The notes under the pieces are model-generated. The model worked only from the letters and a program-made list of their open reading frames with translations, had not been told where the DNA came from and did not search any database. Below, one piece after another: positions 1 through 64,000 of a DNA stretch of 64,000 nt (within the stretch, counting starts at the first letter, position 1; every line of letters begins with the position of its first letter). The position numbers were made by a program, and so were the translations under genes. Location: positions 1 through 64,000 of the IMG/VR virus record IMGVR_UViG_3300042891_000711. One strand, given 5' to 3'.

Positions 1-23
1 TACAACAAAAAGGACTGTATACT

Positions 24-263
24 ATGTTAAACACTAACACAATGGAACAAGCAATGGTTAATACACTTTATTCGATGCAAAATGCTTTTGTAAAACGCAA
101 GTTTGACCCAACTAAGAAAGCAGACTTAGCAGTTTACAAACAGTTTATCACAACTGGTTCATGGGGTGATGCTCCTTGTCCATTTGAACTCGAATGGCCT
201 GCGCTGAATATTCCCAGCATGATTGAGCGTAAGATTTCAGAATACACTGTGCGCAATATTTAA
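24..263 (+). CDS. hypothetical phage protein (start may be ATG 42)
   Basis: ORF followed by an intrinsic terminator. Confidence 0.6.
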   Translation: MLNTNTMEQAMVNTLYSMQNAFVKRKFDPTKKADLAVYKQFITTGSWGDAPCPFELEWPALNIPSMIERKISEYTVRNI

Positions 264-281
264 ACCTAGTATTATCTAACC

Positions 282-307
282 AAAGGCTCTTCGGAGCCTT
301 TTATTTT
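282..307 (+). terminator. intrinsic terminator
   Basis: AAAGGCTC-TTCG-GAGCCTTT hairpin plus T-rich tail. Confidence 0.8.
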
Positions 308-310
308 GGC

Positions 311-318
311 TATAAATA
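311..318 (+). promoter_or_regulatory. T4-like late promoter
   Basis: TATAAATA directly after a terminator; same motif at 4463, 17137, 47064, 48195 and on the minus strand at 27898-27905. Confidence 0.7.
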
Positions 319-336
319 TTATATTAGGAATCAATA

Positions 337-615
337 ATGGCATCATACTCACTAACTGCTACTAACACAAGTCAACAGAGCCCTGTACTTAAGAAGGGAG
401 TTATTATACTGTATTCATCGGTATCAATTTATTTTGTAGTAGGTGAAAATCCTGTAGTTGATCCTAACAAGTGCGCACTGCTACGTGCCGGCGAGAGTAG
501 ACAACTGCGTTTTCCCGTTAAGTGTAGTCGTATTGCTGTGCAGGCAGTCAGCACACCTGGAGCAGTAACTATAACTGAGCAAGCTGGCGGAGTAAAAGCT
601 AGCTGTACAGCATAA
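337..615 (+). CDS. hypothetical protein, late-promoter driven
   Basis: ORF with AGGA Shine-Dalgarno. Confidence 0.65.
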   Translation: MASYSLTATNTSQQSPVLKKGVIILYSSVSIYFVVGENPVVDPNKCALLRAGESRQLRFPVKCSRIAVQAVSTPGAVTITEQAGGVKASCTA

Positions 616-645
616 GATTAACTAAATACACTAAAGAGAATAGTT

Positions 646-1605
646 ATGTCAGCAAACGGAATATCAACATTAGCAAGTAAACAGCTTAAACAAGAAGGCA
701 AGCTAGACATTGCCGAAGCCAAACGCCAAGGCAAACTAGTAGCCATTGATGGAACCATTAGCGGGTCTGCGAATTCAAGTCAACCATTTGCACGTACACT
801 TAATGTATTAGATATTAATCTATTACCTACAAAATATTCAGGCAATGTAATTGTTGATAACATCCAAGATGGTAATGTATTAGTAACAGGACGTCCGTGG
901 ACTGATATTGCATGGACATTGCCAGCTGGCATGGACCGCAATGAACCATATAACGGTTCTGGTGGTAGCAATCCTACAGTACCGGGCGCACAATATAAAA
1001 CTGCAGCCGCACGTGGTGTTCCGGCATATTCAGCAAGTGGCATTACCTTTAACGATCTATCAGCGGATGCGCTTACTAGCATTTCAAATGAAGCAGATGG
1101 CTTATATCGTCGCAAATATGTTGGTAAAGTTGTATCAACTTACGGTAATTGGTCCAGCTACGATTCAACATGGTTTGCTGATCCGACACGCGGACCTATA
1201 TCAGAAGCCGTATATGAAGTTGATACCTATGTTAGCTTTGGCTATCGTAGCGACTTGGGCGCAGAAAATGGCTACAGTTTAGAGTGGAAAGGATATCTTA
1301 AAGCACCGGTTACTGGTAACATGCGTTTCTTTGTAGATGTAGATGATGATATTATGGTATGGATTGGAGCAAATGCTTTAGCACCAACTAACTCTAACTA
1401 TCTATTAGCACAAACAGGCGGCACAAGAACAGGCACTAATGGTATTACAGTAGTAGCAGGCAAATACTACCCAGTGCGCATGGCGTTTGTTGAACATGGT
1501 GGTGCAGAACAATTCCAAATCTTTGCTAATAGTTCAGCAGGTGCTACAGTATACAACGGTCAAGACCTAGACTGGGCATACAACACAGCAACCAAAGGCT
1601 ATTAA
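646..1605 (+). CDS. PA14-domain (carbohydrate-binding) protein, probably virion-associated
   Basis: C-terminal PA14 pattern WKGYLKAPVTG..F..DVDD..VWIG...GKYYPVRMAFVEHGG. Confidence 0.7.
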   Translation: MSANGISTLASKQLKQEGKLDIAEAKRQGKLVAIDGTISGSANSSQPFARTLNVLDINLLPTKYSGNVIVDNIQDGNVLVTGRPWTDIAWTLPAGMDRNEPYNGSGGSNPTVPGAQYKTAAARGVPAYSASGITFNDLSADALTSISNEADGLYRRKYVGKVVSTYGNWSSYDSTWFADPTRGPISEAVYEVDTYVSFGYRSDLGAENGYSLEWKGYLKAPVTGNMRFFVDVDDDIMVWIGANALAPTNSNYLLAQTGGTRTGTNGITVVAGKYYPVRMAFVEHGGAEQFQIFANSSAGATVYNGQDLDWAYNTATKGY

Positions 1606-1619
1606 GGTAAATACATATT

Positions 1620-1874
1620 ATGAAGATAGCAGAATTATTCAAACACATGATTGACTTGTTAGATCAAGAAGAACAAGCACAGTCTCAGGAAATTACACCA
1701 GATGAACCCGGTGTTATGGTTCCACCACTACAACAAAAAATTGAAATACTTAAACGTTCACAGGGTATAGACAATGTCTACGATGAAGAACCTGATGAAC
1801 TTGATCATATCAAACGCAACGCTGGTATAGCAGTAATTACCACAGCAGAAGAAGACGAACCTTTTGAAGGATAG
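1620..1874 (+). CDS. acidic hypothetical protein
   Basis: ORF starts 6 nt after a TAAATA motif. Confidence 0.65.
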   Translation: MKIAELFKHMIDLLDQEEQAQSQEITPDEPGVMVPPLQQKIEILKRSQGIDNVYDEEPDELDHIKRNAGIAVITTAEEDEPFEG

Positions 1875-1888
1875 GATAGGTAATACCT

Positions 1889-2788
1889 ATGTCTATCCAG
1901 TCTGATATAAACAATACCACAAGAACACTTTGGACCAGTAAGACTCCTTACAATGCTAACGTATGGGTAGGTGAAATTGGTCAAATATTCTATAACCCTA
2001 CCTTAGGTTGCTTGAGATTAAGTGACGGAGTTACTGCGGGTGGCCTACCATTATGCGACGGAGCAAACGGCAATGTAGGAGCCACTGGAGCAAATGGTGT
2101 TAGCATTTCAAATGCCACAGTAATTGGTGGCAATTTATTAATCACATTTAGTAACAGTTCTGCTATCTGGGCAGGCAATGTTGTTGGACCACAAGGCATT
2201 CAGGGGAATGTTGGACCACAAGGCATTCAGGGGAATGTTGGACCACAAGGCATTCAGGGGAATGTTGGACCACAAGGCATTCAGGGGAATGTTGGACCAG
2301 CAGGTAATACTTTTATAGGTGGTGACTACGGTTCTTTTTATGATATCACTACACAAACAATATCTAATATTGCCCTAGCGTATAAAGTGCCAATTGGTAA
2401 TACTTCGATCAGCTCCGGAGTTTCTATATCCAATAGCAACATTGTAGTTACTACTAGTGGAGTATACGACATACAATACAGCATACAATTCACTAACACA
2501 GACAATGCTAATCATGATATAGATGTTTGGGTTAGGATTAACAATATAAACTTACCAGACAGCAATAGTAGATTTACTATACACAGTCGAAATAGTAATC
2601 CTGGTGGCGCCGTGGGCAAATTGATAGCAGTCACTCCTATAGTTACTAGCCTTAATGCCAGTGACACTGTACAAATAATGTGGGCCACTGATGATATTGG
2701 TATTGCTATTACCACGTTTGCTGAACAGACTAGCCCAATCAGACCAAAGACACCCGGGGTTATCGTTTATGTTAATCAAATTGCGTAA
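1889..2788 (+). CDS. collagen-like fibre protein with C-terminal BclA/C1q-like beta domain
   Basis: (GPQGIQGNV)n Gly-X-Y repeats; N-terminal GEIG...LRLSDGVTAGG phage fibre motif; C-terminal SGVYDIQYSIQ. Confidence 0.75.
   Translation: MSIQSDINNTTRTLWTSKTPYNANVWVGEIGQIFYNPTLGCLRLSDGVTAGGLPLCDGANGNVGATGANGVSISNATVIGGNLLITFSNSSAIWAGNVVGPQGIQGNVGPQGIQGNVGPQGIQGNVGPQGIQGNVGPAGNTFIGGDYGSFYDITTQTISNIALAYKVPIGNTSISSGVSISNSNIVVTTSGVYDIQYSIQFTNTDNANHDIDVWVRINNINLPDSNSRFTIHSRNSNPGGAVGKLIAVTPIVTSLNASDTVQIMWATDDIGIAITTFAEQTSPIRPKTPGVIVYVNQIA
2183..2299 (+). repeat. 27-bp perfect tandem repeat, about 4.3 copies (collagen-coding)
   Basis: GTTGGACCACAAGGCATTCAGGGGAAT x4 plus GTTGGACCA. Confidence 0.95.
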
Positions 2789-2852
2789 TTTTTCTTGACT
2801 ATTATAAACTACCATGTTAAACTATCAGTTACAACTCAATAAATAATTAACT

Positions 2853-4454
2853 ATGTTATTTGGATTATTCATCTTAGCGGTGGCTTTAAGCATTTCAGCC
2901 GTGGCCGCATACTATTCCATAGCTGGATTAACAGCTATTTTTGCCGCGGCAGTAGTGCCTATTATCATTATGGGTGCTGTACTCGAAGTAGGTAAAATTG
3001 CCGCTACTGTATGGCTACATAAATTTTGGCATCGTGCTAACATACAGTTTAAACTTTATCTTGTTCCTGCCATTTTAGTGCTGATGCTGATTACCTCAAT
3101 GGGGATCTTCGGATTTTTGAGCAAGGCCCACATGGATCAAAACATTACAGTAGGCGATAGTGCCGCTCAGGTGCAGATCTTAGATGAAAAGATTAAAACA
3201 GAACAGGATAATATCAGCGTAAACAAACGAGCCCTACAACAAATGGACGCACAAGTGGACCAAATGTTGGGTCGTACCACAGACGATCGGGGTGCCAACC
3301 GTGCTGTACAAATACGTAAGAATCAAGCCAAAGAACGTAAATCATTGCAAGCAGACATCTCAGCCGCACAAAAGAATATATCAGCATTACAAGCAGAACG
3401 TGCTCCACTGGCCGCACAGAATCGTAAGATTGAAGCAGAAGTCGGACCTATCCGTTACATAGCCGCACTTATCTACGGTGATAACCCAGATGCAAACTTA
3501 CTAGAACGTGCTGTACGTTGGGTAATTATCCTACTAGTGTTTGTATTTGACCCATTGGCACTTATCCTTATCCTGGCCGCAGAGCAAACTATTATGTGGG
3601 CTAGAGAAGACAAGCGTAAGAAAGAAGATGAATACGAACTAGACGATGGACAGCTAACCGACGAACAATACGAAAAAATTAAGCAAGAAGCCGATGTTGA
3701 CGATTACATTGCAATGCAAAAGTTCTTTGATGATGGCAAAGAACTAGCCAAGTCAATTGATGACAACGATGGTCGTTTACCTAATAATTATGCTAGCACA
3801 CAAGCATATTTGCATACTCCTTGGGTTTGGCCCGAACGTACTTCAGATGAAGGACTAGTACCTAAACAACAACCAGTTGACGAAGATCCTTTAGATATTC
3901 CTATACCAGAAGGTGAAGAAATGTGGGCTCAAGAGGCTATTGATACAGACACTAGTAAACAAGACTTAGACAATGCTATTAGTTTAATTGCAGAAATGCA
4001 GGCTAAGTTAGATGTGCTACAAGCAGAGCATGATGCTAAACACGAAGAATTGGCACAGATTAAATCAGTTGATCCAGTTACCCTAACAGACCATTTGGGC
4101 AATCCAATTGCCACATATTATCCACAACCACAACAGGTTATCGCACCAGATTTAAGTATCAATGCTGAACTTGATGGTAATAGTGTAAGTGCTGGATTTG
4201 GTACAACCTTCCCAAAAGCTCCAGTCAAGGGTGATCTTTATCTAAGAGTTGACTATTTACCTAGTCGATTATACAAATGGAATGATATCAAGTGGATCGA
4301 AGTAGACAAAACTACAACTGATGTATATTCATATGATACAGAGTATATCAAACATCTAACAAATAAAATAGCATCTGGTGAGTATGATGTGGAATTACTT
4401 ACACCAGCAGAGCAAGAACAAATTCAACAGTATATTAAAAATAATCCTCAATAA
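2853..4454 (+). CDS. membrane protein with coiled coil and acidic C-terminus
   Basis: three N-terminal hydrophobic helices, a heptad region and a fourth TM (VIILLVFVFDPLALILILAA). Confidence 0.7.
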   Translation: MLFGLFILAVALSISAVAAYYSIAGLTAIFAAAVVPIIIMGAVLEVGKIAATVWLHKFWHRANIQFKLYLVPAILVLMLITSMGIFGFLSKAHMDQNITVGDSAAQVQILDEKIKTEQDNISVNKRALQQMDAQVDQMLGRTTDDRGANRAVQIRKNQAKERKSLQADISAAQKNISALQAERAPLAAQNRKIEAEVGPIRYIAALIYGDNPDANLLERAVRWVIILLVFVFDPLALILILAAEQTIMWAREDKRKKEDEYELDDGQLTDEQYEKIKQEADVDDYIAMQKFFDDGKELAKSIDDNDGRLPNNYASTQAYLHTPWVWPERTSDEGLVPKQQPVDEDPLDIPIPEGEEMWAQEAIDTDTSKQDLDNAISLIAEMQAKLDVLQAEHDAKHEELAQIKSVDPVTLTDHLGNPIATYYPQPQQVIAPDLSINAELDGNSVSAGFGTTFPKAPVKGDLYLRVDYLPSRLYKWNDIKWIEVDKTTTDVYSYDTEYIKHLTNKIASGEYDVELLTPAEQEQIQQYIKNNPQ

Positions 4455-4496
4455 ACAACGCATATAAATACATTTCAATAAGGAAGATAGCGATCA

Positions 4497-4733
4497 ATGG
4501 CACAACACGATTCAATGGTAAGAGGCAACACAGTCTACGTTAAGAATGACAACGTAGAACAGGCAATGCGCAAGTTCAAAAAGAACATTCAAGACAGCGG
4601 ACTAATATTAGATTTACGTGCTCGTGAATCATATGAAAAGCCTACACTTAAACGCAAACGCAAAGCGGCTGCGGCAAAACAACGCTGGAAAAAGAAATTA
4701 TCCAGTCAAACACTTCCAGCAAAACTTTATTAA
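4497..4733 (+). CDS. rpsU: ribosomal protein bS21 homolog
   Basis: VYVKNDNVEQAMRKFKK...RESYEKPTLKRKRK; late promoter TATAAATA at 4463. Confidence 0.9.
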   Translation: MAQHDSMVRGNTVYVKNDNVEQAMRKFKKNIQDSGLILDLRARESYEKPTLKRKRKAAAAKQRWKKKLSSQTLPAKLY

Positions 4734-4752
4734 GAATTACTTGTCAAACTAC

Positions 4753-4789
4753 TTGACAACTAATGTAGTATAGTGTATTATGATAAATA
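4753..4789 (+). promoter_or_regulatory. tandem sigma70 and late promoters for dnaK-hsp20
   Basis: TTGACA(4753)-17 nt-TATTAT(4776), then TAAATA(4784). Confidence 0.65.
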
Positions 4790-4793
4790 GTTA

Positions 4794-4852
4794 TGTAGAT
4801 GCCTAATTAGGGTCTACAACTACTACTTGCTTTTTATAAGGAGAAAACAATG
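4794..4852 (+). promoter_or_regulatory. ROSE-like RNA thermometer in the dnaK 5' UTR
   Basis: hairpin TGTAGATGCCT-AATT-AGGGTCTACA, then CTTGCTT-TTTAT-AAGGAG, pairing UUGCU with the SD around a bulged G. Confidence 0.7.
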
Positions 4853-6766
4853 AGCAAAAATACAATCATAGGTATTGACCTAGGCACCACTAATTCTTGT
4901 GTGGCCATTCTTGAAAATAACAAATCACGTGTAATTGAAAATAACGAAGGTGCTCGTACTACACCAAGTATCGTTGCCTACGGCGATGAAATTATTGTAG
5001 GTGCTAGTGCTAAACGTCAAGCAGTTACTAATCCAAAAAACACAATCTACGCCAGCAAACGACTTATTGGTCGTAAGTTTGATGAAGACGCTGTACAAAA
5101 AGACATTGACCTAATGCCTTACAAGATCGTTAAAAACGAAAATGGTGATGCATGGGTTGAAGTCAACGGTGACAAACTAGCACCTCCACAAATTTCAGCA
5201 GAAGTTCTGCGCAAAATGAAATTGACAGCAGAAGACTATTTAGGTTACAGTGTAACGCAGGCAGTTATCACAGTCCCTGCGTACTTTAACGACAGTCAAA
5301 GACAAGCTACTAAAGATGCTGGTAAGATTGCCGGCTTGGAAGTACTCCGTATTATTAACGAGCCTACTGCGGCCGCACTGGCATTTGGTTGCGATAAAGG
5401 TGATAAGAAAGACCGTAAGATTGCTGTGTATGACCTAGGTGGTGGTACATTTGATATCAGTATCATTGAAATCAGCGACATCGACGGCGAAAAACAATTT
5501 GAAGTATTATCTACCAATGGTGATACATTCCTAGGCGGTGAAGACTTTGACCAACGTATTATGGAATACTTGGTAGATGAGTTTAAGAAAGAGTCTGGCA
5601 TTGACTTAAAACAAGATATGCTAGCCCTACAACGTCTTAAAGAATCAGCTGAAAAAGCTAAAATTGAATTGTCAAGTTCAACACAGACAGATGTAAACTT
5701 ACCTTACATCACTGCTGATGCAACCGGTCCTAAACACTTGTCAGTTAAACTAACACGTAGTAAGTTTGAAAGTTTAGTTGAAGATTTAATTAAACGTTCG
5801 ATTGACCCATGTAAAATTGCTGTTAAAGACTCTGGTATTAACATCAGTGACATTGACGATGTTATCTTAGTCGGTGGTCAGACACGTATGCCTAAAGTAC
5901 AAGAAGCTGTTGAAGCATTCTTTGGTCGTGCACCACGTAAAGACGTTAACCCAGATGAAGCTGTGGCAGTTGGTGCGGCAATTCAAGGTGCGGTATTGGG
6001 TGGCGATAAGACTGATGTATTGTTACTAGACGTAACTCCACTATCATTGGGTATTGAAACAATGGGTGGTATTATGACCAAGCTGATTAAGAAAAATACA
6101 ACTATCCCAACCAAAGCAAGCCAAACATTCTCCACAGCAGAAGACAATCAACCAGCTGTGACTGTTATGGTAGCACAGGGTGAGCGTGAGTTTGTCAAGG
6201 ACAACAAAGTACTTGGTCAGTTCAATTTAGAAGGTATCGAACCACAACGTCGTGGCCAACCGCAGATTGAAATTACACTTGACATCGATGCTAACGGTAT
6301 TCTTAAAGTAAGTGCTAAAGATAAAGCAACTGGCAAAGAAAACAAGATTACTATCAAAGCTAACTCAGGTCTAACCGAAGAAGAAATTGATGCAATGGTA
6401 CGTGATGCAGAAGTTAATGCTGATGCAGATAAAAAATTGCGTGAATTAGTTGATGCACGTAACCAAGCTGAAGCACAGGTTCACGATGTTAAGAAAACTG
6501 TAGAAGAAGCTGGTGACGCGGTAACTGCTGAACAGCATACTGCAATCAATGATGCAATTACCGCGGTTGAAGAAGCCATCAAGGGTGATGATGTAGAAGC
6601 TATTAAATCAGCAATGGTAAAATTAGCAGAACCAGTAGCACCAATCTATCAAGCTAAACAAGCACAAGAGTCAGCAACAGTTGAGCCTGGTGCACAAACA
6701 GCTTCAGATGCGCAAGATGGTGTTGTTGATGCTGAATTTACAGAAGTTGACAAGGAGAGTAAATAA
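4850..6766 (+). CDS. dnaK: Hsp70 chaperone DnaK
   Basis: [31 protein letters not shown]-terminal VVDAEFTEV. Confidence 0.98.
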
Positions 6767-7230
6767 TGAAACAAGTTTACACAACCCTTGACATCCCTAG
6801 CATCTATAAGTTTGCTATCGGCTTCGATGAGTTATTTTCACAACTGCAACACTTAGAGCAACGCGGTAAGGATTCGGGCTACCCACCGTTTAATCTAATT
6901 AAACTAAACGAAACTAACTACGCCATTGAATTAGCAGTAGCTGGTTTTGCTGAAGATGAATTAGATGTAGAAATTGAAAACGGTGAATTAGTTATCCGCG
7001 GCACTAACCGTGAAGTCAGCTTAGAAGAAGCTCTTCATGACCTTGAACATAATCCAGTTGAGTATATCCATCGTGGTATTGCGGCTCGTGACTTTGTTAA
7101 ACGCATCAAGTTAGCCGAGGGTGTAGAAGTTAACTCAGCACACGTTAAGAACGGTATCCTAACAGTTAAATTGGAACAATTCACACCTGAACCAGTTAAA
7201 CAAAAGGTTGCAATTTCTTTCGAAAAGTAG
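6766..7230 (+). CDS. small heat shock protein Hsp20/IbpA family
   Basis: IGFD, YPPFNL, ELAVAGF, YIHRGIAARDF, NGILTV. Confidence 0.95.
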   Translation: MKQVYTTLDIPSIYKFAIGFDELFSQLQHLEQRGKDSGYPPFNLIKLNETNYAIELAVAGFAEDELDVEIENGELVIRGTNREVSLEEALHDLEHNPVEYIHRGIAARDFVKRIKLAEGVEVNSAHVKNGILTVKLEQFTPEPVKQKVAISFEK

Positions 7231-7294
7231 TAGTATAGTAATAAGGGTGGAGGAAACTCCACCCATCCTCAACAAAAATACAAAGAGAGAAGAT

Positions 7295-7600
7295 ATGGCC
7301 AAGGCAATTGCAAAAGTTAAAACAACACCAAACTTATCAGTCAAAGAACCCAGTATGTACAAGGTCATTTATATCAATGATAATGTAACAACTATGGAAT
7401 TTGTTATTGAAAGTCTGCGTGTGGTATTTGATATTGCCGTTGACACTGCAATTGAAATTACACAAACTATTCACGAAGAAGGCAGTGCAACAGTTATTGT
7501 GTTACCTTATGAAATGGCAGAACAAAAAGGTGTTGAAGCAACACAACTTGCTAGAGCAAATGGCTTTCCACTTGTAATTAAACTTGAACCTGCTGCATGA
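7295..7600 (+). CDS. clpS: N-degron adaptor ClpS
   Basis: PSMYKVIYINDNVTTMEFVI...IHEEG...AEQK...FPL; start moved to ATG 7295. Confidence 0.9.
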   Translation: MAKAIAKVKTTPNLSVKEPSMYKVIYINDNVTTMEFVIESLRVVFDIAVDTAIEITQTIHEEGSATVIVLPYEMAEQKGVEATQLARANGFPLVIKLEPAA

Positions 7601-8214
7601 GAAACTTGTTAGTAATAGGTGATAGTTTTTGTGATCACAGATATATAGATACAGACTGGCCTGTGTATTTGTCGAACCTATTAAATTTAAATTTAATTGG
7701 TGCCGGTTTACCTGGCGAATCTTGGTGGTTCATAAGAGAACATTTTATGAAAATTTATACATCGGATGAATTTAAAAAAACTGATCTTATTGTATATTGT
7801 CACACTGACCCAAATAGGATTATTGGTACTGATGGTACCTTACGCATAGGAGATGACGATCCGGATGTTATTAAACTTTATTTGACAAAATTACAAAATC
7901 TTAAATTCAATGATTGGTGTTGTCGACAATGGTTCAAAGAATTAAATAATCTATTAGCGGACAAAAAAGTAATACATGTTCAAAATTTTCCTTTAACTTC
8001 TAAATATTTTAATAAGTTAAACGGAGTTAAAGTTGATAGAACGACATTGTACGATTTAAGTTTAAGAGAACTTACCGATTGTAACAAATTCATATATGAT
8101 ACTAGAAACAACCATTTCAGCACAGAAAATAATTTAAAAATTGCAAACATGTTATTTGAAATAGTTAATACAACCACTAATTGGCAGAATGAAACTCGGG
8201 AATTACAATTTTGA
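7597..8214 (+). CDS. SGNH/GDSL-like hydrolase or acyltransferase
   Basis: N-terminal LLVIGDSF and C-terminal D..NHF; AT-rich. Confidence 0.55.
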   Translation: MRNLLVIGDSFCDHRYIDTDWPVYLSNLLNLNLIGAGLPGESWWFIREHFMKIYTSDEFKKTDLIVYCHTDPNRIIGTDGTLRIGDDDPDVIKLYLTKLQNLKFNDWCCRQWFKELNNLLADKKVIHVQNFPLTSKYFNKLNGVKVDRTTLYDLSLRELTDCNKFIYDTRNNHFSTENNLKIANMLFEIVNTTTNWQNETRELQF

Positions 8215-8696
8215 TTTTTAATAAAATTAAAGAACTCAAGCAAGAAGGTAAGAAAATTGGTATAACTTTTAGTACGTTTGACATGCTACATGCTGGCCAT
8301 ATAGCTATGTTAAGCGAAGCTAAAAATCATTGTGATTACCTAATTTGTGGTCTACAAACAGATCCAACTATTGATCGTCCCGATACTAAGAATAAACCTA
8401 TTCAAAGTATTGTTGAACGTCAGATCCAGCTAGCCGCTTGTCGCTATGTAGATGAAGTAGTTATCTACCAAACAGAACAAGACCTAATTGACCTGTTGCT
8501 AATCTTACCATTGGATGTGCGTGTCTTAGGTGTTGAATATGAACACGAAGAGTTTACAGGGCGAGAGGAATGTATGATGCGTAACATTGAATTGGTATTT
8601 AATGGACGTGACCATAGTTTCTCTAGTTCAAGTTTGCGTAAGCGTGTAGCACATGCTGAAACAATTAAACTATTAAAGGATGAGCATAATGGGTAA
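8211..8696 (+). CDS. cytidylyltransferase (TagD-like)
   Basis: TFDMLHAGH (HXGH) motif, YVDEV, RDHSFSSSSLRKR; TTG start. Confidence 0.9.
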   Translation: MIFNKIKELKQEGKKIGITFSTFDMLHAGHIAMLSEAKNHCDYLICGLQTDPTIDRPDTKNKPIQSIVERQIQLAACRYVDEVVIYQTEQDLIDLLLILPLDVRVLGVEYEHEEFTGREECMMRNIELVFNGRDHSFSSSSLRKRVAHAETIKLLKDEHNG

Positions 8697-8868
8697 TATT
8701 AAAATTGGTTTATTAATGATCATTGCATGGCTTGCATTAGTGTGGGCAGTGTATGGTTCAAGTGTAGAACACATCACTATGAAATATGATTGTGCTATTG
8801 CAGAAATTAGCCCAGATGTTCCGCAAACTGTTAAAGAACAATGTAGAAAGTTGATGCAGAAGAGATAA
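8680..8868 (+). CDS. small membrane protein (start may be ATG 8689)
   Basis: one TM helix, then YDC..AEISPD.P..VKEQCR. Confidence 0.6.
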   Translation: MSIMGNIKIGLLMIIAWLALVWAVYGSSVEHITMKYDCAIAEISPDVPQTVKEQCRKLMQKR

Positions 8869-8869
8869 C

Positions 8870-9577
8870 TTACTTAGTTCTAGGTCCTAATCCGGGTATC
8901 CAACCTAAACTAATATACTCGTTAAATAACTCAGGTGATATGTATTTTCTATCACATGTTTCCTTGTTATGTACCCAGCGTTTGCCAATAAGTGATTGTT
9001 TAATCTTTTCCGCTTTTTCGTCTGAGCAAGGTGGGCGAACATTCCACCCAGGAGTTCCTGCTCGTAGTTTGCGAGTAACAGATATTTTAGATACTTCTTC
9101 ATCTGTTCGAGCAATACCTTTATTCCAACTTGATTGCCCTTGCCTTGATAATGATAACTTTTCTCTCCATTCGAGAGTAAAATCTTCTGATGTGCGTCCT
9201 GTTTTTCTACCGTAGTTAGGATTGAGCGGACCTGTTAAAGTTTTAAGATATTCTGCTCGTTGTGATTTAAGTTTTTCGTATATAGTAGATGTCATTTTGT
9301 AGTCGTGTTTGCTGTTCTTACCTTTACAGCACATACGCCAAGCCGCGTGAAACATTTTAATTTGTGCCTGGCCTGTAGTCATTTTTGGTAGTAATAAATG
9401 ACAAACAAAGTGTTCTCGTGCTGTTAGGCTTACTAAGTTATCTTTAGAATTATTGCCACCTAAACTTTTTGGTATAATATGATGGCGTTCTATATATGTT
9501 TCTGGTGATAAAGTTCTTGACTTTGCGTTAGATACTATGTTAAAATAATACTTAGAATATTTATTTTGTAAATACAT
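8870..9577 (-). mobile_element. free-standing HNH homing endonuclease with NUMOD-type C-terminal repeats
   Basis: ERHHIIPKSLGGNNSKDNLVSLTAREHFVCHLLL; NPNYG/WNKG/EKIKQS DNA-binding repeats; antisense to neighbours; start ATG 9577 with AAGGAG SD. Confidence 0.85.
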
Positions 9578-9647
9578 TTGCTGTAACTCCTTTTCAGTTA
9601 TAGAGTAGTTGGATATCCCCATATCGCGAACTACATTATTATTTATC
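9578..9647 (-). promoter_or_regulatory. late promoter plus two-hairpin structured leader of the HNH gene
   Basis: minus strand: TAAATA, GTAGTT-CGC-GATAT-GGGG-ATATC-C-AACTAC, then TAACT-GAAAAGG-AGTTA covering the SD. Confidence 0.6.
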
Positions 9648-9662
9648 TCATAAAGGAATAAA

Positions 9663-10202
9663 ATGAGTTTTTCGGTTATGCTTGATTTAGAAACACTAAG
9701 TACCCGCCCAGAAGCAACTATCTTAACATTTGGCGCTATTAAGTTTAGCCCATACAATCAAGAGCCTATGACAGATGGTATCTACTATCGTATTAATGTT
9801 GATGAACAAATTGAGTTAGGTAGCCATGTAGACGAAAACACTGTAGCATGGTGGGGCACCCAAGCAGAAGATGTGCGTGAAGAAGCACTTAGTCCTGAGA
9901 ACCGTATTAGCCTAGAAGAGTTCACACAAAACTTAAATCGTTTCCTAGTAGGTGCTGACAATATTTGGGCACAAGGTCCGGTGTTTGATATTGTTATTTT
10001 AGAAAACTTATACAGACGATTGGGCAAACCTTGTCCATGGCAGTTCTGGCAGATCCGTGATAGTCGTACTTTGTTAAGTAGTCTAGGTGACCCACGTGAA
10101 AAGAACAAAGCAGGCCTGCATAATGCATTAGAAGATGCAGTCAGTCAAGCGCAGGCAGTCCAGTACGTGTTTAAACAAGCCGGAATTACGGAGAAACGAT
10201 AG
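9663..10202 (+). CDS. DEDDh 3'-5' exonuclease (DexA/Rv2179c-like)
   Basis: MLDLETL, WAQGPVFD, RDSRT, HNALEDA. Confidence 0.9.
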   Translation: MSFSVMLDLETLSTRPEATILTFGAIKFSPYNQEPMTDGIYYRINVDEQIELGSHVDENTVAWWGTQAEDVREEALSPENRISLEEFTQNLNRFLVGADNIWAQGPVFDIVILENLYRRLGKPCPWQFWQIRDSRTLLSSLGDPREKNKAGLHNALEDAVSQAQAVQYVFKQAGITEKR

Positions 10203-10522
10203 TGGAAATTATATTTGGTAGAGAAAACGCAGAAAAACTGCGTGAAAAGTACACTGTATTAGATTTAGAAACAGTTGAGCGAGATGGTGCAAGTCTTGAA
10301 GTATTTTGCCTAATTCCTGCTGATAAAATTAGCCTAGGTGATTTGCCTACGCTAGAACAATACACTAATCTACATGCAGAATTTTTACAAGGTTATAAGA
10401 ATAAACACTACGACTACTGTCGTCAGTGCATCACTTACCTAATGGGTAAGTTCTCCGGTGAAGTTGATACATTCTATGAAGAAATACTACGTAGAATTGA
10501 TCTAGAAGACCCTCCAAAGTAA
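10202..10522 (+). CDS. stand-alone homolog of the C-terminal region of the CHASE2 adenylate cyclase
   Basis: aligns by eye with the last ~110 aa of CDS 21801-23825; GTG start. Confidence 0.6.
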   Translation: MEIIFGRENAEKLREKYTVLDLETVERDGASLEVFCLIPADKISLGDLPTLEQYTNLHAEFLQGYKNKHYDYCRQCITYLMGKFSGEVDTFYEEILRRIDLEDPPK

Positions 10523-10542
10523 TACTATAAGTTAATTATATC

Positions 10543-10576
10543 AGAGCCCCCGTTAAATAATAATAACCGGGGCTTT
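10543..10576 (+). promoter_or_regulatory. hairpin with a late promoter in its loop, upstream of csgF
   Basis: AGAGCCCC-C-GTT...AAC-C-GGGGCTTT with TAAATA at 10554-10559. Confidence 0.55.
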
Positions 10577-10579
10577 CGC

Positions 10580-11077
10580 ATGAACAAACGTATGGTCTGC
10601 AATCTTTTATTGGTCGTCACGTTGACTGCTAGCGTTAATATTGCCAAGGCTGGCGAAATGGTGCACACATTCAGTAGCCCGGCATTCAGCGGACAGGGCT
10701 TTGGAATACATGCCCTTACGATTAAACAATTAGAAGATCAGGCCAAGGACAAGCGTGAATCTGCGGCAGAAGCTATACAGGCCAAAGCAGAATCTGCTGC
10801 ATTGAATACTCCGCAGGCTAGATTCATTGCTAACTTAGAATCAAGAATTTATAGTCAACTAGCAAAACAGCTAACTGACAGCATGTTTGGTGAAGGTGCT
10901 ACCTGTACTACAGCAGGAGTGGTATGCGGTAATATACCAAACCTGGGCGGTAACAGTATCGAGTGGAGTCTAGGCGCAGGTAGCGATAGTGGATTAATTA
11001 TTATTACTATACAGGATCTGGCTAATGTTGATAATGTAACAACAATGAAAGTGCCAGCAGGGACCTTTTACTTCTAA
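10580..11077 (+). CDS. csgF: curli assembly protein CsgF-like
   Basis: signal peptide, mature N-terminus GEMVHTFSSPAFSG, F..NLESRIYSQLA; directly upstream of csgG. Confidence 0.75.
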   Translation: MNKRMVCNLLLVVTLTASVNIAKAGEMVHTFSSPAFSGQGFGIHALTIKQLEDQAKDKRESAAEAIQAKAESAALNTPQARFIANLESRIYSQLAKQLTDSMFGEGATCTTAGVVCGNIPNLGGNSIEWSLGAGSDSGLIIITIQDLANVDNVTTMKVPAGTFYF

Positions 11078-11943
11078 TGAAAAAGTTATTAATTCTTTTA
11101 TTAGCAGTAACATTAGGCGGATGTGCCACGGGTAGTGTGATTCGTGAAAAAGTCACAGGTGAACAATTTGATAAACCTGAAGTAGTACGTGAAACATACT
11201 TTACTAAACCGGAGAATAGAGTATTGCCTCCAGCAGGCGGTCCTGTTCCTATAGCAGTGTATAGTTTCTTAGATAAAACAGGACAACGTAAGAATATACC
11301 TAACGTGGCTAGTTTTAGTACAGCAGTATCGCAGGGTGCAGAAGCATACTTAATCGGCGCCTTACAAGATGTAGGCGACCAACGTTGGTTTACTGTGTTA
11401 GAACGTGTAGGGTTAGACAACTTGATTAAAGAACGTCAGATGATTCGTCAGATGCGTGAACAATATCAAGGTAGAGAAGCCAAGTCATTACCACCAATGA
11501 TGTTTGCTGGTGTTATTGTTGAGGGAAGTGTAACAGGCTACGATAGTAACCTGCTTACAGGTGGTAGTGGTATGCGTATTTTGGGTATAGGAGCTCAAAC
11601 ACAATACCAAAGTGACACGGTTACAGTTACTCTAAGAACAGTAAGCGTTAATACAGGTGAAGTATTAACAACTGTAACAGTTACTAAAACAGTATTAAGC
11701 TACATGGATAAATTTGGTATATTAAAGTTTGTTGAAGAAGGCACAAAAGCCATTGAAGCTGAATCTGGTATGAGTATTAACGAAAGTGTCAATAAGGCAA
11801 CTAATCTAGCAGTCAAAGCAGCTGTGGTTGCTACTATTCGAGAAGGAGTTCGAAAAGGGCATTGGGCATTTAAGGAAGAGCCTAAGCCTGTAGTACAAAC
11901 AGATGGTATAACATATCCGCTGTTAGAAACAAAAAAACAATAA
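11077..11943 (+). CDS. csgG: curli secretion pore lipoprotein CsgG
   Basis: lipobox LGGC, AVYSFLDKTGQRK, FSTAVSQG, WFTVLERVGLDNLIKERQMIR. Confidence 0.93.
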   Translation: MKKLLILLLAVTLGGCATGSVIREKVTGEQFDKPEVVRETYFTKPENRVLPPAGGPVPIAVYSFLDKTGQRKNIPNVASFSTAVSQGAEAYLIGALQDVGDQRWFTVLERVGLDNLIKERQMIRQMREQYQGREAKSLPPMMFAGVIVEGSVTGYDSNLLTGGSGMRILGIGAQTQYQSDTVTVTLRTVSVNTGEVLTTVTVTKTVLSYMDKFGILKFVEEGTKAIEAESGMSINESVNKATNLAVKAAVVATIREGVRKGHWAFKEEPKPVVQTDGITYPLLETKKQ

Positions 11944-11967
11944 TAGGATTTTAAAAATCCAAGGAGC

Positions 11968-12759
11968 ATGACAATGAAATATAATTTAAAAGCAACGGTA
12001 AGTATGATGTTTTTAGCTTTGTCAACGTCGGTAATAGCCGCAGGTCCAACAGGCCCTAACCGTGTTTACATTGAACAATTGGGTAACACCAATAATGTTA
12101 CAATTGAACAGGTTGGCGGAACTAACGATGTTGGTGGTACTGCTGGTAGTGTAGCAGTTGACGCAACAGGTCTAAGTACACTAACAGTAACAGCACCAAG
12201 TACTAGTAACTATGCTACAATCAACGGTAGCAATAATGGTGTTACTATAACGCAAACTGGTGATGATAACCAAGCGCAGTATAATATTAAAGGTGGTACT
12301 AACACCTATACAAGTACTGTAACTGGTAGCGGCAATCAAAATAAACTTACTATTGGTAACACCAACACTAACGGTATGCGTAATACTGTTACTGAGTCAG
12401 TTACAGGTAGTACTAATATGTTGATTACTAATATTGTTGGCAGTGATAATGCGTTATCAACTACTATTGGCGGCGATAATAACCAATTAACCATTGGTGT
12501 AACTACTAGCAATGCCGATATTACTAACACTATTAGTGGTAGCAACAATATATTTAATATACAACAAATTGATGCTGCAGGCAGTGCTGGTCATAGTTTA
12601 ATTACATCAACTACAGGTGACTACAACAGTATTACCACACAGCAACAAGGTACAAATGATACTACATTGAACATTAGTACAACTGGTGATCATAATACGA
12701 TTACAGTACGTTCAAGCAGCGGTGCTATAGTAAGCCCAGTATCAGCAATAGTGAGATAG
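11968..12759 (+). CDS. secreted curlin-like beta-solenoid repeat protein
   Basis: signal peptide; repeated N-x-x-x-I-x-Q-x-G-x-x-N units. Confidence 0.75.
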   Translation: MTMKYNLKATVSMMFLALSTSVIAAGPTGPNRVYIEQLGNTNNVTIEQVGGTNDVGGTAGSVAVDATGLSTLTVTAPSTSNYATINGSNNGVTITQTGDDNQAQYNIKGGTNTYTSTVTGSGNQNKLTIGNTNTNGMRNTVTESVTGSTNMLITNIVGSDNALSTTIGGDNNQLTIGVTTSNADITNTISGSNNIFNIQQIDAAGSAGHSLITSTTGDYNSITTQQQGTNDTTLNISTTGDHNTITVRSSSGAIVSPVSAIVR

Positions 12760-12762
12760 TCA

Positions 12763-13854
12763 ATGAAACTATTGCTTGCCGTGGTATGCTTATTAGCATA
12801 TACCAACAGTTGGGCGGGCATTGGAACTGTAAGCGATACTAAAGGTACCGCTTGTTCAATAGAGCGTGCTAAACAGACCCTGCCTGGCAACAAAGGTGCC
12901 TCCATAGAAAGTATGGATACCTATGTTACAGGCGGCTGTGTTAGCAACATTACATTTAAAGATGACACCAAAGTAAAAATAACAGAAAACAGTCGACTAA
13001 TGATAGACGACTTTGTCTTCGATCCTAAAAAATCTGACGCAGGCAAACTAGCACTTAAAGTAGGCATGGGCACAGTGCGCTATGCCAGCGGTCAAATTGC
13101 TAAGAATAATCCACAACGAGTAGACATTAAAACTCCCACAGCCAGTATTGCTGTTCGTGGTACAGACTTTAACATGACTGTAGACGAAGCCGGTCAGAGT
13201 TTGGTAATTCTTGTGCCTAGTTGTAAAGACGGTGAAAAGATCAAAGAATATGAACTAGAAGAAAACTTATGTAAAGTGGGTAAGATTGAAGTTAGTACAC
13301 TGGCTGGTATAGTTACGTTAGATAAAGCATTTGAAGGTACCTATGTTACATCGGCTAACATGATGCCTAGTCCTCCAGCTATTATTAACACAATTGAAAG
13401 TAAGATTGGTAACAGTCTTATTATCACCCGCCCACCTGAAATTGTCAAGGCTAGTAAAGAAGCAGGTAAAAGCAAACGTGATCTAGAACAAGAAGAATTA
13501 GAAGCTATCCAAGCAAGTCAACTTGCTCAACGTATAGCCAAAGAAGGCGAAGCTAAAGCTACGGTAATGCCTTACAGTTTTGACAGTGGTAAATCAGGAT
13601 GTAATCCATCAATTAACGTCTGCGTCAAGTGGGAAAATCCTGATGGCGACAGTCTACAGGCCAAAGGTCGAGGAATAGCGTTTCGTCAAAGTGAAGATCA
13701 CTATGCGGAAGTTAAAACACAGGGCTACGAAAGTAATACGTCGATTGAAATAACACATGATGATAATATTGCTTCAGCTACAATTGGCTCAGGCGATCCA
13801 GGTGGTAATGTAGTACGTATCAAACAGAATTCTGGAGTGTTAAGACGACAATGA
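12763..13854 (+). CDS. FecR-domain periplasmic protein
   Basis: signal peptide; ITFKDDTKVKITENS, G.VRYASG, IKTPTASIAVRGTDF. Confidence 0.9.
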   Translation: MKLLLAVVCLLAYTNSWAGIGTVSDTKGTACSIERAKQTLPGNKGASIESMDTYVTGGCVSNITFKDDTKVKITENSRLMIDDFVFDPKKSDAGKLALKVGMGTVRYASGQIAKNNPQRVDIKTPTASIAVRGTDFNMTVDEAGQSLVILVPSCKDGEKIKEYELEENLCKVGKIEVSTLAGIVTLDKAFEGTYVTSANMMPSPPAIINTIESKIGNSLIITRPPEIVKASKEAGKSKRDLEQEELEAIQASQLAQRIAKEGEAKATVMPYSFDSGKSGCNPSINVCVKWENPDGDSLQAKGRGIAFRQSEDHYAEVKTQGYESNTSIEITHDDNIASATIGSGDPGGNVVRIKQNSGVLRRQ

Positions 13855-14987
13855 AACGACTCCTTTTAATCTTATTGTTAGTTTGTTCCGATACCCGGGC
13901 AGCAGGAATTACGGGTCTTAATTATCAAAATTATGCCGCAGGCGGTGCGCAACCCTCGTATACTCAAGATGCCAACGGTAACATCACCAATCGCACACTA
14001 TTAAGTACTGGAACTGTAAACACAGTAGGATTAACCACTAGTAGTGGGGCAGGCTTGCCTACTCGCAGTGATGGCTTTATTGTTCGTTTCTATGGTTACA
14101 TTAATATCGCAACAGCAGGCACCTACTACTTTGGCGGACAAGCCGACGACGGTATACGTATTAAAGTTGATGGTGTTTCTGTAGTCGACAGTTGGATTGA
14201 AAGTGGCGGAGCATTTAGACAAAGTAGTTCTATTACATTAGCCGCAGGTGTTGTTGCTGTGGAAGTGATGTTTTACGAGAACGGTGGCGGACAAATGGTT
14301 AACTTTCAGTGGTACACTCCGGGAGCAACAGCATGGGCTATGGTACCCACAGCGTCAACAGCCACCGATAATACCTATTGGGCGCCTGCAGCTCCTGCAC
14401 TATGCTGTGGGGGTAGTTCGTCAAGTTTTAATGCTAGTCCATCTAATGTAACAAAAGTACAGTCATACGCCACAAGGAATACCAATGACAGTCAAGTCTA
14501 CATAGACCAAATTGGTAATGACAATGAGATTACAGTTGATCAAACGGGTACTAAAAATAACTACACAGAATACAATGGTGGTGGTAGTTTCAATACCGTT
14601 AATATCTCACAAACTGGTAATAGTTCAACAACAGCAAACTATGTAGAACTAAATGTCAACGGTGATAGTAATACAGTAAATCTAACACAGCAGAGTACAG
14701 GCGGTGCTAAAGGTATCTACGCTACAGTTAACGATGACAATAATAATGTCACAGTCTTACAAAAAGACAGTGGTAATGCTTACTTAAACTTAAACTTGAG
14801 TGGTGGTAATAAGACAGTGGACATAACTCAACAGGGCAGTGCTAATCACATGGCCGACATTACATTAAGCGGTGCTGGTGCTAGAAGTTTAAACTTAAAT
14901 CAGCAAGGTGCAGTACAACAATTTTATAGTATCAATAGTAGTTGTGCTAGTAGTTGTCAAGCTATAACAGTAATACAGGGGCAATAA
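13851..14987 (+). CDS. secreted PA14 domain plus curlin-like repeat protein
   Basis: FYGYINIATAGTYYF...ADDGIRIKVDG...FYENGGG (PA14), then YIDQIGNDN-type repeats. Confidence 0.8.
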   Translation: MKRLLLILLLVCSDTRAAGITGLNYQNYAAGGAQPSYTQDANGNITNRTLLSTGTVNTVGLTTSSGAGLPTRSDGFIVRFYGYINIATAGTYYFGGQADDGIRIKVDGVSVVDSWIESGGAFRQSSSITLAAGVVAVEVMFYENGGGQMVNFQWYTPGATAWAMVPTASTATDNTYWAPAAPALCCGGSSSSFNASPSNVTKVQSYATRNTNDSQVYIDQIGNDNEITVDQTGTKNNYTEYNGGGSFNTVNISQTGNSSTTANYVELNVNGDSNTVNLTQQSTGGAKGIYATVNDDNNNVTVLQKDSGNAYLNLNLSGGNKTVDITQQGSANHMADITLSGAGARSLNLNQQGAVQQFYSINSSCASSCQAITVIQGQ

Positions 14988-15056
14988 CAGCACTTAACTT
15001 AGCAATTATTAAGTTTAAATATTAAAAACGACATTAAGATCGTAAGGAGCAAGTCT

Positions 15057-17105
15057 ATGAAGAAAATAACATTAGCATTGATGCTAGCGGGTGTATTTGG
15101 TTTGAATCAAGCAATGGCCGCAAATGCAATCATCGAAAATGAATACGTAAGAGCAGGTGTAAACGAAAGTACAGGTACACTAGGATCTGGTGGTGGCACA
15201 CGTCCGGGTCTACAGTATGACAATACAGGTACAAGTACTTGGCCCGGCAACAGTAGCCAAGGCGACTATCTAACACCGGGTAGCCCATTTGAAGGTTACA
15301 CAGTTAGATTAGAAGAAGCTGATGGTACACTAATCCGTTCATATACAAATAACAATACCGGTGGTGCACAAATTTCCGGCGGTGCTTGGGTAACTACTCC
15401 AACTGCTGACAGTGCTGTATGGGCTGCAACTACCAGTGACTTTGGTATTCAAAATACCTACAGCTTACCGGCTGGTCAAAAGTATATTGAAATTGACACA
15501 CAGATTACAGCAAGTATAGCTATACCTAAACTATGGTTTGGCCGCTTTATTGATCCTGATGCTATGCCTATGCCAGGTGATACGAGTGCTACAGACAATG
15601 CACGTGGCTACGGTGCAATTCCAACTACAAACGTAGTGTTTAGCGAAGCAACAGTAAGCCGTTACGCATTAGGTTTATACTCATCAGCAACTAACGTGGG
15701 TACAGGTATTAGCCCTATGTGGACAACTAATCCTAAGGACTACTACACAAACGTTGGCGGATACAATGTAGGTAACGGAGATCATACAATTGGTTTAGGT
15801 TTCTTAATGAGTGGCGTAAGTGCAGGTGACATTGTACACTTTAACTATGCTTATATCTTTGGACCAAGCGCATTTGGTGCGGCTACTTCGGCAGTTAGTG
15901 GTGGCGCTGGTGGTGGTACTCCTGGCACTGTTCCTGGAGGCGGCACGCTAGTTGACGTAGGTTCAGCAACAGATGCAGCGTCGGGTACACCAACACCTCC
16001 TCCTGCTCCAACAGTAACAGGCACAAGCACATCAACTATTACTATTAGCGATGTTACTGCGATAAGTGCAACATTACCAGTTATTACAGCGAGCCTAGCA
16101 CACCATGATGCTACAGAAGCCGCAGGTGTACAAACAATTGCACGTGAAACAACTACTAACGTAACAACTCCAATGGAACGTACATTAGTAACTAAAGTAC
16201 GTACAACCAGCACATGGAGTGATAGTACAACCACATTCGTTGATGCGGCTCCTGTGACTGATGTTACAGTATCGAACAGCGTAGCAACTTCAGTAGCTAA
16301 TGCTAGCTTCGGTGGTCGTGTTGATCAATACACACAATTAGCAGAACTAAACACAGGTATCAATCGTGGCTTAAACTCACAACTATTCCGTAAAGATATG
16401 GTTGATGGAAAGGGTTACAGAATGTACATGGGTGTTGCACATTTAGACAGCGGCGCAGGTAACGGCTATGATGCTAAGTCAGATAAATTTAACATTGGCG
16501 TTGAAAAAGATGTTAAAGCCTACTGGACGTTAGGTGCTCAATATACCAATGTTAATACATCATTAACAGGTGTTGACAGTGCCACTAAACAAAACAAAAA
16601 TCACTTGGGTGCTTATAGTATCTTAACTAAAAATAATTGGATCTTAAAAACAGATTTGGGTCTAGCTGATAACAGTCTTAAATCAAATCGCAACGTAGCG
16701 GGTTTATTCTACAATGCCAGCAGTACTGATGGAAACGATTGGTGGTTAAGTAACCGTGTTTATACTCCTAGCTTAAACGGCTTCCGCCCATACGCAGGTT
16801 ATACATATGGTAAAGATAAACGTGATGCTTACACTGAAACAGGTAGTATACAAAGTGCTAGAACTGTGGCCAGTGTAACTGACACCAATGACTACAGCGA
16901 AATTGGTGTGCGCTATGATAAGACCATTAATAAACTAATATTGTCGGGCGAAGCAGGTGTTTCTAGTGATAGCTACAAAGATATTAAAGGTGAAGTAAGT
17001 TATCTAGTTAATGCACGTAGCAGAATTAGCATAACAGCAAGTAGACAGGAACATAAGGACTTGTCAACTAACCAAATTGGTTTGCAAGGTAAGATAGATT
17101 TTTAA
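15057..17105 (+). CDS. outer-membrane autotransporter-like protein
   Basis: signal peptide, passenger-like domain, Pro/Thr linker, amphipathic beta-strand C-terminus ending in Phe (GKIDF). Confidence 0.7.
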   Translation: MKKITLALMLAGVFGLNQAMAANAIIENEYVRAGVNESTGTLGSGGGTRPGLQYDNTGTSTWPGNSSQGDYLTPGSPFEGYTVRLEEADGTLIRSYTNNNTGGAQISGGAWVTTPTADSAVWAATTSDFGIQNTYSLPAGQKYIEIDTQITASIAIPKLWFGRFIDPDAMPMPGDTSATDNARGYGAIPTTNVVFSEATVSRYALGLYSSATNVGTGISPMWTTNPKDYYTNVGGYNVGNGDHTIGLGFLMSGVSAGDIVHFNYAYIFGPSAFGAATSAVSGGAGGGTPGTVPGGGTLVDVGSATDAASGTPTPPPAPTVTGTSTSTITISDVTAISATLPVITASLAHHDATEAAGVQTIARETTTNVTTPMERTLVTKVRTTSTWSDSTTTFVDAAPVTDVTVSNSVATSVANASFGGRVDQYTQLAELNTGINRGLNSQLFRKDMVDGKGYRMYMGVAHLDSGAGNGYDAKSDKFNIGVEKDVKAYWTLGAQYTNVNTSLTGVDSATKQNKNHLGAYSILTKNNWILKTDLGLADNSLKSNRNVAGLFYNASSTDGNDWWLSNRVYTPSLNGFRPYAGYTYGKDKRDAYTETGSIQSARTVASVTDTNDYSEIGVRYDKTINKLILSGEAGVSSDSYKDIKGEVSYLVNARSRISITASRQEHKDLSTNQIGLQGKIDF

Positions 17106-17131
17106 TAAATTGCCCCGAAAGGGGCTTTTTA
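17100..17131 (+). repeat. 32-bp direct repeat copy 1 (contains stop codon and terminator)
   Basis: TTTTAATAAATTGCCCCGAAAGGGGCTTTTTA, identical to 19488-19519. Confidence 0.95.
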
Positions 17132-17149
17132 ATAACTATAAATACTATT

Positions 17150-17248
17150 ATGTATACATGGCGCGAACGTATTATTTTCTTTGAAATTGTCCTTTTCTTC
17201 ACCCTTGTGTTTTCTATCCCCTACATAGAACAACTAATCCAACTGTAA
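17150..17248 (+). CDS. 32-aa hydrophobic peptide (not in ORF track)
   Basis: MYTWRERIIFFEIVLFFTLVFSIPYIEQLIQL; starts 5 nt after TATAAATA. Confidence 0.45.
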   Translation: MYTWRERIIFFEIVLFFTLVFSIPYIEQLIQL

Positions 17249-17282
17249 CAAAAATTTAATCTGTTTGTAACGCTACTGTAAT
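17243..17282 (+). promoter_or_regulatory. Pho-box array (PhoB-type direct repeats)
   Basis: CTGTAAC/ATTTAAT/TTGTAAC/CTGTAAT at 17243, 17254, 17265, 17276, an exact 11-bp period, upstream of phosphate-related genes. Confidence 0.75.
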
Positions 17283-17304
17283 CTTTGTGTGTTTAAATAT
17301 AATT

Positions 17305-18054
17305 ATGACCACAAGATATAAGACCATTTGTATATCCGACTTCCATCTTGGCACTAAAGATGCCAAGGCCGATCTATTAAACAATTTCCTTAAACATCAC
17401 ACCTGCGAAAATTTATTTCTTGTAGGTGACATAATCGACGGCTGGAAAATACAGCAGAACAAATGGCGTTGGCATCAAAGCCATACTAATGTAATACGTA
17501 GGATATTAGGCTATAGTAAACGAGGATGCAATGTAACCTATATAACTGGCAACCATGACGAATTCCTTCGTCCGTTAGTTAGTCATGGTTTTAATCTAGG
17601 TAATATTCGTATGGCCAATCAGGCAGAATACCGTAGTATCGATGGGGAACTATTTCTTATCACACACGGCGACTTGTTTGATGGTGTTACTAGACTAGCA
17701 CCGTGGTTAGGATTTTTAGGTGACAAGATGTATGATGTTGCTTTGTGGTTTAATAACTACTTTAACTTTGCCCGTAGAAAATTAGGGTTTGGTTATTGGA
17801 GTCTGAGTAAGTTTTTAAAAGCTCGTGTTAAAAAAGCAATGGGGTTTGTGTTTAAGTTTGAGCTTACTATGTTACAGTACGCACAAAAACGTGGATACGA
17901 TGGTGTTATCTGCGGACACATACACACACCCGAAATTAAACACATCAACGGCATGATTTATATGAATGACGGCGATTGGGTTGAAAGTTGTAGTGCCCTG
18001 GTAGAAGATTATGAAGGACGCTGGGATATTATATATTGGAATGAAATCAAATAG
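17305..18054 (+). CDS. metallophosphoesterase, PlcP/LpxH2-like (phosphate-starvation phospholipase C family)
   Basis: ISDFHLG, GDIIDGW, GNHDEFLR, HGD, CGHIH, NDGDWVES. Confidence 0.8.
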   Translation: MTTRYKTICISDFHLGTKDAKADLLNNFLKHHTCENLFLVGDIIDGWKIQQNKWRWHQSHTNVIRRILGYSKRGCNVTYITGNHDEFLRPLVSHGFNLGNIRMANQAEYRSIDGELFLITHGDLFDGVTRLAPWLGFLGDKMYDVALWFNNYFNFARRKLGFGYWSLSKFLKARVKKAMGFVFKFELTMLQYAQKRGYDGVICGHIHTPEIKHINGMIYMNDGDWVESCSALVEDYEGRWDIIYWNEIK

Positions 18055-18065
18055 GAGAAAGATGA

Positions 18066-19493
18066 ATGACGATACAACAGGTTAAATCAATAATGTATTA
18101 TGTAGTAATAGCATTTGCGCTATCAATGGCAGGGTTAAAGCAAGCGCATGCCGACAGCACCACTGACATTGTTAACGCACTAGTTATGAAAGGTGTACTT
18201 ACAGAAGAAGAAGGCGCATTATTAAATAAAGGACACAGTGGAGAAACAGGCGCTGCTAAAAAAGAAAAAGACACTACTGTTCATGCGGCTAGTAAAATGA
18301 GCATTCGTGGCTATTTACAAATGCGTAACACTACTATGCTCAGTGGTGATGAAGGAGTTAACCTTTGGTCAGATCGATCTGTAGGTGATAAAAACTCTCT
18401 TGCTGATCAAGACAAAAATTTCTTAATTCGTCGAGCACGTGTGATTATTTCTGGTTCTGCCGGTGACCGTTTAGATTACTACATTCAACCTGACTTTGCT
18501 AGTACAGCAGGTACTACAGGTAACGTAGCGCAATTACGCGATGCTTATGGTGATGTCAACTTGACCAAAGACAAAGTCCACCGCGTTCGTGTTGGACAAA
18601 GTAAAGTACCATATGGCTTTGAAAACTTACAGTCTTCACAAAATCGTCTAGCACTTGATCGTGCTGACGCATTTAATAGTGCGGTACGTGATGAACGTGA
18701 CTTGGGTGCGTTTTACTACTACACACCGGATAATGTGCAAAAACTCTTTAAAGAAATTCAAGATGGCGGACTAAAACACTCAGGCAACTACGGTATGTTT
18801 GGTTTAGGTATATATAACGGCCAAGGTGCTAACCAACAAGATCGTAACGACAACTACCATGTAGTGGCACGTGCTACTTACCCATGGAAAACTGAAAGCG
18901 GTCAAATTTACGAAGCTGGTGTACAGGGTTATACAGGCAAGTATGTAAGAACAGGCAGTGCTTATAGAAAAAATATGGGCAACAATGTCTACGCAACTAA
19001 AACACCAACATTAGAACCAGGCAATACAACTGGATTTAAAGATGAGCGTGTGGGTGTGAGTTTTATGATGTACCCTATGCCTTTCGGTTTGCAAGGTGAG
19101 TGGAACTGGGGTAAAACTCCTGGCTTAGATACTGCTGCTAGTACTGACGGCATTATTAAAGAAACTAATTTAAACGGTGGCTACATTCAAACTATGTATA
19201 AAATTGATAACTTCAAGGTGTTAGATACCAATGGTACATTAATTCCATTTGTTAGATGGCAATACTTTGATGGTGCGTCAAAAGCAGAAACTAACTCACC
19301 AATGAACAAAGTTAACGATTGGGAGTTGGGTGCTGAATGGCAAATTGCTCCAGAAGTTGAACTTGTGGCTTACTATCATATGATGAACCGTAGCAATTTA
19401 GTAACAGGCGCATCAGCTACTACACTAGTAAAACAAGACTATGCTAACTTTAAAGCAGATGCTTTACGGGTTCAGCTACAGTATAACTTTTAA
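18066..19493 (+). CDS. phosphate-selective porin OprO/OprP family
   Basis: signal peptide, LVMKGVLTEEE N-terminus, IRRAR, LRDAY, GQSKVPYGFENLQSS, C-terminal Phe. Confidence 0.85.
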   Translation: MTIQQVKSIMYYVVIAFALSMAGLKQAHADSTTDIVNALVMKGVLTEEEGALLNKGHSGETGAAKKEKDTTVHAASKMSIRGYLQMRNTTMLSGDEGVNLWSDRSVGDKNSLADQDKNFLIRRARVIISGSAGDRLDYYIQPDFASTAGTTGNVAQLRDAYGDVNLTKDKVHRVRVGQSKVPYGFENLQSSQNRLALDRADAFNSAVRDERDLGAFYYYTPDNVQKLFKEIQDGGLKHSGNYGMFGLGIYNGQGANQQDRNDNYHVVARATYPWKTESGQIYEAGVQGYTGKYVRTGSAYRKNMGNNVYATKTPTLEPGNTTGFKDERVGVSFMMYPMPFGLQGEWNWGKTPGLDTAASTDGIIKETNLNGGYIQTMYKIDNFKVLDTNGTLIPFVRWQYFDGASKAETNSPMNKVNDWELGAEWQIAPEVELVAYYHMMNRSNLVTGASATTLVKQDYANFKADALRVQLQYNF

Positions 19494-19519
19494 TAAATTG
19501 CCCCGAAAGGGGCTTTTTA
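19488..19519 (+). repeat. 32-bp direct repeat copy 2 (contains stop codon and terminator)
   Basis: identical to 17100-17131. Confidence 0.95.
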
Positions 19520-19567
19520 TTGGATTAAATAGTAGACAACGGACAAATAAGAGTATAAAATAACTGT

Positions 19568-20359
19568 ATGAAACATATCGGAATTATAGGCTTTGGTTAT
19601 GTAGGCGGCGCAGTCGCAAGTAGCTATGCCAACGAACGAATATTAATCAACGACCCGTACAAATATCCAGATACTTCAATCAGTTATGAAACACTTATGA
19701 AAAAGTGTCGTGTGATATTTGTCTGCGTACCTACTCCGCAATCGGATGATGGCACCTGCAACACCAGCATATTGGAATCGGTATTACAAGGACTAGTGGG
19801 CTACGATGGTTTGGTAATTTGCAAATGTACAGCACCACCCAATGTATATACAAGACTTGAAACAGACCTAGCTCTTAAACTTGTGCATGTTCCAGAATTT
19901 TTAACACAGGCACGTGCAAAGTATGATTATGTTAATCCACATAAAATAGTAGTTGGCTGTAAGAAAAAGTTACGCGACGAAGTTGCTGAAGTATTAATGG
20001 CCAGTGCTATCAACTTTGACCGTGTTAATATTGAATACTGTGACATTGCCACTGCTAGTTTTTTTAAATATTTTGCTAACAATATGTTGGCCATTAAAGT
20101 TGTATTAAACAATGAGTTTAGTGTATTAGCCAGTGCCTTAGATGTAGAGTGGAATGAAGTTGCTCGTATTGCTGCAACTGACTCAAGACTAGGTAATACA
20201 CATTGGGCAGTGCCTGGTCCAGATGGACAAGCTGGATTTGGCGGAGCATGCTTTCCAAAAGACACTGCGGCATTTGCTACAATGGCAAAACCGTATAATA
20301 TACCGTTGTCTGTACTTGATGCAGCTATACAAGCAAACAAGTTAATGAGGGATGAATAA
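19568..20359 (+). CDS. UDP-glucose/GDP-mannose dehydrogenase family, short form lacking the C-terminal domain
   Basis: GIIGFGYVG, CVPTP, PEFL, GFGGACFPKD; own promoter TAGACA-17-TAAAAT. Confidence 0.85.
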   Translation: MKHIGIIGFGYVGGAVASSYANERILINDPYKYPDTSISYETLMKKCRVIFVCVPTPQSDDGTCNTSILESVLQGLVGYDGLVICKCTAPPNVYTRLETDLALKLVHVPEFLTQARAKYDYVNPHKIVVGCKKKLRDEVAEVLMASAINFDRVNIEYCDIATASFFKYFANNMLAIKVVLNNEFSVLASALDVEWNEVARIAATDSRLGNTHWAVPGPDGQAGFGGACFPKDTAAFATMAKPYNIPLSVLDAAIQANKLMRDE

Positions 20360-20427
20360 TGATAGGATCATTAATATCAGTAATGGTAATTGGTATAATA
20401 GTAATGATTGTAGCAATATTTCACTAA
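20359..20427 (+). CDS. 22-aa hydrophobic peptide (not in ORF track)
   Basis: MIGSLISVMVIGIIVMIVAIFH; coupled by TAATG overlap. Confidence 0.35.
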   Translation: MIGSLISVMVIGIIVMIVAIFH

Positions 20428-20561
20428 AATACGAGAAATTTAGCTGTCTTTAATGATTTTACGTATGTTTTTTCACCGTTTTAGGTGCTACTATATGTAT
20501 AAGTACTAGTAACAACAAAACATGTTGTGGTACTTTTTAATAATTTACTAGGAGAAATACT

Positions 20562-20633
20562 ATGTGGACTAAACCAGCAGCTACTGAAATGCGTTTCGGT
20601 TTTGAAGTAACTATGTATGTAATGAACAAGTAA
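20562..20633 (+). CDS. pqqA: PQQ precursor peptide PqqA (not in ORF track)
   Basis: MWTKPAATEMRFGFEVTMYVMNK with E-x-x-x-Y core; AGGAG SD; own terminator. Confidence 0.95.
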   Translation: MWTKPAATEMRFGFEVTMYVMNK

Positions 20634-20655
20634 TTTATTGTTCCGTACTGCAATA

Positions 20656-20679
20656 ACAAAAGCCCTTCGGGGCTTTTGT
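20656..20679 (+). terminator. intrinsic terminator after pqqA
   Basis: ACAAAAGCCC-TTCG-GGGCTTTTGT. Confidence 0.85.
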
Positions 20680-20693
20680 CACGAATACGGGTT

Positions 20694-20759
20694 ATAAATT
20701 TTTTTAATGATAGGTATAAGAAAATTTAATTAGACAAGTGAAGTTAATAAGTGTAGTAT
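20694..20759 (+). promoter_or_regulatory. OxyR-type site abutting the sigma70 promoter of ahpC
   Basis: ATAA-N7-TAAT-N7-ATAA-N7-TAAT (20694-20730), then TAGACA-17-TAGTAT. Confidence 0.65.
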
Positions 20760-20783
20760 ATAATTTTAATCAAGGAGAAATAA

Positions 20784-21350
20784 ATGAGTTTAATCGGAAA
20801 ACAAGTAGAAGAATTTAAAGCACAAGCATACCAACAGGGTAAGTTTGTAGAAGTATCAGAGCAAGACTTAAAAGGTAAATGGAGTGTGTTATTCTTTTAT
20901 CCAGCAGACTTTACATTTGTCTGCCCAACAGAATTAGCAGACCTACAAGACGTATACGCAAGTGACTTCAAAGGCTTAGGCGTTGAAGTATACAGTGTAA
21001 GCACAGACACACACTTTGTACACAAAGCATGGGCAGATGCTACAGACACAATCCGTAACATCACCTACACAATGATTGGTGATGCTAACCATCAGTTGGC
21101 TCGTCAATTTGGTGTGCTAATTGAAAGCGAAGGCTTAGCCGACCGCGGTACGTTTGTTATTGATCCAGATGGTGTAGTACAGATCATTGAGATCAATCCA
21201 GGTGGTGTAGGTCGCGATGCTAAAGAGTTGCTACGTAAAGTTAAAGCAGCAAAATACACACGTGAACATCCAGGTGAAGTATGCCCGGCTAAATGGCAAG
21301 AAGGAAGTGCTACACTAGCACCAAGTTTGGATTTAGTAGGTAAACTATAA
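20784..21350 (+). CDS. ahpC: alkyl hydroperoxide reductase C (2-Cys peroxiredoxin)
   Basis: [13 protein letters not shown] and GEVCPAKW. Confidence 0.97.
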
Positions 21351-21353
21351 AAC

Positions 21354-21380
21354 AAAAAGCCCCAATTAAGGGGCTTTTTT
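21354..21380. terminator. bidirectional terminator
   Basis: AAAAAGCCCC-AATTAA-GGGGCTTTTTT between convergent genes. Confidence 0.85.
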
Positions 21381-21381
21381 A

Positions 21382-21681
21382 TTACTGCGTCAACACCCAT
21401 TTAACGAGCGTTTTAATATCCTCGTCTTTGATCTGTGGACTCATTGGCGGCATTGGAATAGGACCCCATACTCCACTACCACCTTTCTTAACTTTGGCTA
21501 TAAGTTTAGCCTCTGCGTCAGCTTGACCTTTATATTTGGCAGCAACATCTCGATACGCCGGACCTAATATTTTTTTATCAACTGCGTGGCAAGCTAAACA
21601 GCCACTTTTCTGTGCCAATGCCTGATTAGCATTTGCTGTGATACAACTACCTAATAATAATACTGCTAAAATAGTTTTCAT
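21382..21681 (-). CDS. cytochrome c551/c552 (class I c8, cytochrome cH-like)
   Basis: signal peptide, CLACH heme motif, GPAY, GGSGVWGPIPMPP with axial Met. Confidence 0.93.
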   Translation of the reverse strand: MKTILAVLLLGSCITANANQALAQKSGCLACHAVDKKILGPAYRDVAAKYKGQADAEAKLIAKVKKGGSGVWGPIPMPPMSPQIKDEDIKTLVKWVLTQ

Positions 21682-21800
21682 TTTGATCCTTTCATAAAAA
21701 TTGTACCTGCATAGTATTTAACATCTATGTAAGAAAGAAGTTTATTTTTTTTGATTGAATTTCTCTTGACAAAAAACCCAAAAGAGTAAATAATAGTAAT

Positions 21801-23825
21801 ATGATGAAAAATAAACTTAAAAAACTCCTAGTCAGTCCGTGGACTGCATTAATTACATTAGCTGTTATTGTGGTAGTAATCCTACAAGGACCTACGTTTG
21901 TAGAGTCAGTTAGACTTAGATACTTTGACACCCTCATTGGCGGCAAGGCTCCTACAGAAAATAATATCTATACTGTAAACATAGATGAAGCTACATTAGA
22001 CAAGTATGGACAATGGCCATTCAAACGTGACAAGTATGCCAACCTAATTGATGACCTGTACAAACATGGCGCCGGCCTAGTTGTTTGGACTGTTATGATG
22101 CCAGAAGCAGATCGTCAAGGTGGCGATGCGGCCTTAGCATTAGAGTTAGAAGATCATCCAGTTATCTTAACTAACATGCCAAGTCAAACAACTAAAAACA
22201 TTCCACGTAAACCAGGCAGTGCTGTTATTGGTGATGAATACAGCGACACAATTATCACCTATCCAGGTATTATTGCTAACATTCCGGAACTAGAACGTAA
22301 TGCCGCAGGTGTTGGTATTGCTAATACGTTTCCAGAAGTGGATGGTGTTAATCGTCGACTACCATTGTTTGTTGGTTATGACAATAACGTATATCCAAGT
22401 ATTCCATTAGAAGTATTACGTGTTATATCACAGGACTCAACTTTCCAAGTTAAGTTAAATGAATTTGGTGTAGAGAAAATGCGCATACCAAGTTTCCGTC
22501 CTATTAGCACAGACAGTTTGGGTCGTATCTGGGTAGACTGGAGTCAAAAGTCGACACAGGTATCAGCAGTTAATTTACCTAAAGACTTTGGTGGTGCTGT
22601 GGTTATTGTAGGCCTAAGTGCCGCAGGTTTAGCTAATCCTGTGCCAACTAGTATCGGTAGTGTATGGCCACAAGACATGCAGGCCGCTGTTATTGGCACA
22701 CTTGCTAACAACGTAAACATTGAACGTCCATTCTGGGCAGACAACGCCGAACTGTTAGCTCTTATTGTTATCTCACTTATTATTTTAATCTTAAGCCGTT
22801 GGGTATATGTTGGCTTAGGAGTTGGTGTTGTATTGCTTGCGGCAATTACACCTGTAACAATGTATGCGTTTGCACACTATAACTTCTTGTTTGATGCTAT
22901 TGTGCCCACAGCAGGTGGTGTACTGGTTATGCTACACGCTTATGGTGTTAAATTCATCAGCGAGTTCTTACAGAAACAACAGATCAAGAAACAATTTGGT
23001 AGTTATGTCAACCCTACTATTGTTGAACGTTTACAAAAGAATCCAGAGCTGATTAAACTAGGCGGCGAACGTAAAGAACTTTCAATTGTTATGACTGACC
23101 TACGTGGCTTTACTACATTAGGTGAATCGTTTGGTGATGATGTAGAAGGACTTACACAGATCATGAACGACTACATGACCGCATTGAGTATTCCTGTGCT
23201 TAAGAATGATGGTACTTTAATTAAGTTTATTGGTGATGCTAGTTTACACGTACATGGTGCTCCATTAGACGATGTTGACCACGCTAAGACTGCGGTTAAG
23301 ACAGCACTTGAAATGATCAAAGCCATTGAAGACTTTAACGTAGAACTTACAGCTAGTGGTCGACCGCCGGTTGGTATGGGTGCAGGTGTTAACACAGGTG
23401 AAACCTTAATTGGTAATATTGGTGCTAAGAGCAAGTTTGGCTATGATGTCTTAGGTGACAGTGTAAGTACTGCGGCACGGTTAGAAGGACAGACTAAATC
23501 ATATGGTGTATTACTAATCATTGGTCCTAAGACTGCTGAATACTGTAAAGATGCGTTCCCTGTAGTATGGTTAGACAACATTGCTGTTAAAGGCAAAACA
23601 ATTGGTCTAGACATTTACACAGTTGGCCGTACTAATCTTTATATGCATGAAGAATATCGTAAAGAATATACTCGAGGTTCATGGAGTAAGGCTATTGTAT
23701 GGGCTAAAAAGTTAGTTAACAATGATGATGTTGACATTAAACATTACTATGAACTAATGATTGAACGCATGGAACAGGGTGTTCCTGCAAACTGGGACGG
23801 AACATATCATGCTACAAGTAAATAA
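21801..23825 (+). CDS. CHASE2-domain class III adenylate cyclase
   Basis: VNIDEATLDKYGQWPF and DGVNRRLPL (CHASE2); three TMs; TDLRGFT, KFIGDA, YDVLGDSVSTAARLEG. Confidence 0.93.
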   Translation: MMKNKLKKLLVSPWTALITLAVIVVVILQGPTFVESVRLRYFDTLIGGKAPTENNIYTVNIDEATLDKYGQWPFKRDKYANLIDDLYKHGAGLVVWTVMMPEADRQGGDAALALELEDHPVILTNMPSQTTKNIPRKPGSAVIGDEYSDTIITYPGIIANIPELERNAAGVGIANTFPEVDGVNRRLPLFVGYDNNVYPSIPLEVLRVISQDSTFQVKLNEFGVEKMRIPSFRPISTDSLGRIWVDWSQKSTQVSAVNLPKDFGGAVVIVGLSAAGLANPVPTSIGSVWPQDMQAAVIGTLANNVNIERPFWADNAELLALIVISLIILILSRWVYVGLGVGVVLLAAITPVTMYAFAHYNFLFDAIVPTAGGVLVMLHAYGVKFISEFLQKQQIKKQFGSYVNPTIVERLQKNPELIKLGGERKELSIVMTDLRGFTTLGESFGDDVEGLTQIMNDYMTALSIPVLKNDGTLIKFIGDASLHVHGAPLDDVDHAKTAVKTALEMIKAIEDFNVELTASGRPPVGMGAGVNTGETLIGNIGAKSKFGYDVLGDSVSTAARLEGQTKSYGVLLIIGPKTAEYCKDAFPVVWLDNIAVKGKTIGLDIYTVGRTNLYMHEEYRKEYTRGSWSKAIVWAKKLVNNDDVDIKHYYELMIERMEQGVPANWDGTYHATSK

Positions 23826-23828
23826 TAA

Positions 23829-24986
23829 ATGAAAAATCAAATCAAATCAATTGGATTTGCATTAGACCCCGCAGGAACTCCATCTTTTCTATTAGACTGG
23901 GAACTTACTAAGAAATGTAATTTAGATTGTAGTTATTGTGATATTGGAATCGAAGGTGGTCATGATAATAGTATTCCACACCCGCCATTAGACGAATGTT
24001 TGTCTACAATTGATTTTTTGTATGAGTATGTGGATTTATACATGCAGAACAAAAAACCAACTCAGCGCAAAGTTATATTAAATGTCTACGGGGGCGAAAG
24101 TTTATTTCATCCTGACATTGTTAAAATTTTACAAGCGTGTCACGAAAAACACAATAACTATGCAGATCGATGGCATTTAACCATAACCACTACAACAAAT
24201 GCAGTAATTAATAAAAGCATATGGGCAAAAATTGTACCATTGATAGATGAATTTACGGTTAGTTATCATGCTGAAAATTTACCTAAACAAGAAAAATTGT
24301 TCTTTGATAATCTATTATTATTAAAGTCACATAATAAACGAGTTAAGTGTGTAGTAATGATGCACAATCAATTTGAGTTATGGGGCAAGTCTATTAATAC
24401 AATTGAATTTTGTAAAGACCATGACATCAAACACGTAGCAAAGCCGTTTGATAATGAAGATCTATCATACACCACTGAGCAATTTGATTATTTAAAAAGT
24501 TTTTGGATTAAAAATACACCATCTAAAAATGTTGATAGTTCGACAAAAAATTTAAAAACCATAGGCATTACAGAAAAAGTAGTGAGTATATGCGAAGGCC
24601 GTGCCTGTTGTGGTGGCCGCAAATTATCTTTAAATAATGATTTAAAATCTTCGGTCACTTTTATACCTAGGCAAGGATTTTACGGATGGAGTTGTAGCGT
24701 TAACTGGTTTTTTTTATTTGTTCAACAGGTAACTGGCAATGTTTATTTCAATAAAGATTGTCGTATGTCGTTGAATAATCGAGTTGAACCTATTGGTAAT
24801 TTATCTAATACTGCGGAAATATTAACTACATTGCAAACACAATTCGAGACTAAGTCGATGCCAGTAATACAATGTGCAAAACATCTATGTAAATGTGGGT
24901 ACTGTGCGCCTAAGGCTCATACTATCGAAGATTTTAAAGAATTAATTGCAAGGAATGTTGTGACTGATGTTATTAAATTTGAATAA
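23829..24986 (+). CDS. radical SAM protein
   Basis: CNLDCSYC, GGE, C-terminal Cys-rich auxiliary region. Confidence 0.9.
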   Translation: MKNQIKSIGFALDPAGTPSFLLDWELTKKCNLDCSYCDIGIEGGHDNSIPHPPLDECLSTIDFLYEYVDLYMQNKKPTQRKVILNVYGGESLFHPDIVKILQACHEKHNNYADRWHLTITTTTNAVINKSIWAKIVPLIDEFTVSYHAENLPKQEKLFFDNLLLLKSHNKRVKCVVMMHNQFELWGKSINTIEFCKDHDIKHVAKPFDNEDLSYTTEQFDYLKSFWIKNTPSKNVDSSTKNLKTIGITEKVVSICEGRACCGGRKLSLNNDLKSSVTFIPRQGFYGWSCSVNWFFLFVQQVTGNVYFNKDCRMSLNNRVEPIGNLSNTAEILTTLQTQFETKSMPVIQCAKHLCKCGYCAPKAHTIEDFKELIARNVVTDVIKFE

Positions 24987-25767
24987 AATTTTATTTATCG
25001 GCATGTTGCTTTGTATAGGTACAGCAACTGCAAAGCCTATTACTGCCAAAAGTTTCTTAGTATCTGACACTAGTGGCGAAGTTATATTAGAAAAGAATGC
25101 CGACCGAGTACAACCTATTGCTAGTATTACTAAACTAATGACTGTAATGGTGGTTTTAGATGCTAATCAAAACTTAGATGAGATGATTACTCTAGATCGT
25201 AAATTAGTTGGTAAGTATCACACTCGATTGCCTCGTAGTGTTAAACAACTGACTCGTGGTGAACTAATTGACCTTGCTATTGTTAAGAGTGATAACCTTG
25301 CCGCGTATACCCTAGGCGCTAACTATCCAGGTGGGCTAGCTCGTTGTATAGCTGAAATGAATCACATTGCATTTGTGCTAGGTATGTCCAGTACAACATT
25401 TGCCGACCCAACAGGGTTAGATGCAAACAATGTTAGTAATGCCCGTGACCTAGGCAAATTAGTTCTAGCCGCAAACGAATATACAGAGATTACCGAAGCA
25501 AGTGGTAAACCTCAAGTAAGTATAAAAGTTAAACGCCGCTGGTGGCAGTTCGGCAACACTAATCCACTGGTTAGAAATACCAATGATGTACGAGTAAGTA
25601 AGACTGGTTATATAAATGAAAGTGGTGGCTGTGTGGTTATGCTACTTGATACTGAACTAGGACAACGTGTGATTGTGTTACTTGGCAGTAAGAATACTCG
25701 TACTAGATTCCCAGAAGCACAAAAAATCGCTGTAACAGTAAGCCACAGCGATATTGATGTTGATTAG
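24967..25767 (+). CDS. D-Ala-D-Ala peptidase S11 (PBP7/PbpG-like)
   Basis: signal peptide; SITK, SDN, KTG motifs. Confidence 0.9.
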   Translation: MLLNLNKILFIGMLLCIGTATAKPITAKSFLVSDTSGEVILEKNADRVQPIASITKLMTVMVVLDANQNLDEMITLDRKLVGKYHTRLPRSVKQLTRGELIDLAIVKSDNLAAYTLGANYPGGLARCIAEMNHIAFVLGMSSTTFADPTGLDANNVSNARDLGKLVLAANEYTEITEASGKPQVSIKVKRRWWQFGNTNPLVRNTNDVRVSKTGYINESGGCVVMLLDTELGQRVIVLLGSKNTRTRFPEAQKIAVTVSHSDIDVD

Positions 25768-26096
25768 TCACTACCGCCACTAGCGGCGTTGTCATCTTCC
25801 GATTTCTTCTTGTGTTTGCTTAGATCGTTAATTTCTTTTTCAGCTTCGACACGTTCATACTCAATTGTTTTACCACGTAGGTGTAGGACAGTGTTTACTT
25901 TTTGATTCAAACGTATAAGATCATTGTCTAACATACGTATGCGATCTATCAAGGCAATAAGCACAGTATTTGCGTCTGAAATGACTGGTTTTACCTCTTT
26001 TGTGGCCCATTCCCATACGTATTTGATAATGAATCCCATACCCACTGCCATAACAATGGGAAAGCCATATTTGTTTACTAAATCTACTACATCCAT
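25764..26096 (-). CDS. small membrane protein, holin-like (paralog of 27581-27862)
   Basis: N-terminal GFP-x-x-MA TM helix plus coiled coil ALIDRIRMLDNDLIR. Confidence 0.55.
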   Translation of the reverse strand: MDVVDLVNKYGFPIVMAVGMGFIIKYVWEWATKEVKPVISDANTVLIALIDRIRMLDNDLIRLNQKVNTVLHLRGKTIEYERVEAEKEINDLSKHKKKSEDDNAASGGSD

Positions 26097-26644
26097 AATA
26101 AAATCCCTTGTAACATTAAGAATACACCTGCGCCTGCCATAAAAAAGCTACCCCAGAAAAGGGCCATGCTAACACTTAAGATACTAGCTGATAGCAACAC
26201 AATGCTTAGTTGGTATGCTGTTGACGCATAACCTACCCATGGTAGTTGTTGTTTGTAATGGTCACGATCTGCTTCTAATGCTTTAGCCTGAGCAAACAAT
26301 GCTGGTTTACCTTCTTCACCTAACTCGTAACTAGCGGCTTTGTCAGTAAACTTCTTAGCTTTAGCAGGATCTGCGATTTGTTGTGCAGCTAGTTCATACT
26401 GTGTTTGCTTAATGCTTTTAGCTTGGTAGAACGCCCAGATGTCATTGGCCTGAATAGTGTTGTTCATTACTTTACTGTTTAGACTACCCTGTAGCCACAT
26501 GTTAAATGCTAACAATGCCGCAAAGATGTTGATAACTAAACCAGCTTTTGATTTAATTAACTTTTCAGTTGCTGAAACATCTTCTTCAACACCGTCTTTC
26601 TTTTGACGTGTTACCATCTTGATTACTGTATCGTGTAATGCCAT
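26087..26644 (-). CDS. DUF4337-like membrane protein
   Basis: ANDIWAFYQAKSIKQ motif, TM helices; start moved to ATG 26644. Confidence 0.7.
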   Translation of the reverse strand: MALHDTVIKMVTRQKKDGVEEDVSATEKLIKSKAGLVINIFAALLAFNMWLQGSLNSKVMNNTIQANDIWAFYQAKSIKQTQYELAAQQIADPAKAKKFTDKAASYELGEEGKPALFAQAKALEADRDHYKQQLPWVGYASTAYQLSIVLLSASILSVSMALFWGSFFMAGAGVFLMLQGILLWM

Positions 26645-27423
26645 TATCCATTGTCCCCATTCTTCCAACGCTCTAAGATTTCAGCATAGCGTGTAATGCT
26701 GTGATTAGTAAAGAAGTTAATTTCTTTACGTTTAAGTCCTACTAAGAACCCACGCCACACGTCTTTAGTAACCTGCCACGCTGTTGGAGCACGTAAGTGA
26801 CCATAGTGATTCATATAGTACATACCACCAAAGTGTTTGTATGGCCAGGGCGGAACACGGGCTACGATATCAGCATTGTTTACAAAGCGGAAGTGTAGTA
26901 CACCTGTTGCTTCAATTTTATTGATGTAATTTTTAGTGCCTACTTTTGGACTACCATAGGTAAACAAGGCCTGCGGACTGGGGCAATCTTCTGAATACTG
27001 CAGACGATAAGCAACCAATGTAGCCATTGCGGCTCCTAGACTGTGTCCAGTACACCATACCGTACGTGATTTACCATGATCATCAGCAAGGTCTTTTAGT
27101 TTAGGCCAAATATTATCAACTGATTCTTTAAATCCACGATGTATCCATTTTACACCTGACGCACTTTTTACTGGGCGAGCTTTTAGGTCACTAGCAATAT
27201 CAGCGAACTCTGTTGGTTGTGTGCCGCGGCAGGCAATAACTAGATCAGTTTTGTTTTCTAACCAGTATGCTTGACTACCCTTAACATCAATTAAGGTTGC
27301 TTTAAAACCTAATTGTTTAAATTCTTTCTTACCTTCTGCTTCATCTAAATAAGCAAGTTCGCTAATCTTAGCAAACAACCAGGCTTGCTCGGTGAAAGGT
27401 CTCATATTTAACGCTGTTGTCAT
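26644..27423 (-). CDS. class 3 lipase
   Basis: IACRGT, HRGF, TGHSLGAA, TYGSP, DIVARVP. Confidence 0.93.
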   Translation of the reverse strand: MTTALNMRPFTEQAWLFAKISELAYLDEAEGKKEFKQLGFKATLIDVKGSQAYWLENKTDLVIACRGTQPTEFADIASDLKARPVKSASGVKWIHRGFKESVDNIWPKLKDLADDHGKSRTVWCTGHSLGAAMATLVAYRLQYSEDCPSPQALFTYGSPKVGTKNYINKIEATGVLHFRFVNNADIVARVPPWPYKHFGGMYYMNHYGHLRAPTAWQVTKDVWRGFLVGLKRKEINFFTNHSITRYAEILERWKNGDNG

Positions 27424-27572
27424 ATTGCTATTCCTATTAAAAATCCTACTAACATACCCACTACAAAAAATCTAAACAAGTCGGCATCATGCCAAACTGC
27501 CTGTTTCTTCAACCATTCTTGAGTGTGTTCGGGTTGCTTTTCTAACCATACTTGATGTGGTAATTTAAACAT
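27420..27572 (-). CDS. 50-aa membrane protein (not in ORF track)
   Basis: MFKLPHQVWLEKQPEHTQEWLKKQAVWHDADLFRFFVVGMLVGFLIGIAI; GGAG SD; ATGA overlap with the lipase. Confidence 0.7.
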   Translation of the reverse strand: MFKLPHQVWLEKQPEHTQEWLKKQAVWHDADLFRFFVVGMLVGFLIGIAI

Positions 27573-27580
27573 ATTATCTC

Positions 27581-27862
27581 CTAGTCGCGTCGAGCGTCAT
27601 TTTTACCGTCTGCACGTGCAATACGGTCTGTGTCTGGTTTTAAACCTAAAGCATTACTGACGATAGTATCAATACGGATAACATCATGGTTCATAGTTTT
27701 AACGCGATTGTCCAATGCAGTGATGATGCCAGCCATACCTTTAATAGAACCAAGTACGCCAGCTAATAGTAGTTTGATAGTAAGATAAACAAAGTACCCG
27801 CCGGCTAATGCCATTGCAACGGGGAAGCCCAGATCGCCAATTAGTTTGAAGATGTCGCCCAT
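27581..27862 (-). CDS. small membrane protein, holin-like (paralog of 25764-26096)
   Basis: IGDLGFPVAMA TM plus ALDNRVKTMNHDVIR. Confidence 0.55.
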   Translation of the reverse strand: MGDIFKLIGDLGFPVAMALAGGYFVYLTIKLLLAGVLGSIKGMAGIITALDNRVKTMNHDVIRIDTIVSNALGLKPDTDRIARADGKNDARRD

Positions 27863-27897
27863 TAACTGCTCCTTGAATTTTGTTATTATTGTACAAG

Positions 27898-27905
27898 TAT
27901 TTATA
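27898..27905 (-). promoter_or_regulatory. late promoter for the minus-strand membrane/lipase operon
   Basis: TATAAATA on the minus strand. Confidence 0.7.
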
Positions 27906-27907
27906 GA

Positions 27908-27942
27908 TTTTGGTTGACTTTTTGGTTAGATGGCTGTATAAT
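27908..27942 (+). promoter_or_regulatory. early sigma70 promoter (conserved family)
   Basis: TTTTGG-TTGACT-TTTTGGTTAGATGGCTG-TATAAT. Confidence 0.85.
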
Positions 27943-27974
27943 GCTATACATAAACTGTTAATAAGGAAGAACAA

Positions 27975-28259
27975 ATGGCATACGTAGTCTACAACAAAGA
28001 AACAACTAAAACAATACGAGCTAAAGCATACGGTAAAGAATACTATGCCACAGAAGCTGCCGCTAAAGCGTTCTTAACACGTATGGTTAAAATGGGCTAT
28101 CGTAAAGAAGACTTTGCAGTGGCAGAAATTGGTAACTTTCGAGCTAACATTGAAAAATATGAAAATGTTACTAACTTAATGTCGGGTAAACAAGTTCGTC
28201 AAAGTGTTAACACTCCATTAAGTTGTGATGTTAGCTCAGAAACTTATTGGAGTATGTAA
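27975..28259 (+). CDS. hypothetical early protein
   Basis: ORF with AAGGA SD behind an early promoter. Confidence 0.75.
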   Translation: MAYVVYNKETTKTIRAKAYGKEYYATEAAAKAFLTRMVKMGYRKEDFAVAEIGNFRANIEKYENVTNLMSGKQVRQSVNTPLSCDVSSETYWSM

Positions 28260-28261
28260 GA

Positions 28262-28296
28262 TTTTGGTTGACTTTTTGGTAAAATGACTGTATAAT
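28262..28296 (+). promoter_or_regulatory. early sigma70 promoter (conserved family)
   Basis: TTTTGG-TTGACT-TTTTGGTAAAATGACTG-TATAAT. Confidence 0.85.
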
Positions 28297-28329
28297 GTTA
28301 CACATACACTAACAACACAGGAGCAATAA

Positions 28330-28650
28330 ATGAACTTACAAGCTATTCACAACGAAGCATATCAAGCAGCAGTTAACGCAGAAAACGCTTACCTAGCTCA
28401 ATACGGTGAACGTGCATACTGTGGTTTTGCATGGGTTAACGTGTACGTAGATCGTACTAACTCAAAAGAAGCTAAAGGTTTAATGGATATTGGTTTTAAG
28501 AAAGACTATCGTCCTAAATGCTTAAACATGTGGAAGCCAGGTAACTACAATGGTCAAAGTATGGATGTGTTAGAAGAAGGTGCTCGTGCTTATGCAGAAG
28601 TATTAAGCAAATATGGTTTCCGTGCTTATGCTGGTTCACGTGCTGACTAG
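28330..28650 (+). CDS. conserved hypothetical phage early protein
   Basis: CGFAWV...QSMDVLEEGARAYAEVL...SRAD; AGGAG SD. Confidence 0.8.
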   Translation: MNLQAIHNEAYQAAVNAENAYLAQYGERAYCGFAWVNVYVDRTNSKEAKGLMDIGFKKDYRPKCLNMWKPGNYNGQSMDVLEEGARAYAEVLSKYGFRAYAGSRAD

Positions 28651-28651
28651 T

Positions 28652-28873
28652 ATGGAAGTTATACGAGAAGTAACTGAATGGAAGGTTGATTACCGACAGC
28701 CAAACCATGTTTACCTAATGAGTGGCGAACGGGTTATTGGCTATCAAAAATGGGGCGAAGGTCTTCCTATCTACTTCAATCACAAAGCCAAGTTCGACAA
28801 GCGCGGCCGTAAGTTTGTAAAAATTCCTTTAAAAGACAGTGTGTTTAAAGTCGTTGACATTTTAATTAAATGA
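28652..28873 (+). CDS. hypothetical protein
   Basis: ORF from ATG 28652; EVTEW..PNH.Y...FDKRGRKF. Confidence 0.65.
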   Translation: MEVIREVTEWKVDYRQPNHVYLMSGERVIGYQKWGEGLPIYFNHKAKFDKRGRKFVKIPLKDSVFKVVDILIK

Positions 28874-28888
28874 TTGTATAATAATCTT

Positions 28889-29914
28889 ATGAATACTAAA
28901 CGCATAGGCTTTGCTTGTAAGTGGATTGATAGCCCAGATCAGGTTAATGGTATCAAACCGCTAGATGATGCTAAACAGTATAACACTGGCAGTACAACAG
29001 TAGCATGGCTTAACCGCCAAACTAAGGAAGTTGCCGAAGAAAAACTATGGGACCTAATGGTAGGTAACATAGAATCAACACGTAAGTTAATTGAAAGAAT
29101 TGGAACATTAAATGGCAACCTTAGGATGGTTCGTATCAGCTCTGATATACTACCAGTATACACTCAGTCTGATTGGAGTTATTTTTGGCGCAAGCCTGAT
29201 GTCGTTGGTTATTGCGAGCAAGCCTTGGGTAAGGTGGGCGAGCTTGCTCGTATGCTTGATGTCCGCTTATCTTTTCACCCAGGTCAATTCACTGTACTTG
29301 CAAGTGATAATGACGACATTGTTCACAGAAGTATAGCAGAGTTCGAGTACCATGCGGACATGATCCGTTGGATGGGCTATGGTCAAAAGTTCCAAGACTT
29401 CAAGTGTAATGTACATATCGCAGGCCGACGTGGCGCACAAGGTATACGCGATGTGTATCCTAGACTAAGTGTCGAAGCACGTAATACTATTACTATCGAA
29501 AATGAGGAGATGAAACATGGACTTGTGGATTGCCTTGAGCTTTATGATCTTGTGCCAATTGTGCTTGATATACATCATCATTGGGTCCGAGAGGGAGAAT
29601 ATATCTCAAGTAATGACCCAAGAGTTGCGAAGGTTATTGAAAGTTGGCGTGGCGTGCGTCCTGCTTGTCATTACAGCGTATCTCGCGAAGACGTATTGGT
29701 TGGGCACGATACTAGCATTGCCCCTGACTACCAACAGCTATTAGAAAATGGTTACAAAAAAAGTAAAATGCGAGCACACAGTGACTTCTATTGGAACACT
29801 GTGGTTAACGACTGGGCATTAGAACACTTAGCCTGGGCAGATATCATGTGTGAAGCTAAGGGTAAGAATCTTGCTTCATTTGCTCTATATGATCAATGGC
29901 AAAAATCATTATAA
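28889..29914 (+). CDS. uvsE: UV damage endonuclease UvsE
   Basis: RIGFAC, RISSD, RLSFHPGQF, IENEE, LDIHHH, HSD, MCEAKGK; promoter TTGACA-17-TATAAT just upstream. Confidence 0.9.
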   Translation: MNTKRIGFACKWIDSPDQVNGIKPLDDAKQYNTGSTTVAWLNRQTKEVAEEKLWDLMVGNIESTRKLIERIGTLNGNLRMVRISSDILPVYTQSDWSYFWRKPDVVGYCEQALGKVGELARMLDVRLSFHPGQFTVLASDNDDIVHRSIAEFEYHADMIRWMGYGQKFQDFKCNVHIAGRRGAQGIRDVYPRLSVEARNTITIENEEMKHGLVDCLELYDLVPIVLDIHHHWVREGEYISSNDPRVAKVIESWRGVRPACHYSVSREDVLVGHDTSIAPDYQQLLENGYKKSKMRAHSDFYWNTVVNDWALEHLAWADIMCEAKGKNLASFALYDQWQKSL

Positions 29915-29941
29915 GTAATCTTGGCCAGTATAAGTAATTGC

Positions 29942-31186
29942 ATGGCCCAAGATTATAATAATAAATTCCCAATAAAAACCAACACTGCATGTCAGAGCAA
30001 ATGGACATGGAGCACTATATGGCTTAATAAAGGTCAGACATCGAGTTGTCATCGAGTTAATAGTGTTCCCTTAGATTCATCAAACTTTGGTAATTTTCAC
30101 AATCTTCCAAAAAAGATTAATGACCGTGAGTTAATGTTAAAAGGTGAGTGGCCCACTGGTGGTTGCGAATACTGTCGAAAAATAGAAGATGCCGGCGGTT
30201 GGAGTGACAGGCAACATAATAATGATATTGGCGGCTATACTCCTAAGGAATTAGTTGATAATCCGTTAGCCACACATGTAACACCGCGTATTGTTGAAAT
30301 ATTTGCCCGCAATACCTGTAATCTTTCCTGCATCTATTGTGCTGAAGATCTAAGTAGTCAAATACAAGCCGAAAATAAAAAATACGGATATGCCAATGGT
30401 GTACCCAAAGTACCTGTTATTAACATCGATCAAAATAATGCATATTTTGATCAATTCTTAGATTGGTTAGATAATAACATACAAGATCTGTCCAGGTTGC
30501 ATTTACTCGGTGGTGAAACATTCATACAACACGACCTTATGGAAAGTGTATTGGGTATTATCGAACGCAGGCCGAACCCCAATTTACAATTAAATATTTT
30601 TAGTAATTTCAATGCACCAGAGAAGCACTGGTATAGTTATATCAATCGTATTAAAGATTACTGTGCATCTGGAAATTTAGGTCGGTTTGATTTAACCTGT
30701 AGCATAGACTGTTGGGGGGCCCAGGCTGAGTATGTGCGCAGTGGATTAAAACTTGATGTGTTAGAAAATTATCTTGCATGGGCCGCAGAACAAAGCGAAG
30801 ATTGGTTATATTTAAATGTTAATCAGACTGTCAGTTCGATGACTATTAAAACTATGCCAGATTTAATTAAAAAAATTAATCAATACAGCAAGCATAGACA
30901 TATAGGACATTATTTTATGTTAGTCGACGGTGACCGATATCATCATCCAGACATATTCGATTATTCGTTATGGGAAGAAGATTTTGTTAATATTTTTAAT
31001 GTTATGAAAACTGAGTCTGCCGAAGATAAAGAAACTCTACAACGAATGATTGGCCTGCAAAAACGTTTACAAAATACCTGTAAAAAAGATCCTATTATAA
31101 TAGGTAAATTACACGCTTACCTAGATGAATTGGATCGCCGCCGTGGCACAGATTGGCGAGCACTGTTTCCTTATCTAATTAACTAG
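29942..31186 (+). CDS. radical SAM protein with N-terminal twitch-like Cys cluster
   Basis: ACQSKW..SSCH..CEYC, CNLSCIYC, GGE. Confidence 0.88.
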   Translation: MAQDYNNKFPIKTNTACQSKWTWSTIWLNKGQTSSCHRVNSVPLDSSNFGNFHNLPKKINDRELMLKGEWPTGGCEYCRKIEDAGGWSDRQHNNDIGGYTPKELVDNPLATHVTPRIVEIFARNTCNLSCIYCAEDLSSQIQAENKKYGYANGVPKVPVINIDQNNAYFDQFLDWLDNNIQDLSRLHLLGGETFIQHDLMESVLGIIERRPNPNLQLNIFSNFNAPEKHWYSYINRIKDYCASGNLGRFDLTCSIDCWGAQAEYVRSGLKLDVLENYLAWAAEQSEDWLYLNVNQTVSSMTIKTMPDLIKKINQYSKHRHIGHYFMLVDGDRYHHPDIFDYSLWEEDFVNIFNVMKTESAEDKETLQRMIGLQKRLQNTCKKDPIIIGKLHAYLDELDRRRGTDWRALFPYLIN

Positions 31187-32296
31187 GGTTTTAAAGATAT
31201 TATCATAGGCTATGGCTTGATCGTTATAGCCTATTTCCTTGAATAGCGACTGACAATTAGCCAGTAGTTCACGATTAATAATATGTTTGAACTCACCGTA
31301 GAAGTGATGGAAATTGTACTCTACGATTGGCGCTATGGCCTCTATAACACGTTGTTTTTCTTCTGCACTTAACGCACAATACCAGGCAATCTGCGCAACA
31401 ACAGCTTCTGTACGTAGATCGTTATCTATAATAGTATCGTAGCTTTCATCTATAATGCCTTCAAAGGTTTTAAAACCATATGATTTTAAATAGGCTAAGT
31501 TACCTGGTGCAGCCAGCAACATAAATGGTTGCTTCATTACAATAGGTTTAAATATCTTTTCTGTTAGATGTAGTTTGTCGTAGTAGAACACTGTTTCTGT
31601 AACTATGTGCCAAAAGCTATCGTTTGTGCATCGTGGGATATCTGCACTAGCACTGCCTAATATATGCTCGTTGTCAATGATTAATGGTGTACTAGGTAGG
31701 TGTAGTTTAATATGGTCAATGGCTCGTTGCGATAACTTTGTATTAACATTTGTAATTTCTTCTTGCCACGGGGCCTGTTCGGTGTCTAATCCAAAACTAA
31801 TTTGTCCGTGCTCTAATAGTAATTCTTCAGCTAGCTTACTAACAAAATAACAACGATAACTACGATCATTTGATACTAGACGATTAAATGTTATATAATC
31901 GTACTTGTAGTCCTTAACCACTTGTTTGTTATAATTTAATGCATAAAATCCTCGATACCAATCAAGCGCGGCAAAACCATGAAAGAAATAATATAACAAA
32001 TTATAATTATGCGTGGAAATTATCTTATCTATTAATGGAGATTTTTCGCTAACAACAAAAGTAATTGTATCTAAAATTTCTAATTTTAATTCTTTAATAA
32101 ATGCCTGCATATTTGTTTCTAATATTGGTTCCTGATCATAGAAAAAAATAGCAGATACGGTATCGATATTAAATACATATAAGTCGGTTAGTGCTCCTAT
32201 TTTAGCAGGTACCACTCCGCCAGGCAATGCAAGTATTGTTTGATCTTTAAAGATAGTAGAATGAAAAAATTCGTAAACATGATCAATTTGGAGCAT
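31175..32296 (-). CDS. putative glycosyltransferase-like protein (GT10-like TEK motif)
   Basis: IVTET...LTEKIFKPI..KQPF...GFKTF..IIDESYD; paralog of 59923-60936. Confidence 0.55.
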   Translation of the reverse strand: MLQIDHVYEFFHSTIFKDQTILALPGGVVPAKIGALTDLYVFNIDTVSAIFFYDQEPILETNMQAFIKELKLEILDTITFVVSEKSPLIDKIISTHNYNLLYYFFHGFAALDWYRGFYALNYNKQVVKDYKYDYITFNRLVSNDRSYRCYFVSKLAEELLLEHGQISFGLDTEQAPWQEEITNVNTKLSQRAIDHIKLHLPSTPLIIDNEHILGSASADIPRCTNDSFWHIVTETVFYYDKLHLTEKIFKPIVMKQPFMLLAAPGNLAYLKSYGFKTFEGIIDESYDTIIDNDLRTEAVVAQIAWYCALSAEEKQRVIEAIAPIVEYNFHHFYGEFKHIINRELLANCQSLFKEIGYNDQAIAYDNIFKTLVN

Positions 32297-32299
32297 TAA

Positions 32300-33544
32300 A
32301 TGTCGTCTCAATTAAAAACAGTAGGATTCGTTGGAATCGGTAAATTAGGTCTTGCGTGTGCGGAAGTAATGGCACAATCATATGCGGTCACTGGCTATGA
32401 TATTTACCCACGTACCAGTGATAAGATAGCAATATCTGATACATTAGAAGGAGCAGTAAAGGGTAAAGATGTTATCTTTGTTGCTGTACAAACACCACAC
32501 GATCCAATCTATGATGGTTCACAACCAATTACACACTTACCAAACAAAGACTTTGATTACACAATTGTAAATCAAGTGTTGGCAGATATTAATCAATATG
32601 TTACACCGGATCAACTTGTAGTGTTAATCAGTACAGTACTGCCTGGCACAACACGTAGAGAACTACGCAAACATATTACCAACGCACGTTTCATCTATAA
32701 CCCATACTTAATTGCTATGGGCAGTGTGGCATGGGATATGGTTAACCCTGACATGATTATTATCGGTACAGAAGATGGTAGTGTAACAGGTGATGCTAAG
32801 TTGCTTACAGACTTTTACGCACCACTAATGCAGAACAATCCGCATACAGCAATTGGTACCTGGGACGAAGCAGAAGCAATTAAAATCTTCTATAATACAT
32901 TTATTTCAACTAAAGTTGGCTTGGTAAACATGATACAAGATGTTGCAGTAAAGAGTGGTAACATTAATGTTGATGTAGTAACTGACGCATTATGTGCGTC
33001 GACTATGCGTATTATTAGTACCAAGTATATGACAGCGGGTATGGGTGATGCCGGGCCGTGTCACCCACGTGATAACATTGCGCTACGTTGGCTGGCTGAA
33101 AATTTAGACCTGGGCTACGATATTTTTAATACAGTTATGCATGCCCGTGAGATACAAGCAAAGAATCTTGCCAAATATCTTAATGATTTACAAGACCTAA
33201 CTGATTTACCTATAGTTATACACGGAAAAGCCTACAAGCCAGATGTGGACCTATTAGATGGTAGTTACAGCCTTTTAATTGGTAGTTATCTAACTGAAAT
33301 GGGTGCAAAATATGTTTATTCTGACCCGTTAACAGGTGATGTTGTTGTTGACGGAACAACTGCTATTGTACTACTGGCACATAATAGACAAATCACCTAC
33401 GGTTACACAGGCACATTTCCAGAGCAACAACTGTATTATAAACTTGGATTAAGCAGTATTGTAGTCGACCCGTGGCGAAAATTTACAACAGATACATCAT
33501 CAATTAAAGTAATACATTATGGTAACACCCGTGGACAAGTTTAA
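32300..33544 (+). CDS. UDP-glucose/GDP-mannose dehydrogenase family
   Basis: GFVGIGKLG, VAVQTP, ISTVLPGT, EAIK, GPCHPRD, GKAYKPD. Confidence 0.9.
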   Translation: MSSQLKTVGFVGIGKLGLACAEVMAQSYAVTGYDIYPRTSDKIAISDTLEGAVKGKDVIFVAVQTPHDPIYDGSQPITHLPNKDFDYTIVNQVLADINQYVTPDQLVVLISTVLPGTTRRELRKHITNARFIYNPYLIAMGSVAWDMVNPDMIIIGTEDGSVTGDAKLLTDFYAPLMQNNPHTAIGTWDEAEAIKIFYNTFISTKVGLVNMIQDVAVKSGNINVDVVTDALCASTMRIISTKYMTAGMGDAGPCHPRDNIALRWLAENLDLGYDIFNTVMHAREIQAKNLAKYLNDLQDLTDLPIVIHGKAYKPDVDLLDGSYSLLIGSYLTEMGAKYVYSDPLTGDVVVDGTTAIVLLAHNRQITYGYTGTFPEQQLYYKLGLSSIVVDPWRKFTTDTSSIKVIHYGNTRGQV

Positions 33545-34034
33545 TATTGAACCATTTTGGGATGATAGTTTTAAACAACTCGACTATTCAGTAGAAGCAT
33601 TTAACAATCCTAACGACACAGCACAATGGATGGAACAAGGCTACCCTGGTAAGTTCACTGGTGCTATGTGCGATATGCGTAAGCCTCAACCCGTTTGGAA
33701 TGCTATGTTTGTTAAATACTTTAATCGTCTTGGATGGAAGGATGTGGGCACTAGTTATTATCGAATGAGCAGTGGTACTATACTACCAGTTCATCGAGAT
33801 ACATATAAAAGATATATAGAACTATTTGACCTTAACGGGCAAGAACATACTATACATCGTGCTATAGTATTCTTGGAACCCTGGGCCAGCGGCCATTATT
33901 TAGAAGTTAATAATGAACCATTTATTAAATGGTCAGTTGGTGATGTAGTAACGTGGTGTTACGATGCACCACACATGGCGGCCAACATGGGATTGACTCC
34001 TAGATACACATTACAAATAACAGGACACGTATGA
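33519..34034 (+). CDS. Fe(II)/2OG oxygenase-like cupin
   Basis: LPVHRD...PHMAAN...RYTLQITG (HxD...H). Confidence 0.7.
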   Translation: MVTPVDKFNIEPFWDDSFKQLDYSVEAFNNPNDTAQWMEQGYPGKFTGAMCDMRKPQPVWNAMFVKYFNRLGWKDVGTSYYRMSSGTILPVHRDTYKRYIELFDLNGQEHTIHRAIVFLEPWASGHYLEVNNEPFIKWSVGDVVTWCYDAPHMAANMGLTPRYTLQITGHV

Positions 34035-34945
34035 AATTAAGCACGAGCAATGAGTGGGGAAAATTAAAGAGTATTATAGTTGGGTCAGCGACACATGCTA
34101 ACTGGCCCAATACCGATCCGGTATTCTCACAGGAACATCTAAAGACAGCCTGGCATGAAACACCAGTGCCTAGTGGCGCAGTGCCGCAATGGATTGTAGA
34201 TGAAGCAAATGAAGATTTAGATGAACTTGCTGGAGTATTAACTAAGTTGGGCATAGAAGTATTCCGTCCACGTGAAATAAACTTTGTTGAACGTGGGGGT
34301 ATGTATAATTACTGTCCACGTGATAGACTATTACTATCAGGAGATTGTGTAATTGATCCAGCTATGATGTATCCGTGTCGTGACCAAGAAATTGAAGCAT
34401 TAGATTTCGTAATGGATGCTGCACGTACAATCTGCCCAATGCCACGCGATCAAGGTTATGTTATGGATGCTGCTAACGTATGCAGACTTGGTGACACTTG
34501 GTTATACCTACTCAGCGACAGTGGAAATCAATTAGCATTAGATTGGTTACGTAAAAAATTACCACACATTAACATAGAAGCATGTAACTTTTATAATGGA
34601 GTGCATATAGACAGTACGATTGTTCCGTTGCGTGAAGGATTTGTTGTACTTAATGCCAGCAGGGTAACACCGGATAATTGCCCTCGAGCCTTTGATGGTT
34701 GGACTAAACTTTGGGTTACTGATGTAGAAGCACAAACATTTCATGAATATCCTTATGCTAGTAAATGGATTGGTTTGAATATGTTGAGCATAGATCCTAA
34801 TACAGTAATTGTTGACCGAGCACAGTATAGACTTATAGAAGACTTGGAACGTGCTGGTTTTGTAACAATTCCGTTACAATTACGACATAGCAGAACACTT
34901 GGCGGTGGATTCCACTGTGTAACACTTGATTTAGTTAGAGATTAG
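34031..34945 (+). CDS. amidinotransferase (glycine/inosamine-phosphate amidinotransferase family)
   Basis: NEWGKLKSIIVG, CPRD, DAAN, HIDST, GGGFHCVTLD (Cys-His-Asp triad). Confidence 0.9.
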   Translation: MKLSTSNEWGKLKSIIVGSATHANWPNTDPVFSQEHLKTAWHETPVPSGAVPQWIVDEANEDLDELAGVLTKLGIEVFRPREINFVERGGMYNYCPRDRLLLSGDCVIDPAMMYPCRDQEIEALDFVMDAARTICPMPRDQGYVMDAANVCRLGDTWLYLLSDSGNQLALDWLRKKLPHINIEACNFYNGVHIDSTIVPLREGFVVLNASRVTPDNCPRAFDGWTKLWVTDVEAQTFHEYPYASKWIGLNMLSIDPNTVIVDRAQYRLIEDLERAGFVTIPLQLRHSRTLGGGFHCVTLDLVRD

Positions 34946-35006
34946 CACAGTCTGTTAATGTGTTTAATTAAGATTTAACTAAATATTTGTAACATTTGGA
35001 TATATC

Positions 35007-35738
35007 ATGACCAATAGCTTCGCAAGCTACACCCAGGCATCACTTAATGCTTTACAATTTAATCTTAAAAGTCAAGATGCGATTAATAAAAAGCAAGAGA
35101 TATTAACCGGTATTGCAGCCTATTATAAATCTAATCCCACAAGTATATTATTTGTTGGGTTCAGTCCATTGATGTTAGGTGTAACTTATAAACAGATATT
35201 TGTCACCAACATAACCGCTGAAACAAAAAATTATCTCGATGCTAGCGACATTAAATACACATATATAGATACAAAGGATTTACCAGGATATAAGAAACAA
35301 TTCTCCTGGGTAGTGGCAGGTGATGAATATTTTACCTTTGCCCGCACTGAAGAAGAGCAACAGACCAGTGTGGAAATAATTGCCAGTCTAGCTAAAGATT
35401 TGATAGTCACAACATTACGTGATTATAAAAATCAAAACTTTAAAGACCGTGAGTTTAGTCAACCACAGGCAGTTTATAATCACAGTGACAGTATGGTATT
35501 TTTAGAATATCACAAGTATGAGTATTCAGATAAGAATGCTTGGGCAACGACGGTATACGAAATGCAGGATGCCAATACAAAGTCATATGGTCCGTTTAGT
35601 CGTCGTGCAATGTTTTTTAAACAGTTGGCAAAGTTTAGTATCGATGCTGGTGCTCGACAATTTTATGTACACAAGGATTTAATGTACAAAAGTCTCATAC
35701 GTAGAAACTATGAGCATGTAATATCAATTTCAATTTAA
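35007..35738 (+). CDS. hypothetical protein, possibly degenerate methyltransferase fold
   Basis: intact ORF; SILFVG followed by an alpha/beta pattern. Confidence 0.5.
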   Translation: MTNSFASYTQASLNALQFNLKSQDAINKKQEILTGIAAYYKSNPTSILFVGFSPLMLGVTYKQIFVTNITAETKNYLDASDIKYTYIDTKDLPGYKKQFSWVVAGDEYFTFARTEEEQQTSVEIIASLAKDLIVTTLRDYKNQNFKDREFSQPQAVYNHSDSMVFLEYHKYEYSDKNAWATTVYEMQDANTKSYGPFSRRAMFFKQLAKFSIDAGARQFYVHKDLMYKSLIRRNYEHVISISI

Positions 35739-35756
35739 AGTTTTTCAAGTGAGTAT

Positions 35757-37025
35757 ATGGATATCAATGAACAATTACAGCCCATTGTCGCCGGGCTAAT
35801 AGACAATCTCAAAGTATCAATTGAGCAAGAACTACATGACAAAGTCAGTGCCGAAGTAATTAAGAAAATTGCCAGTACTGAACTTGATGCAGTAGTTGAT
35901 AGTTTGGTCAAAAAACAAATTGGCGATCGTCTTGACAAATTTAATTTTGCTGATACTAGTAGAGAACAGTTAACTGCGCAGATTGCAAAGATTACAACTG
36001 ATGTTAATAAAACTGTAATTGACAAAGCCAACGTACAGATCACACAAGAAATAAAAAAACAATTAGCCACAATTGATCTTAATTTAATAGTTAACGAAAT
36101 CGTTAAGTCTAAATTACTCGAGCTGATTAAACTACATAATTTTCCAGAGAGAAGTATTGCGCACACTGCTATAAATTTCCAAGGGCTTGGACTATCCGGT
36201 GATGCAATTAACGGTGGTATTATCGAGAACTTTGGCAGTACGGGTATAGAAGACCGCGCTAGTTTTGTACAGCTTACACTCATGGATCACGCCTGTGCAT
36301 TTGAAGGGCCTGTATTTGCACCTAGTGCAAAGATTACAGGTGACTTAACAGTAGATGGCGCACTAACACTCAATGGCACAGTATCAGAAACAAGCCCTGG
36401 ATTTGCACAGTTAGTCGATGCCGCTGGCAGTGCTGTTATTGGTAAACTTGATGCACAGTTGTTCACGGGATTCAGTGATATAGTATTTGGTAGAATACAG
36501 GAAACTGGAATTGACCTAGACAAGATTACCCAAGGCGGTAAGGAAATTGTCAAGGGATCGCAACTAGGCTATCACATTGTCGACAGTAACCTGCAACGTG
36601 TGGGAGTGGTCAAAGATCTTCAGACATCGGGTGAGAACTTACTAAGCGATACACTGTACGTTACACAGCGTAGAGTTGGAGTTAATACTATAGATCCAAG
36701 TGCTGTGTTTGCAGTATGGGATGAAGAAGTTGAACTTATTGTAGCTAAACGTAAAACAGATGTTGCTTATATTGCAACACCACGTAAGCAACAACTAGTA
36801 CTCGGTAGTAACGGCAAAGAAAATATTGTACTTGATACCGATGGTAGTGCGCATATAGAGAACTTAGTAGTGGGCCGTGTTGCAATGACATCGGCCACCG
36901 CAGTGCCAAACTATGCCGGAGAAATGGCACAGATTGTCTATAATGAATTGCCTGCACCAGGTAGTCCTATTGGGTGGGTATGTATTGGCGGATCACGATG
37001 GGCTAAGTTTGGAATGATTGAATAA
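35757..37025 (+). CDS. hypothetical protein (helical N-terminus, beta-rich virion-like C-terminus)
   Basis: long ORF; RVGVNTIDP and PIGWVCIGG motifs typical of fibre proteins. Confidence 0.6.
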   Translation: MDINEQLQPIVAGLIDNLKVSIEQELHDKVSAEVIKKIASTELDAVVDSLVKKQIGDRLDKFNFADTSREQLTAQIAKITTDVNKTVIDKANVQITQEIKKQLATIDLNLIVNEIVKSKLLELIKLHNFPERSIAHTAINFQGLGLSGDAINGGIIENFGSTGIEDRASFVQLTLMDHACAFEGPVFAPSAKITGDLTVDGALTLNGTVSETSPGFAQLVDAAGSAVIGKLDAQLFTGFSDIVFGRIQETGIDLDKITQGGKEIVKGSQLGYHIVDSNLQRVGVVKDLQTSGENLLSDTLYVTQRRVGVNTIDPSAVFAVWDEEVELIVAKRKTDVAYIATPRKQQLVLGSNGKENIVLDTDGSAHIENLVVGRVAMTSATAVPNYAGEMAQIVYNELPAPGSPIGWVCIGGSRWAKFGMIE

Positions 37026-37034
37026 TTAAATAAC

Positions 37035-37637
37035 ATGAATATTGCTATTACTGGGCATGCATCGGGGATAGGCCATGGCTTGTATAATTTCTACAAAAAT
37101 GAAAACTGTACAGGATTTGATTTAACCAATGGATATAATATCAATACTGATATTGATGATATATTAATTAAAAGTCGACACTGTAATATTTTCATCAATA
37201 ATGCTTATAGTAAAAATAAACAAACCGAGCTAGCCATAGCATGGCATAAAATGCATGCAGATGATGATTATTTATTAGTGAACATCAGCAGTACATTTGT
37301 TAATCTGTCCAAAGATGCCCAATTTAAAATAAAATCACCGTGTTTAATGGAATATATTAAATACAAAACAAAATTAAATCAAGCCTCTGAGTTTATTAAC
37401 ATTAGCAATAATAAATGTCGGAGTGTTACAGTCTTAGTTGGATTAACTGATACTCAATTTATCAATAGTTGGGCTACTCAATTTACACCATACGAGTTGG
37501 AGTATTTTACTAAGTTAATTGCAGAATGTAGTCTATTAGAAATTGCCGATGTAGTTGATACTGTGGATTTTGTCATACGGTCTAATAACAATCGAAAGTT
37601 TATATCAAATATATCCTTATCGAATAAAATAGGTTGA
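37035..37637 (+). CDS. short-chain dehydrogenase/reductase
   Basis: IAITGHASGIG, FINNA, NISS, YIKYK (YxxxK). Confidence 0.85.
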   Translation: MNIAITGHASGIGHGLYNFYKNENCTGFDLTNGYNINTDIDDILIKSRHCNIFINNAYSKNKQTELAIAWHKMHADDDYLLVNISSTFVNLSKDAQFKIKSPCLMEYIKYKTKLNQASEFINISNNKCRSVTVLVGLTDTQFINSWATQFTPYELEYFTKLIAECSLLEIADVVDTVDFVIRSNNNRKFISNISLSNKIG

Positions 37638-37695
37638 CAAATACAAATAATTAGCGTATAATACTTACACTATAAAGTTAATAAGGAAATGACAA

Positions 37696-37935
37696 ATGGT
37701 TACCGATGAGTTTCAATACAATAATGAAGAAGAAGCAGAAATGGGTCAGCTTCATGCTATTCATAATAACATGAATCACATTGCCGCGGTACAACGTGAA
37801 TTAGCTAAACAAGCAGCACAACCAAGCCTTGAGCACTGTGAAGAATGTGGCGATGAAATTCCACGAGCACGACAACTTGCCATACCTGGTGTTAGGCTTT
37901 GTGTTTTTTGTAAAGAACGTGCTGAACGACATTAA
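37696..37935 (+). CDS. DksA/TraR C4 zinc-finger protein
   Basis: CEECGDEIPRARQLAIPGVRLCVFC; own sigma70 promoter. Confidence 0.9.
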   Translation: MVTDEFQYNNEEEAEMGQLHAIHNNMNHIAAVQRELAKQAAQPSLEHCEECGDEIPRARQLAIPGVRLCVFCKERAERH

Positions 37936-38804
37936 TGTTAACAATCGAATACGCTGATCCTTGCAATCTTTCCGATACAGTAACTCTACGGTATAAATTA
38001 AGAGATCATGCCGTAACTAAAAAGTGGATCGAACGATTACTGCTGGCACAGCATCAATATTCAATTGACGCTCCTACTAGATTTTATGGATTTGGTTCTA
38101 TAGAAGATCAAACAGCAGATGCTATTAATCGAATTAACCAATGTATTGCACAGATTAATGCGCATGAACCTATTATCAACAGAATCCTGTCTGACATCAC
38201 AGATCAGGATACATTAAATTATCTACATAATATCTTTGAAGTATATCACGGTTTATTGGATCAACAAACTCATAAGGTATGGCAAGGTGCGCCGCAAGAA
38301 ATTAGACTAGCACTGGCAGATTTAAACTTACTTGTCCATCGCTGTGAAAGTGTACAAAGGGGAGCGCAACCTCGCCATGTAGTAACCTATTACGGGTTAC
38401 CTAAAACAGAACTATTGGCTATAGAAGATTATACATTGTTTGAACCAACTGTACAGTTTGGTACAGTGTATTTGAACTATGCTGAAATTGGCAAAACTTT
38501 GGATGACTTAGCTGTGGATAATGATAGCTATATTGCAGATGCTGCATTCCAACCATACAGACATTATAGTGCAGATTTTAATGTTAAGTTTTATTCAACG
38601 GATCGTAGACAAGCGGATGAACAATCTGCTATAATAAAACAGTATTACGATTTGCATAGTAAGTTCTTTGAAAATCGTAACTTGCCCTGGGGTCATCCGT
38701 ATTTAAATAGTGGAGCAATACCCTTGGCAGATTTAATTAACGCAACCAATGTAATAGAACAATTAACCACTAGACAATATGTCAAATCAGTAACTTTAAT
38801 TTAA
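37935..38804 (+). CDS. hypothetical protein
   Basis: intact 289-aa ORF, translationally coupled. Confidence 0.7.
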
Positions 38805-38812
38805 GGAATCAC

Positions 38813-39433
38813 ATGTCAACTTTAGTCCCAATGGTAGTAGAACGTACAAGTCAAGGCGAACGTAGCTATGACATTTATTCACGTTTGCTTAAAGATCGTA
38901 TCATCATGTTAGATACAGATGTTAACGAGCATACTGCTAGTTTAATTGTAGCGCAGATGCTGTTCTTAGAAAGCGAAAGCCCAGAGAAAGACATATTGTT
39001 CTATATCAATAGCCCGGGAGGCAGTGTTACAGCAGGTCTAGCTATCTACGATACGATGCAGTTTATTAAATGCGATGTGTCAACTATTGTACTCGGACAA
39101 GCATGTTCAATGGGTAGTTTCCTAGCACAAGCTGGTGCACCAGGCAAGCGTATTGTTCTGCCAGAAGCACGTACAATGATTCACCGTGTTAGTTCGGGTA
39201 CTCCGGGTACACGTGGTTCAGTTCATGTACAAGACCTACAGTTTGAAGATGCTAAACGTAGCTTTGAAGAAAGTGTACGTATTAACAAGCGTTTAACAGA
39301 ACTGTATGCACGCCATAACACTGCTGGTAAAACATATGACGAACTATATGAAGCAATGAAGTTTGATACATTCTTATCAGCAGACGAAGCAGTGGCCTAC
39401 GGTTTAGCTGACGAAGTGATCACTAAACGTTAA
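38813..39433 (+). CDS. clpP: Clp protease proteolytic subunit
   Basis: [39 protein letters not shown]. Confidence 0.95.
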
Positions 39434-40749
39434 TGCTTAAAGATACATTTTGCTCCAGTCCCTGGTTCCATATTAGAATAGATCCTGCGGGTAAATACCT
39501 ACCTTGTCGATGGAGTAGTCACCAAGATACTACAGGTTATACTGTGGCTAACATTACTATTTTAGGATTTATGAACAGTGATATCATGCAAGGTATCCGA
39601 GCTAAGATGTTAGATGGCGAGTCTGTGCCTATGTGTAGTTCATGTCATTATGATGAGTCTAACAATAAAGTAAGTGGTCGGCACCGTCAACTACTTAAAA
39701 GTGCAATTAACGTTGATAATTTTGATAAGACATTTTGCAGCAGTCCGCATTGGCCGATGTTTGAAAATACCTTTGCAAATGCTGAGAATGACAATTATCA
39801 ACCGGTTGATTTTCAAATTGATCTGGGTAATACTTGTAATAGTGCGTGTATTATGTGCTCACCGACTTATAGTAGCAAATTGGCTGCAGAATATCCTAAA
39901 CTAATTAATTTTGAGCCCACGTTATTTAAACAGTCGCAATCTTTTAAGAATTGGGCAGATGATCCGGCTTTGGTAGATAAGTTTGTTAATGAATTGTCAG
40001 CTATTCCTGGTATCAAATACATACATTTCTTAGGTGGCGAGACCCTATACTTAAAAAGTTTTTATGATATCTGCAATCGTTTGATAGAATTAGATCTAGC
40101 TAAAAATATTAGTATAGGTACTACTACTAACTGTACTGTTTACTCTGAAGAGCTTGAATATATTATTCGTAATTTTAAACATGTGCATTTGGGACTTAGT
40201 GTAGAAGCTATACATAACGTTAACGATTATATACGTTACCCTAGCAACATTAAGCAAGTGTCTACAAATATTGCTAGATTTTTACAGTTACGCGAATTAT
40301 ATAATATACAATTGAGCTTGCGCATCACTCCAAACATTTTTAGTATCTATTATTTAGATACTATATTCAAATTGATGCTTACTGAACAAGTTATTGCAGA
40401 AAGTTGTTGGATACTACATAATCCAAGTTGTTTACGTATCGAAGTACTACCTAAAGAATTAATAGCAGTATGTTTAGCTAAAATTAACCAAGTTATCCAA
40501 CAGTATCATTTGGTTCAAGATACTCAGACTATTATTAATCGACGTAGGGAAGATTTAATAGATCCTGTTATCAGCCAGATTATTTTCGAATACAAACATC
40601 TATTAGAAAACGTAATAGTACCCAACAACGTAGAAGAAGAACGCTATAACCTAGTCAAATACATTCGAGCATTTGAGCAAGTACACAATAATACAATTTT
40701 GGATTATCTACCCGAATATGAAGAATTTTTACGAAGCTACGGTTACTAA
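39433..40749 (+). CDS. radical SAM protein with N-terminal twitch/SPASM-like domain
   Basis: FCSSPW..PC..CSSC, CNSACIMC, GGE. Confidence 0.88.
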   Translation: MLKDTFCSSPWFHIRIDPAGKYLPCRWSSHQDTTGYTVANITILGFMNSDIMQGIRAKMLDGESVPMCSSCHYDESNNKVSGRHRQLLKSAINVDNFDKTFCSSPHWPMFENTFANAENDNYQPVDFQIDLGNTCNSACIMCSPTYSSKLAAEYPKLINFEPTLFKQSQSFKNWADDPALVDKFVNELSAIPGIKYIHFLGGETLYLKSFYDICNRLIELDLAKNISIGTTTNCTVYSEELEYIIRNFKHVHLGLSVEAIHNVNDYIRYPSNIKQVSTNIARFLQLRELYNIQLSLRITPNIFSIYYLDTIFKLMLTEQVIAESCWILHNPSCLRIEVLPKELIAVCLAKINQVIQQYHLVQDTQTIINRRREDLIDPVISQIIFEYKHLLENVIVPNNVEEERYNLVKYIRAFEQVHNNTILDYLPEYEEFLRSYGY

Positions 40750-41101
40750 ACCTGGATTAAAATTAGATCTAGTAATTGCATTAGATCCTGTAGAACAATG
40801 CGTTTGCGTTTTATTGGTTAACGATGAGGTTATACATGACGGATTGTTGTCTAGCCCCAAAGTGATTACACGCCGGCTACTTATTGATAACCCTATAAAA
40901 ATTAAGGCTATTGTTACACGCCGTCACCCAGAAGCTGTGAATCTTAGTGTTAGTATAGATAACTTGCCAATTATACCGTTGTATCAGCACGTGGCTGTGC
41001 CTGCAACTGACTATATTGATTTCAATGGTGAGTGGACCTTGACTATACCTAAGTTTTATCCATGGTATCATCAGGTTACTGGACAAGGCTGGATAGCCTA
41101 A
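40718..41101 (+). CDS. hypothetical protein
   Basis: ORF overlapping the rSAM end; C-terminal FYPWYHQVTGQGW. Confidence 0.6.
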   Translation: MKNFYEATVTKPGLKLDLVIALDPVEQCVCVLLVNDEVIHDGLLSSPKVITRRLLIDNPIKIKAIVTRRHPEAVNLSVSIDNLPIIPLYQHVAVPATDYIDFNGEWTLTIPKFYPWYHQVTGQGWIA

Positions 41102-41103
41102 TA

Positions 41104-41138
41104 TTTTGGTTGACTTTTTGGTTAGATGATAGTATAAT
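41104..41138 (+). promoter_or_regulatory. early sigma70 promoter (conserved family)
   Basis: TTTTGG-TTGACT-TTTTGGTTAGATGATAG-TATAAT. Confidence 0.85.
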
Positions 41139-41174
41139 GTGTTTGTAAGTTAATTAAACAACAGGAGAATTAAA

Positions 41175-41372
41175 ATGCGATTCGAAGTTAGTTACAAAAC
41201 TCTAGCACGTGGACTTAGTGAAAGTGGTGGTGTTATTCATGGCACTGACGGTCCGAGTAATTATGTTGTAGTAGTAGAAGCAGCAAACCAGAACTATGCA
41301 GAAAATCAAGTACGCAATATGAATGGTGGTGCTGATCGTTGTATCATTCAATATGCACGTCATATTGGTTAA
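41175..41372 (+). CDS. hypothetical early protein
   Basis: AGGAG SD. Confidence 0.7.
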   Translation: MRFEVSYKTLARGLSESGGVIHGTDGPSNYVVVVEAANQNYAENQVRNMNGGADRCIIQYARHIG

Positions 41373-41385
41373 GGAGAAATAAATT

Positions 41386-41583
41386 ATGGCAAGTAAAGAA
41401 GCAAATCGTACTATTGTAACAGGTGTTGATAATTTCACAGTTAACATTATGGACAATGGTTTTACGGTGGAGTACACTGGTAATAACAGTGACAATGATT
41501 GGATCACTTCAAAGACTATTGTCGGTGATGTTGATAAACTATGTGAAATCATTCGTGGAATTGTTGTTATCCCACGTTCTTAG
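41386..41583 (+). CDS. hypothetical protein
   Basis: AAGGAG SD. Confidence 0.7.
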   Translation: MASKEANRTIVTGVDNFTVNIMDNGFTVEYTGNNSDNDWITSKTIVGDVDKLCEIIRGIVVIPRS

Positions 41584-41591
41584 GAGATATT

Positions 41592-41915
41592 ATGTCTTTA
41601 TTTAAAGTAGCAGGTGTTTCAACATTAAATGGTGTTACCAAAGTACGCTTTGCTAATGATTTCGTTAGTCGAGTTAAAATGTTAATTAAGTCAGGTCATA
41701 CTGATATTGAATTAATTGAATTGGCAGAGCCACAGTCTAAATCAGAAGTAGTTAAGTATCTTAAAACCACTGACTTGATGCAAACAGCTCGATATGCAGA
41801 AGCAATTAATCTAGCGGATGAGAAGTATAACCTTAACTATGCAGTTAAATTATCTAAACCCAAAGTAGAGCTAAGTTTGGCTGCTATCAAGGCACGTGCT
41901 GGCATAGTTGCTTAA
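41592..41915 (+). CDS. conserved hypothetical phage protein
   Basis: AGGAG SD; FKVAGVS..NG..KVRFAND. Confidence 0.75.
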   Translation: MSLFKVAGVSTLNGVTKVRFANDFVSRVKMLIKSGHTDIELIELAEPQSKSEVVKYLKTTDLMQTARYAEAINLADEKYNLNYAVKLSKPKVELSLAAIKARAGIVA

Positions 41916-42013
41916 TATAGTATAATTCTGTTACAGAATATTTACACCTTAAAGGTTAAATACTGATAACGGCGCCCTGTTATTTTTCCGACGCCCGATA
42001 GGAGGAATACAGA

Positions 42014-42454
42014 ATGCGTAAAATACTAATGTTGTTAACAGCATCTTTGATTCAAACTGCGACGGCTGCTGATTTACCCAGGGAAATGTACATGCCCAAT
42101 GATGCTGGTGGGTTTGTTGTGTTAACCACACGACCATGTACAGTTGAAAAGATAGCAGAAGAATATCCGTATCGTGCTTATGCTACAGAAAGTTCTGAGT
42201 TGGTCAATCACGAAGGATGCTGGAATAGTCCAGACACTTCTGAAGTGCCTACTCAATTGATGTCAAAGTCAGAAGGAGCAGGTCCAGCACCCACTATACG
42301 TGTTATACCTTTGGTTAATACTTGGTGGGTAGAAGCTGGCAGAATGACATTTATGCAACGAAGTTTTAGTCCGGAAAAGAAGAGATATCGTAGTAATGGT
42401 ACAATTGAAATAACGTTGCCGTCGATTGTAGTAAAACCGCAGGAAGTAAAATGA
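42014..42454 (+). CDS. secreted hypothetical protein
   Basis: signal peptide; AGGAGG SD. Confidence 0.7.
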   Translation: MRKILMLLTASLIQTATAADLPREMYMPNDAGGFVVLTTRPCTVEKIAEEYPYRAYATESSELVNHEGCWNSPDTSEVPTQLMSKSEGAGPAPTIRVIPLVNTWWVEAGRMTFMQRSFSPEKKRYRSNGTIEITLPSIVVKPQEVK

Positions 42455-42582
42455 AAACACGTAAACTAGTAAGAAAAATGTATAGAGCCTGTGTACGACA
42501 CAATGTAACAAAACAAAAGAAATTGTGGTTAAAAATACTTAAAAAGTCTTTAAAACATAAACATACTGAAACTATGCAGTAA
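42451..42582 (+). CDS. 43-aa highly basic peptide (not in ORF track)
   Basis: MKTRKLVRKMYRACVRHNVTKQKKLWLKILKKSLKHKHTETMQ; ATGA overlap, AGGA SD. Confidence 0.55.
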   Translation: MKTRKLVRKMYRACVRHNVTKQKKLWLKILKKSLKHKHTETMQ

Positions 42583-42710
42583 ATAGTTATAGTTACAGTA
42601 GGTATGCTGGCCAGCATATACTGAGGTATGTTAGGTAACACATGATTTTCGGCCTCGATCTTGTATAATTAATAGTATAAGCAGTACTTTTAATCACAGG
42701 AGAAGTTGAA

Positions 42711-42953
42711 ATGTTAGCACGTAGTTTAATATTTGTGGCACTATTAGCAGTGGGTGTAGCACAAGCAGATGAGCAGAGTAATGTTGTTAATCAACAGCAA
42801 CTAGCTAAACGTTCATATGCGGCACCTGTTAAAGAGAAAGAAGTTCTTGAAGGTGCTAGTGTAACAGAAGAAGTAGTAGTTGATAAAAAACATCAGACGT
42901 TGCGTTTACACATGTTAGGAAAACTTCCATACATGGAAAAAGCAACTGATTAA
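42711..42953 (+). CDS. small secreted protein
   Basis: signal peptide ending AQA; AGGAG SD. Confidence 0.75.
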   Translation: MLARSLIFVALLAVGVAQADEQSNVVNQQQLAKRSYAAPVKEKEVLEGASVTEEVVVDKKHQTLRLHMLGKLPYMEKATD

Positions 42954-42960
42954 AGAAATT

Positions 42961-43295
42961 GTTGTAGAAGCTCTAAAGTAATACATGTTGGACGGCGGTT
43001 CGATTCCGCCCAGGTCCACCAAAAGCATATTGTCACTAAGGTCCCGTAAGGATTATGTCTTTGGCAAGATAGTATGCTTCTGATGGGCCTGACCAGGTTT
43101 CGACAGCGTGAGATAGGATAAGAGTCAACACGTGGGGTCACGTAAAATACAAAACTCGTAAATGCAAACGCAAATACAAAAGACGTAGTTAAAGTGTCAA
43201 TGGGTCGTGGCTTCCGCTTCGGTTCACGCACTGAAGCTTTAGCAGCCTAAGAAACTGCTCGTCCGGGGTAGCTATACCTTGTTACCAAAAATAGT
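42961..43295 (+). ncRNA. ssrA: circularly permuted two-piece tmRNA
   Basis: acceptor piece with T-arm GGCGG-TTCGATT-CCGCC and CAGGTCC-A-CCA (ends 43021) precedes the coding piece starting GGGCCTG (43085); G3-U70 pair; tag frame 43164-43250 ending ALAA; outer ends approximate. Confidence 0.93.
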
Positions 43296-43326
43296 AGAAA
43301 GCTCACTTCGGTGGGCTTTCTTTTTG
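43296..43326 (+). terminator. intrinsic terminator after tmRNA
   Basis: AGAAAGCTCAC-TTCG-GTGGGCTTTCT-TTTT. Confidence 0.85.
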
Positions 43327-43386
43327 CTTGACATTTCTATAAAAGAGTGTATAATAGCGTTATAGTTAATTAAGAAGGAAAAGACG

Positions 43387-44535
43387 ATGACAACATACGC
43401 AGATAAAGCAAACAGTTTTTATAATCAGAAAGAGAGTCACTTTATATCCTTGCGCGAACGATTGGTCGAAAGCCTGGGAGATACTTTCGAACCGTTACTA
43501 GATCGAATTGCTGAAGAATTTAAGCGCAGACATACGCAATGGGAACAATTTACTGATTTACAGATTTGTCAAGCAATTATGGTTCCTATGGACAAAATAT
43601 TAATTGACACTACAATGCAACGTAAAGTAAATCTTCAACATATTTTGAATATTTTGCATTATTTTAAAGAAACAATGATCATGGCTATTCAAGTATATGA
43701 AGATCCAACTCGCCCTGGTTATTATATTGCATGGGACGGGCAACACACGGCCCTTGTACTGTATATCTTAGCAACTAAGGTTTTTGGCCAACGTATTGCT
43801 AATTTAATGGTTCCAGTAGTTGTATACAGTATTAAACAAAAAGCAGATATACGTCGTAACTTTATTTTGCTTAATGGTGATGCCAAAGATCCTTTGGATT
43901 TTATTGATATTTTACGTCAGATGATTTGTGGTGTGCGTATCGATGGTAGCGAGGATAAAATTTGGCAAGCTGCCGAACTTAAACAACGCTATTTGGAGAA
44001 AGCTGGATTATTTGCCACCGATGCCAAGTTTGGTGATGAGAATGAATCTGGAGCATTTACTTTGCTTGCAGATACTTTATGTAGTAAAAGTGACAAGACT
44101 CTCAAAGATCCAGAAGTAACTCGAATGTTTGCAGATTATTGGGTATTAATTAACCAAGCTCGACCAGTTGACGCTAAGGAAGCTAGACAGTTATATGAAT
44201 TTTTTGACGCTTGTTTCCGTGAAAATATTACAGTAGATAATGCGTATCTTAAAGAATTTGCGCAGTTTACATTGGATTATTTTGATGCAGATTTTAATTC
44301 AAAAGGTCCGTTTTGGGATAAAGTAAAAATGGCTTATGATAAATGGTATCGTAAGGCTAATCCAGAAGGCGAATTAGATGAACGCACTGGTGAGATTAAG
44401 ATTAAGGGATTCACAAAAGAATGGAAATGTGGAGGGCCGTTCTTACTAGCTCAATTACGTGCGAGTACTAAATTGCAAGTACCTAATTACGATGCAGACA
44501 GTGATTTTGTTCCAGCTAAAAAGGATCTTTGGTAA
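43387..44535 (+). CDS. ParB/DndB-like DGQH-motif protein
   Basis: IDTTMQR...IQVY...YIAWDGQHT...FILLN; own promoter TTGACA-17-TATAAT. Confidence 0.65.
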   Translation: MTTYADKANSFYNQKESHFISLRERLVESLGDTFEPLLDRIAEEFKRRHTQWEQFTDLQICQAIMVPMDKILIDTTMQRKVNLQHILNILHYFKETMIMAIQVYEDPTRPGYYIAWDGQHTALVLYILATKVFGQRIANLMVPVVVYSIKQKADIRRNFILLNGDAKDPLDFIDILRQMICGVRIDGSEDKIWQAAELKQRYLEKAGLFATDAKFGDENESGAFTLLADTLCSKSDKTLKDPEVTRMFADYWVLINQARPVDAKEARQLYEFFDACFRENITVDNAYLKEFAQFTLDYFDADFNSKGPFWDKVKMAYDKWYRKANPEGELDERTGEIKIKGFTKEWKCGGPFLLAQLRASTKLQVPNYDADSDFVPAKKDLW

Positions 44536-45005
44536 TGGCTAAACTACGTACCCCAGACCAAGATAAACATAAGAATTTTAGGTTACTTACTGCGCAGTTG
44601 CGTACTACACCGGTTTGTAAGTTGGAAGATTGTTGCAACCCACTTAGCGACTATGAAGGACCTGGCAGTGATAGTTTATGCCGAGAACATCAACTTGAGC
44701 AAGTCGAGTATGGTGGAATGGGCAAAGCAAGTCGTCCGCATACATTTTACCGTGCTTGGGTATGCACTAAATGTAAGTACGACGCAAGACTCGATCCTGA
44801 GATTTTAGAAATTGAAGATCCATGGGATCAATTGGTAGTTATGCGCGGAGTGATGCATGGTGACCATTTAATTCGTAAGAGTGATGGCGGCAAGGATACT
44901 AAAGAAAACATCAACGCACTTTGCTGTAGATGTCATATGATTAAAACTTATAAAGAGAAAGATTATCTTAAAGGTAATAAAAATAAATCTACAGAAACCC
45001 GTTGA
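44535..45005 (+). CDS. zinc-binding HNH endonuclease
   Basis: CTKC...HGDHLIRKSDGGKDTKENINALCCRCHMIKT; TAATG-coupled to the upstream gene. Confidence 0.85.
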   Translation: MAKLRTPDQDKHKNFRLLTAQLRTTPVCKLEDCCNPLSDYEGPGSDSLCREHQLEQVEYGGMGKASRPHTFYRAWVCTKCKYDARLDPEILEIEDPWDQLVVMRGVMHGDHLIRKSDGGKDTKENINALCCRCHMIKTYKEKDYLKGNKNKSTETR

Positions 45006-45029
45006 CATAAGTAATTATCTGTAATACAC

Positions 45030-45093
45030 TATGTATTTCGTGCCTGACTTAGGGCGTGTACATAATTTTATTTGCTTAATAAAGGAGTAATAA

Positions 45094-45096
<3 letters not shown>
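45030..45096 (+). promoter_or_regulatory. ROSE-like RNA thermometer in the groES 5' UTR
   Basis: hairpin with TGCCT...AGGGC core, then TTATTTGCTT-AATA-AAGGAGTAA pairing UUGCU with the SD. Confidence 0.7.
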
Positions 45097-47002
<1,906 letters not shown>

Positions 47003-47026
47003 TAACTTAATAAGTTAGTTGTTTAT

Positions 47027-47055
47027 AAAATAGCACCTTCGGGTGCTATTTTTTT
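47027..47055 (+). terminator. intrinsic terminator
   Basis: AAAATAGCACC-TTCG-GGTGCTATTTT. Confidence 0.85.
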
Positions 47056-47107
47056 GGTTGTGCTATAAATACTACAGTAAATTCATTTAATGGGGAATAT
47101 AGGAACC

Positions 47108-48142
47108 ATGGCAAATAGTAACTTTGTAGTACACAATGGCTTAACAGTTGGGCCACTAACAATTAACGCAACAACAGGTGATATATCAACATCGGGTAAT
47201 GTGACATTAACTGGTAGTGGAGCAGTTACAGGCCCCGCAGCAGCTGGTACATTAACCGGAGCAACTTTAGCAAGTGGTGTTACTGCCAGTAGTTTAACTT
47301 CAGTTGGCACATTAACAAGTTTGGCAGTAGGTGCAATCACAACAACCGGGACATTAGCTGGCCCAGCAACATTTACAATCGATCCAGCAGCAGTTGGTGA
47401 CAATACTGGTACTGTGGTAATTAAAGGTAACTTACAAGTTGACGGCACAACAGTAACAGTAAATTCAGCTACAATGTCCGTAACTGATTTAAACATTACA
47501 GTAGCTAAAGATGCGGCAAATGCCGCTGCGGCTGATGGCGCTGGGTTAACAGTTGCTGGCGCAAGTGCTACAATGCTTTACACAAGCTCAACTGATACAT
47601 TTAACTTTAACAAAGGTTTAGTTAGTACGTCGGCTGTATTAAGCGGTGCTATTACTATAAACAGTGGTAACGGTGTTACGGCAATAATCAACGGCGGCAC
47701 TAACGGCGTAGGTAATATTGGTTCATCAACTACAGGATTTAACACAGTATTTGCTAAGTCAACATCAGCACAATACGCTGACGTTGCAGAAAATTATGCA
47801 GGTGATGCAGCAATTGAGCCAGGTACAGTGGTACACTTTGGTGGTGAGCAAGAAGTTAGTGTGTGTGATGCAGACATGTGTTCAGCAGTAGCAGGTGTAG
47901 TTTCAACTAACCCAGCTTACTTAATGAATTCAGAAATTACAGCAGAATATGTAGTTGCAGTAGCGTTTACTGGTCGTGTGCCATGTAAAGTTACTGGTAC
48001 AGTACGTAAAGGTGATTTAATGGTATCTGCTGGTAACGGTCGTGCAAGAGCAGAAGCTAATCCAAGTGTTGGATCAGTAATTGGTAAAGCATTACAAGCA
48101 TCAGATGGTGATGCAGTAATTGAAGTAGTTGTTGGAAGATAA
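47108..48142 (+). CDS. tail fibre/spike-like protein with C-terminal intramolecular-chaperone-like domain
   Basis: Thr/Gly-rich LTSVGTLTSL repeats; STSAQYADVAE...GVVSTNPAYLMN...GRVPCKV; late promoter at 47064. Confidence 0.75.
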   Translation: MANSNFVVHNGLTVGPLTINATTGDISTSGNVTLTGSGAVTGPAAAGTLTGATLASGVTASSLTSVGTLTSLAVGAITTTGTLAGPATFTIDPAAVGDNTGTVVIKGNLQVDGTTVTVNSATMSVTDLNITVAKDAANAAAADGAGLTVAGASATMLYTSSTDTFNFNKGLVSTSAVLSGAITINSGNGVTAIINGGTNGVGNIGSSTTGFNTVFAKSTSAQYADVAENYAGDAAIEPGTVVHFGGEQEVSVCDADMCSAVAGVVSTNPAYLMNSEITAEYVVAVAFTGRVPCKVTGTVRKGDLMVSAGNGRARAEANPSVGSVIGKALQASDGDAVIEVVVGR

Positions 48143-48167
48143 TTAAACTACAATAGCACAACAATGT

Positions 48168-48192
48168 GAATAGGACCTTCGGGTCCTATTTT
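48168..48192 (+). terminator. intrinsic terminator
   Basis: AAATAGGACC-TTCG-GGTCCTATTT. Confidence 0.85.
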
Positions 48193-48225
48193 CGTATAAA
48201 TACATAGAATAATACGAGAATCCAC

Positions 48226-50376
48226 ATGGCATTAACTAGACCAACCGCATATCAGATCAATACAGTGTCTACAACTATTAGTGATCCGTTGACTGTACTA
48301 AATCAAGGTAGTACTGCGGCAAACATAGATATTGGTTTTATTTTAAATCGCAGTCCTTCTGCTAATGTTGCAATAGTCTGGCAAGCATCAAGCAATCAGT
48401 TTATTCTCGCAAATACATCTAGTTCCGGTTCAACAAATGCTAACATTACTGTTAGTAATTATGCCAATCTTCGTGCAGGTAATGTGTTGGCTACAACAAT
48501 AACTACAACAAATTTAGTAGGTGATGCTAATATTACTGTTACCGGTAGTATAATACCAAGTGCAAATGTAACTTATGATTTAGGTAGCCCAACGCAGCGT
48601 TGGCGCGAAGGCTGGTTTAGTGGGTCGACTATACATATTGGTGACGAATCTATTAGTGTAGATACCAATGGTAAGTGGACATTTAGTAGTAAAGGATCTA
48701 CTGTAAATATGGGTAAAGATCACCCATTTGATGTTCCGACAGCTACATTGACTGGTAATATTACTGCTGCAAATTTTAATTTCTCAAACGGTAATAGTAT
48801 TTTTGCAACTATTAATTCAACAATAGCAACTGCTAATACCAATATGAAAGGGTATGTTGATGGGCAGATATCAACTACTACCACAGCAATAACCACAGCT
48901 AACACTAACTTAAAAGGTTATACTGATAACTTAGTCACAACTGCTAATACTAATCTTAAAGGTTATATTGATGCAGCTAATACAATTCAGTCAAATCAAG
49001 TAGCTGGTGCTAATTCAGCTATTACCACAGCTAATACCAACTTAAAAGGTTATGTCGATGGACAGATATCAACTACTACTACAGCTATAACCACAGCTAA
49101 TACCAACTTAAAAGGTTATGTCGATGGACAGATATCAACTACTACTACAGCTATAACCACTGCTAACACTAACCTTAAGGGCTATACTGACGGACAGATA
49201 TCAACTACTACCACAGCGATAACCACTGCTAATACTAACCTTAAGGGTTATACTGATAACTTAGTCACAACTGCTAATACCAATATGAAAGGGTATGTTG
49301 ACGGGCAGATTACTAATTTAGTAAATAGTGCTCCGAGCACATTAGACACACTAAATGAACTGGCAGCTGCATTAGGTAATGATGCCAATTTAAGTGCATC
49401 ACTAACATCGATGATTGGCAACGTGCAGGCAAATGTTACCACCGCTAACACCAACATGAAAGGCTATGTTGATGCGGCTAATACTATTCAATCAAATCAA
49501 ATCGGTTGGGCCAATGCATCTATATCAGCTGCTAACACAGCAATAACCACTGCTAACACTAACATGAAAGGCTATGTTGATAATGGATTAACAGCACGTG
49601 TTACAAGTGTTTCGGGAACCGCACCAGTTACATCAAGTGGTGGAACTACACCGGCAATTAGTATGGCGGCTGCAACCGCATCAGTTAACGGTTACATGAC
49701 CAGCACCTATGCTAGTAAATTAGATGGTATTGCGGCTGGTGCAACTAACGTAACCAATACTAATCAACTTACTAACGGTAATGCATTTGTTACAGCATCA
49801 GTTACATTAACCACTGCAGCACAAACAAACATTACGTCAGTTGGTACACTAACATCATTGGCTGTCAGCGGTGCAATAACAGTTAATAGTGGCGCAGCGG
49901 TAACTGCTATCATTAATGGCGCTACTACTGGTGTGGGCAATATTGGTAGTTCGACTGTGGGATTTAACACAGTATTTGCCAAATCAACCTCAGCACAGTA
50001 CGCTGACTTGGCCGAAGTTTATCGTAGCGATCGTAACTATATTCCAGGCACTGTGGTTGTATTCGGTGGTACTAGTGAAGTTACAGTAAGTTTAACCAGT
50101 CACGATACCAAAGTTGCAGGTGTAGTATCTACAAATCCTGCATATCTAATGAATAGTGAGTTAGAGGGTGTAGCAGTAGCTCTACAAGGTCGTGTACCCT
50201 GTCGTGTATTAGGTCCAGTAGTTAAAGGCGATCGTGTAGTTACCAGCGATGTACGCGGCGTAGCAGAACGCTTAGACATGGGCAAATATCAACCAGGTTG
50301 TATCATTGGCAAAGCGTTAGGCACAATACCCGATGGTGAAATAGCCACAATCGAAGTAGTAGTTGGACGTAATTAA
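48226..50376 (+). CDS. tail fibre-like protein with coiled-coil repeats and the same C-terminal domain as 47108-48142
   Basis: YDLGSPTQRW, TANTN(L/M)KGY repeats, APSTLDTLNELAAALG, STSAQYADLAE. Confidence 0.8.
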   Translation: MALTRPTAYQINTVSTTISDPLTVLNQGSTAANIDIGFILNRSPSANVAIVWQASSNQFILANTSSSGSTNANITVSNYANLRAGNVLATTITTTNLVGDANITVTGSIIPSANVTYDLGSPTQRWREGWFSGSTIHIGDESISVDTNGKWTFSSKGSTVNMGKDHPFDVPTATLTGNITAANFNFSNGNSIFATINSTIATANTNMKGYVDGQISTTTTAITTANTNLKGYTDNLVTTANTNLKGYIDAANTIQSNQVAGANSAITTANTNLKGYVDGQISTTTTAITTANTNLKGYVDGQISTTTTAITTANTNLKGYTDGQISTTTTAITTANTNLKGYTDNLVTTANTNMKGYVDGQITNLVNSAPSTLDTLNELAAALGNDANLSASLTSMIGNVQANVTTANTNMKGYVDAANTIQSNQIGWANASISAANTAITTANTNMKGYVDNGLTARVTSVSGTAPVTSSGGTTPAISMAAATASVNGYMTSTYASKLDGIAAGATNVTNTNQLTNGNAFVTASVTLTTAAQTNITSVGTLTSLAVSGAITVNSGAAVTAIINGATTGVGNIGSSTVGFNTVFAKSTSAQYADLAEVYRSDRNYIPGTVVVFGGTSEVTVSLTSHDTKVAGVVSTNPAYLMNSELEGVAVALQGRVPCRVLGPVVKGDRVVTSDVRGVAERLDMGKYQPGCIIGKALGTIPDGEIATIEVVVGRN
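48826..49581 (+). repeat. imperfect coding repeats (about 66- and 45-bp units)
   Basis: about ten TANTN(L/M)KGY(V/T/I)D units; near-identical 66-bp copies at about 49015-49250. Confidence 0.85.
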
Positions 50377-50421
50377 CAGTTGACAATTGGATTAATTTCG
50401 TGTATTATATAGCTTATTAAT

Positions 50422-51024
50422 ATGAAAATTAAAGAACTTATGGAATCTATTTCTTATTCTTGGTTAACAACTGTTCAACAGGCATTTATTAACCAGGGAG
50501 TAAACTATATCGATCCTGTTATTACTACAGTAAAGAATTTACACACAGGCGTAGTAGGAAGACATACCGGAATCTATATAATTTTCAAAGAAGCACCCGA
50601 CGGTACTGTATTTTATTACCTAGGTATTGCTACTAAAGGCAATACCATTCATGCTCGATTTCAGCCGCACTATGCCAAACTAACAGTTAATTTATCTGCA
50701 ATGTATGGTCCTAATTTAGAACCTCGCCCAGAAACTCGCTGGATGTTTCCAAAAAATTGGCGCAAAGGTGTTAAACAACATTTTTTAGATAATCCGGATG
50801 ATATTCCTGATTATTGGACTGGCAAACAAAAACGAGGTGTACAACCTATTAATCATGAGTGGAAACCAATTTGGAAACAGGGAGTTGATATTGACAACTT
50901 GTCCGTGGCTATTTGGAATTTAAGTTCAGCCGATGCTGTACAAATTGATAAAATAGAAACTTCATTAATTCAAACTCTTAAGCCAATTTTCAATGGCGCA
51001 AAAACAAAAGTACGCACAAACTAG
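50422..51024 (+). CDS. GIY-YIG family nuclease
   Basis: GIYII..YYLGIA...RF..H...IETSLIQTLKPIFN. Confidence 0.7.
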   Translation: MKIKELMESISYSWLTTVQQAFINQGVNYIDPVITTVKNLHTGVVGRHTGIYIIFKEAPDGTVFYYLGIATKGNTIHARFQPHYAKLTVNLSAMYGPNLEPRPETRWMFPKNWRKGVKQHFLDNPDDIPDYWTGKQKRGVQPINHEWKPIWKQGVDIDNLSVAIWNLSSADAVQIDKIETSLIQTLKPIFNGAKTKVRTN

Positions 51025-51027
51025 CTC

Positions 51028-51056
51028 TTGACTTTTTGGTTAAATGACTGTATAAT
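51028..51056 (+). promoter_or_regulatory. early sigma70 promoter (conserved family)
   Basis: TTGACT-TTTTGGTTAAATGACTG-TATAAT. Confidence 0.85.
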
Positions 51057-51074
51057 ACACTTATAAATTAATAA

Positions 51075-52421
51075 ATGAGTGTATACATGATAAATGCTAT
51101 TTTAGAAGAAGTTGCTAACGAACCTAGTAAGAATGCAAAAATTGCTATCCTTACCCAGCATAAAGACAATAAAGAACTACAAGAAGTTGTTCGTCTTGCC
51201 TATGACCCAACTGTAAACTTCTTTATTAAAAAAATTCCTCAATACGAAACTAAAATGCGCATTGACTTCATGACCATGTCCGAAGCATTTTCGTTATTAG
51301 AAACGTTAAGCACACGTAAAGTTACTGGTACTGCTGGTATTAATCAGCTTAAACTTATACTCGAATGTGTATCAGCAGACAATGCAAAAGTAATTGCTAA
51401 GGTTGTGGATCGCGACCTACGTGCTGGCTTCGGTGAGTCAACAGCAAACAAAGTATGGAAGAATTTAATTCCAGAGTTTCCGTATATGCGTTGCGCACTA
51501 CCAAAAGCTGCCAAGTTAGATGAGTTTAGTTGGACAGATGGCGTTTACAGTCAGCTCAAAGCTGATGGTATGTTTGCCAATGTAAATCATACAGAGGACG
51601 GTGAAGTACAAATTCTAAGTCGTGCAGGATCATTATTTCCACAGCAACACTTTGCACATTTAATTGCCGACGTACAAAAAACATTTCCTGTAGGCACACA
51701 GTCACACGGTGAATTATTAGTTAAACGTGATGGTACAGTGCTACCACGTCAAATTGGTAATGGTATCTTAAACAAGGTACAAAAAGGTGGCGATATCGGC
51801 CCAAACGATGAGATTGTATACCTAGTATGGGACCAAATAGCTCTAACTTCAGTAGTTTCTAAAGGTACTTATAATGTACCTTATCAACTTCGCTTTGCTG
51901 AATTAGCAACACAAACGATGCGAGCAGAATGTATTGAGCTTATCGATACACGCATTGTACATAATATGGAAGAAGCACTTGCTCACTATCGTGAAATGCT
52001 AGATGCAGGTATGGAAGGTACAATTATTAAAAACGCCCTAGGTATTTGGAAAGATACTACTAGCAAAGACCAAGTTAAGATGAAACTTGATATTGATGTT
52101 GATTTGGTTATTATGGGTTTTAATGCCGGCAATGGTAAAAATGAAGCAACGTTTGGTTCTATTGTTTGCCAATCAAGTGATGGCTTATTAGAAGTAAACA
52201 TCAGTGGCTTTACAGATGAAGTGCGTTTAGAAGTACATAATAATCGAGACCGACTACTTGGTACCATTGTCACAGTTAAAGGCAACAGCATTATGCCACC
52301 GACGGGTAATAACACAAAATACTCATTGTTCCTTCCACGATTTGCTGAATTTAGAACAGACAAGCAAGTAGCAGATGACTTAGACAAAGTTATCGAACAG
52401 TTTGACAATGCTATTAAATGA
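51075..52421 (+). CDS. ATP-dependent DNA ligase (T4 gp30-like)
   Basis: QLKADG (KxDG), HGEL, VWD, EGTIIK, KMK, SLFLPRF. Confidence 0.95.
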   Translation: MSVYMINAILEEVANEPSKNAKIAILTQHKDNKELQEVVRLAYDPTVNFFIKKIPQYETKMRIDFMTMSEAFSLLETLSTRKVTGTAGINQLKLILECVSADNAKVIAKVVDRDLRAGFGESTANKVWKNLIPEFPYMRCALPKAAKLDEFSWTDGVYSQLKADGMFANVNHTEDGEVQILSRAGSLFPQQHFAHLIADVQKTFPVGTQSHGELLVKRDGTVLPRQIGNGILNKVQKGGDIGPNDEIVYLVWDQIALTSVVSKGTYNVPYQLRFAELATQTMRAECIELIDTRIVHNMEEALAHYREMLDAGMEGTIIKNALGIWKDTTSKDQVKMKLDIDVDLVIMGFNAGNGKNEATFGSIVCQSSDGLLEVNISGFTDEVRLEVHNNRDRLLGTIVTVKGNSIMPPTGNNTKYSLFLPRFAEFRTDKQVADDLDKVIEQFDNAIK

Positions 52422-52726
52422 TAGTAAAATTAATAAACTGGCTATCAAGGATATTACCTTTGACTAAAAATTATAAACTAGCGCAAGAAGCTAACAGGGG
52501 CACTGTCTACGGTGCTATGGTAGAAATTACTAAGAACCCACGCTTGTGGCGTAATAGTCCTGTGGGACGTGAGTATTGCCATTTCACAGAAGAAGGACGC
52601 GAGGTTATTGTAGACCTAATGCAGGATCTATTGCGCACTGTGGCTGTATTAGAACGTAAAGCTGTAGATCAACGAGCTAAAGAAATTACAATTGATATAT
52701 TAAAGGGAAAACATGAAACTGACTAA
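52418..52726 (+). CDS. hypothetical protein
   Basis: ATGA-coupled ORF. Confidence 0.65.
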   Translation: MIVKLINWLSRILPLTKNYKLAQEANRGTVYGAMVEITKNPRLWRNSPVGREYCHFTEEGREVIVDLMQDLLRTVAVLERKAVDQRAKEITIDILKGKHETD

Positions 52727-52985
52727 AGAAGAATTGGTAGCAAAATTAAGAGACCGTGTATGCGAAGTAACATTTACTAAAGTAAACGGCGAAACTCGCA
52801 CTATGCCCTGTACCCTTAGAGCAGACCTTGTGCCTGCGTATGAGCGTAAAACACCGGTTAAAGAAGCCACTGAAAAGGAATCTGCTACACTTAGCGTATG
52901 GTGTATAGACAAACAGGCATGGCGCAGTTTCCGTGTAGATTCAGTAACTGACATTAAAATTCACCTTGAATTACACGGATTTTAA
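52713..52985 (+). CDS. WYL-like SH3 beta-barrel phage protein
   Basis: VTFTKVNGETRTMPCTL...W...WRSFRVDSV. Confidence 0.75.
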   Translation: MKLTKEELVAKLRDRVCEVTFTKVNGETRTMPCTLRADLVPAYERKTPVKEATEKESATLSVWCIDKQAWRSFRVDSVTDIKIHLELHGF

Positions 52986-52997
52986 CTAAAAGTTGAC

Positions 52998-54140
52998 ATG
53001 AAAAACTATTGCCGATTAATATTCCAAAATCTGTACGTAGAAAAAGTTAATACAACACAAAGTAAGTTAGGATTTTGTTGCAACAGTAAAACTACAGAAC
53101 CAGTCGACACTGTTACTTTTAATCATCCTACCCTCGAATCTGGTCGAAAGCATCTATTAGACACAGGTGAGTTGCCTTCTTCGTGTAGTTTATGTATTGA
53201 TAATGAACGTAACGGGTCTATATCAATGAGATTAAGTGCAAATAATAGTGATTATAAATCCGGTATAGAAACTAAATTAACTAATATCCAATATAATTGC
53301 GACACAGTATGTAATTTAAAATGCATTGTCTGTAGTGGCCAATACAGTTCGTCGTGGATTGAAGACGAAATTAAATTGGGTCGGCCTAATCGAATTCGAA
53401 TGATTCCGACTAAAAATAACGCATTAATATATAATTTAGATTTAAGTAATATTGTTTCGGTGTATTTTAATGGCGGCGAACCATTTATGTCATTAGACCA
53501 CATTAAATTTTTAACTCATTTGATCAATGTTAGTGATCCGAGTAAAATAACGGTATACTATAATACTAATGCAACTTGGCCAATAACTGAGGCAATGTTA
53601 GATGTATGGAATAAGTTTGAAACAATTGAGATAATGTGTAGTATAGATGGTATTGGTGAGGTGTTTGAATACGTTAGGTTTCCGGGAAATTGGAAAGAAG
53701 TTGAAAAAAATCTAATAGAGTTTAACCAAATCAACCAACCAAATATAAAAATTAGAATAACTCCTGCAATAGGTATTCATAATATATTATATATAGATCA
53801 ATTGCTATCATGGTGTAAAGAAAATAATTTTAAAACGTCGTTTGATAAAGATTTCACTGAGGTAAATACCGTCGGTGGTATATTCACGCTGCACAATTTC
53901 CCCAAAGAACACCATGATTATCTATTAGCTTACCTATCGTCAACTTGGTTAAATGATAAAAAACGTCAGCAGTTAATAGCAGCAATTACTCCACTTGCAG
54001 AACAAACTACCGATTGGATCGACCAATTAACACGGCTTGATAGGATTAGAGGAAATAATTGGAAAAAAAGTCTATCTAAACTATATAAGCTAAATTCCGA
54101 TTATTTTGATAAAATAATGGTTGACAACGTCATTAACTGA
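52998..54140 (+). CDS. radical SAM protein with N-terminal twitch-like Cys cluster
   Basis: YC..FCC..CSLC, CNLKCIVC, FNGGEP, YNTN, SIDG. Confidence 0.88.
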   Translation: MKNYCRLIFQNLYVEKVNTTQSKLGFCCNSKTTEPVDTVTFNHPTLESGRKHLLDTGELPSSCSLCIDNERNGSISMRLSANNSDYKSGIETKLTNIQYNCDTVCNLKCIVCSGQYSSSWIEDEIKLGRPNRIRMIPTKNNALIYNLDLSNIVSVYFNGGEPFMSLDHIKFLTHLINVSDPSKITVYYNTNATWPITEAMLDVWNKFETIEIMCSIDGIGEVFEYVRFPGNWKEVEKNLIEFNQINQPNIKIRITPAIGIHNILYIDQLLSWCKENNFKTSFDKDFTEVNTVGGIFTLHNFPKEHHDYLLAYLSSTWLNDKKRQQLIAAITPLAEQTTDWIDQLTRLDRIRGNNWKKSLSKLYKLNSDYFDKIMVDNVIN

Positions 54141-54206
54141 GTATATAATATACACATGCTTAGAAATTAAGCAAAACTTTTATTAATCGTTATGGAGAAG
54201 TAAACA

Positions 54207-54455
54207 ATGGCAAATTTAGCTAAAGTAACAAATCAAGTAGCATTCTTAGAAAAATACCTACGCGGTACAGGTAAAACATTAACAGCGGCTCAAGCATCTG
54301 CTAACTACGGTATCAAAAATTTACCAGCTCGTATGTCAGAGTTCCGTAAATGCGGTCTGGTAGTTAAAACAGAAGTAAACACCACAGGCAAAACTGCTTA
54401 CGCTGTTACTGCTCGTGATGTTAATGGTTCACGTGCTCGTGCTTTTATTGCTTAA
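54207..54455 (+). CDS. winged-helix DNA-binding protein
   Basis: LTAAQA...YGIKNLPARMSEFRKCGL; own promoter and terminator. Confidence 0.7.
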   Translation: MANLAKVTNQVAFLEKYLRGTGKTLTAAQASANYGIKNLPARMSEFRKCGLVVKTEVNTTGKTAYAVTARDVNGSRARAFIA

Positions 54456-54479
54456 TTAAGCGATAGAAGTTGTAACCAT

Positions 54480-54507
54480 AAAAAAGCCGCGTAATGCGGC
54501 TTTTTTG
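54480..54507. terminator. bidirectional terminator
   Basis: AAAAAAGCCGC-GTAAT-GCGGCTTTTTT. Confidence 0.85.
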
Positions 54508-54508
54508 T

Positions 54509-55042
54509 TTATACTGTTGGTAGTTCGGATTTGTTTATCTGTACATCGTCGACATAAAATTCTTCAACTATTGTATTGTTAAGAGATGCCGCAAGAGCAA
54601 TTACTGCATCTAACCGTTCACGATATTCTACATTGTATTGATAAGATAATTCTTCAACATCATTATATGTGTGTATAACTGTATATGTTAGGGAAAATGG
54701 ATTATAGTTTGGTTTTGTATCTTTAAATTTTACATTGTTTAAAAAATTGTCAATTACATTGCTGCCGTAGTCTAAATATTCATCGGTTTGATTAATTGAA
54801 TTAATTGATATAGCATTAGTAGAACGACTGAGTAACCATTCTTTTATGTCCGGGCGTAATTCATCGATTCTGTCAGAAATTTCCTGCCATGTAATTTGTT
54901 CAGCGTAATGGCACGAACAATCAATAGTTTGGTCGGTTATTGGTGCAACAGATATTGGGTACATTCCTCGTTCGGAATTTTCAACCCAGAAAACGTCATT
55001 TAATGTTGGTCTTGAAGCGATAAGTTTATATACTGCTGACAT
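54509..55042 (-). CDS. hypothetical protein
   Basis: ORF with AGGA SD and TAAATA upstream on the minus strand. Confidence 0.7.
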   Translation of the reverse strand: MSAVYKLIASRPTLNDVFWVENSERGMYPISVAPITDQTIDCSCHYAEQITWQEISDRIDELRPDIKEWLLSRSTNAISINSINQTDEYLDYGSNVIDNFLNNVKFKDTKPNYNPFSLTYTVIHTYNDVEELSYQYNVEYRERLDAVIALAASLNNTIVEEFYVDDVQINKSELPTV

Positions 55043-55136
55043 TGTATTCTTCCTATTTTAATTATTTATCTTTTGCTTGACTTTGGGATGAATTTATAGT
55101 ATAATACACTTGTTTTAAACATTAGAGAAAGCGTAT

Positions 55137-55706
55137 ATGATTAAACGTGGCCTAATTTACTTTATTATTGCAGGTGTGCTATACATATTATTTGTGCAGG
55201 ATCAACGTATGGATCGAATGGAAGAACATGTATTCGAAATACATGATGATGTTGAAATAATCAAGGAAGCAGTGTTAGAACGCAGTGCAAGTAGAATTAA
55301 CTATACTCCGCGAGAGTTTGAATGTTTGGTTCGTAATATATACTACGAAGCTGGTGTTGAAAGTGACCTGGGCAAGTATGCAGTTGCACAGGTAACACTT
55401 AACCGTAAGAAATCAGGTTATTGGGGTAAGAATATATGCAACGTTGTATATTCAAAAGCACAGTTTTCGTGGACTAAAGTTAAAGAACGTGCATGGACTA
55501 GACCTAAAGATGCAACGTGGACTCGCAGTAGAGAAATTGCAAGCCAGGTATTAAATAATGGAGTTAGAGTAAAACCATTAAAGAAAGCCTTGTTCTACCA
55601 CGCAGACTATGTTAGACCAGACTGGCGTGACAAAGGTAAACGAGTAGCAAAGATAGGGCAACATATTTTTTATACACAAGCAAAAGGAAATTCAATTAAA
55701 CTATGA
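55137..55706 (+). CDS. cell wall hydrolase, SleB/Hydrolase_2 family, N-terminal membrane anchor
   Basis: CLVRNIYYEA, AVAQVTLNR, QFSW, ALFYHA, IGQHIFY. Confidence 0.9.
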   Translation: MIKRGLIYFIIAGVLYILFVQDQRMDRMEEHVFEIHDDVEIIKEAVLERSASRINYTPREFECLVRNIYYEAGVESDLGKYAVAQVTLNRKKSGYWGKNICNVVYSKAQFSWTKVKERAWTRPKDATWTRSREIASQVLNNGVRVKPLKKALFYHADYVRPDWRDKGKRVAKIGQHIFYTQAKGNSIKL

Positions 55707-56140
55707 AATACTTCAGTTACGGAATGAATACTAATCTAACACAAATGGCTCGCCGCTGTCCACAGGCAGTGAGTTTAGGGGCCGCAGTATTACCAGGCTT
55801 CCGCTTTGAGTTTAAATCATTTGCCACTGTAGTTGCTGATTATACTAGTGATGCAGTTGGAGTAGTTTGGGAAATCTCAGATGACTGCGAGGATGCCTTA
55901 GACATATTAGAAGGCTACCCTGTTTACTACACTAAACAAATAGTTACAGTGTTGATTGATGGTACCTTGCATACTGCTATGACCTACTTAATGTACCCGG
56001 ATGAACAACTTAGCTTACCAAGTAACAGTTATTATAATATGGTAGCAGATGGTTATGAGGACCATGGCATTAGTTTGGTTCAACTCGAAGATGCTGTTGA
56101 CCGTGTTCATATGATGTATGGTGAAGCATATTGCAGTTGA
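55703..56140 (+). CDS. gamma-glutamylcyclotransferase-like protein
   Basis: YFSYGMN, GVVWEI, LDILEGYP. Confidence 0.85.
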   Translation: MKYFSYGMNTNLTQMARRCPQAVSLGAAVLPGFRFEFKSFATVVADYTSDAVGVVWEISDDCEDALDILEGYPVYYTKQIVTVLIDGTLHTAMTYLMYPDEQLSLPSNSYYNMVADGYEDHGISLVQLEDAVDRVHMMYGEAYCS

Positions 56141-56198
56141 CAACATCGGCTGTTTAGTGTATAATATAAAACATAAACTAGTGTAATGGAGAATATGT

Positions 56199-56900
56199 AT
56201 GGCCACTGAGCAAGAAAAAGAAGAATTATTGCAGACACTTAAATTTACACCTCGTACTTATCGTGTGGAAATTTGGGGCCGTGGGGGTGAAATTTACTGG
56301 GGTAAAGTTGACCGTAAGATCTACGATTTCTTTAAAGAAAAAGAGATTGATATCGAACAGTATGCTGGTAGTTGGGAAGAACGTATGTGGGACGATGTTC
56401 CATTTGATATGCGTCCATTTGACCCGGGCAGTCCGTACGAATGTGATGATGTACATACCAGTGGTGCTACATTTGATGACTCTAGCACCATCGTAGTCTA
56501 TGATGAAACTGGTGCAGAGGTTTGGACTAGTACCTTAGGGCAAGATGCACTGTCCGACAATGGTGCTGAATGTGACTGTATCGATGAAAAGTATATCAGT
56601 GACTATCCTGCGGGTACTGTAGTGTTCTATGGTGCCCAGGGTGAAAAAGGTACGTTCTTTGGCAATGATTTTGAGCTTAAATCTCCGTTTGATCCTAACA
56701 AACTACGTGTACTCTATGAAGACATGGATGGTTGGGAAATTACCACCGGCGTGCAATATGATGGTGAAGACATCGATGGTAACGACTACGATACTACAGG
56801 TAAGTGGGGTGAAAACAAGTGGATTATTGTAGGTGGCGAACCAATCTATCAAGGTGTGGAACGTGATGAAGATGACTACAGTGACGAGGAAGAGGATTAG
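56199..56900 (+). CDS. acidic hypothetical protein
   Basis: intact ORF with GGAG SD and own promoter. Confidence 0.75.
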   Translation: MATEQEKEELLQTLKFTPRTYRVEIWGRGGEIYWGKVDRKIYDFFKEKEIDIEQYAGSWEERMWDDVPFDMRPFDPGSPYECDDVHTSGATFDDSSTIVVYDETGAEVWTSTLGQDALSDNGAECDCIDEKYISDYPAGTVVFYGAQGEKGTFFGNDFELKSPFDPNKLRVLYEDMDGWEITTGVQYDGEDIDGNDYDTTGKWGENKWIIVGGEPIYQGVERDEDDYSDEEED

Positions 56901-56904
56901 TATA

Positions 56905-57057
56905 ATGGATTATTTATTATTAGCAATAGCAGTACTCACAGCAATAGGACTAGGATTAGTTTATTTGGTTTTTGAAACTAATGTCGCCGGCTCGGGTACT
57001 AGTTGTACAGGTAATTGCAATCAAGGCCGTAACTGTAATTGCAAGGGTTACAAGTAG
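56905..57057 (+). CDS. small membrane protein with Cys-rich tail
   Basis: TM helix plus CTGNCNQGRNCNC. Confidence 0.65.
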   Translation: MDYLLLAIAVLTAIGLGLVYLVFETNVAGSGTSCTGNCNQGRNCNCKGYK

Positions 57058-57437
57058 TGGCAACAGTATATCCGGGCTATCGTTCAACACCTACTACAAG
57101 TAATATCACCTTAGGTAGTGGTGGTGCCGGCACAAGTACTGTTAGTGTAACTGGAGCAGGCGGTAGTGGTGGTGTATTAATGGCTGGTAGTGCTGGTACT
57201 AATTGGACTACTGCGGCTAAAACAACGATGCAGGGACAACTACAGTTAGACGGCGCCAACCCAGATATTATGATTGGTGGAAAAAGTATGGTAACATGGA
57301 TGCAAAAAGTAGAGCAACGTCTTAGCATACTCGAACCCAAACCAGAATTACTGGCCAAATACGAAGCACTACAACAGGCATACGACCATTACAAAACACT
57401 CGAAGCATTACTACACGGAACAGAAAATGATTCATAA
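57057..57437 (+). CDS. hypothetical protein
   Basis: Gly/Thr-rich N-terminus, helical C-terminus; start uncertain. Confidence 0.6.
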   Translation: MATVYPGYRSTPTTSNITLGSGGAGTSTVSVTGAGGSGGVLMAGSAGTNWTTAAKTTMQGQLQLDGANPDIMIGGKSMVTWMQKVEQRLSILEPKPELLAKYEALQQAYDHYKTLEALLHGTENDS

Positions 57438-57606
57438 GATTGATATATACAGTGATGTTGCTCGTACTGCAAAGTGTATTGATTGGTGTAATAAGAACTT
57501 AAATAACAATGAGTGGGATTTAAAATTACTGTCAATGGCTCCACTGCATTACGCATTTGAATTTAAAGATCCACAGATACATTTAATGGCAGTTATGGCA
57601 CACTAG
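57427..57606 (+). CDS. 59-aa hypothetical protein (not in ORF track)
   Basis: open frame MIHKIDIYSD...MAVMAH fills the gap. Confidence 0.55.
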   Translation: MIHKIDIYSDVARTAKCIDWCNKNLNNNEWDLKLLSMAPLHYAFEFKDPQIHLMAVMAH

Positions 57607-57614
57607 GGAATAAA

Positions 57615-58439
57615 ATGAGAAACTATTGGACTTGTAGTAAATTTGCTGATTGGCTACGCGGCACTCCTAAATTAGATGCTGGCACAAGCGAGGAATGGAA
57701 CAAGTGGAATAAGGATGCTAAGTCAGCACACCCATTCCGTTTTTGGTTAGCAGAAGAAGCACTAAGTGATCTAGACGATGCGTGGAATTATATTCCCGGC
57801 AAGATTAACGATGTACGCTATTATATCGATAATCGTTTTCTATCAAAAACACACGCACTAACCAGTCGTTTGAGTAAAGGGCAATGGCATGAATTTGAAG
57901 AACGCTTGCTACATAGCATATTCGATACATTTGTGGACTTTATTGAAATTGACACTGCGTGGAATCACTGTATGTGGAATGACGACGCACAGAAAAAATT
58001 CAATATGCCTTGGTGGAGGGGACAATGGTATACTCGTTGGTTCCGGCGCTGGCGTTGTGCTGACGCAGCTATAGCTCACCTAGAATGGGAAATGACTTTA
58101 AAGTATGATGACAACTGGATAAAGAAAACTGATCCATTATACGGTACCTTTACACCACAGGCAGAAGCCGCTAAAGAGAAATGGGCCTTGTACTACTGGT
58201 GGAAACATGTTCGTCCGCAACGTGCTGATGCATATGACTACTGTGGCTGGACACAATACTGCGAAGACACTAGAGCTAAAGATGGAGATGATTGGCTGTT
58301 TGGTAAAGAAAGCAAAAAAGATAAAAAACGCAGTAAGGCTATCTTAGATGCCATGGATCGTCTTGAACAGCAGTATGACGCAGAAGATGAAGTTATGTTA
58401 ATTCGTTTAGTTAAATTAAGGAAATCGCTATGGACTTAA
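57615..58439 (+). CDS. Trp-rich hypothetical phage protein
   Basis: intact 274-aa ORF. Confidence 0.75.
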   Translation: MRNYWTCSKFADWLRGTPKLDAGTSEEWNKWNKDAKSAHPFRFWLAEEALSDLDDAWNYIPGKINDVRYYIDNRFLSKTHALTSRLSKGQWHEFEERLLHSIFDTFVDFIEIDTAWNHCMWNDDAQKKFNMPWWRGQWYTRWFRRWRCADAAIAHLEWEMTLKYDDNWIKKTDPLYGTFTPQAEAAKEKWALYYWWKHVRPQRADAYDYCGWTQYCEDTRAKDGDDWLFGKESKKDKKRSKAILDAMDRLEQQYDAEDEVMLIRLVKLRKSLWT

Positions 58440-58741
58440 TGATATCAATATTTAATATAATAATAACAGGATATATTACATTTTGTGTATTGTTTACAAC
58501 ATTCTTTATTGTTAAATTTTATTCTAACTATCGAAAAGAAATTACTAAGATCAAATCTCCAGACCAACCCGATATTTCAGCAGTTAAATTAGTTAGTGTT
58601 GAAGTTGTCGAGAATCGAGTAATGATGTATGATGCTGTAACACACGCATTTATCTGTCAGGCGGATACAGAAGAAGCACTGTGGGCCACAGCTGAAGCAA
58701 TGTTTCCGGGCAAATCATTACTGCGTTATGTTAGCACTTGA
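58430..58741 (+). CDS. hypothetical membrane protein
   Basis: N-terminal TM; FICQA motif. Confidence 0.65.
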   Translation: MDLMISIFNIIITGYITFCVLFTTFFIVKFYSNYRKEITKIKSPDQPDISAVKLVSVEVVENRVMMYDAVTHAFICQADTEEALWATAEAMFPGKSLLRYVST

Positions 58742-58798
58742 CAAATAACTAAATTTACTGTATAATACTTGTATTGATAATTAAGAAAGGTACTAATT

Positions 58799-59002
58799 AT
58801 GAGCACACCTGTGTATATGGATATTGAACAAGCATATAGCATTGTACAGTGGGCAGGCGAAGCGTACGGACATCGCAATCTTTGGGGTGCATTAGATAGC
58901 ATGGAAAAGAATTGGGACGATCTAGACAAACAAGAGCGCACTGCCTATAACATGATTAAGAAAGACTTAATTGCAACTACTAGTACTGGCGCAGAAGGAT
59001 AG
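58799..59002 (+). CDS. hypothetical protein
   Basis: own TTGACA-17-TATAAT promoter. Confidence 0.7.
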   Translation: MSTPVYMDIEQAYSIVQWAGEAYGHRNLWGALDSMEKNWDDLDKQERTAYNMIKKDLIATTSTGAEG

Positions 59003-59006
59003 TTAA

Positions 59007-59399
59007 ATGAGTATGCACATGGAAAAAGCATATCTTACCACAACAGGTAAGAAGAAAGGCAAGGAAAAATTCCGTACTGCCGCACATGCACAAAGGGCTC
59101 GTATGAACGAAGAATCGTGGAAAGAATTACAAAAGCGTTGGGGCATCGAGCAAGAAGAAAAGAAACGCAATCGTGCGCTTAAGGCACCTGCTTACAAACC
59201 TTCAGAACCTTACCGTAGGGATACTGGCCCACGTATCGCTAGTTTAGAAACAACTGGACCAGGTGTTTGTACTCGTCCAGCAGATAAAGTCTATACTGGC
59301 ACAGCAATGATTGGCATTGGGCAACTACACAAGTCAAATGCTATTCCTGTATTCAGTCAAGAAGATGCTGTTGATATTAGTAAAATGCGGAGAGGGTAA
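59007..59399 (+). CDS. conserved hypothetical phage protein
   Basis: YTGTAMIGIGQLHKSNAIPVF..EDAVDISKMRR. Confidence 0.75.
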   Translation: MSMHMEKAYLTTTGKKKGKEKFRTAAHAQRARMNEESWKELQKRWGIEQEEKKRNRALKAPAYKPSEPYRRDTGPRIASLETTGPGVCTRPADKVYTGTAMIGIGQLHKSNAIPVFSQEDAVDISKMRRG

Positions 59400-59544
59400 T
59401 GACAGAAGATAAAGAATTAAAACTTGTCTGTCAGAGAAATGCAACAAGAATCGGTGACACTGAATATTATCGAGTAGAGCAAGCCCTTAATGAATTGTTT
59501 TATACAGTTAAAATCGTTAAATTTTGTTAAAAGATGGAAGTATA

Positions 59545-59727
59545 ATGAAAAAGTTTATTGGGTGTGTAGTAAGTCGAGTGTTGTATTGGTTAGGTGATTT
59601 AGTGAGTAAACCAATGGATAGGTTTGATTGGGCGTGGTTATACCCGTTATACAATCGTTTAATGATTAGTAGTTTACTAGTACAGGATTGGGCAAGGAAT
59701 ACTACACCGTGGTCTATAAACAAGTGA
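59545..59727 (+). CDS. hypothetical protein
   Basis: ORF from ATG 59545. Confidence 0.5.
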   Translation: MKKFIGCVVSRVLYWLGDLVSKPMDRFDWAWLYPLYNRLMISSLLVQDWARNTTPWSINK

Positions 59728-59951
59728 TGGGTTCTGGATACATTAATTATTGGGGTAGTATGTGGGACAGCAGTTGGGAATGGCAGTTAACATTTGCTTG
59801 GTTCCCGTGTAGTTTAGACAGCGGTCGTTGGATTTGGTTTAAAAAATATTATCACGGGGTCAGAGTAATACATGGTCCAGGTACCCCAGTTATCTTACAT
59901 CAGTATATGACACCAGAAGAGTTTACTTGGCATCAATTAATACAGTCTTAA
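59727..59951 (+). CDS. hypothetical protein
   Basis: FAWFP...RWIWFKKYY; TGATG coupling. Confidence 0.55.
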   Translation: MGSGYINYWGSMWDSSWEWQLTFAWFPCSLDSGRWIWFKKYYHGVRVIHGPGTPVILHQYMTPEEFTWHQLIQS

Positions 59952-60936
59952 GTTTATTGTGAAATTGTTGTTGCCAGTCAGTTTCGAACATAATCCGTTT
60001 ATTGTGCTCGACTATTTCACATATTTGTTCTAACACATCTGCCTGCGGTACAGTAGTTAAATATTCCATTTGTTTAAATGCTTGTTCAAATCTAGTAGTT
60101 GAATCTTCAATAGTATCATAAGTTTCATCAATAATACCATCAAATGTTTTAAATCCTAAACTGCGAAGATTACGCAGATAGTGTTGCCCGCTAAACACAA
60201 TAAACAATCTTTCTGCTAGTATAGGTTTAACAATCTTCTCAGTATAAAAACTATAATCATTGTCGAAGTTTGTTTCTGCCACAATGCTGTAGGCAGTTTG
60301 ATTATATATGCTGATAGGTACAATAGTACTAATGCTCATTTCGCTATTGTGATATTTAACTTTACCTATACTATGGGTAATCGAGTCAAGTGGAATCATA
60401 TCACTTTCCCAAATAAAATTATCATTGTTAGATAATTCTAAATGCGCAAATTTATAATAGGTCATCACGGATAATTTATCTATGCCTGATGTAATTGCTT
60501 TATTATGTATAAAATCTCTATGCAGTCTTCTGCAGCCTAATAATATATCAAATACTTTTTCTTTAGGCTTGAACGGAGTTAGTTGTGCTAGTGCATCGTG
60601 TTGTTGATAAAACAATCGAGTATTAGTAAACCAATCCATCCAAAGATCCGATTTAACACCACAGACAAATCCACAGGTGAAATATTTTATTTTATCAAAC
60701 TGATAACGCCGCATAAAATCAACAGTAGTTCGATGTAACTCCGATACTAATATAACAACGCAATCACAGTGGATTAATGCTTGACCTACATCAAGTTCAA
60801 AATCAGTATTATATGGAAATGGTACGTGGAATACTGCCTGTGTAGCAAGGGCAATATTGTCAGTTGGTGTGATGTTAAGACAATTTAAATGGTATCGGCA
60901 AACGTCTGAGTTTGTATAAACGCTTGCCGATATCAT
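59923..60936 (-). CDS. putative glycosyltransferase-like protein (GT10-like TEK motif)
   Basis: IVAETNFDNDYSFYTEKIVKPI...GFKTFDGIIDETYD; paralog of 31175-32296. Confidence 0.55.
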   Translation of the reverse strand: MISASVYTNSDVCRYHLNCLNITPTDNIALATQAVFHVPFPYNTDFELDVGQALIHCDCVVILVSELHRTTVDFMRRYQFDKIKYFTCGFVCGVKSDLWMDWFTNTRLFYQQHDALAQLTPFKPKEKVFDILLGCRRLHRDFIHNKAITSGIDKLSVMTYYKFAHLELSNNDNFIWESDMIPLDSITHSIGKVKYHNSEMSISTIVPISIYNQTAYSIVAETNFDNDYSFYTEKIVKPILAERLFIVFSGQHYLRNLRSLGFKTFDGIIDETYDTIEDSTTRFEQAFKQMEYLTTVPQADVLEQICEIVEHNKRIMFETDWQQQFHNKLKTVLIDAK

Positions 60937-60939
60937 GTA

Positions 60940-61209
60940 TTACTTAGCGGCTACTGGCGTTTTTGCCTTAGCTGCAGGTTTCTTTTTACCGTAATATGGT
61001 TTACGTTTCTTAGCTGGTGCAGCAGTTGTTTTAGCTGGCAATGGTGCTAATTTAACTTCAGCCACTGTGCCTGCACGTTGTCTTGTTGGTTTCGCTGGCG
61101 GAATATATATAGCAGTTGCTACTTCAGCCTTAGCTGGCGGTGTTAAAATTTCTTTAACAGTTTCTTGTGGTGCGCCAAAACCAAAAAGTTGTTTGATAAA
61201 ATTAATCAT
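60940..61209 (-). CDS. basic Ala/Lys/Pro-rich protein
   Basis: AGGAG SD, TAAATA upstream, histone-H1-like tail. Confidence 0.7.
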   Translation of the reverse strand: MINFIKQLFGFGAPQETVKEILTPPAKAEVATAIYIPPAKPTRQRAGTVAEVKLAPLPAKTTAAPAKKRKPYYGKKKPAAKAKTPVAAK

Positions 61210-61261
61210 GTAGTTCTCCTTGTACAGTATTTATTCATTATATACGCATAGATAAAATTTA

Positions 61262-61296
61262 TTTCGGTTGACATTTTGGTTAAATGACTGTATAAT
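61262..61296 (+). promoter_or_regulatory. early sigma70 promoter (conserved family)
   Basis: TTTCGG-TTGACA-TTTTGGTTAAATGACTG-TATAAT; leader nearly identical to the 28262 copy. Confidence 0.85.
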
Positions 61297-61328
61297 GTTA
61301 CACATACAATAACAAAACGGAGTACAAT

Positions 61329-61607
61329 ATGACTACAATTAAAACACAAGCTGATTTAGATTGGGAAATACAAGCATACGGTATGTCAGAAGCTTCGGTT
61401 AAGCATCTTGTAGAAACACAGGCTTTTCCAGGTACAGAGTTGATGTTTGCCGCTGGTATGTTAAGTGATGCACAACAAATTATGGATCCAGAGTGCAATG
61501 ATGAAGGTTGGGTAAGTCCAGAAACTGCCAACCGTGCTCGTCAATATATTAATGTTGCCAAGTATATTATGTTTAACTTGATGCGTGAAGAAAGAGAGGC
61601 TGCTTAA
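61329..61607 (+). CDS. hypothetical early protein
   Basis: GGAG SD behind an early promoter. Confidence 0.75.
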   Translation: MTTIKTQADLDWEIQAYGMSEASVKHLVETQAFPGTELMFAAGMLSDAQQIMDPECNDEGWVSPETANRARQYINVAKYIMFNLMREEREAA

Positions 61608-61804
61608 TGATAGATGGTCTTGAGCATGTGGGTGATGATCATAAGTGTAGTGTTTGCAGTTGTGAATTTACCGAAGATGAAGGCGGCATATTAGGATTCT
61701 TTGGTATGTTGCCTGTAGCATTTTGTCCGTTTTGTTTTAGTTCGATGTGTGATATGGTTAGTCAATTGTCAATTGATGAAGATCTTGAAGAGGAAGGTGA
61801 ATAA
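61607..61804 (+). CDS. small zinc-finger protein
   Basis: CSVC...CPFC. Confidence 0.7.
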   Translation: MIDGLEHVGDDHKCSVCSCEFTEDEGGILGFFGMLPVAFCPFCFSSMCDMVSQLSIDEDLEEEGE

Positions 61805-62232
61805 TGGGCTTAGACATGTATGCGTATGCCGCCGCTAGAGACGGACAACAAAAAGAATTTTGGGCCGGCGGTGAGTACGATCCAGATACTGGTGATTATA
61901 TCAATCCCAAGGTAGCCAAACCAATTGAAATTGCCTATTGGCGCAAACACCCTAACTTGCATGGTTGGATGGAAGAACTTTGGCGCAGTAAAGGTTCACC
62001 TGCAGATGACGATGATGACACAATGTTCAACGGTATCGAACTTGAACTAACATGGGAAGATATTGACATGTTAGAGGAAGATATCAATCAAGGTGCACTA
62101 CCTGGTACAAGTGGTTTCTTCTTTGGTGATCCGGCAGACGATTATTATCGTGAAGATGACTTAAAGTTCATTAAAGAAGCACGTAGTCAATTGTTCTTAG
62201 GCTTACGTGTATTTTATAATTCAAGTTGGTAA
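61804..62232 (+). CDS. conserved hypothetical phage protein
   Basis: MGLDMY...YWRKHPNLHGWM...GFFFG...YNSSW. Confidence 0.8.
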   Translation: MGLDMYAYAAARDGQQKEFWAGGEYDPDTGDYINPKVAKPIEIAYWRKHPNLHGWMEELWRSKGSPADDDDDTMFNGIELELTWEDIDMLEEDINQGALPGTSGFFFGDPADDYYREDDLKFIKEARSQLFLGLRVFYNSSW

Positions 62233-62242
62233 GGAGAATAGT

Positions 62243-62425
62243 ATGGATAAGGCAATTAAAGTAATTAAAGGTATTGGTGAAGTTGGTATTGATACTGAAG
62301 CAAGTCCGGGCAATGGTCCTTACTATGTTAAGCACTATCGTACAGGCTATGATGTCTGTGGTTTTGACAGTGTAGAAGAAGCACTAATGGAGTTAGAATT
62401 TGTCGAAGATGGGACATTGGCTTGA
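62243..62425 (+). CDS. hypothetical protein
   Basis: AAGGAG SD, ATG 62243. Confidence 0.65.
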   Translation: MDKAIKVIKGIGEVGIDTEASPGNGPYYVKHYRTGYDVCGFDSVEEALMELEFVEDGTLA

Positions 62426-62649
62426 TTAACCACACGCTACAATGGTTAGGCACAAGCTGTTTGATTGCTATGTATGTGATCATGAGTTTTTATCCTGAGC
62501 TATATCCTGTGAACATTATCCTTGGAGTCACCGGCGGCGTGTTTTATTTTGCCTGGAGTTTCCGTGTAGCTAACAAGCCGCAGATGTTGGTTAATGCCGC
62601 AGGTATATTAGTATGTTCAGCCGGATTAGTTAAATTATACTTTACCTAA
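62422..62649 (+). CDS. small three-TM membrane protein
   Basis: hydrophobic ORF; TTG start. Confidence 0.65.
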   Translation: MINHTLQWLGTSCLIAMYVIMSFYPELYPVNIILGVTGGVFYFAWSFRVANKPQMLVNAAGILVCSAGLVKLYFT

Positions 62650-62689
62650 CATTCGACTTAAATAAGTATATAATAAGGAAACAGCCACA

Positions 62690-62905
62690 TTGGCAAAAGA
62701 AGAAGTCTTAAAATTCAGTGGAGTAGTCGAAGAAGTACTAGGCAATTCCATGTTCAGAGTTAAATTAGAAAACAATCACACTGTAATAGCGTATATTGGC
62801 GGTAAACTGCGTAAGTTTACTATTAAAATTATTCTTGGTGATAAGGTTGATGTTGAAATGTCACCTTATGACTTATCTAAAGCACGAATCGTATATAGGA
62901 AATAA
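62690..62905 (+). CDS. infA: translation initiation factor IF-1
   Basis: AKEE...[18 protein letters not shown]...[21 protein letters not shown]. Confidence 0.96.
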
Positions 62906-62906
62906 C

Positions 62907-63230
62907 ATGATTACATTACAACCAACTGCTATTGCAAAACTTAAAGAATTATTTGCTGAAGAAGATAATCCAAATATAAAACTACGTGTTTTTGTACAAG
63001 GTGGTGGATGCTCGGGTTTTCAATATGGATTTACCTTTGACGAAGAAGTTAACGAAGACGACTTTGATCTAGAGTTTGATGGTGTACGTTTACTAGTAGA
63101 CAGCATGAGTTCAAGTTACTTACAAGGTGCAGAAATTGAATATGTTGAAAGCATAAATGGCAGTTCTTTTAGTATTAAAAATCCACAGGCAACAACTACT
63201 TGTGGATGTGGTAGTAGTTTTTCAGTTTAA
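62907..63230 (+). CDS. erpA: A-type Fe-S cluster carrier ErpA/IscA
   Basis: [36 protein letters not shown]; start ATG 62907. Confidence 0.92.
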
Positions 63231-63246
63231 CTAATTTTACCCAACA

Positions 63247-63270
63247 AGCCCGCCGAGTGCGGGTTTTTTA
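63247..63270 (+). terminator. intrinsic terminator
   Basis: AAGCCCGC-CGAGT-GCGGGTTT-TTT. Confidence 0.8.
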
Positions 63271-63338
63271 TTGACTAGACAAATTAAACAATAATAGTTT
63301 TAACATAAATACTTAAACAAGTATATTAGAGTGAAACT

Positions 63339-64000
63339 ATGACCATAACTACAGCACAATTTATTGCAATTAATACCGGACTTGTAGCAAATGACGGAAC
63401 CGGAGATGATTTACGCACAGCGTTTACTAAAGTAAATGATGCGTTTGCTAATATTGCAGATATTGGTTTCAATGCAGCAAATATCAGTGCCAGTGGTGCT
63501 ATCGAAGTAACCGGAAATGTAACTGCTGGAAATGTTAGTGCTACAAATTTATACGGTCTTATTCAGACCCCAACACAATCACAAATTACATCACTTGGCA
63601 CATTAACTGGTGCAAATATTAGTGGCGTCACACGTATTACAAATACTACTCAATCATTACAATTTAACAGCGGTGCATTAGTAATTGATGGTGGTGTTGG
63701 TATTGCTAAAGACGTATATATTCAAGGCAATTTGTATGTTGCTAATGCACTTGCAACTAGTGTAACAACCTTAGTATCGACTAGCCCGTTGGTATTTTTT
63801 GATACTGTTCCATCATATCCGTATAACTTTGACATTGGCTTCTTTGGAAGATTTACCGGTGGCGTTGGGAATTTAAGTCAGTTAACTGGCTTTGTGCGCA
63901 ATGATGCTGACGGTAAATGGAATTTATTTAGTAATGTAGCAAATGCTACAGTTACCACACAAATGTCATTGACCAATGCCAAATATGATACGTTAGTACT
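63339..64000 (+). CDS. baseplate/fibre structural protein, partial (runs off the window)
   Basis: INTGLVANDGTGDDLRTAFTKVN (T4 gp9/gp10-type N-terminus); SGALVIDGGVGIAKD; late promoter near 63304. Confidence 0.8.
   Translation, partial: MTITTAQFIAINTGLVANDGTGDDLRTAFTKVNDAFANIADIGFNAANISASGAIEVTGNVTAGNVSATNLYGLIQTPTQSQITSLGTLTGANISGVTRITNTTQSLQFNSGALVIDGGVGIAKDVYIQGNLYVANALATSVTTLVSTSPLVFFDTVPSYPYNFDIGFFGRFTGGVGNLSQLTGFVRNDADGKWNLFSNVANATVTTQMSLTNAKYDTLV

What the first reader, a model, noticed from the sequence alone, without database searches (positions are those of the whole stretch)
4794..45096. Auxiliary modules each carry a matching host-type stress sensor (heat, peroxide, phosphate)
Seen: ROSE-like leaders at dnaK and groES, an OxyR-spaced site at ahpC and a Pho-box array at the phosphoesterase-porin pair. 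In each case the element fits the function of the downstream gene, and several sit beside phage late-type TAAATA/TAAGTA motifs. Inference: the phage has an environment-responsive regulatory layer that reads host regulons on top of the early/late programme. I know of phage Pho boxes (cyanophage pstS), but not of this three-sensor combination.
Basis: inference. Interest (0 to 1): 0.7.

Follow-up and report, generated by a model that had tools for sequence, protein, structure and literature searches.

The report
Phage chaperone thermometer leaders, phosphate-box promoter
A large freshwater phage puts a conserved ROSE-like "RNA thermometer" leader in front of its own dnaK and groES chaperone genes and a host-type phosphate-starvation (Pho box) promoter in front of its phosphate-uptake genes, but the proposed peroxide (OxyR) sensor at ahpC is no better than chance.

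Summary
Two of the three claimed sensors hold up.

**Heat.** dnaK and groES each have a two-hairpin leader. In the second hairpin, UUGCU pairs with the AAGGAG ribosome-binding site and leaves a bulged G. This motif occurs only at these two genes in the 219-kb genome. The leader is conserved with compensatory base changes across over 100 viral contigs, upstream of dnaK, groES and ibpA-type genes. It is absent from the 80 closest bacterial dnaK loci. A weak version sits on Burkholderiales ibpA. It scores below the Rfam ROSE cut-offs, and thermosensing is inferred, not shown.

**Phosphate.** Tandem Pho boxes at 17243-17282 include the best genome-wide match to a matrix built from Burkholderiales pstS promoters. 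They lie 11 nt upstream of a TAAATA -10. They are conserved in relatives ahead of a phosphoesterase, PstS or porin O/P gene. Bacterial homologues of the phosphoesterase also carry Pho boxes.

**Peroxide.** The ahpC upstream region scores at chance level against E. coli and Burkholderiales OxyR motifs. It is replaced in most close relatives.

The parts
4753..4781 (+). sigma-70-like promoter of dnaK (TTGACA-17-TATTAT)
   Evidence: Scores 11 of 12, the joint-best match in 4400-21400. Conserved in close relatives.
4783..4789 (+). ATAAATA late-type promoter motif just upstream of hairpin I
   Evidence: The motif is strongly enriched in non-coding DNA (28 of 42 copies). It is conserved 4-5 nt before hairpin I in dnaK leaders down to 74% DnaK identity.
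4794..4818 (+). dnaK leader hairpin I (stem, bulged G 4801, CCU/AGG apex)
   Evidence: Predicted by RNAfold. Aligns with hairpin I of ROSE_3. Five stem pairs show compensatory changes across 65 leaders.
4826..4843 (+). dnaK leader hairpin II: anti-SD CUUGCUU (4826-4832, bulged G 4829) paired with SD AAGGAG (4838-4843)
   Evidence: Consensus structure on the MAFFT alignment. The motif is unique to two sites in the genome.
4850..7230 (+). dnaK (4850-6766) and the overlapping IbpA-like hsp20 (6766-7230)
   Evidence: Pfam HSP70 at 844 bits and HSP20 at 55 bits. NCBIfam IbpA at 100.7 bits, below its cut-off.
17243..17282 (+). tandem Pho boxes (distal 17243-17260, proximal 17265-17282)
   Evidence: Read directly from the sequence. 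Matrix rank 1 and rank 12 of about 438,000 positions. Conserved in relatives.
17294..17299 (+). -10-like TAAATA, 11 nt after the proximal Pho box and 5 nt before the ATG
   Evidence: Read directly from the sequence. The same 11-nt spacing is seen in G145 and G147.
17305..19493 (+). LpxH-like metallophosphoesterase (17305-18054) and phosphate-selective porin O/P (18066-19493)
   Evidence: Pfam Metallophos and Porin_O_P. Atlas neighbours are LpxH-like. Bracketed by identical terminators at 17112-17125 and 19500-19513.
20688..20783 (+). ahpC upstream region: claimed OxyR site (about 20688-20730, not supported) and sigma-70-like promoter 20731-20759
   Evidence: Searches show chance-level scores. 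One search shows no conservation. One search finds TAGACA-17-TAGTAT.
20784..21350 (+). ahpC
   Evidence: NCBIfam AhpC equivalog at 319.6 bits, above the cut-off of 272.
45002..45030 (+). sigma-70-like promoter of groES (TTGACA-17-TACACT, with TAAGTA after the -35)
   Evidence: Relatives carry TTGACATAAATA at this position.
45030..45064 (+). groES leader hairpin I (core 45039-45056, bulged G 45042)
   Evidence: RNAfold. Model R1 scores 54.4 bits. Covariation in relatives.
45070..45088 (+). groES leader hairpin II: anti-SD UUUGCUU (bulged G 45074) paired with SD AAGGAG (45082-45087)
45094..47002 (+). groES (45094-45387) and groEL (ORF listed from 45365; the true start is probably a few codons later)
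   Evidence: Pfam Cpn10 at 111.7 bits and Cpn60 at 246.6 bits.

Best explanation
The window belongs to a freshwater jumbo phage, probably of a Burkholderiales host. It carries two genuine condition-sensing control elements.

(1) The chaperone transcription units dnaK-hsp20 and groES-groEL start with a leader of about 60 nt. It has the architecture of the short ROSE-like RNA thermometers.
- Hairpin I is stable and has a bulged G.
- Hairpin II is weak. In it, U(U/C)GCU pairs imperfectly with the Shine-Dalgarno sequence across a bulged G, and the AUG is left outside the hairpin.
- Inferred mechanism: at low temperature hairpin II hinders 30S binding, and warming melts it so that translation rises. 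No host factor is needed.
- Hairpin I probably stabilises the 5' end and helps folding.
- The phage lineage carries the same leader on ibpA-type genes. It appears to have extended an ibpA-type thermometer to dnaK and groES.

(2) The phosphate module (LpxH-like phosphoesterase plus porin O/P, and PstS in relatives) is driven by a promoter whose -35 region is replaced by tandem Pho boxes of the Burkholderiales type. These lie 11 nt upstream of a TAAATA -10. Host PhoB~P would therefore activate the promoter under phosphate starvation.

ahpC has only an ordinary sigma-70-like promoter.

Shown here: the sequence, uniqueness, conservation, covariation and host-lineage resemblance of both elements. 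Inferred: temperature response, PhoB dependence and transcription start sites.
For: ROSE-like leader
- The motif occurs only at dnaK and groES in 219 kb. Covariance model R1 also finds only these two sites.
- The dnaK leader aligns full-length to ROSE_3, including the GAUGCC..GGGUC apex.
- The anti-SD/SD motif lies upstream of dnaK at all 81 loci checked (80 viral contigs plus the window) and of groES at 46 of 81.
- R1 also hits ibpA-type sHSP genes that were not in the seed alignment.
- RNAalifold on a plain MAFFT alignment of 65 distinct leaders gives the two hairpins. It leaves an unpaired G between the pairs of the UUGCU arm, opposite the SD.
- 91.9% of cells are paired against 79.6% when shuffled. 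There are 117 compensatory cells against 41. Slid controls give 55-68% paired.
- On 90 distinct model-aligned leaders, 97.4% of cells are paired.
- U-G is the commonest pair at two conserved positions. That fits an RNA structure and not a DNA palindrome.
- None of the 80 closest bacterial dnaK loci has the element. 141 Burkholderiales genomes gave only one spurious hit.
- Three of four Burkholderiales ibpA homologues have an R1-shaped leader ending at the ATG.

Pho box
- A matrix built from 16 Burkholderiales pstS-upstream sites ranks 17265 first and 17243 twelfth of about 438,000 positions. The two sites are 22 bp apart.
- The element heads operons whose first gene is the phosphoesterase, PstS or porin O/P in different relatives.
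- It is kept, with sequence drift but the same 11-nt spacing to TAAATA, in G145 (DnaK 86% identical) and G147 (74%).
- In 11 of 16 Burkholderiales loci holding a 46-51% identical phosphoesterase, the best matrix hit of the locus lies within 250 nt upstream of that gene.
Against: - Neither leader reaches an Rfam ROSE gathering score (35.9 against 43; no hit for groES). None of the leaders of 20 relatives does either.
- The nearest-neighbour energy model predicts only weak SD masking. Hairpin II is about -0.7 to -2.1 kcal/mol at 37 C. The SD unpaired probability is 0.61 at 10 C and 0.91 at 37 C for dnaK, and about 0.5 at all temperatures for groES.
- Both genes rank among the least masked of 126 genes in the genome.
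- Hairpin II is almost invariant in sequence, so covariation supports mainly hairpin I.
- No transcription start site or expression data exist. The lake metatranscriptome material is contigs only and may include DNA.
- The host is inferred, not known.
- The Pho-box score of 15.1 bits is below the training range of 17-23.6 bits.
- Bioinformatic Pho boxes in phages have proved unreliable without binding assays (PMC10976474).
Confidence: 0.6

Rival explanations
1. The chaperone leader is a temperature-independent expression tuner. Hairpin I protects the 5' end of the mRNA. The weak anti-SD pairing merely sets a fixed translation rate for abundant chaperone mRNAs.
For: - Predicted SD masking is weak and, for groES, almost flat with temperature.
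- Hairpin I is the part with covariation.
- A 5'-stabilising role for hairpin I is discussed for the Pseudomonas element (PMC3669281).
Against: - The element occurs only at heat-shock chaperone genes (dnaK, groES, ibpA), 2-3 times per 200-380-kb genome.
- It keeps the specific U(U/C)GCU plus bulge signature of characterised thermometers. A generic tuner would not need that signature.
Confidence: 0.2
2. The conserved leader is a binding site for a trans-acting factor: a phage or host protein (for example chaperone feedback) or a small RNA. It would then not be a direct sensor.
For: - The apex of hairpin I (U/C-G-CC ... GGG) and the CUUGCUU stretch are more conserved in sequence than pairing alone requires.
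Against: - No candidate factor was identified.
- The same features are explained by the ROSE-like architecture, in which hairpin II alone suffices for thermoregulation (PMC3669281).
Confidence: 0.1
3. The reading of the first stage as written: three host-regulon sensors (heat, peroxide, phosphate), each matched to its module.
For: The heat and phosphate elements are real and fit their genes.
Against: - The OxyR site is at chance level against both E. coli and Burkholderiales motifs.
- The ahpC upstream region is replaced by unrelated sequence in 5 of 7 relatives with 91-97% identical AhpC. In the other two, ATAG is changed to GTAG.
- A ROSE-like RNA reads temperature directly, not a host regulon.
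Confidence: 0.08
4. The 11-bp-phased TGTAAY repeats are an AT-rich phased promoter-upstream feature or a phage regulator site, not a PhoB site.
For: - The half-sites read TGTAA rather than the TGTCA usual in the first half-site of the bacterial boxes.
- The score is below the training range.
- Predicted phage Pho boxes can fail binding tests.
Against: - It is the genome-wide top hit of an independently derived host-lineage matrix.
- TGTAAY is the usual second half-site in Burkholderiales pstS promoters.
- The element is tied to phosphate genes through gene shuffling and divergence.
- Bacterial homologues of the esterase carry Pho boxes.
Confidence: 0.12

Closest known systems
Short ROSE-like RNA thermometers of Pseudomonas ibpA (Rfam ROSE_3, RF02523; PMC3669281)
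   Same: - 5'UTR of about 60 nt with two hairpins.
- A stable hairpin I with a GAUGCC..GGGUC-type apex.
- Hairpin II in which U(U/C)GCU pairs imperfectly with the SD.
- AUG outside the hairpin.
- Full-length alignment of the dnaK leader to the model.
   Different: - Below the gathering score (35.9 against 43). groES and 20 relatives give no Rfam hit.
- AU-rich stems without the flanking G-C clamps.
- Located in phage genomes.
- Sits on dnaK and groES as well as ibpA-type genes.
Classical ROSE elements of rhizobial small heat-shock genes (Rfam ROSE, RF00435)
   Same: Bulged G opposite the SD, a U(U/C)GCU anti-SD, and heat-shock gene context (description in PMC11182007).
   Different: Classical ROSE has three to four hairpins and 70-120 nt. 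Here there are two hairpins, or three in some relatives. No Rfam match.
Pho boxes on cyanophage genes (pstS of P-SSM2; S-PM2d genes; PMC10976474)
   Same: A phage auxiliary gene placed under the host PhoB/PhoR system through a host-type Pho box.
   Different: - The motif type is proteobacterial (TGTCAY/TGTAAY 7-mers, 11-bp period), not the cyanobacterial PyTTAAPyPy(T/A).
- The host is heterotrophic.
- The cargo is an LpxH-like phosphoesterase plus porin O/P (plus PstS in relatives).
Burkholderiales PhoB-dependent pstS and phosphoesterase promoters (derived here)
   Same: Two 7-mers with a 4-nt spacer, a second half-site reading TGTAAY, 10-11 nt to the -10, and the same downstream gene families.
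   Different: The first half-site in the phage reads TGTAAC rather than TGTCAY. The score is below those of the bacterial sites.
Known phage RNA thermometers (lambda cIII, SPbeta blyA, a gut Caudoviricetes sigma-70 gene; PMC11182007)
   Same: A cis-acting 5' RNA structure in a phage gene proposed to sense temperature.
   Different: These are single cases of other structural types. Here a ROSE-like family is conserved over more than 100 contigs and sits on the phage's own chaperone genes.
OxyR-activated ahpC promoters
   Same: Only the downstream gene (ahpC).
   Different: No OxyR motif above chance.

Membership tests
ROSE-like RNA thermometer | Lies in the 5'UTR of a heat-shock gene, downstream of a promoter | tested here: met
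   The leaders lie between promoter-like sites and the dnaK and groES start codons. The genes are identified.
ROSE-like RNA thermometer | [quoted passage not shown] | tested here: met
   The RNAalifold consensus on 65 leaders gives two hairpins. Some relatives have three hairpins.
ROSE-like RNA thermometer | Conserved U(U/C)GCU anti-SD imperfectly paired with the SD | tested here: met
   UUGCU is present at both genes and nowhere else in 219 kb in this arrangement. The G-C-U-U of the motif is invariant and the preceding U nearly so in 65 leaders. UCGCU and UUACU variants occur in relatives.
ROSE-like RNA thermometer | Bulged G opposite the SD | tested here: met
   Predicted only. There is an unpaired G between pairs 66-80 and 68-79 of the consensus. 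The position is an A in the UUACU variants.
ROSE-like RNA thermometer | Reaches the Rfam gathering score of ROSE, ROSE_2 or ROSE_3 | tested here: not met
   dnaK scores 35.9 bits against 43. groES has no hit. The 20 relatives have none.
ROSE-like RNA thermometer | Temperature-dependent opening of the SD hairpin and of translation | tested here: inconclusive
   In silico only. For dnaK the SD unpaired probability rises from 0.61 at 10 C to 0.91 at 37 C. For groES it stays near 0.5. Neither gene is an outlier among the 126 genes. Experiments are needed.
PhoB-dependent (Pho box) promoter | Direct 7-nt repeats with a 4-nt spacer (11-bp period) | tested here: met
   Repeats at 17243, 17254, 17265 and 17276. 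A degenerate pattern finds only one non-coding site in the genome.
PhoB-dependent (Pho box) promoter | Matches the Pho box of the presumed host lineage | tested here: met
   Rank 1 of about 438,000 positions with a matrix from 16 Burkholderiales pstS promoters, at 15.1 bits against 17-23.6 for training sites.
PhoB-dependent (Pho box) promoter | The box replaces the -35 and ends about 10 bp upstream of the -10 | tested here: met
   11 nt lie between 17282 and TAAATA at 17294-17299. The spacing is the same in G145 and G147. The bacterial sites have comparable spacing.
PhoB-dependent (Pho box) promoter | Downstream genes belong to the phosphate-starvation response | tested here: met
   Porin O/P and PstS in relatives. 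Homologues of the esterase carry Pho boxes in 11 of 16 Burkholderiales loci.
PhoB-dependent (Pho box) promoter | PhoB~P binding and induction under phosphate limitation | not testable with these tools
   Needs a gel shift or footprint, and infection transcriptomics.
OxyR-regulated ahpC promoter | Four ATAG-type elements with OxyR spacing | tested here: not met
   12 of 20 consensus positions. 0.28% of genome positions do as well.
OxyR-regulated ahpC promoter | Matches the OxyR site of host-lineage ahpC promoters | tested here: not met
   1.6 bits against 19-38 for 16 Burkholderiales sites. Rank 417, which is expected by chance with probability about 0.27.
OxyR-regulated ahpC promoter | Conserved upstream of orthologues | tested here: not met
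   5 of 7 close relatives have unrelated upstream sequence. In the other 2 the ATAG is changed to GTAG.
T4-type late promoter (TATAAATA class) | Motif enriched in intergenic DNA at a fixed short distance upstream of genes | tested here: met
   28 of 42 ATAAATA copies lie in the 5.9% of the genome that is non-coding, mostly 15-40 nt before start codons. Control 7-mers give 4-13 non-coding copies of about 80-150.
T4-type late promoter (TATAAATA class) | Recognised by a phage late sigma factor; late timing | not tested
   No search for a gp55-like factor and no timing data.

The most novel reading that the evidence does not exclude
A lineage of freshwater jumbo phages has built its own trans-factor-free heat-shock regulon. 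It copied an ibpA-type ROSE-like RNA thermometer onto dnaK and groESL. The closest bacterial dnaK loci lack this element, and it was not found in a sample of 141 Burkholderiales genomes. From established knowledge, bacteria control these genes through sigma-32 or HrcA. The weak, AU-rich sensing hairpin would be tuned to the low temperature range of lake hosts. Phage chaperone output would then follow water temperature independently of the host stress response.
Probability: 0.45. Interest if true: 0.75.

Novelty: new variant of a known kind. Interest (0 to 1): 0.63.

Why it matters
- Very few RNA thermometers are known in phages (PMC11182007 counts three). ROSE-like elements are known mainly from small heat-shock genes, and lately from ABC transporters (PMC12857270).
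- A family conserved over more than 100 phage contigs on phage-encoded DnaK, GroES and IbpA would show that phages regulate auxiliary chaperones through a self-contained physical sensor. It would also widen the gene repertoire of ROSE-type control.
- It offers a compact, directly testable set of natural variants: UUGCU, UCGCU and UUACU, with two or three hairpins.
- The Pho-box module extends host-PhoB control of phage genes from cyanophages to phages of heterotrophic freshwater bacteria. It also adds new cargo: an LpxH-like phosphoesterase and porin O/P.
- Rejecting the OxyR site prevents an over-reading of 'one sensor per module'.

Tried and rejected
- **OxyR at ahpC.** Tested with the E. 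coli consensus, with a matrix from 16 Burkholderiales ahpC promoters, and by conservation. All three were negative.
- **LexA box** (CTGT-N8-ACAG) as a fourth sensor, for example at uvdE. There is one match inside a gene, at chance level.
- **ROSE_3 search of 141 Burkholderiales genomes.** It found nothing, but the tool's control genomes did not ring either, so the result is uninformative.
- **Spurious R1 hits.** The hit in a Methylophilaceae genome (L280, 25 bits) lacks a ROSE-type GCC/GGG hairpin I. The Burkholderiales hit (L281, 29 bits) sits before a peptide transporter. The third R1 hit in G145 lies inside a coding region.
- **'freshwater-2' Rfam motif.** Both leaders score weakly, at 20-24 bits against a gathering score of 50. 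The similarity lies mainly in the SD-to-AUG tail and the motif has no CUUGCUU, so it was rejected.
- **TTGACATAA as a promoter class.** No consistent pattern.
- **Lake metatranscriptome contigs.** They show 90-99% identical relatives of the dnaK region in RNA libraries. They give no 5' ends and cannot exclude DNA carry-over.
- **PDB sequence search for the phosphoesterase.** No hit.
- **Whole-window Rfam scan.** At gathering thresholds it finds only the tmRNA.

Full report
**What the sequence is**

The window is the first 64 kb of a 218,902-bp IMG/VR virus record, estimated 62% complete. One relative, G145, is a complete 329-kb genome with terminal repeats. Two window ORFs match phage tail or virion families.

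- DnaK 4850-6766, with an overlapping IbpA-like Hsp20 at 6766-7230 and ClpS at 7208-7600.
- A metallophosphoesterase at 17305-18054 and a phosphate-selective porin O/P at 18066-19493.
- AhpC at 20784-21350 (NCBIfam equivalog, 319.6 bits).
- GroES at 45094-45387 and GroEL ending at 47002.

**Heat element: what is in the window**

Both chaperone operons have a sigma-70-like promoter: TTGACA-17-TATTAT at 4753-4781 and TTGACA-17-TACACT at 45002-45030. Each promoter is followed by a leader with two hairpins.

- Hairpin I (4794-4818; core 45039-45056) has a stem, a bulged G and a CC(U)/(A)GG apex.
- Hairpin II pairs CUUGCUU (or UUUGCUU) with AAGGAG and leaves the G of UUGCU unpaired.
- TTGCT-N3-9-AGGAG occurs exactly twice in the whole record on both strands, at these two genes. 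The hairpin-I apex motif is also found only there.
- Against Rfam, the dnaK leader aligns over the full ROSE_3 model, including the GAUGCC..GGGUC apex. It scores 35.9 bits (E 3e-6 for that small search), below the gathering score of 43.
- The groES leader gives no ROSE match.

**Heat element: conservation**

Searches of IMG/VR with DnaK and GroEL returned 80 loci each.

- The anti-SD/SD motif is present upstream of dnaK at all 81 loci checked (window included), down to 73% DnaK identity. It is present upstream of groES at 46 of 81.
- A plain MAFFT alignment of 65 distinct leaders (A1) folds with RNAalifold into the same two hairpins with the bulged G.
- Pair counting on A1 gives 91.9% of cells paired, against 79.6% after shuffling. 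There are 117 compensatory cells against 41. With the partner slid by 1-3 columns, 55-68% are paired.
- All five lower pairs of hairpin I show double changes.
- Hairpin II is nearly invariant, as expected for an SD partner. Only its outermost pair switches, UA to AU, in 15 sequences.
- U-G is the commonest pair at one conserved position in each hairpin. That argues for RNA pairing and against a DNA operator.

A covariance model built from A1 (R1) gave these results:
- It finds only the two sites in the phage's own genome, at 62.5 and 54.4 bits.
- It finds one to three sites per genome in five large relatives. The third, low-scoring hit in G145 lies inside a coding region.
- It finds many additional sites in the fetched loci that were not in the seed. 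Nearly all precede proteins of about 145 aa with the IbpA signature, or a second dnaK.

In this phage lineage the element therefore marks dnaK, groES and ibpA-type genes.

**Heat element: relation to bacteria**

- The 80 closest bacterial dnaK loci are mostly beta- and gammaproteobacteria, at most 75% identical. They contain no R1 match apart from one 18.7-bit hit at E 0.87.
- Of 141 sampled Burkholderiales genomes, one gave a 28.9-bit hit. It precedes a peptide transporter and is spurious.
- IbpA-type genes are rare in that order: 4 of 81 genomes.
- With filters off, three of those four have an R1-shaped leader of 16-21 bits that ends exactly at the ibpA start. It has a bulged hairpin I and UCGCUU...AAGGA.
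- The likely history (inference) is that an ibpA-type ROSE-like leader of proteobacterial origin was spread within the phage lineage to dnaK and groES.
- None of the leaders of 20 diverse relatives reaches an Rfam gathering score. By Rfam's criterion this is not an annotated member of ROSE, ROSE_2 or ROSE_3.

**Heat element: mechanism and its weak point**

- The architecture equals that of the experimentally studied Pseudomonas ibpA thermometers. Those have a 61-62-nt UTR and two hairpins, with U(U/C)GCU paired to the SD and the AUG unpaired. Hairpin II melts between 25 and 42 C, while hairpin I stays stable and possibly stabilises the transcript (PMC3669281).
- The defining ROSE-like features are summarised in PMC11182007.
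- ViennaRNA gives only modest support here. Isolated hairpin II is worth -2.6 to -4.7 kcal/mol at 20 C and -0.7 to -2.1 at 37 C.
- The SD unpaired probability for dnaK rises from 0.61 at 10 C to 0.91 at 37 C. For groES it stays near 0.5.
- Among 126 genes with a recognisable SD, the two leaders rank 116th and 98th for masking.
- From established knowledge, ROSE hairpins rely on non-canonical pairs that nearest-neighbour models ignore. An AU-rich sensor could also suit cold lake hosts.
- The thermosensor function remains an inference. I give it about 0.55-0.6.

**Late-type motif**

- ATAAATA is strongly concentrated in non-coding DNA. 28 of 42 copies lie in 5.9% of the genome, and same-composition 7-mers give 4-13 non-coding copies out of about 80-150.
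- It usually lies 15-40 nt before a start codon.
- One copy (4783-4789) lies 4-5 nt before hairpin I. It is the most conserved upstream feature of dnaK leaders in distant relatives.
- Another copy lies at 17138-17144.
The motif's recognition factor and timing were not tested.

**Phosphate element**

- Upstream of the phosphoesterase lie four 7-mers in 11-bp phase: CTGTAAC, ATTTAAT, TTGTAAC and CTGTAAT, at 17243-17282. Eleven nt further on is TAAATA (17294-17299), and 5 nt after that the ATG.
- A degenerate two-half-site pattern finds only this non-coding site in 219 kb.

To obtain a host reference, I used the PstS of a relative (L169) to fetch homologues.
- Homologues at E <= 1e-20 occur in 28 of 81 Burkholderiales genomes. 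The best 20 are 59-68% identical.
- 16 of 20 upstream regions carry an obvious Pho box, (C/T)TGTCA(C/T)-N4-(C/T)(T/C)GTAA(C/T), 63-130 nt before the start.
- A matrix from those 16 sites ranks 17265 first of about 438,000 positions in the phage genome, at 15.1 bits. It ranks 17243 twelfth, second among non-coding sites and exactly 22 bp upstream.

The element is conserved in relatives.
- In close relatives the same box heads operons that begin with different genes. These are the phosphoesterase (window, L168), PstS (L169, L171) and the porin O/P itself (L163, L165-167, L173).
- In G145 (DnaK 86% identical) and G147 (74%) a diverged box sits before the orthologous phosphoesterase. The boxes read CTGTAAT-ATTA-CTGTAAC and TTGTAAT-CTTA-TTGTAAT. 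Both keep the 11-nt spacing to TAAATA.

The bacterial homologues tell the same story.
- The esterase has homologues at E <= 1e-10 in 34 of 81 Burkholderiales genomes. Most are 40-52% identical.
- In 11 of the 16 best loci, the top matrix hit of the roughly 3.7-kb locus lies within 250 nt upstream of the gene.
- The phage arrangement therefore mirrors a host-lineage Pho-regulon unit.

PhoB binding itself is untested. A cyanophage study warns that predicted Pho boxes need binding assays (PMC10976474).

**Peroxide element**

- ahpC has a sigma-70-like promoter, TAGACA-17-TAGTAT, at 20731-20759. This lies after a terminator-like stem-loop that follows a small pqqA gene.
- The best match to the E. 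coli OxyR consensus in 20600-20783 is 12 of 20 specified positions. 0.28% of all genome positions reach that score, so about 0.8 are expected by chance in the region.
- Burkholderiales ahpC promoters show a clear ATAG-N7-CTAT-N15-AATCAATT site in 16 of 24 loci.
- The matrix from those sites scores 1.6 bits at best upstream of phage ahpC, against 19-38 bits for the training sites. That is rank 417, with a chance probability of about 0.27 for a region of this size.
- Among seven relatives with 91-97% identical AhpC, five have a wholly different upstream sequence. In the other two the ATAG is changed to GTAG.
- The OxyR claim is rejected.

**Host and setting**

These are inferences from several lines.
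- DnaK is closest to betaproteobacterial proteins.
- PstS (59-68%), AhpC (55-69%) and the esterase (40-52%) have good Burkholderiales homologues.
- The tmRNA is of the two-piece beta type.
- The Pho box has the TGTAAY half-site typical of Burkholderiales.
- Lake-water and freshwater metatranscriptomes contain 90-99% identical relatives of 4400-8400. These are contigs only. They give no 5' ends and do not exclude DNA carry-over.

**Comparison and novelty**

- I found no description of ROSE-like leaders on phage chaperone genes in the held literature.
- Phage DnaK is known in other aquatic large phages, without mention of such leaders (PMC12619734).
- Only three phage RNA thermometers are counted in PMC11182007.
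- ROSE-like control beyond sHSPs is reported for ABC transporters, not for dnaK or groES (PMC12857270).
- Host-PhoB control of phage genes is established for cyanophages.

**Verdict**

The heat element is a new variant of a known kind. The phosphate element is a new member of a known kind.

Noticed in passing
20562-20633 (+): A 23-codon ORF encodes a PqqA precursor peptide (NCBIfam TIGR02107, 40.4 bits against a cut-off of 20). It lies directly upstream of ahpC and is followed by a terminator-like stem-loop at about 20660-20677. The same pqqA-ahpC adjacency occurs in L178, L179, L182, L183 and L187. No pqqB-E genes were looked for.
   Followed up: partly
4497-4733 (+): Phage-encoded ribosomal protein bS21 (TIGR00030, 60.7 bits) lies immediately upstream of the dnaK promoter. 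It has its own ATAAATA motif at 4464.
   Followed up: partly
42915-43321 (+): A two-piece (permuted) tmRNA of the betaproteobacterial type: Rfam beta_tmRNA at 97.7 bits and tmRNA_permuted at 111.3 bits. It ends in a terminator at 43296-43321.
   Followed up: no
17101-17130 and 19489-19518 (+): An identical terminator sequence of about 30 nt (TTTAATAAATTGCCCCGAAAGGGGCTTTTT) brackets the phosphoesterase-porin pair, like the ends of a cassette. In relatives the cassette content varies (with or without PstS, with or without the esterase, and with a general porin upstream).
   Followed up: partly
17294-17307 (+); L350 (G147) about 1480-1500 (-): The phosphoesterase ATG lies 5 nt (window, L168) or 6 nt (G147) after the TAAATA -10 and has no SD. 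This suggests a leaderless mRNA. G145 instead has an SD and a GTG start.
   Followed up: partly
17305-18054 (+): The Pho-box-driven esterase is LpxH-like. Protein-atlas structural neighbours include fusions to GT4 glycosyltransferases. This recalls the PlcP-Agt lipid-remodelling pair of phosphate-starved bacteria (PMC4796936). It is possibly a phage PlcP-like phospholipase C. This was not tested against a reference PlcP.
   Followed up: partly
7208-7600 (+): A ClpS adaptor homologue follows dnaK and hsp20, making a chaperone and proteolysis cluster.
   Followed up: no
7592-8212: Metatranscriptome contigs from two lake studies join 7592 to 8212. Relatives therefore lack the 205-codon ORF 7597-8214.
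   Followed up: no
21801-23825 (+): A CHASE2 sensor domain fused to an adenylate/guanylate cyclase lies next to ahpC. It is a possible signalling gene of the phage.
   Followed up: no
12763-14987; 24967-25767; 28874-29914; 39433-40749 (+): Other host-like cargo: a FecR-domain protein, a PA14/curlin-repeat protein, an S11 D-Ala-D-Ala carboxypeptidase, the UV endonuclease UvdE, and a twitch-domain radical SAM protein (256 bits).
   Followed up: no
L026, L030, L033, L043 and others (dnaK leaders): A sub-lineage has three hairpins (an extra GGGC..GCCC stem). It also has UUACU instead of UUGCU, so the bulged base is A rather than G. This is a natural variant series for testing the role of the bulge.
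   Followed up: partly

What the first reader, a model, noticed from the sequence alone, without database searches (positions are those of the whole stretch)
4794..4852. ROSE-like RNA thermometer in front of phage dnaK-hsp20
Seen: a 5' hairpin (TGTAGATGCCT-AATT-AGGGTCTACA), then CUUGCUU that pairs with AAGGAG leaving a bulged G. Known: U(U/C)GCU pairing to the SD with a bulged G is the ROSE hallmark, normally found before small heat-shock genes of alpha/gamma-proteobacteria. Inference: here it heads dnaK, with hsp20 coupled behind by TAATG, so chaperone synthesis would be temperature-gated at translation. dnaK may have inserted between an hsp20 leader and hsp20.
Basis: partly seen in the sequence, partly recalled or inferred. 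Interest (0 to 1): 0.65.

Follow-up and report, generated by a model that had tools for sequence, protein, structure and literature searches.

The report
ROSE-like leaders on phage chaperone genes
The stretch is the real, conserved 5' leader of a jumbo phage's dnaK-hsp20 operon, built like the short ROSE RNA thermometers of bacterial small heat-shock genes; the same leader type heads hsp20 and groES-groEL in related phages, so these phages may tune their own chaperones at the level of translation, which no experiment has yet tested.

Summary
Observation confirmed. Window 4794-4852 holds a 5' hairpin, then CUUGCUU facing AAGGAG, 6 nt before the dnaK ATG. Rfam ROSE_3 matches it end to end: 35.9 bits, below the 43-bit cut-off, E 8e-7 for the 219 kb record.

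It is not chance. Eighty related viral contigs (DnaK 73-97% identical) carry the same leader. Hairpin I has compensatory changes in 9-10 of its 10 pairs in two sequence sets. The anti-SD motif is nearly invariant.

New here:
- Most relatives have a second copy in the dnaK-hsp20 spacer. The window's clade lost it and fused the genes (TAATG).
- A third copy heads groES-groEL at 45030-45093.
- The leader is widespread before hsp20 in other phages, including cultured cyanophages S-PM2, Syn33 and P-SSM7.
- Bacterial dnaK loci lack it and have sigma-32-type promoters instead.
- A late-promoter-like NATAAATA box puts the likely RNA start at the base of hairpin I.

Not shown: temperature gating. Nearest-neighbour folding makes the SD hairpin marginal (about -1.8 kcal/mol at 15 C, +0.7 at 37 C) and does not predict it as the optimum.

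Verdict: a new, phage-borne variant of ROSE-like leaders; function inferred, moderately interesting.

The parts
4753..4781 (+). Sigma-70-like promoter, TTGACA (4753-4758), 17 nt, TATTAT (4776-4781). The predicted start is near 4788-4790.
   Evidence: 11 of 12 matches, the best in 4000-8000. Conserved in close relatives. Consensus match only.
4782..4789 (+). GATAAATA, a late-promoter-like box (NATAAATA type of T4-like phages). The predicted start is near 4795, at the base of hairpin I.
   Evidence: ATAAATA is present 4-5 nt before hairpin I in 55 of 61 unique dnaK leaders. In the window it occurs 16 times against 31 expected, and 10 of the 16 lie 7-60 nt upstream of ORF starts against 16% at random, including virion and tail genes. 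Motif known from PMC2984593. Relatives encode T4-type Gp23.
4794..4818 (+). Hairpin I: 7 lower pairs, bulged G4801, 3 upper pairs, loop AAUU. Stable, probably a 5' stabiliser and folding aid.
   Evidence: MFE. RNAalifold finds 8 of 9 pairs compensatory. 9 of 10 pairs and 10 of 10 pairs in an independent set show changes on both sides; 0 of 500 shuffles reach the score.
4826..4832 (+). Anti-SD CUUGCUU, containing the ROSE motif UUGCU (4827-4831). G4829 is unpaired or faces a G.
   Evidence: Invariant or near-invariant columns. 98.8% of cells pair with the SD across 108 distinct leaders. Variants among 60 dnaK leaders: CUUGCUU 39, CUUACUU 14, CUCGCUU 5, CUCACUU 2.
4838..4843 (+). Shine-Dalgarno AAGGAG, 6 nt before the ATG. 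Proposed partner of the anti-SD, across the loop UUUAU 4833-4837.
   Evidence: Energy of the isolated hairpin: -3.0, -1.8, -0.7 and +0.7 kcal/mol at 5, 15, 25 and 37 C.
4850..6766 (+). dnaK (638 aa).
   Evidence: Pfam HSP70 E 5e-254. Nearest cellular DnaKs are 67-75% identical, mostly from betaproteobacterial and gammaproteobacterial genomes. Phage DnaKs form one clade.
6766..7230 (+). hsp20 (154 aa, IbpA-like). Its start overlaps the dnaK stop (TAATG), and its own SD AAGGAG lies at 6752-6757 inside dnaK. It has no leader of its own in this clade.
   Evidence: It keeps the residues equivalent to Y34 and R93 of E. coli IbpA, with K and R at positions 97 and 98.
45002..45030 (+). Sigma-70-like promoter of groES: TTGACA, 17 nt, TACACT.
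   Evidence: Conserved in 17 related groES loci.
45030..45093 (+). Third leader of the same type, before groES. Hairpin 45030-45064 (core CGUGCC/GGGCG at 45039-45056), UUUGCUU 45071-45077, AAGGAG 45082-45087.
   Evidence: Model R1 scores 30.1 bits, E 0.002-0.005. Related groES leaders score 25-32 bits, and their lower stems differ while still pairing, by eye.
45094..47002 (+). groES (45094-45387) and groEL (ATG 45389 to 47002).
   Evidence: Pfam Cpn10 E 2e-32 and Cpn60_TCP1 E 6e-73. Start of groEL.

Best explanation
Window 4794-4849 is the 5' untranslated leader of a phage dnaK-hsp20 operon. It is a short, two-hairpin ROSE-like element, related to the leaders of proteobacterial hsp20/ibpA genes.

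Transcription starts at or just before the base of hairpin I. It comes from a sigma-70-like promoter and/or a T4-type late promoter box (NATAAATA).

Hairpin I (4794-4818) is stable. It probably protects the 5' end and helps the weak downstream structure to form.

The conserved CUUGCUU (4826-4832) pairs imperfectly with the Shine-Dalgarno AAGGAG (4838-4843), with an unpaired G. This limits 30S binding in the cold and opens as temperature rises, so that DnaK is made mainly under warm or proteotoxic conditions. So is Hsp20, whose start overlaps the dnaK stop.

The same device heads hsp20 in most relatives and groES-groEL in this window. The phage chaperone set is therefore tied together by one type of RNA leader instead of the sigma-32 promoters that cellular dnaK genes use.

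Shown: the element, its conservation, the covariation of hairpin I, the invariance and complementarity of the anti-SD, its distribution, and its absence from bacterial dnaK loci. Inferred: the transcription start, formation of hairpin II in vivo, and the response to temperature.
For: - Rfam ROSE_3 matches full length at 35.9 bits, E 8e-7 for the record, and is the only hit in 219 kb.
- 80 viral loci with the synteny p533-S21-dnaK-hsp20 all carry the leader.
- Hairpin I covaries: 9 of 10 pairs in 37 and in 108 distinct sequences, and 10 of 10 in 62 independent ones. No shuffle of 500 reaches the score, and slid controls collapse.
- The anti-SD is nearly invariant while the loop and spacer vary, and 98% of cells pair with the SD.
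- Copies occur before hsp20 in 44 of 59 relatives and before groES.
- 54 of 60 model-positive sites found by a bare motif scan of viral contigs precede hsp20.
- Cultured phages S-PM2, Syn33, P-SSM7, C48C1 and Deifobo have it before hsp20.
- Model R1 gives 0 hits in 533 kb of bacterial dnaK loci, which show CTTGAAA...CCCCAT promoters instead.
- Sampled Burkholderiales hsp20 genes show, by eye, a sigma-32 promoter plus a two-hairpin leader with UCGCUU or CUUGCUU.
- Pseudomonas two-hairpin ROSE elements of the same size (61-62 nt, AUG unpaired) are proven thermometers, and there hairpin II alone suffices (PMC3669281).
Against: - No experimental or transcript data.
- The Rfam gathering score was not reached by the window or by any of 29 related loci tested.
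- Hairpin II has only 6 pairs (2 G-C) and lacks the upper G-C clamp that is needed in Pseudomonas putida (PMC3669281).
- Its nearest-neighbour energy is -1.8 kcal/mol at 15 C and +0.7 at 37 C.
- In whole-leader ensembles the ROSE register has a probability near 0 for the window. The predicted SD accessibility changes little between 5 and 42 C when the UTR is folded alone; with coding sequence added it rises from about 0.6-0.8 to 0.9, owing to competing helices rather than the ROSE pairing.
- Hairpin II cannot covary because the SD is fixed, so conservation of the anti-SD would also fit a protein or RNA binding site.
- 16 of 60 dnaK leaders have A instead of the hallmark G.
Confidence: 0.6

Rival explanations
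1. The leader is mainly the target of feedback by the phage's own IbpA-like Hsp20. Free Hsp20 binds the structured leaders of dnaK-hsp20 and groES-groEL and represses translation. Unfolded or aggregating proteins, such as the flood of late structural proteins, titrate Hsp20 away and switch the chaperones on. Temperature would be secondary. This could coexist with a thermometer.
For: [quoted passage not shown] The window's Hsp20 aligns with IbpA and keeps Y34 and R93, with K and R at 97 and 98. One leader type is shared by three chaperone units. A late-promoter box places expression alongside virion genes. The weakness of hairpin II in folding would fit a need for a protein partner.
Against: No binding data. 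The R93-equivalent arginine is common in small heat-shock proteins generally. Most other phage Hsp20s examined have uncharged residues at 97 and 98 (Q/T, T/E), yet they keep the leader. In the cited work, binding was shown only for gammaproteobacterial IbpAs and their own UTRs.
Confidence: 0.2
2. The leader is not a switch. Hairpin I stabilises the mRNA 5' end. The conserved CUUGCUU is kept for another reason, such as a site for a ribosomal or phage protein (for example S1 or the phage S21 encoded just upstream), an RNase, or a standby or enhancer element. Translation is constitutive.
For: A 5' hairpin that starts at the predicted transcription start is typical of stabilisers, and this role was also suggested for Pseudomonas hairpin I (PMC3669281). 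Folding gives no stable SD occlusion for the window. A phage needs chaperones for assembly at any temperature. S21 is syntenic with the operon in most loci.
Against: The conserved heptamer is exactly the complement, with one unpaired base, of the SD next to it, in three gene contexts and in distant phages. The one-sided change U to C turns a G-U pair into G-C. Other late genes of the window have ATAAATA 17-26 nt from the ATG without any such leader. The architecture equals that of proven thermometers.
Confidence: 0.15
3. The functional helix is not anti-SD/SD. Instead the UUGCUU region pairs with the first codons of dnaK (UUGCUU 4827-4832 with GAGCAA 4852-4857), enclosing the SD and AUG in a loop.
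For: It is the ViennaRNA optimum for the window at 20-42 C. Three clades seemed to have different but matching pairs: UUGCUU/GAGCAA, GAUCUU/AAGAUC and UUCUUG/CAAGAA.
Against: A synonymous-recoding test gives p = 0.1-0.7 in all 60 leaders, so the pairing is what the amino-acid sequence and A/U-rich codons give by chance. Such pairing is not evident in the hsp20 and groES leaders (by eye) or in the CUCGCUU dnaK leaders.
Confidence: 0.03

Closest known systems
Short two-hairpin ROSE-like RNA thermometers of Pseudomonas ibpA (Rfam RF02523 ROSE_3; Krajewski et al. 2013, PMC3669281)
   Same: - Leader of about 55-62 nt, starting with a stable hairpin I.
- The same hairpin core: GAUGCC, loop, GGGUC, with a U-G pair next to a bulged G.
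- A single-stranded spacer.
- U(U/C)GCU facing the SD in a short 3' hairpin with an unpaired G.
- AUG unpaired.
- Sits before a heat-shock gene.
- A full-length Rfam alignment.
   Different: - Scores below the Rfam gathering cut-off (35.9 against 43; relatives 26-32 or unscored).
- A/U-rich, with no G-C clamp above the SD core.
- Driven by phage promoters (sigma-70-like and NATAAATA) rather than sigma-32.
- Heads dnaK and groES as well as hsp20.
- Some clades add a middle hairpin or carry A in place of the G.
- Encoded by a virus.
Classical ROSE / ROSE_2 elements (Bradyrhizobium hspA ROSE1, E. coli ibpA)
   Same: The U(U/C)GCU anti-SD with an unpaired G and non-canonical pairs. Translational control of small heat-shock genes.
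   Different: Those have 3-4 hairpins and 70-120 nt, and the last hairpin also covers the AUG. No Rfam hit to those models here.
IbpA self-repression through its own 5' UTR (Miwa/Cheng/Taguchi; PMC10474464)
   Same: An IbpA-like small heat-shock protein is encoded behind a ROSE-type leader. The residues needed for RNA binding are present in the window's Hsp20.
   Different: Nothing here was tested for binding. The leader here also controls dnaK and groES-groEL.
Known phage RNA thermometers (lambda cIII, SPbeta blyA, and a gut phage sigma-70 gene; listed in PMC11182007)
   Same: Cis-acting leader structures in phage mRNAs that affect translation initiation.
   Different: Those are a two-state switch (cIII) or fourU-type elements. 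None is ROSE-like, none sits on chaperone genes, and none forms a large conserved family.

Membership tests
ROSE-like RNA thermometers (literature definition) | Lies in the 5' UTR directly upstream of a heat-shock gene, classically a small heat-shock gene | tested here: met
   Lies between promoter-like boxes and the dnaK ATG. dnaK is followed by hsp20. In relatives and many other phages the same leader sits directly before hsp20. dnaK and groES are non-classical targets.
ROSE-like RNA thermometers (literature definition) | Two to four hairpins, with a stable 5' hairpin or hairpins | tested here: met
   Hairpin I is in the MFE fold and is supported by compensatory changes in 9-10 of 10 pairs. 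36 dnaK leaders have two hairpins and 21 have a third, middle hairpin.
ROSE-like RNA thermometers (literature definition) | Conserved U(U/C)GCU motif opposite the SD in the 3'-proximal hairpin | tested here: met
   UUGCU at 4827-4831. Near-invariant across the family. UCGCU variants turn a G-U pair into G-C. 16 of 60 dnaK leaders carry UUACU or UCACU instead.
ROSE-like RNA thermometers (literature definition) | The SD is actually sequestered by imperfect pairing with a bulged or non-canonical G | tested here: inconclusive
   Complementarity is conserved (98% of cells). However, nearest-neighbour folding gives -1.8 kcal/mol at 15 C and does not select this register for the window. It does select it for the CUCGCUU leaders L044 and L065 (probability 0.6-0.99). 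Non-canonical pairs cannot be modelled with these tools.
ROSE-like RNA thermometers (literature definition) | Translation rises with temperature through melting of the SD hairpin | not testable with these tools
   Needs reporter, toeprint or probing experiments. In-silico temperature series were uninformative.
Rfam RF02523 ROSE_3 | Score at or above the curated gathering cut-off (43 bits) | tested here: not met
   Window 35.9 bits. 0 of 20 related loci reach the cut-off. Sub-threshold scores of 31.9 (L019, hsp20 leader) and 26.5 (L081). So it is not filed as a ROSE_3 member, only as a ROSE-like relative.
IbpA-autoregulated 5' UTRs | The cognate small heat-shock protein carries the R93-equivalent arginine, cationic residues at 97 and 98, and an aromatic residue at 34 | tested here: met
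   Alignment with E. coli IbpA and IbpB taken from NC_000913.3: the window's Hsp20 has Y, R, K and R at these positions. Other phage Hsp20s keep Y and R but often lack the charges at 97 and 98.
IbpA-autoregulated 5' UTRs | The protein binds the leader RNA and represses translation | not testable with these tools
   No tool here tests protein-RNA binding.

The most novel reading that the evidence does not exclude
T4-like phages, from marine cyanophages to this freshwater jumbo phage, run a virus-encoded proteostasis regulon held together by one RNA leader. The ROSE-like element on hsp20, dnaK and groES-groEL would be read both by temperature and by the phage's own IbpA-like Hsp20. Hsp20 would act as a sensor of unfolded protein, so that chaperone translation follows the folding load of virion assembly independently of the host's sigma-32 response.
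Probability: 0.15. Interest if true: 0.85.

Novelty: new variant of a known kind. Interest (0 to 1): 0.62.

Why it matters
ROSE elements are the commonest bacterial RNA thermometers, but the papers I could search list only three thermometers in phages, none of them ROSE-like (PMC11182007). No paper found there links cyanophage hsp20 with a thermometer.

Here the element turns out to be a large, covarying family on a core gene of T4-like cyanophages (hsp20). In one jumbo-phage lineage it has spread to dnaK and groES-groEL, genes whose cellular versions are controlled by sigma-32 promoters instead.

If it works as its architecture suggests, it gives phages a host-independent, post-transcriptional way to match chaperone supply to temperature or folding load. 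That bears on how ocean and lake phages cope with seasonal temperature.

It is directly testable in culturable systems, for example S-PM2 on Synechococcus WH7803. It would also give Rfam a new family, and it supplies very short, A/U-rich thermosensor candidates tuned to low temperatures.

Tried and rejected
1. Alternative helix between the anti-SD region and the first dnaK codons. It looked clade-specific, but a synonymous-recoding test gave p = 0.1-0.7. Rejected.

2. Temperature-series folding with ViennaRNA: whole leader with or without coding sequence, the isolated hairpin, and an open-chain 'Tm'. It gave no clear switch, and the 'Tm' measure was confounded by alternative weak folds. Uninformative rather than negative.

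3. Rfam membership. The gathering score is never reached. The weak 'freshwater-2' hit (23.6 bits) rests mainly on the SD-to-ATG stretch.

4. Host origin through Rfam ROSE_3 in 5 and then 151 Burkholderiales genomes. Nothing rang, but only 30-150 first-look candidates per genome were scored and the controls did not ring either, so this says nothing. R1 and ROSE_3 also fail to score the ROSE-like leaders that are visible by eye before 10 Burkholderiales hsp20 genes. The link to host hsp20 leaders therefore rests on inspection only.

5. Terminator of the upstream S21 gene. There is no U-tract, and the hairpin lies downstream of the promoter boxes. Rejected.

6. CIRCE/HrcA operator or a sigma-32 promoter in the leader. 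No match by inspection, and there is no room before the ATG.

8. T4-type capsid gene in the window's own record. Not found in the held 219 kb, which is 62% complete. It was found in complete relatives.

9. Weak R1 hits at 9575-9646 (-) and 19483-19570 (+), E about 0.3. The first at least is only promoter-box plus SD resemblance. Neither is counted.

Full report
**What is at the site.** The window is the first 64 kb of a 218.9 kb IMG/VR virus record, estimated 62% complete. Reading 4400-5100 and listing ORFs gives this order:
- an unknown 533-aa gene (2853-4454);
- ribosomal protein S21 (4497-4733; Pfam E 6e-16);
- a 116-nt gap;
- dnaK (4850-6766; Pfam HSP70 E 5e-254);
- hsp20 (6766-7230; Pfam HSP20), whose ATG overlaps the dnaK stop as TAATG.

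The gap holds, in order:
- TTGACA, 17 nt, TATTAT at 4753-4781, the best sigma-70-type match in 4000-8000;
- GATAAATA at 4782-4789;
- a hairpin at 4794-4818 (ten pairs, U4800-G4812, bulged G4801, loop AAUU);
- a spacer;
- CUUGCUU at 4826-4832;
- the loop UUUAU;
- AAGGAG at 4838-4843;
- the ATG at 4850.

**Is it more than chance?** Yes.
- Of 4227 Rfam families scanned over 4650-4950 at a permissive threshold, the best match is ROSE_3 (RF02523, the two-hairpin Pseudomonas ibpA thermometer). It aligns over its whole length to 4793-4855 at 35.9 bits, E 4.9e-6.
- The same hit is the only one in the whole 219 kb record, E 8.3e-7.
- The score is below Rfam's gathering cut-off of 43, so this is a significant resemblance, not a curated membership.
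- The upper part of hairpin I (GAUGCC, loop, GGGUC, with the bulged G) equals the ROSE_3 consensus.

**Comparative evidence.**
- A search of viral contigs with the DnaK protein returned 80 loci at 73-97% identity. They share the synteny 533-aa gene, S21, dnaK, hsp20 (tblastn).
- Their upstream regions almost all read the same way: (G/T)ATAAATA, 4-5 nt, a hairpin with a GCC...GGG apex, sometimes a second hairpin (GGGCA...UGCCC), then C-U-(U/C)-(G/A)-C-U-U, 2-6 nt, AAGGAG, and about 6 nt to the ATG.
- On a plain MAFFT alignment of 37 two-hairpin leaders, RNAalifold recovers hairpin I with compensatory changes in 8 of 9 pairs.
- Counting a structure that I specified gives changes on both sides in 9 of 10 hairpin-I pairs. 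No shuffle of 500 reaches the covariation score, and the score collapses when partners are slid by one to three columns.
- A covariance model built from this alignment (R1) aligned 150 matches, 108 of them distinct, with the same result.
- An independent set of 62 leaders gave 10 of 10 pairs with double changes. This set was found without using hairpin I: a bare anti-SD/SD/ATG pattern scan plus five cultured phages.
- The anti-SD/SD helix cannot covary because the SD is fixed. It is nonetheless 98-99% paired, and its only variation (U to C) turns a G-U pair into G-C.
- R1 gives no hit at E <= 1 in 533 kb around 80 bacterial dnaK genes. The model is therefore specific, and the leader did not come in with a cellular dnaK.
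- Those bacterial loci show CTTGAAA...CCCCAT sigma-32-type promoters.

**Three extensions beyond the finding.**

1. Most relatives carry a second copy of the leader in the dnaK-hsp20 spacer, directly before hsp20 (R1 up to 56 bits).
   - Some of these copies have their own TTGACA-17-TATAAT promoter.
   - In others, hairpin I overlaps the last dnaK codons and the stop.
   - On a quick maximum-likelihood DnaK tree with nine bacterial outgroups, the phage proteins form one clade (SH-aLRT 100).
   - The second leader is present in 44 of 59 rows, spread all over the tree.
   - The compact junction is confined to the window's subclade plus a few scattered rows.
   - The window's junction (AAGGAG, 6 nt, TAATG) looks like the result of a deletion between the AAGGA in the 5' arm of the hsp20 leader's hairpin and the AAGGA of its SD, as seen in L012-type loci. 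This step is inference.
   - So dnaK was not dropped between an hsp20 leader and hsp20. Both genes had leaders, and the window's clade lost one.

2. The window holds a third copy before groES-groEL. It has a promoter at 45002-45030, a hairpin at 45030-45064, UUUGCUU at 45071-45077 and AAGGAG at 45082-45087. groES runs 45094-45387 and groEL 45389-47002. Seventeen related groES loci keep it, and their lower stems differ while still pairing, by eye.

At 60 model-positive sites in 59 of the 80 loci returned, the downstream gene is hsp20 in 54 cases, dnaK in 3 and a small unknown ORF in 3.
   - Hsp20 homologues occur in 508 deposited phage genomes, mostly Kyanoviridae.
   - R1 hits directly before hsp20 in Syn33 (38 bits), S-PM2 (29.9), P-SSM7 (28.9), C48C1 (23.7) and Pseudomonas phage Deifobo (21.8).
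   - In each of these the hairpin, CUCGCUU or CUUGCUU, and AAGGAG are visible; Deifobo reads UCUUGCG in place of the heptamer.

**Where the RNA probably starts.**
- ATAAATA is under-represented in the window: 16 occurrences against 31 expected, and every shuffle has at least 16.
- Ten of the 16 lie 7-60 nt upstream of an ORF start on the same strand, against 16% for random positions. These ORFs include genes with virion-protein and tail-fibre PHROG matches.
- NATAAATA is the late promoter of T4-like cyanophages (PMC2984593).
- Complete relatives of this phage (329 kb with terminal repeats, and 383 kb) encode a T4-type Gp23 capsid protein, E 1e-83.
- By the T4 rule, which I take from my own knowledge, the start would fall near 4795, the first pairs of hairpin I. 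The sigma-70-like promoter would start the RNA about 6 nt earlier.
- Both predicted starts lie upstream of UUGCU.

**Mechanism, and how far it is supported.**
- The architecture equals that of the Pseudomonas ibpA elements: 61-62 nt, two hairpins, AUG free, hairpin II melting between 25 and 42 C, and hairpin II sufficient on its own (PMC3669281).
- The most likely reading is therefore a temperature-labile mask on the SD. Hairpin I would act as a stabiliser or folding aid.
- Thermodynamic modelling does not back this up for the window:
  - The isolated hairpin II has -3.0, -1.8, -0.7 and +0.7 kcal/mol at 5, 15, 25 and 37 C.
  - In the full leader, other weak registers win. One is a U-run/A-run helix; once coding sequence is included, another is UUGCUU with codons 1-3.
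  - The predicted SD accessibility barely changes between 5 and 42 C when the UTR is folded alone. With coding sequence added it rises from about 0.6-0.8 to 0.9, but through those competing helices.
- Leaders with CUCGCUU do fold into the ROSE register with high probability (L044 and L065).
- The competing helix with the coding region is no more than codon composition gives by chance (p 0.1-0.7).
- Known ROSE hairpins depend on non-canonical pairs that these energy rules ignore. I therefore treat the folding as uninformative and put the thermometer function at about 0.55-0.6. I put the existence of a selected, ROSE-related leader at above 0.9.

**A rival worth testing.**
- E. coli, Cedecea and Vibrio IbpA bind their own ROSE-type UTRs and repress translation until aggregates titrate them away. 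This needs R93 and charges at positions 97 and 98 (PMC10474464).
- The phage Hsp20 is IbpA-like and keeps Y34 and R93, with K and R at 97 and 98. Many other phage Hsp20s lack the two charges.
- A shared leader on dnaK-hsp20 and groES-groEL, expressed with late genes, would fit a folding-load sensor.
- Nothing here tests binding.

**Origin.**
- The nearest cellular DnaKs are 67-75% identical, mostly from betaproteobacterial and gammaproteobacterial genomes. The window also carries a betaproteobacterial-type permuted tmRNA. The host is probably a betaproteobacterium (inference).
- Ten sampled Burkholderiales hsp20 genes, about 40% identical to the phage's, show by eye a sigma-32 promoter followed by a two-hairpin leader with UCGCUU or CUUGCUU. 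Two of them share the GGAUGC...GGUCC core.
- Neither R1 nor ROSE_3 scores these host leaders. The descent of the phage leader from host hsp20 leaders is therefore plausible but not demonstrated.

**Novelty and verdict.**
- In the searchable literature only three phage RNA thermometers are listed (lambda cIII, SPbeta blyA, a gut-phage sigma-70 gene), and none is ROSE-like (PMC11182007).
- Searches combining RNA thermometer, phage, dnaK and hsp20, or cyanophage, hsp20 and thermometer, found nothing relevant.
- hsp20 is a core gene of T4-like cyanophages (PMC3037559).
- The finding is real. Its identification as ROSE-like is right in kind, though it is not a member by Rfam's threshold.
- Its evolutionary story needs correcting, and its scope is much wider than one locus.
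- I class it as a new, phage-borne variant of a known kind. Function is inferred, not shown.

Noticed in passing
window 42915-43321 (+): A phage-encoded tmRNA of the permuted, betaproteobacterial type (Rfam tmRNA_permuted 111 bits; beta_tmRNA 97.7 bits, above its cut-off). It hints at a betaproteobacterial host.
   Followed up: no
window 4497-4733 (+): A phage ribosomal protein S21 lies just upstream of the dnaK leader. S21 and the unknown 533-aa gene before it are syntenic with dnaK-hsp20 in most of the 80 related loci, although variable inserts separate S21 from dnaK in many.
   Followed up: partly
window, 16 sites (e.g. 312, 2839, 4464, 4783, 47065, 48196): ATAAATA occurs half as often as expected (16 against 31). 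It sits almost only in intergenic DNA, 17-26 nt before ORF starts, like a T4-type late promoter. The dnaK copy is the exception, at 60 nt, because of the leader.
   Followed up: partly
L012:2723-2790, L026:4905-4967, L035:4881-4950: In some relatives, hairpin I of the hsp20 leader is encoded inside the last dnaK codons, or it spans the dnaK stop codon. Ribosomes finishing dnaK would then unfold the hsp20 leader, a possible form of coupling.
   Followed up: no
L025, L029, L032, L042, L047, L051 and others (dnaK leaders): One clade has a three-hairpin leader with an extra GGGCA...UGCCC stem. It also has CUUACUU, that is, an A in place of the hallmark unpaired G of ROSE.
   Followed up: partly
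L278:4143-4209 (+), L217:2801-2874 (-): Good matches to the leader model (53.6 and 42.9 bits) precede small ORFs of 65 and 90 aa that are not Hsp20, DnaK or GroES. These may be further members of the regulon.
   Followed up: no
window 8870-9622 (-) and 44529-45005 (+): Two HNH homing-endonuclease genes. The second ends just before the groES promoter and leader.
   Followed up: no
window 646-1605 and 1889-2788 (+): A protein with PA14/GLEYA domains and a collagen-repeat, BclA-like protein. They are probably surface or fibre proteins of the virion.
   Followed up: no
window 45385-45391: groES and groEL are separated by a single base (TAA T ATG). Like dnaK-hsp20, the pair is probably translated as one unit behind one leader.
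   Followed up: no

What the first reader, a model, noticed from the sequence alone, without database searches (positions are those of the whole stretch)
10202..10522. Stand-alone non-catalytic paralog of the cyclase C-terminus
Seen: IIFGRENAEKLREKYTVLDLETVERDGASLEVFCL aligns with LIIGPKTAEYCKDAFPVVWLDNIAVKGKTIGLDIYTV. LHAEFLQGYKNKHYDYCRQCITYLMGKFSGEVDTFYEEILRRI aligns with MHEEYRKEYTRGSWSKAIVWAKKLVNNDDVDIKHYYELMIERM at the end of CDS 21801-23825. It lacks the metal-binding Asp residues and the VKGK lysine. Inference: a regulator or decoy of the phage (or host) cyclase. Its position ties the cyclase to the csg/fecR operon.
Basis: partly seen in the sequence, partly recalled or inferred. Interest (0 to 1): 0.65.

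Follow-up and report, generated by a model that had tools for sequence, protein, structure and literature searches.

The report
Free-standing cyclase tail module in phage
A small, well-conserved phage gene encodes a stand-alone, enzymatically dead copy of the last ~100 residues of CHASE2-type adenylate cyclases; the kinship is real, but the gene occurs in phages that lack any cyclase, so its role as a cyclase regulator is unproven.

Summary
The ORF at 10202-10522 (+), 106 aa, is a real gene under purifying selection (dN/dS 0.04-0.09). It is homologous over its whole length to the C-terminal ~100 residues of the window's CHASE2 cyclase (residues ~572-672). Pairwise BLASTP is marginal (E 0.08), but deep profile comparison gives 98.8% probability (E 7e-17). 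The AlphaFold model (pLDDT 93.8) matches predicted viral CHASE2-cyclase structures at TM 0.80.

The protein carries only the last beta-alpha-beta-beta unit of the cyclase domain plus a helical tail. It has no metal-binding Asp and no VKGK lysine, so it cannot be catalytic.

Three results are new:
- The same module ends chromosomal CHASE2 cyclases of many bacteria.
- The stand-alone form is a large family (289 clusters at 50% identity) found only on viral contigs here.
- The stand-alone family is not nested among the phage cyclases in the tree.

The gene belongs to a conserved block (ClpS, cytidylyltransferase, exonuclease), not to the curli cassette. Three near-complete relatives have it without any cyclase, and Melnitz has the cyclase without it. 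The co-folding job gave no verdict. My best guess is a non-catalytic mimic of the cyclase tail; the mechanism is inferred, not shown.

The parts
10202..10522 (+). Gene for the 106-aa stand-alone cyclase-tail module. Predicted fold: strand 2-5, helix 7-13, beta hairpin 17-27/30-39, then four helices 45-102.
   Evidence: ORF and translation. 387 close homologues and 289 clusters at 50% identity. dN/dS 0.04-0.09. AF2 pLDDT 93.8. Homology to cyclase C-termini. His58 is invariant; L20, L22, L80, G82, D89, F91, Y92 and R98 are >=90% conserved.
23514..23816 (+). The homologous stretch inside the CHASE2 cyclase gene (21801-23825): residues ~572-672. It comprises the last beta-alpha-beta-beta of the cyclase domain, including VKGK, plus the helical tail.
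   Evidence: Pfam places CHASE2 at 21-329 and Guanylate_cyc at 425-599. hhalign maps the small profile to positions 158-268 of the 415-674 alignment. His616, Tyr623, Tyr649/650 and Arg656 are conserved in the tails and align with His58, Tyr65, Phe91/Tyr92 and Arg98.
9663..10202 (+). Upstream Rv2179c-like DEDDh 3'-5' exonuclease gene. Its stop overlaps the small gene's start.
   Evidence: Pfam PF16473 at 7.5e-37 and phrog_255. It lies upstream of the small gene in 79 of 79 related loci, abutting or overlapping in about two thirds of them. A member only 31% identical still follows ClpS and the exonuclease.
10543..10576 (+). Stable RNA hairpin between the small gene and csgF. It may mark a transcription-unit boundary, but its U-tract is weak.
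   Evidence: Fold energy -16.5 kcal/mol, z -3.3, with 1 of 200 shuffles folding as well. The simple terminator scan did not call it.

Best explanation
SHOWN. The ORF is a functional gene. It encodes an autonomously folding copy of the C-terminal module of CHASE2-type class III nucleotide cyclases. That module is the last beta-alpha-beta-beta unit of the catalytic domain packed against a four-helix tail that no Pfam model describes. The protein lacks every catalytic determinant, so it cannot make a cyclic nucleotide. The module itself is old and widespread: it ends chromosomal CHASE2 cyclases of Alphaproteobacteria, SAR86 and others, as well as phage cyclases. In this search the free-standing form occurred only on viral contigs, in freshwater and marine jumbo myophages related to the pelagimyophage/Melnitz group. 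There it closes a conserved block (Hsp20, ClpS, cytidylyltransferase, DEDDh exonuclease), just before a variable island. In this window that island holds the curli-FecR-cyclase cassette.

INFERRED. The family keeps the residues it shares with cyclase tails (an invariant His, Tyr, Phe/Tyr-Tyr and Arg), and it exists with or without a phage cyclase. From this I infer that it acts as a non-catalytic mimic of the tail module. It would occupy whatever the tail normally engages, either a surface of the cyclase itself or an unknown cytoplasmic partner. That would retune CHASE2-cyclase signalling of the host, and of the phage's own enzyme where one is present.

Origin: it probably arose by partial duplication or capture of a cyclase 3' end, because its N-terminal half is an intrinsic piece of the cyclase fold. 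The split predates the radiation of the phage cyclases sampled here.
For: Homology:
- hhalign probability 98.8%, E 7e-17.
- With window-type tails only, probability 91% and score 38.2, against a best score of 19.6 in 200 column shuffles.
- HMM hits to cyclase C-termini: 44-62 bits in phages, up to 81 bits in bacterial chromosomes.
- The two halves score independently.
- A single-sequence tblastn of one family member, P0289, finds the Melnitz cyclase end at E 3e-3 in a 2.3-Gb database.

Fold: AF2 pLDDT 93.8. TM 0.80 to a predicted viral CHASE2-cyclase model. Local Foldseek hits of the first ~40 residues to solved bacterial adenylyl cyclases 5o5l, 5o5k and 4p2m, rmsd 2.4-2.7 A, but with weak E-values of about 1. 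Language-model feature searches link tail and small family in both directions.

Non-catalytic: no Pfam cyclase hit in any of the 144 aligned members at the E<=1 reporting threshold, and the VKGK lysines are replaced.

Real gene: dN/dS 0.04-0.09. 289 clusters at 50% identity, the 150 listed being 52-144 aa long. Contigs from two freshwater RNA libraries lie on it.

Independent of the phage cyclase.

Bacterial cyclases with the same architecture: CHASE2 + Guanylate_cyc + tail.
Against: No experiment or prediction shows binding to any cyclase. The co-folding job returned no verdict, which is neither support nor refutation.

The host of this phage is unknown, so it is not known whether the host has a CHASE2 cyclase.

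The shared His/Tyr/Arg residues could be structural rather than a binding site. I could not inspect model coordinates.

The gene's constant companions are an exonuclease and proteostasis genes, not signalling genes. That fits a new, cyclase-unrelated job equally well.

The tree cannot be rooted, so the direction from cyclase to small protein rests on fold logic only.
Confidence: 0.4

Rival explanations
1. Neofunctionalised domain. The module was co-opted for a job unrelated to cyclic-nucleotide signalling. It might be an accessory or regulatory subunit of the adjacent DEDDh exonuclease, or an adaptor acting with the neighbouring ClpS/Hsp20/DnaK genes. Only the fold is kept.
For: An exonuclease homologue lies upstream in 79 of 79 loci, with stop/start overlap or abutment in about two thirds. 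A member only 31% identical still follows ClpS and the exonuclease with a 4-nt overlap. The gene is present in complete genomes without any cyclase. The helical half resembles generic TPR-like interaction modules (Z 7-8, not specific).
Against: All these loci come from related phages, so shared gene order may be inheritance rather than function. About one third of loci have 78-2340 nt, including other genes, between the exonuclease and the small gene. One divergent member, P0289, follows a PTH2-domain gene instead. Overlapping starts and stops are common throughout this genome. No interaction test was run.
Confidence: 0.3
2. One reading: a dedicated regulator or decoy of the phage's own CHASE2 cyclase, functionally part of the curli-FecR-cyclase cassette.
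For: Both genes lie within 12 kb on the same strand in this window. The cassette, where present, always starts just downstream of the small gene. The two proteins are homologous, and duplicates of self-associating domains often keep binding each other (general knowledge).
Against: Three genomes that are 92-100% complete have the small gene and no cyclase domain. Complete Melnitz has the tailed cyclase without the small gene. The window-type cyclase tails are the ones least similar to the small family, at 15-20 bits against 44-81 bits elsewhere. A stable hairpin separates the gene from csgF.
Confidence: 0.1
3. The similarity is chance, or the ORF is a decaying fragment of a former cyclase gene with no function of its own.
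For: Pairwise BLASTP within the window is only E 0.083. The residue 1-42 profile scores just 1.3 bits on the window's own cyclase.
Against: Profile-profile E 7e-17. HMM hits up to 81 bits. TM 0.80 to the cyclase model. dN/dS 0.04-0.09. Hundreds of diverged intact homologues of constant length.
Confidence: 0.02

Closest known systems
Class III adenylyl/guanylyl cyclase catalytic domain (Pfam PF00211)
   Same: Residues ~2-39 of the ORF correspond in sequence profile and predicted structure to the final beta-alpha-beta-beta of this domain. That is the unit which carries the phosphate-binding lysine hairpin in the enzymes.
   Different: About 145 of the ~180 domain residues are missing, including both metal-binding Asp positions. 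The hairpin lysines are replaced. No Pfam hit appears at the E<=1 reporting threshold. It is a fragment homologue, not a member.
CHASE2 receptor cyclases: phage enzymes (Melnitz gp104, phrog_35576) and bacterial ones (family of S. meliloti CyaD1/CyaD2/CyaK, PMC13001267)
   Same: The whole ORF matches the C-terminal ~110 residues of these proteins. These residues form a module not described in Pfam, with conserved His, Tyr, Tyr-Tyr and Arg.
   Different: The ORF has no CHASE2 sensor, no membrane segments and no catalytic core. P0001 also lacks the invariant terminal W-x-G...A-T-S-K motif of the cyclases. Longer family members keep the Trp. I did not test whether the S. meliloti enzymes themselves carry the tail.
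MicroProteins / dominant-negative domain fragments, such as Id proteins and plant LITTLE ZIPPER (from general knowledge, not tested here)
   Same: A short protein derived from one domain of a larger signalling protein and lacking the effector part. This is how the mimic reading would work.
   Different: Those act by titrating dimerisation domains of transcription factors, and their binding is demonstrated. Here no binding is shown.
Curli-pore cassette of pelagimyophages and Melnitz (PMC9004378)
   Same: The window carries the same csgF-csgG-curlin-FecR...cyclase cassette immediately downstream.
   Different: The small gene is not part of that cassette. It is absent from Melnitz and HTVC008M and present in relatives without the cassette.

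Membership tests
Class III nucleotide cyclase catalytic domain (PF00211) | Whole-domain profile match above the Pfam gathering score (21.9 bits) | tested here: not met
   No PF00211 hit for P0001, nor for any of the 144 aligned family members, at the E<=1 reporting threshold.
Class III nucleotide cyclase catalytic domain (PF00211) | Two metal-binding aspartates and the phosphate-binding lysine of the C-terminal hairpin | tested here: not met
   The ORF aligns only to cyclase residues 572 onward, after both Asp positions (invariant D19 and D65 of alignment A3). Asp28 and Ala30 stand at the two Lys positions of VKGK, and the position is variable across the family.
Class III nucleotide cyclase catalytic domain (PF00211) | Homology of the retained segment to the domain's last beta-alpha-beta-beta | tested here: met
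   A profile of residues 1-42 scores up to 27.3 bits on cyclase ends, against 1.0 for the best decoy. In Thalassospira the match overlaps the PF00211 match: 656-773 against 503-686. Local Foldseek matches to 5o5l and 4p2m have rmsd ~2.5 A but weak E-values.
C-terminal module of CHASE2 cyclases (no database name) | Full-length profile and fold match to the module, with the conserved His, Tyr, aromatic-Tyr and Arg | tested here: met
   hhalign probability 98.8%, E 7e-17. TM 0.80. His58, Tyr65, Phe91-Tyr92 and Arg98 align with His616, Tyr623, Tyr649-650 and Arg656.
C-terminal module of CHASE2 cyclases (no database name) | Covalent attachment to a cyclase core and the terminal W-x-G...A-T-S-K motif | tested here: not met
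   The protein is stand-alone, 106 aa, with its own start codon. P0001 ends before the motif, which is invariant in the cyclases.
Regulator or decoy of a cyclase (functional class) | Physical interaction with, or effect on, a cyclase | tested here: inconclusive
   The co-folding job gave no verdict. Co-occurrence with the phage cyclase is not obligate in either direction. A biochemical test is not possible with these tools.

The most novel reading that the evidence does not exclude
Phages of this clade encode a 'micro-cyclase-tail'. This free copy of the C-terminal module of host CHASE2 receptor cyclases would bind the host enzyme or the tail's partner and switch host cAMP/cGMP signalling early in infection. 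That would be a new kind of phage anti-signalling protein made from a fragment of the target enzyme. It would also define a regulatory module of CHASE2 cyclases that has not been recognised so far.
Probability: 0.2. Interest if true: 0.75.

Novelty: new variant of a known kind. Interest (0 to 1): 0.55.

Why it matters
CHASE2 receptor cyclases are widespread, but the ~110-residue module that ends many of them has no Pfam model. The Melnitz paper and the S. meliloti CHASE2-cyclase paper I searched by keyword do not discuss it. A phage family that keeps only this module, under strong purifying selection and in hundreds of variants, argues that the module has a function of its own. It also gives a small, soluble, well-predicted protein with which to find that function. 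If the protein acts on cyclases, it would be a compact natural tool for manipulating bacterial cAMP signalling and a new type of phage host-takeover factor. If it does not, it is a clean example of a catalytic-domain fragment exapted as an independent protein.

Tried and rejected
**Searches that found nothing useful**
- Pfam and PHROGs on P0001 and on 144 family members: only noise.
- Sequence search of PDB with both alignments: nothing meaningful.
- tblastn of P0001, P0300 and P0310 against 50,697 GenBank phages: no stand-alone homologue in any cultured phage.
- The search for related loci with the diverse alignment A2 failed because it had no conserved word. I repeated it with A1.

**Structure**
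- The first AF2 model, from the shallow alignment, had pLDDT 74.8. Its fold searches gave only generic helical matches. I replaced it with the model from the deep alignment.
- PDB-wide structural search with the good model: the helical half gives only generic TPR-like matches, Z<8. No Foldseek hit reached E<=0.001.

**Co-folding**
- Cyclase 415-674 with the small protein: no verdict (score 0.00). This is not evidence either way.

**Ideas considered and dropped**
- A zinc site formed by C36/H58/C73/C76. C76 is confined to the close clade, and C36 and C73 are replaced by Ala, Val or Ile in many members. There is therefore no family-wide metal site, although one in the close clade is not excluded.
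- Campbell-type integration of the cassette by recombination between the small gene and the cyclase tail, which would explain the order small gene, cassette, tail. Dropped because the small family, cassette-less phages included, forms one clade separate from all tails. The position is also a general variable island.
- A recent in-genome duplication of this window's cyclase. Rejected by the tree and by the low score of window-type tails.
- Strict translational coupling to the exonuclease. Weakened because about one third of loci have insertions between the two genes.

**Housekeeping**
- No alternative genetic code was used.
- Read laying was given 4,001 letters.

Full report
**1. What is at the coordinates**

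The window belongs to a 218.9-kb IMG/VR viral contig estimated at 62% complete. Near-identical DNA occurs in at least 20 lake-water metagenome runs from different studies.

The ORF at 10202-10522 (+) starts with GTG, and its start overlaps the TAG stop of the upstream gene by one base. It ends with TAA and encodes 106 residues.

Several results show it is a real gene:
- A word-indexed search found 387 homologues, the best 120 at 68-93% identity and 103-120 aa long.
- An exhaustive profile search of 1.84 billion cluster representatives found 289 clusters at E<=1e-3. The best 150 are all 52-144 aa, most of them 95-130.
- Against five close relatives (six related loci), dN/dS is 0.04-0.09 with dS 0.7-1.6.
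- Contigs from two freshwater RNA libraries lie on the gene. This is weak evidence of expression, because DNA can contaminate such libraries.

**2. Is it related to the cyclase C-terminus?**

The cyclase (21801-23825, 674 aa) has CHASE2 at residues 21-329 and Guanylate_cyc at 425-599. A further ~75 residues have no Pfam match.

The evidence strengthens as the profiles deepen:

| Comparison | Result |
|---|---|
| 120 close homologues against window-type cyclase tails | hhalign probability 13.8%, P 0.002 |
| 147 representatives at <=50% identity against the same tails | probability 91%, E 1.1e-6, score 38.2 (best of 200 column shuffles 19.6; reversed tail 12.3) |
| Same profile against a diverse cyclase alignment (A3) | probability 98.8%, E 7e-17, 111 columns |

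The last alignment runs from ORF residue 4 to the end, and covers cyclase residues 572 to about 672.

An HMM of the small family searched against the whole Melnitz genome finds exactly one place. That place is the last ~106 codons of Melnitz's cyclase gene (E 2.8e-12). The same HMM scores 44-62 bits on many other phage cyclases. Even a single family member finds the Melnitz cyclase end by tblastn in a 2.3-Gb phage database, at E 3e-3.

Each half of the protein is significant on its own:
- Residues 1-42 reach 27.3 bits on the segment that Pfam assigns to the end of the cyclase domain. The best reversed decoy scores 1.0.
- The helical half reaches 63.9 bits, against 7.2 for the best decoy.

The window's own cyclase has one of the most diverged tails, at 15-20 bits for the whole HMM. 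This explains why the in-window comparison looked weak.

**3. Structure**

With the deep alignment AlphaFold2 gives pLDDT 93.8 and pTM 0.82. The model has a strand, a short helix and a beta hairpin (residues 2-39) packed on four helices (45-102).

A shape search of the ESM Atlas returns first the family's own clusters (TM 0.87-0.90). It then returns viral proteins carrying Guanylate_cyc, including a 685-aa CHASE2+Guanylate_cyc cluster. That match has TM 0.80 by the query, 99 residues aligned and rmsd 2.2 A.

Foldseek against PDB gives no significant global hit. It does give local matches of the first ~40 residues to solved bacterial adenylyl cyclases (5o5l, 5o5k, 4p2m; rmsd 2.4-2.7 A; E about 1). 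The helical half matches only generic TPR-like helices. Language-model feature searches link the two families in both directions.

**4. Catalytic competence**

The protein begins after both metal-binding Asp positions. Asp28 and Ala30 occupy the positions of the two lysines in VKGK, and this position varies across the family. No member reaches any Pfam cyclase score. It cannot be an enzyme of this class.

**5. The module is not phage-specific**

A scan of one genome per prokaryotic species found hundreds of cyclases whose match runs to the very end of the query. The small-family HMM hits their C-termini:

| Organism | Score (bits) |
|---|---|
| Curvivirga | 81 |
| A Pelagibacteraceae MAG | 61 |
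| SAR86 single-cell genomes | 48-52 |
| Marivibrio halodurans | 48 |
| Thalassospira | 40 |

Several of the genes lie on megabase-scale chromosomal contigs. Their architecture is CHASE2 + Guanylate_cyc + tail.

No stand-alone copy was found in the two genuine bacterial genomes checked. The one stand-alone hit in a 'bacterial' MAG lies 5 kb from a phage-type cyclase on a 50-kb contig, which is probably a mis-binned phage.

HTVC008M's cyclase (611 aa) lacks the tail.

**6. Evolution**

In trees of tails plus small proteins, the small family is one clade (SH-aLRT 98-100). It is separated by a long branch from all cyclase tails. The phage cyclases form their own group (support 90) that excludes it.

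So the gene is not a recent duplicate of this phage's cyclase. The tree cannot be rooted. I infer the direction from cyclase to fragment because the N-terminal half is an integral piece of the cyclase fold.

**7. Genomic context**

I examined 80 related viral loci. In every one of the 79 where the small ORF could be called, a homologue of the Rv2179c-like exonuclease lies upstream (79 of 79). The cytidylyltransferase is usually there too.

The wider conserved block holds DnaK (in some), Hsp20, ClpS, the cytidylyltransferase and the exonuclease. A member only 31% identical still follows ClpS and the exonuclease with a 4-nt overlap. Another divergent member, P0289, follows a PTH2-domain gene next to Hsp20, ClpS and RF-1-domain genes.

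Downstream of the small gene lies a variable island. The csgF/G cassette follows in 47 of 79 loci and is absent in 18 loci that have at least 3 kb of downstream sequence. In those loci the next conserved genes correspond to window genes at 24967 and 31175-37025. In this window the island runs from about 10.5 to 25 kb. It carries these genes:
- csgF, csgG, a curlin-repeat protein and FecR;
- a PA14/curlin protein;
- an unknown 682-aa protein;
- a metallophosphatase and an O/P porin;
- a truncated UDP-glucose dehydrogenase;
- AhpC, the cyclase and a radical-SAM protein.

A stable hairpin separates the small gene from csgF.

**8. Co-occurrence with the cyclase**

Of 19 whole records that carry the small gene, 10 carry the cyclase. 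Among the four that are at least 90% complete, only one does. The other three (321-354 kb; 92, 98 and 100% complete) have no PF00211 domain at all. Conversely, the complete Melnitz genome has the tailed cyclase and no stand-alone gene.

The cyclase's tie to csg/fecR genes is shown by the contiguous cassette in Melnitz and HTVC008M (PMC9004378). It is not shown by the small gene's position.

**9. Mechanism**

Nothing here demonstrates a function. The co-folding job with the cyclase's cytoplasmic part gave no verdict and is not used as evidence.

I commit to the reading that the protein is a non-catalytic mimic of the cyclase tail module. It would compete for whatever that module engages, and so modulate CHASE2-cyclase signalling of the host, and of the phage's own enzyme where present. 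I put this at about 0.4. Three observations point that way:
- The family preserves the residues it shares with tails: an invariant His58, and Tyr65, Phe91-Tyr92 and Arg98.
- The module exists in bacterial cyclases that could be targets.
- The gene persists without a phage cyclase.

The main rival, at about 0.3, is that the domain was co-opted for an unrelated job with the exonuclease or proteostasis genes beside it. Chance similarity or a dead remnant is excluded for practical purposes.

**10. Novelty**

The family has no Pfam or functional PHROG assignment and no member in cultured phages. Some atlas clusters of similar size carry automatic names such as 'cyclase domain-containing protein (fragment)'. 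The resemblance has therefore been brushed by automatic annotation but, as far as my literature searches show, has not been analysed.

I rate it a new variant of a known kind: a free-standing fragment family of a known enzyme superfamily. As a by-product it delineates an unnamed conserved C-terminal module of CHASE2 cyclases.

Noticed in passing
window 8870-9757 (-): An HNH/NUMOD3 homing-endonuclease gene sits between the cytidylyltransferase and exonuclease genes, and its ORF overlaps the exonuclease start. It is present in only some relatives. One RNA-library contig joins 8673 to 9651 and skips it, as expected for a mobile insertion.
   Followed up: partly
window 4850-7600 (+): The phage encodes a full-length DnaK/Hsp70 (638 aa, PF00012 at 5e-254), an Hsp20 and a ClpS adaptor in a row. 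Relatives add RF-1-domain, PTH2 and ribosomal S21 genes nearby. This looks like a proteostasis and translation-rescue block.
   Followed up: partly
window 10580-23825 (+): The curli-FecR-cyclase cassette known from Melnitz and HTVC008M is expanded here. The extra genes are a PA14/curlin-repeat protein, an unknown 682-aa protein, a metallophosphatase, a phosphate-selective O/P porin, a truncated UDP-glucose dehydrogenase and an AhpC peroxiredoxin. RNA-library contigs cover csgG and the curlin gene in all four freshwater metatranscriptomes examined.
   Followed up: partly
window 23790-23822 (cyclase residues ~664-674): All phage cyclases aligned end with an invariant W-x-G...A-T-S-K motif beyond the region shared with P0001. 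Longer members of the small family keep the Trp. Its role is unknown.
   Followed up: no
L004 / G001 (329-kb complete relative with terminal repeats): In this relative the small protein is 92% identical to the window's copy, while the flanking exonuclease (69%), cytidylyltransferase (75%) and CsgF (35%) are far less similar. In most other relatives the small protein is the less conserved one. This could reflect local gene exchange or lineage-specific constraint; dS is 1.6.
   Followed up: partly
G022:C6 (Legionellales MAG), G021:C4 (SAR116 single-cell genome), G020:C1 (Luteolibacter MAG): Contigs filed under bacterial genomes carry phage-type cyclases at 55-65% identity. In the Legionellales MAG one also carries the stand-alone small gene 5 kb away. 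These are probably phage contigs; the single-cell case could hint at a host.
   Followed up: partly
window 19568-20359 and 32300-33544 (+): There are two UDP-glucose/GDP-mannose dehydrogenase homologues. The first (263 aa) lacks the C-terminal domain and lies inside the variable island. The second (414 aa) is full length and lies in a conserved block.
   Followed up: no
L084 (HTVC008M gp019): HTVC008M's CHASE2 cyclase is 611 aa and lacks the tail module found in Melnitz and most relatives. It is a natural tail-less variant that would be useful for testing what the tail does.
   Followed up: partly
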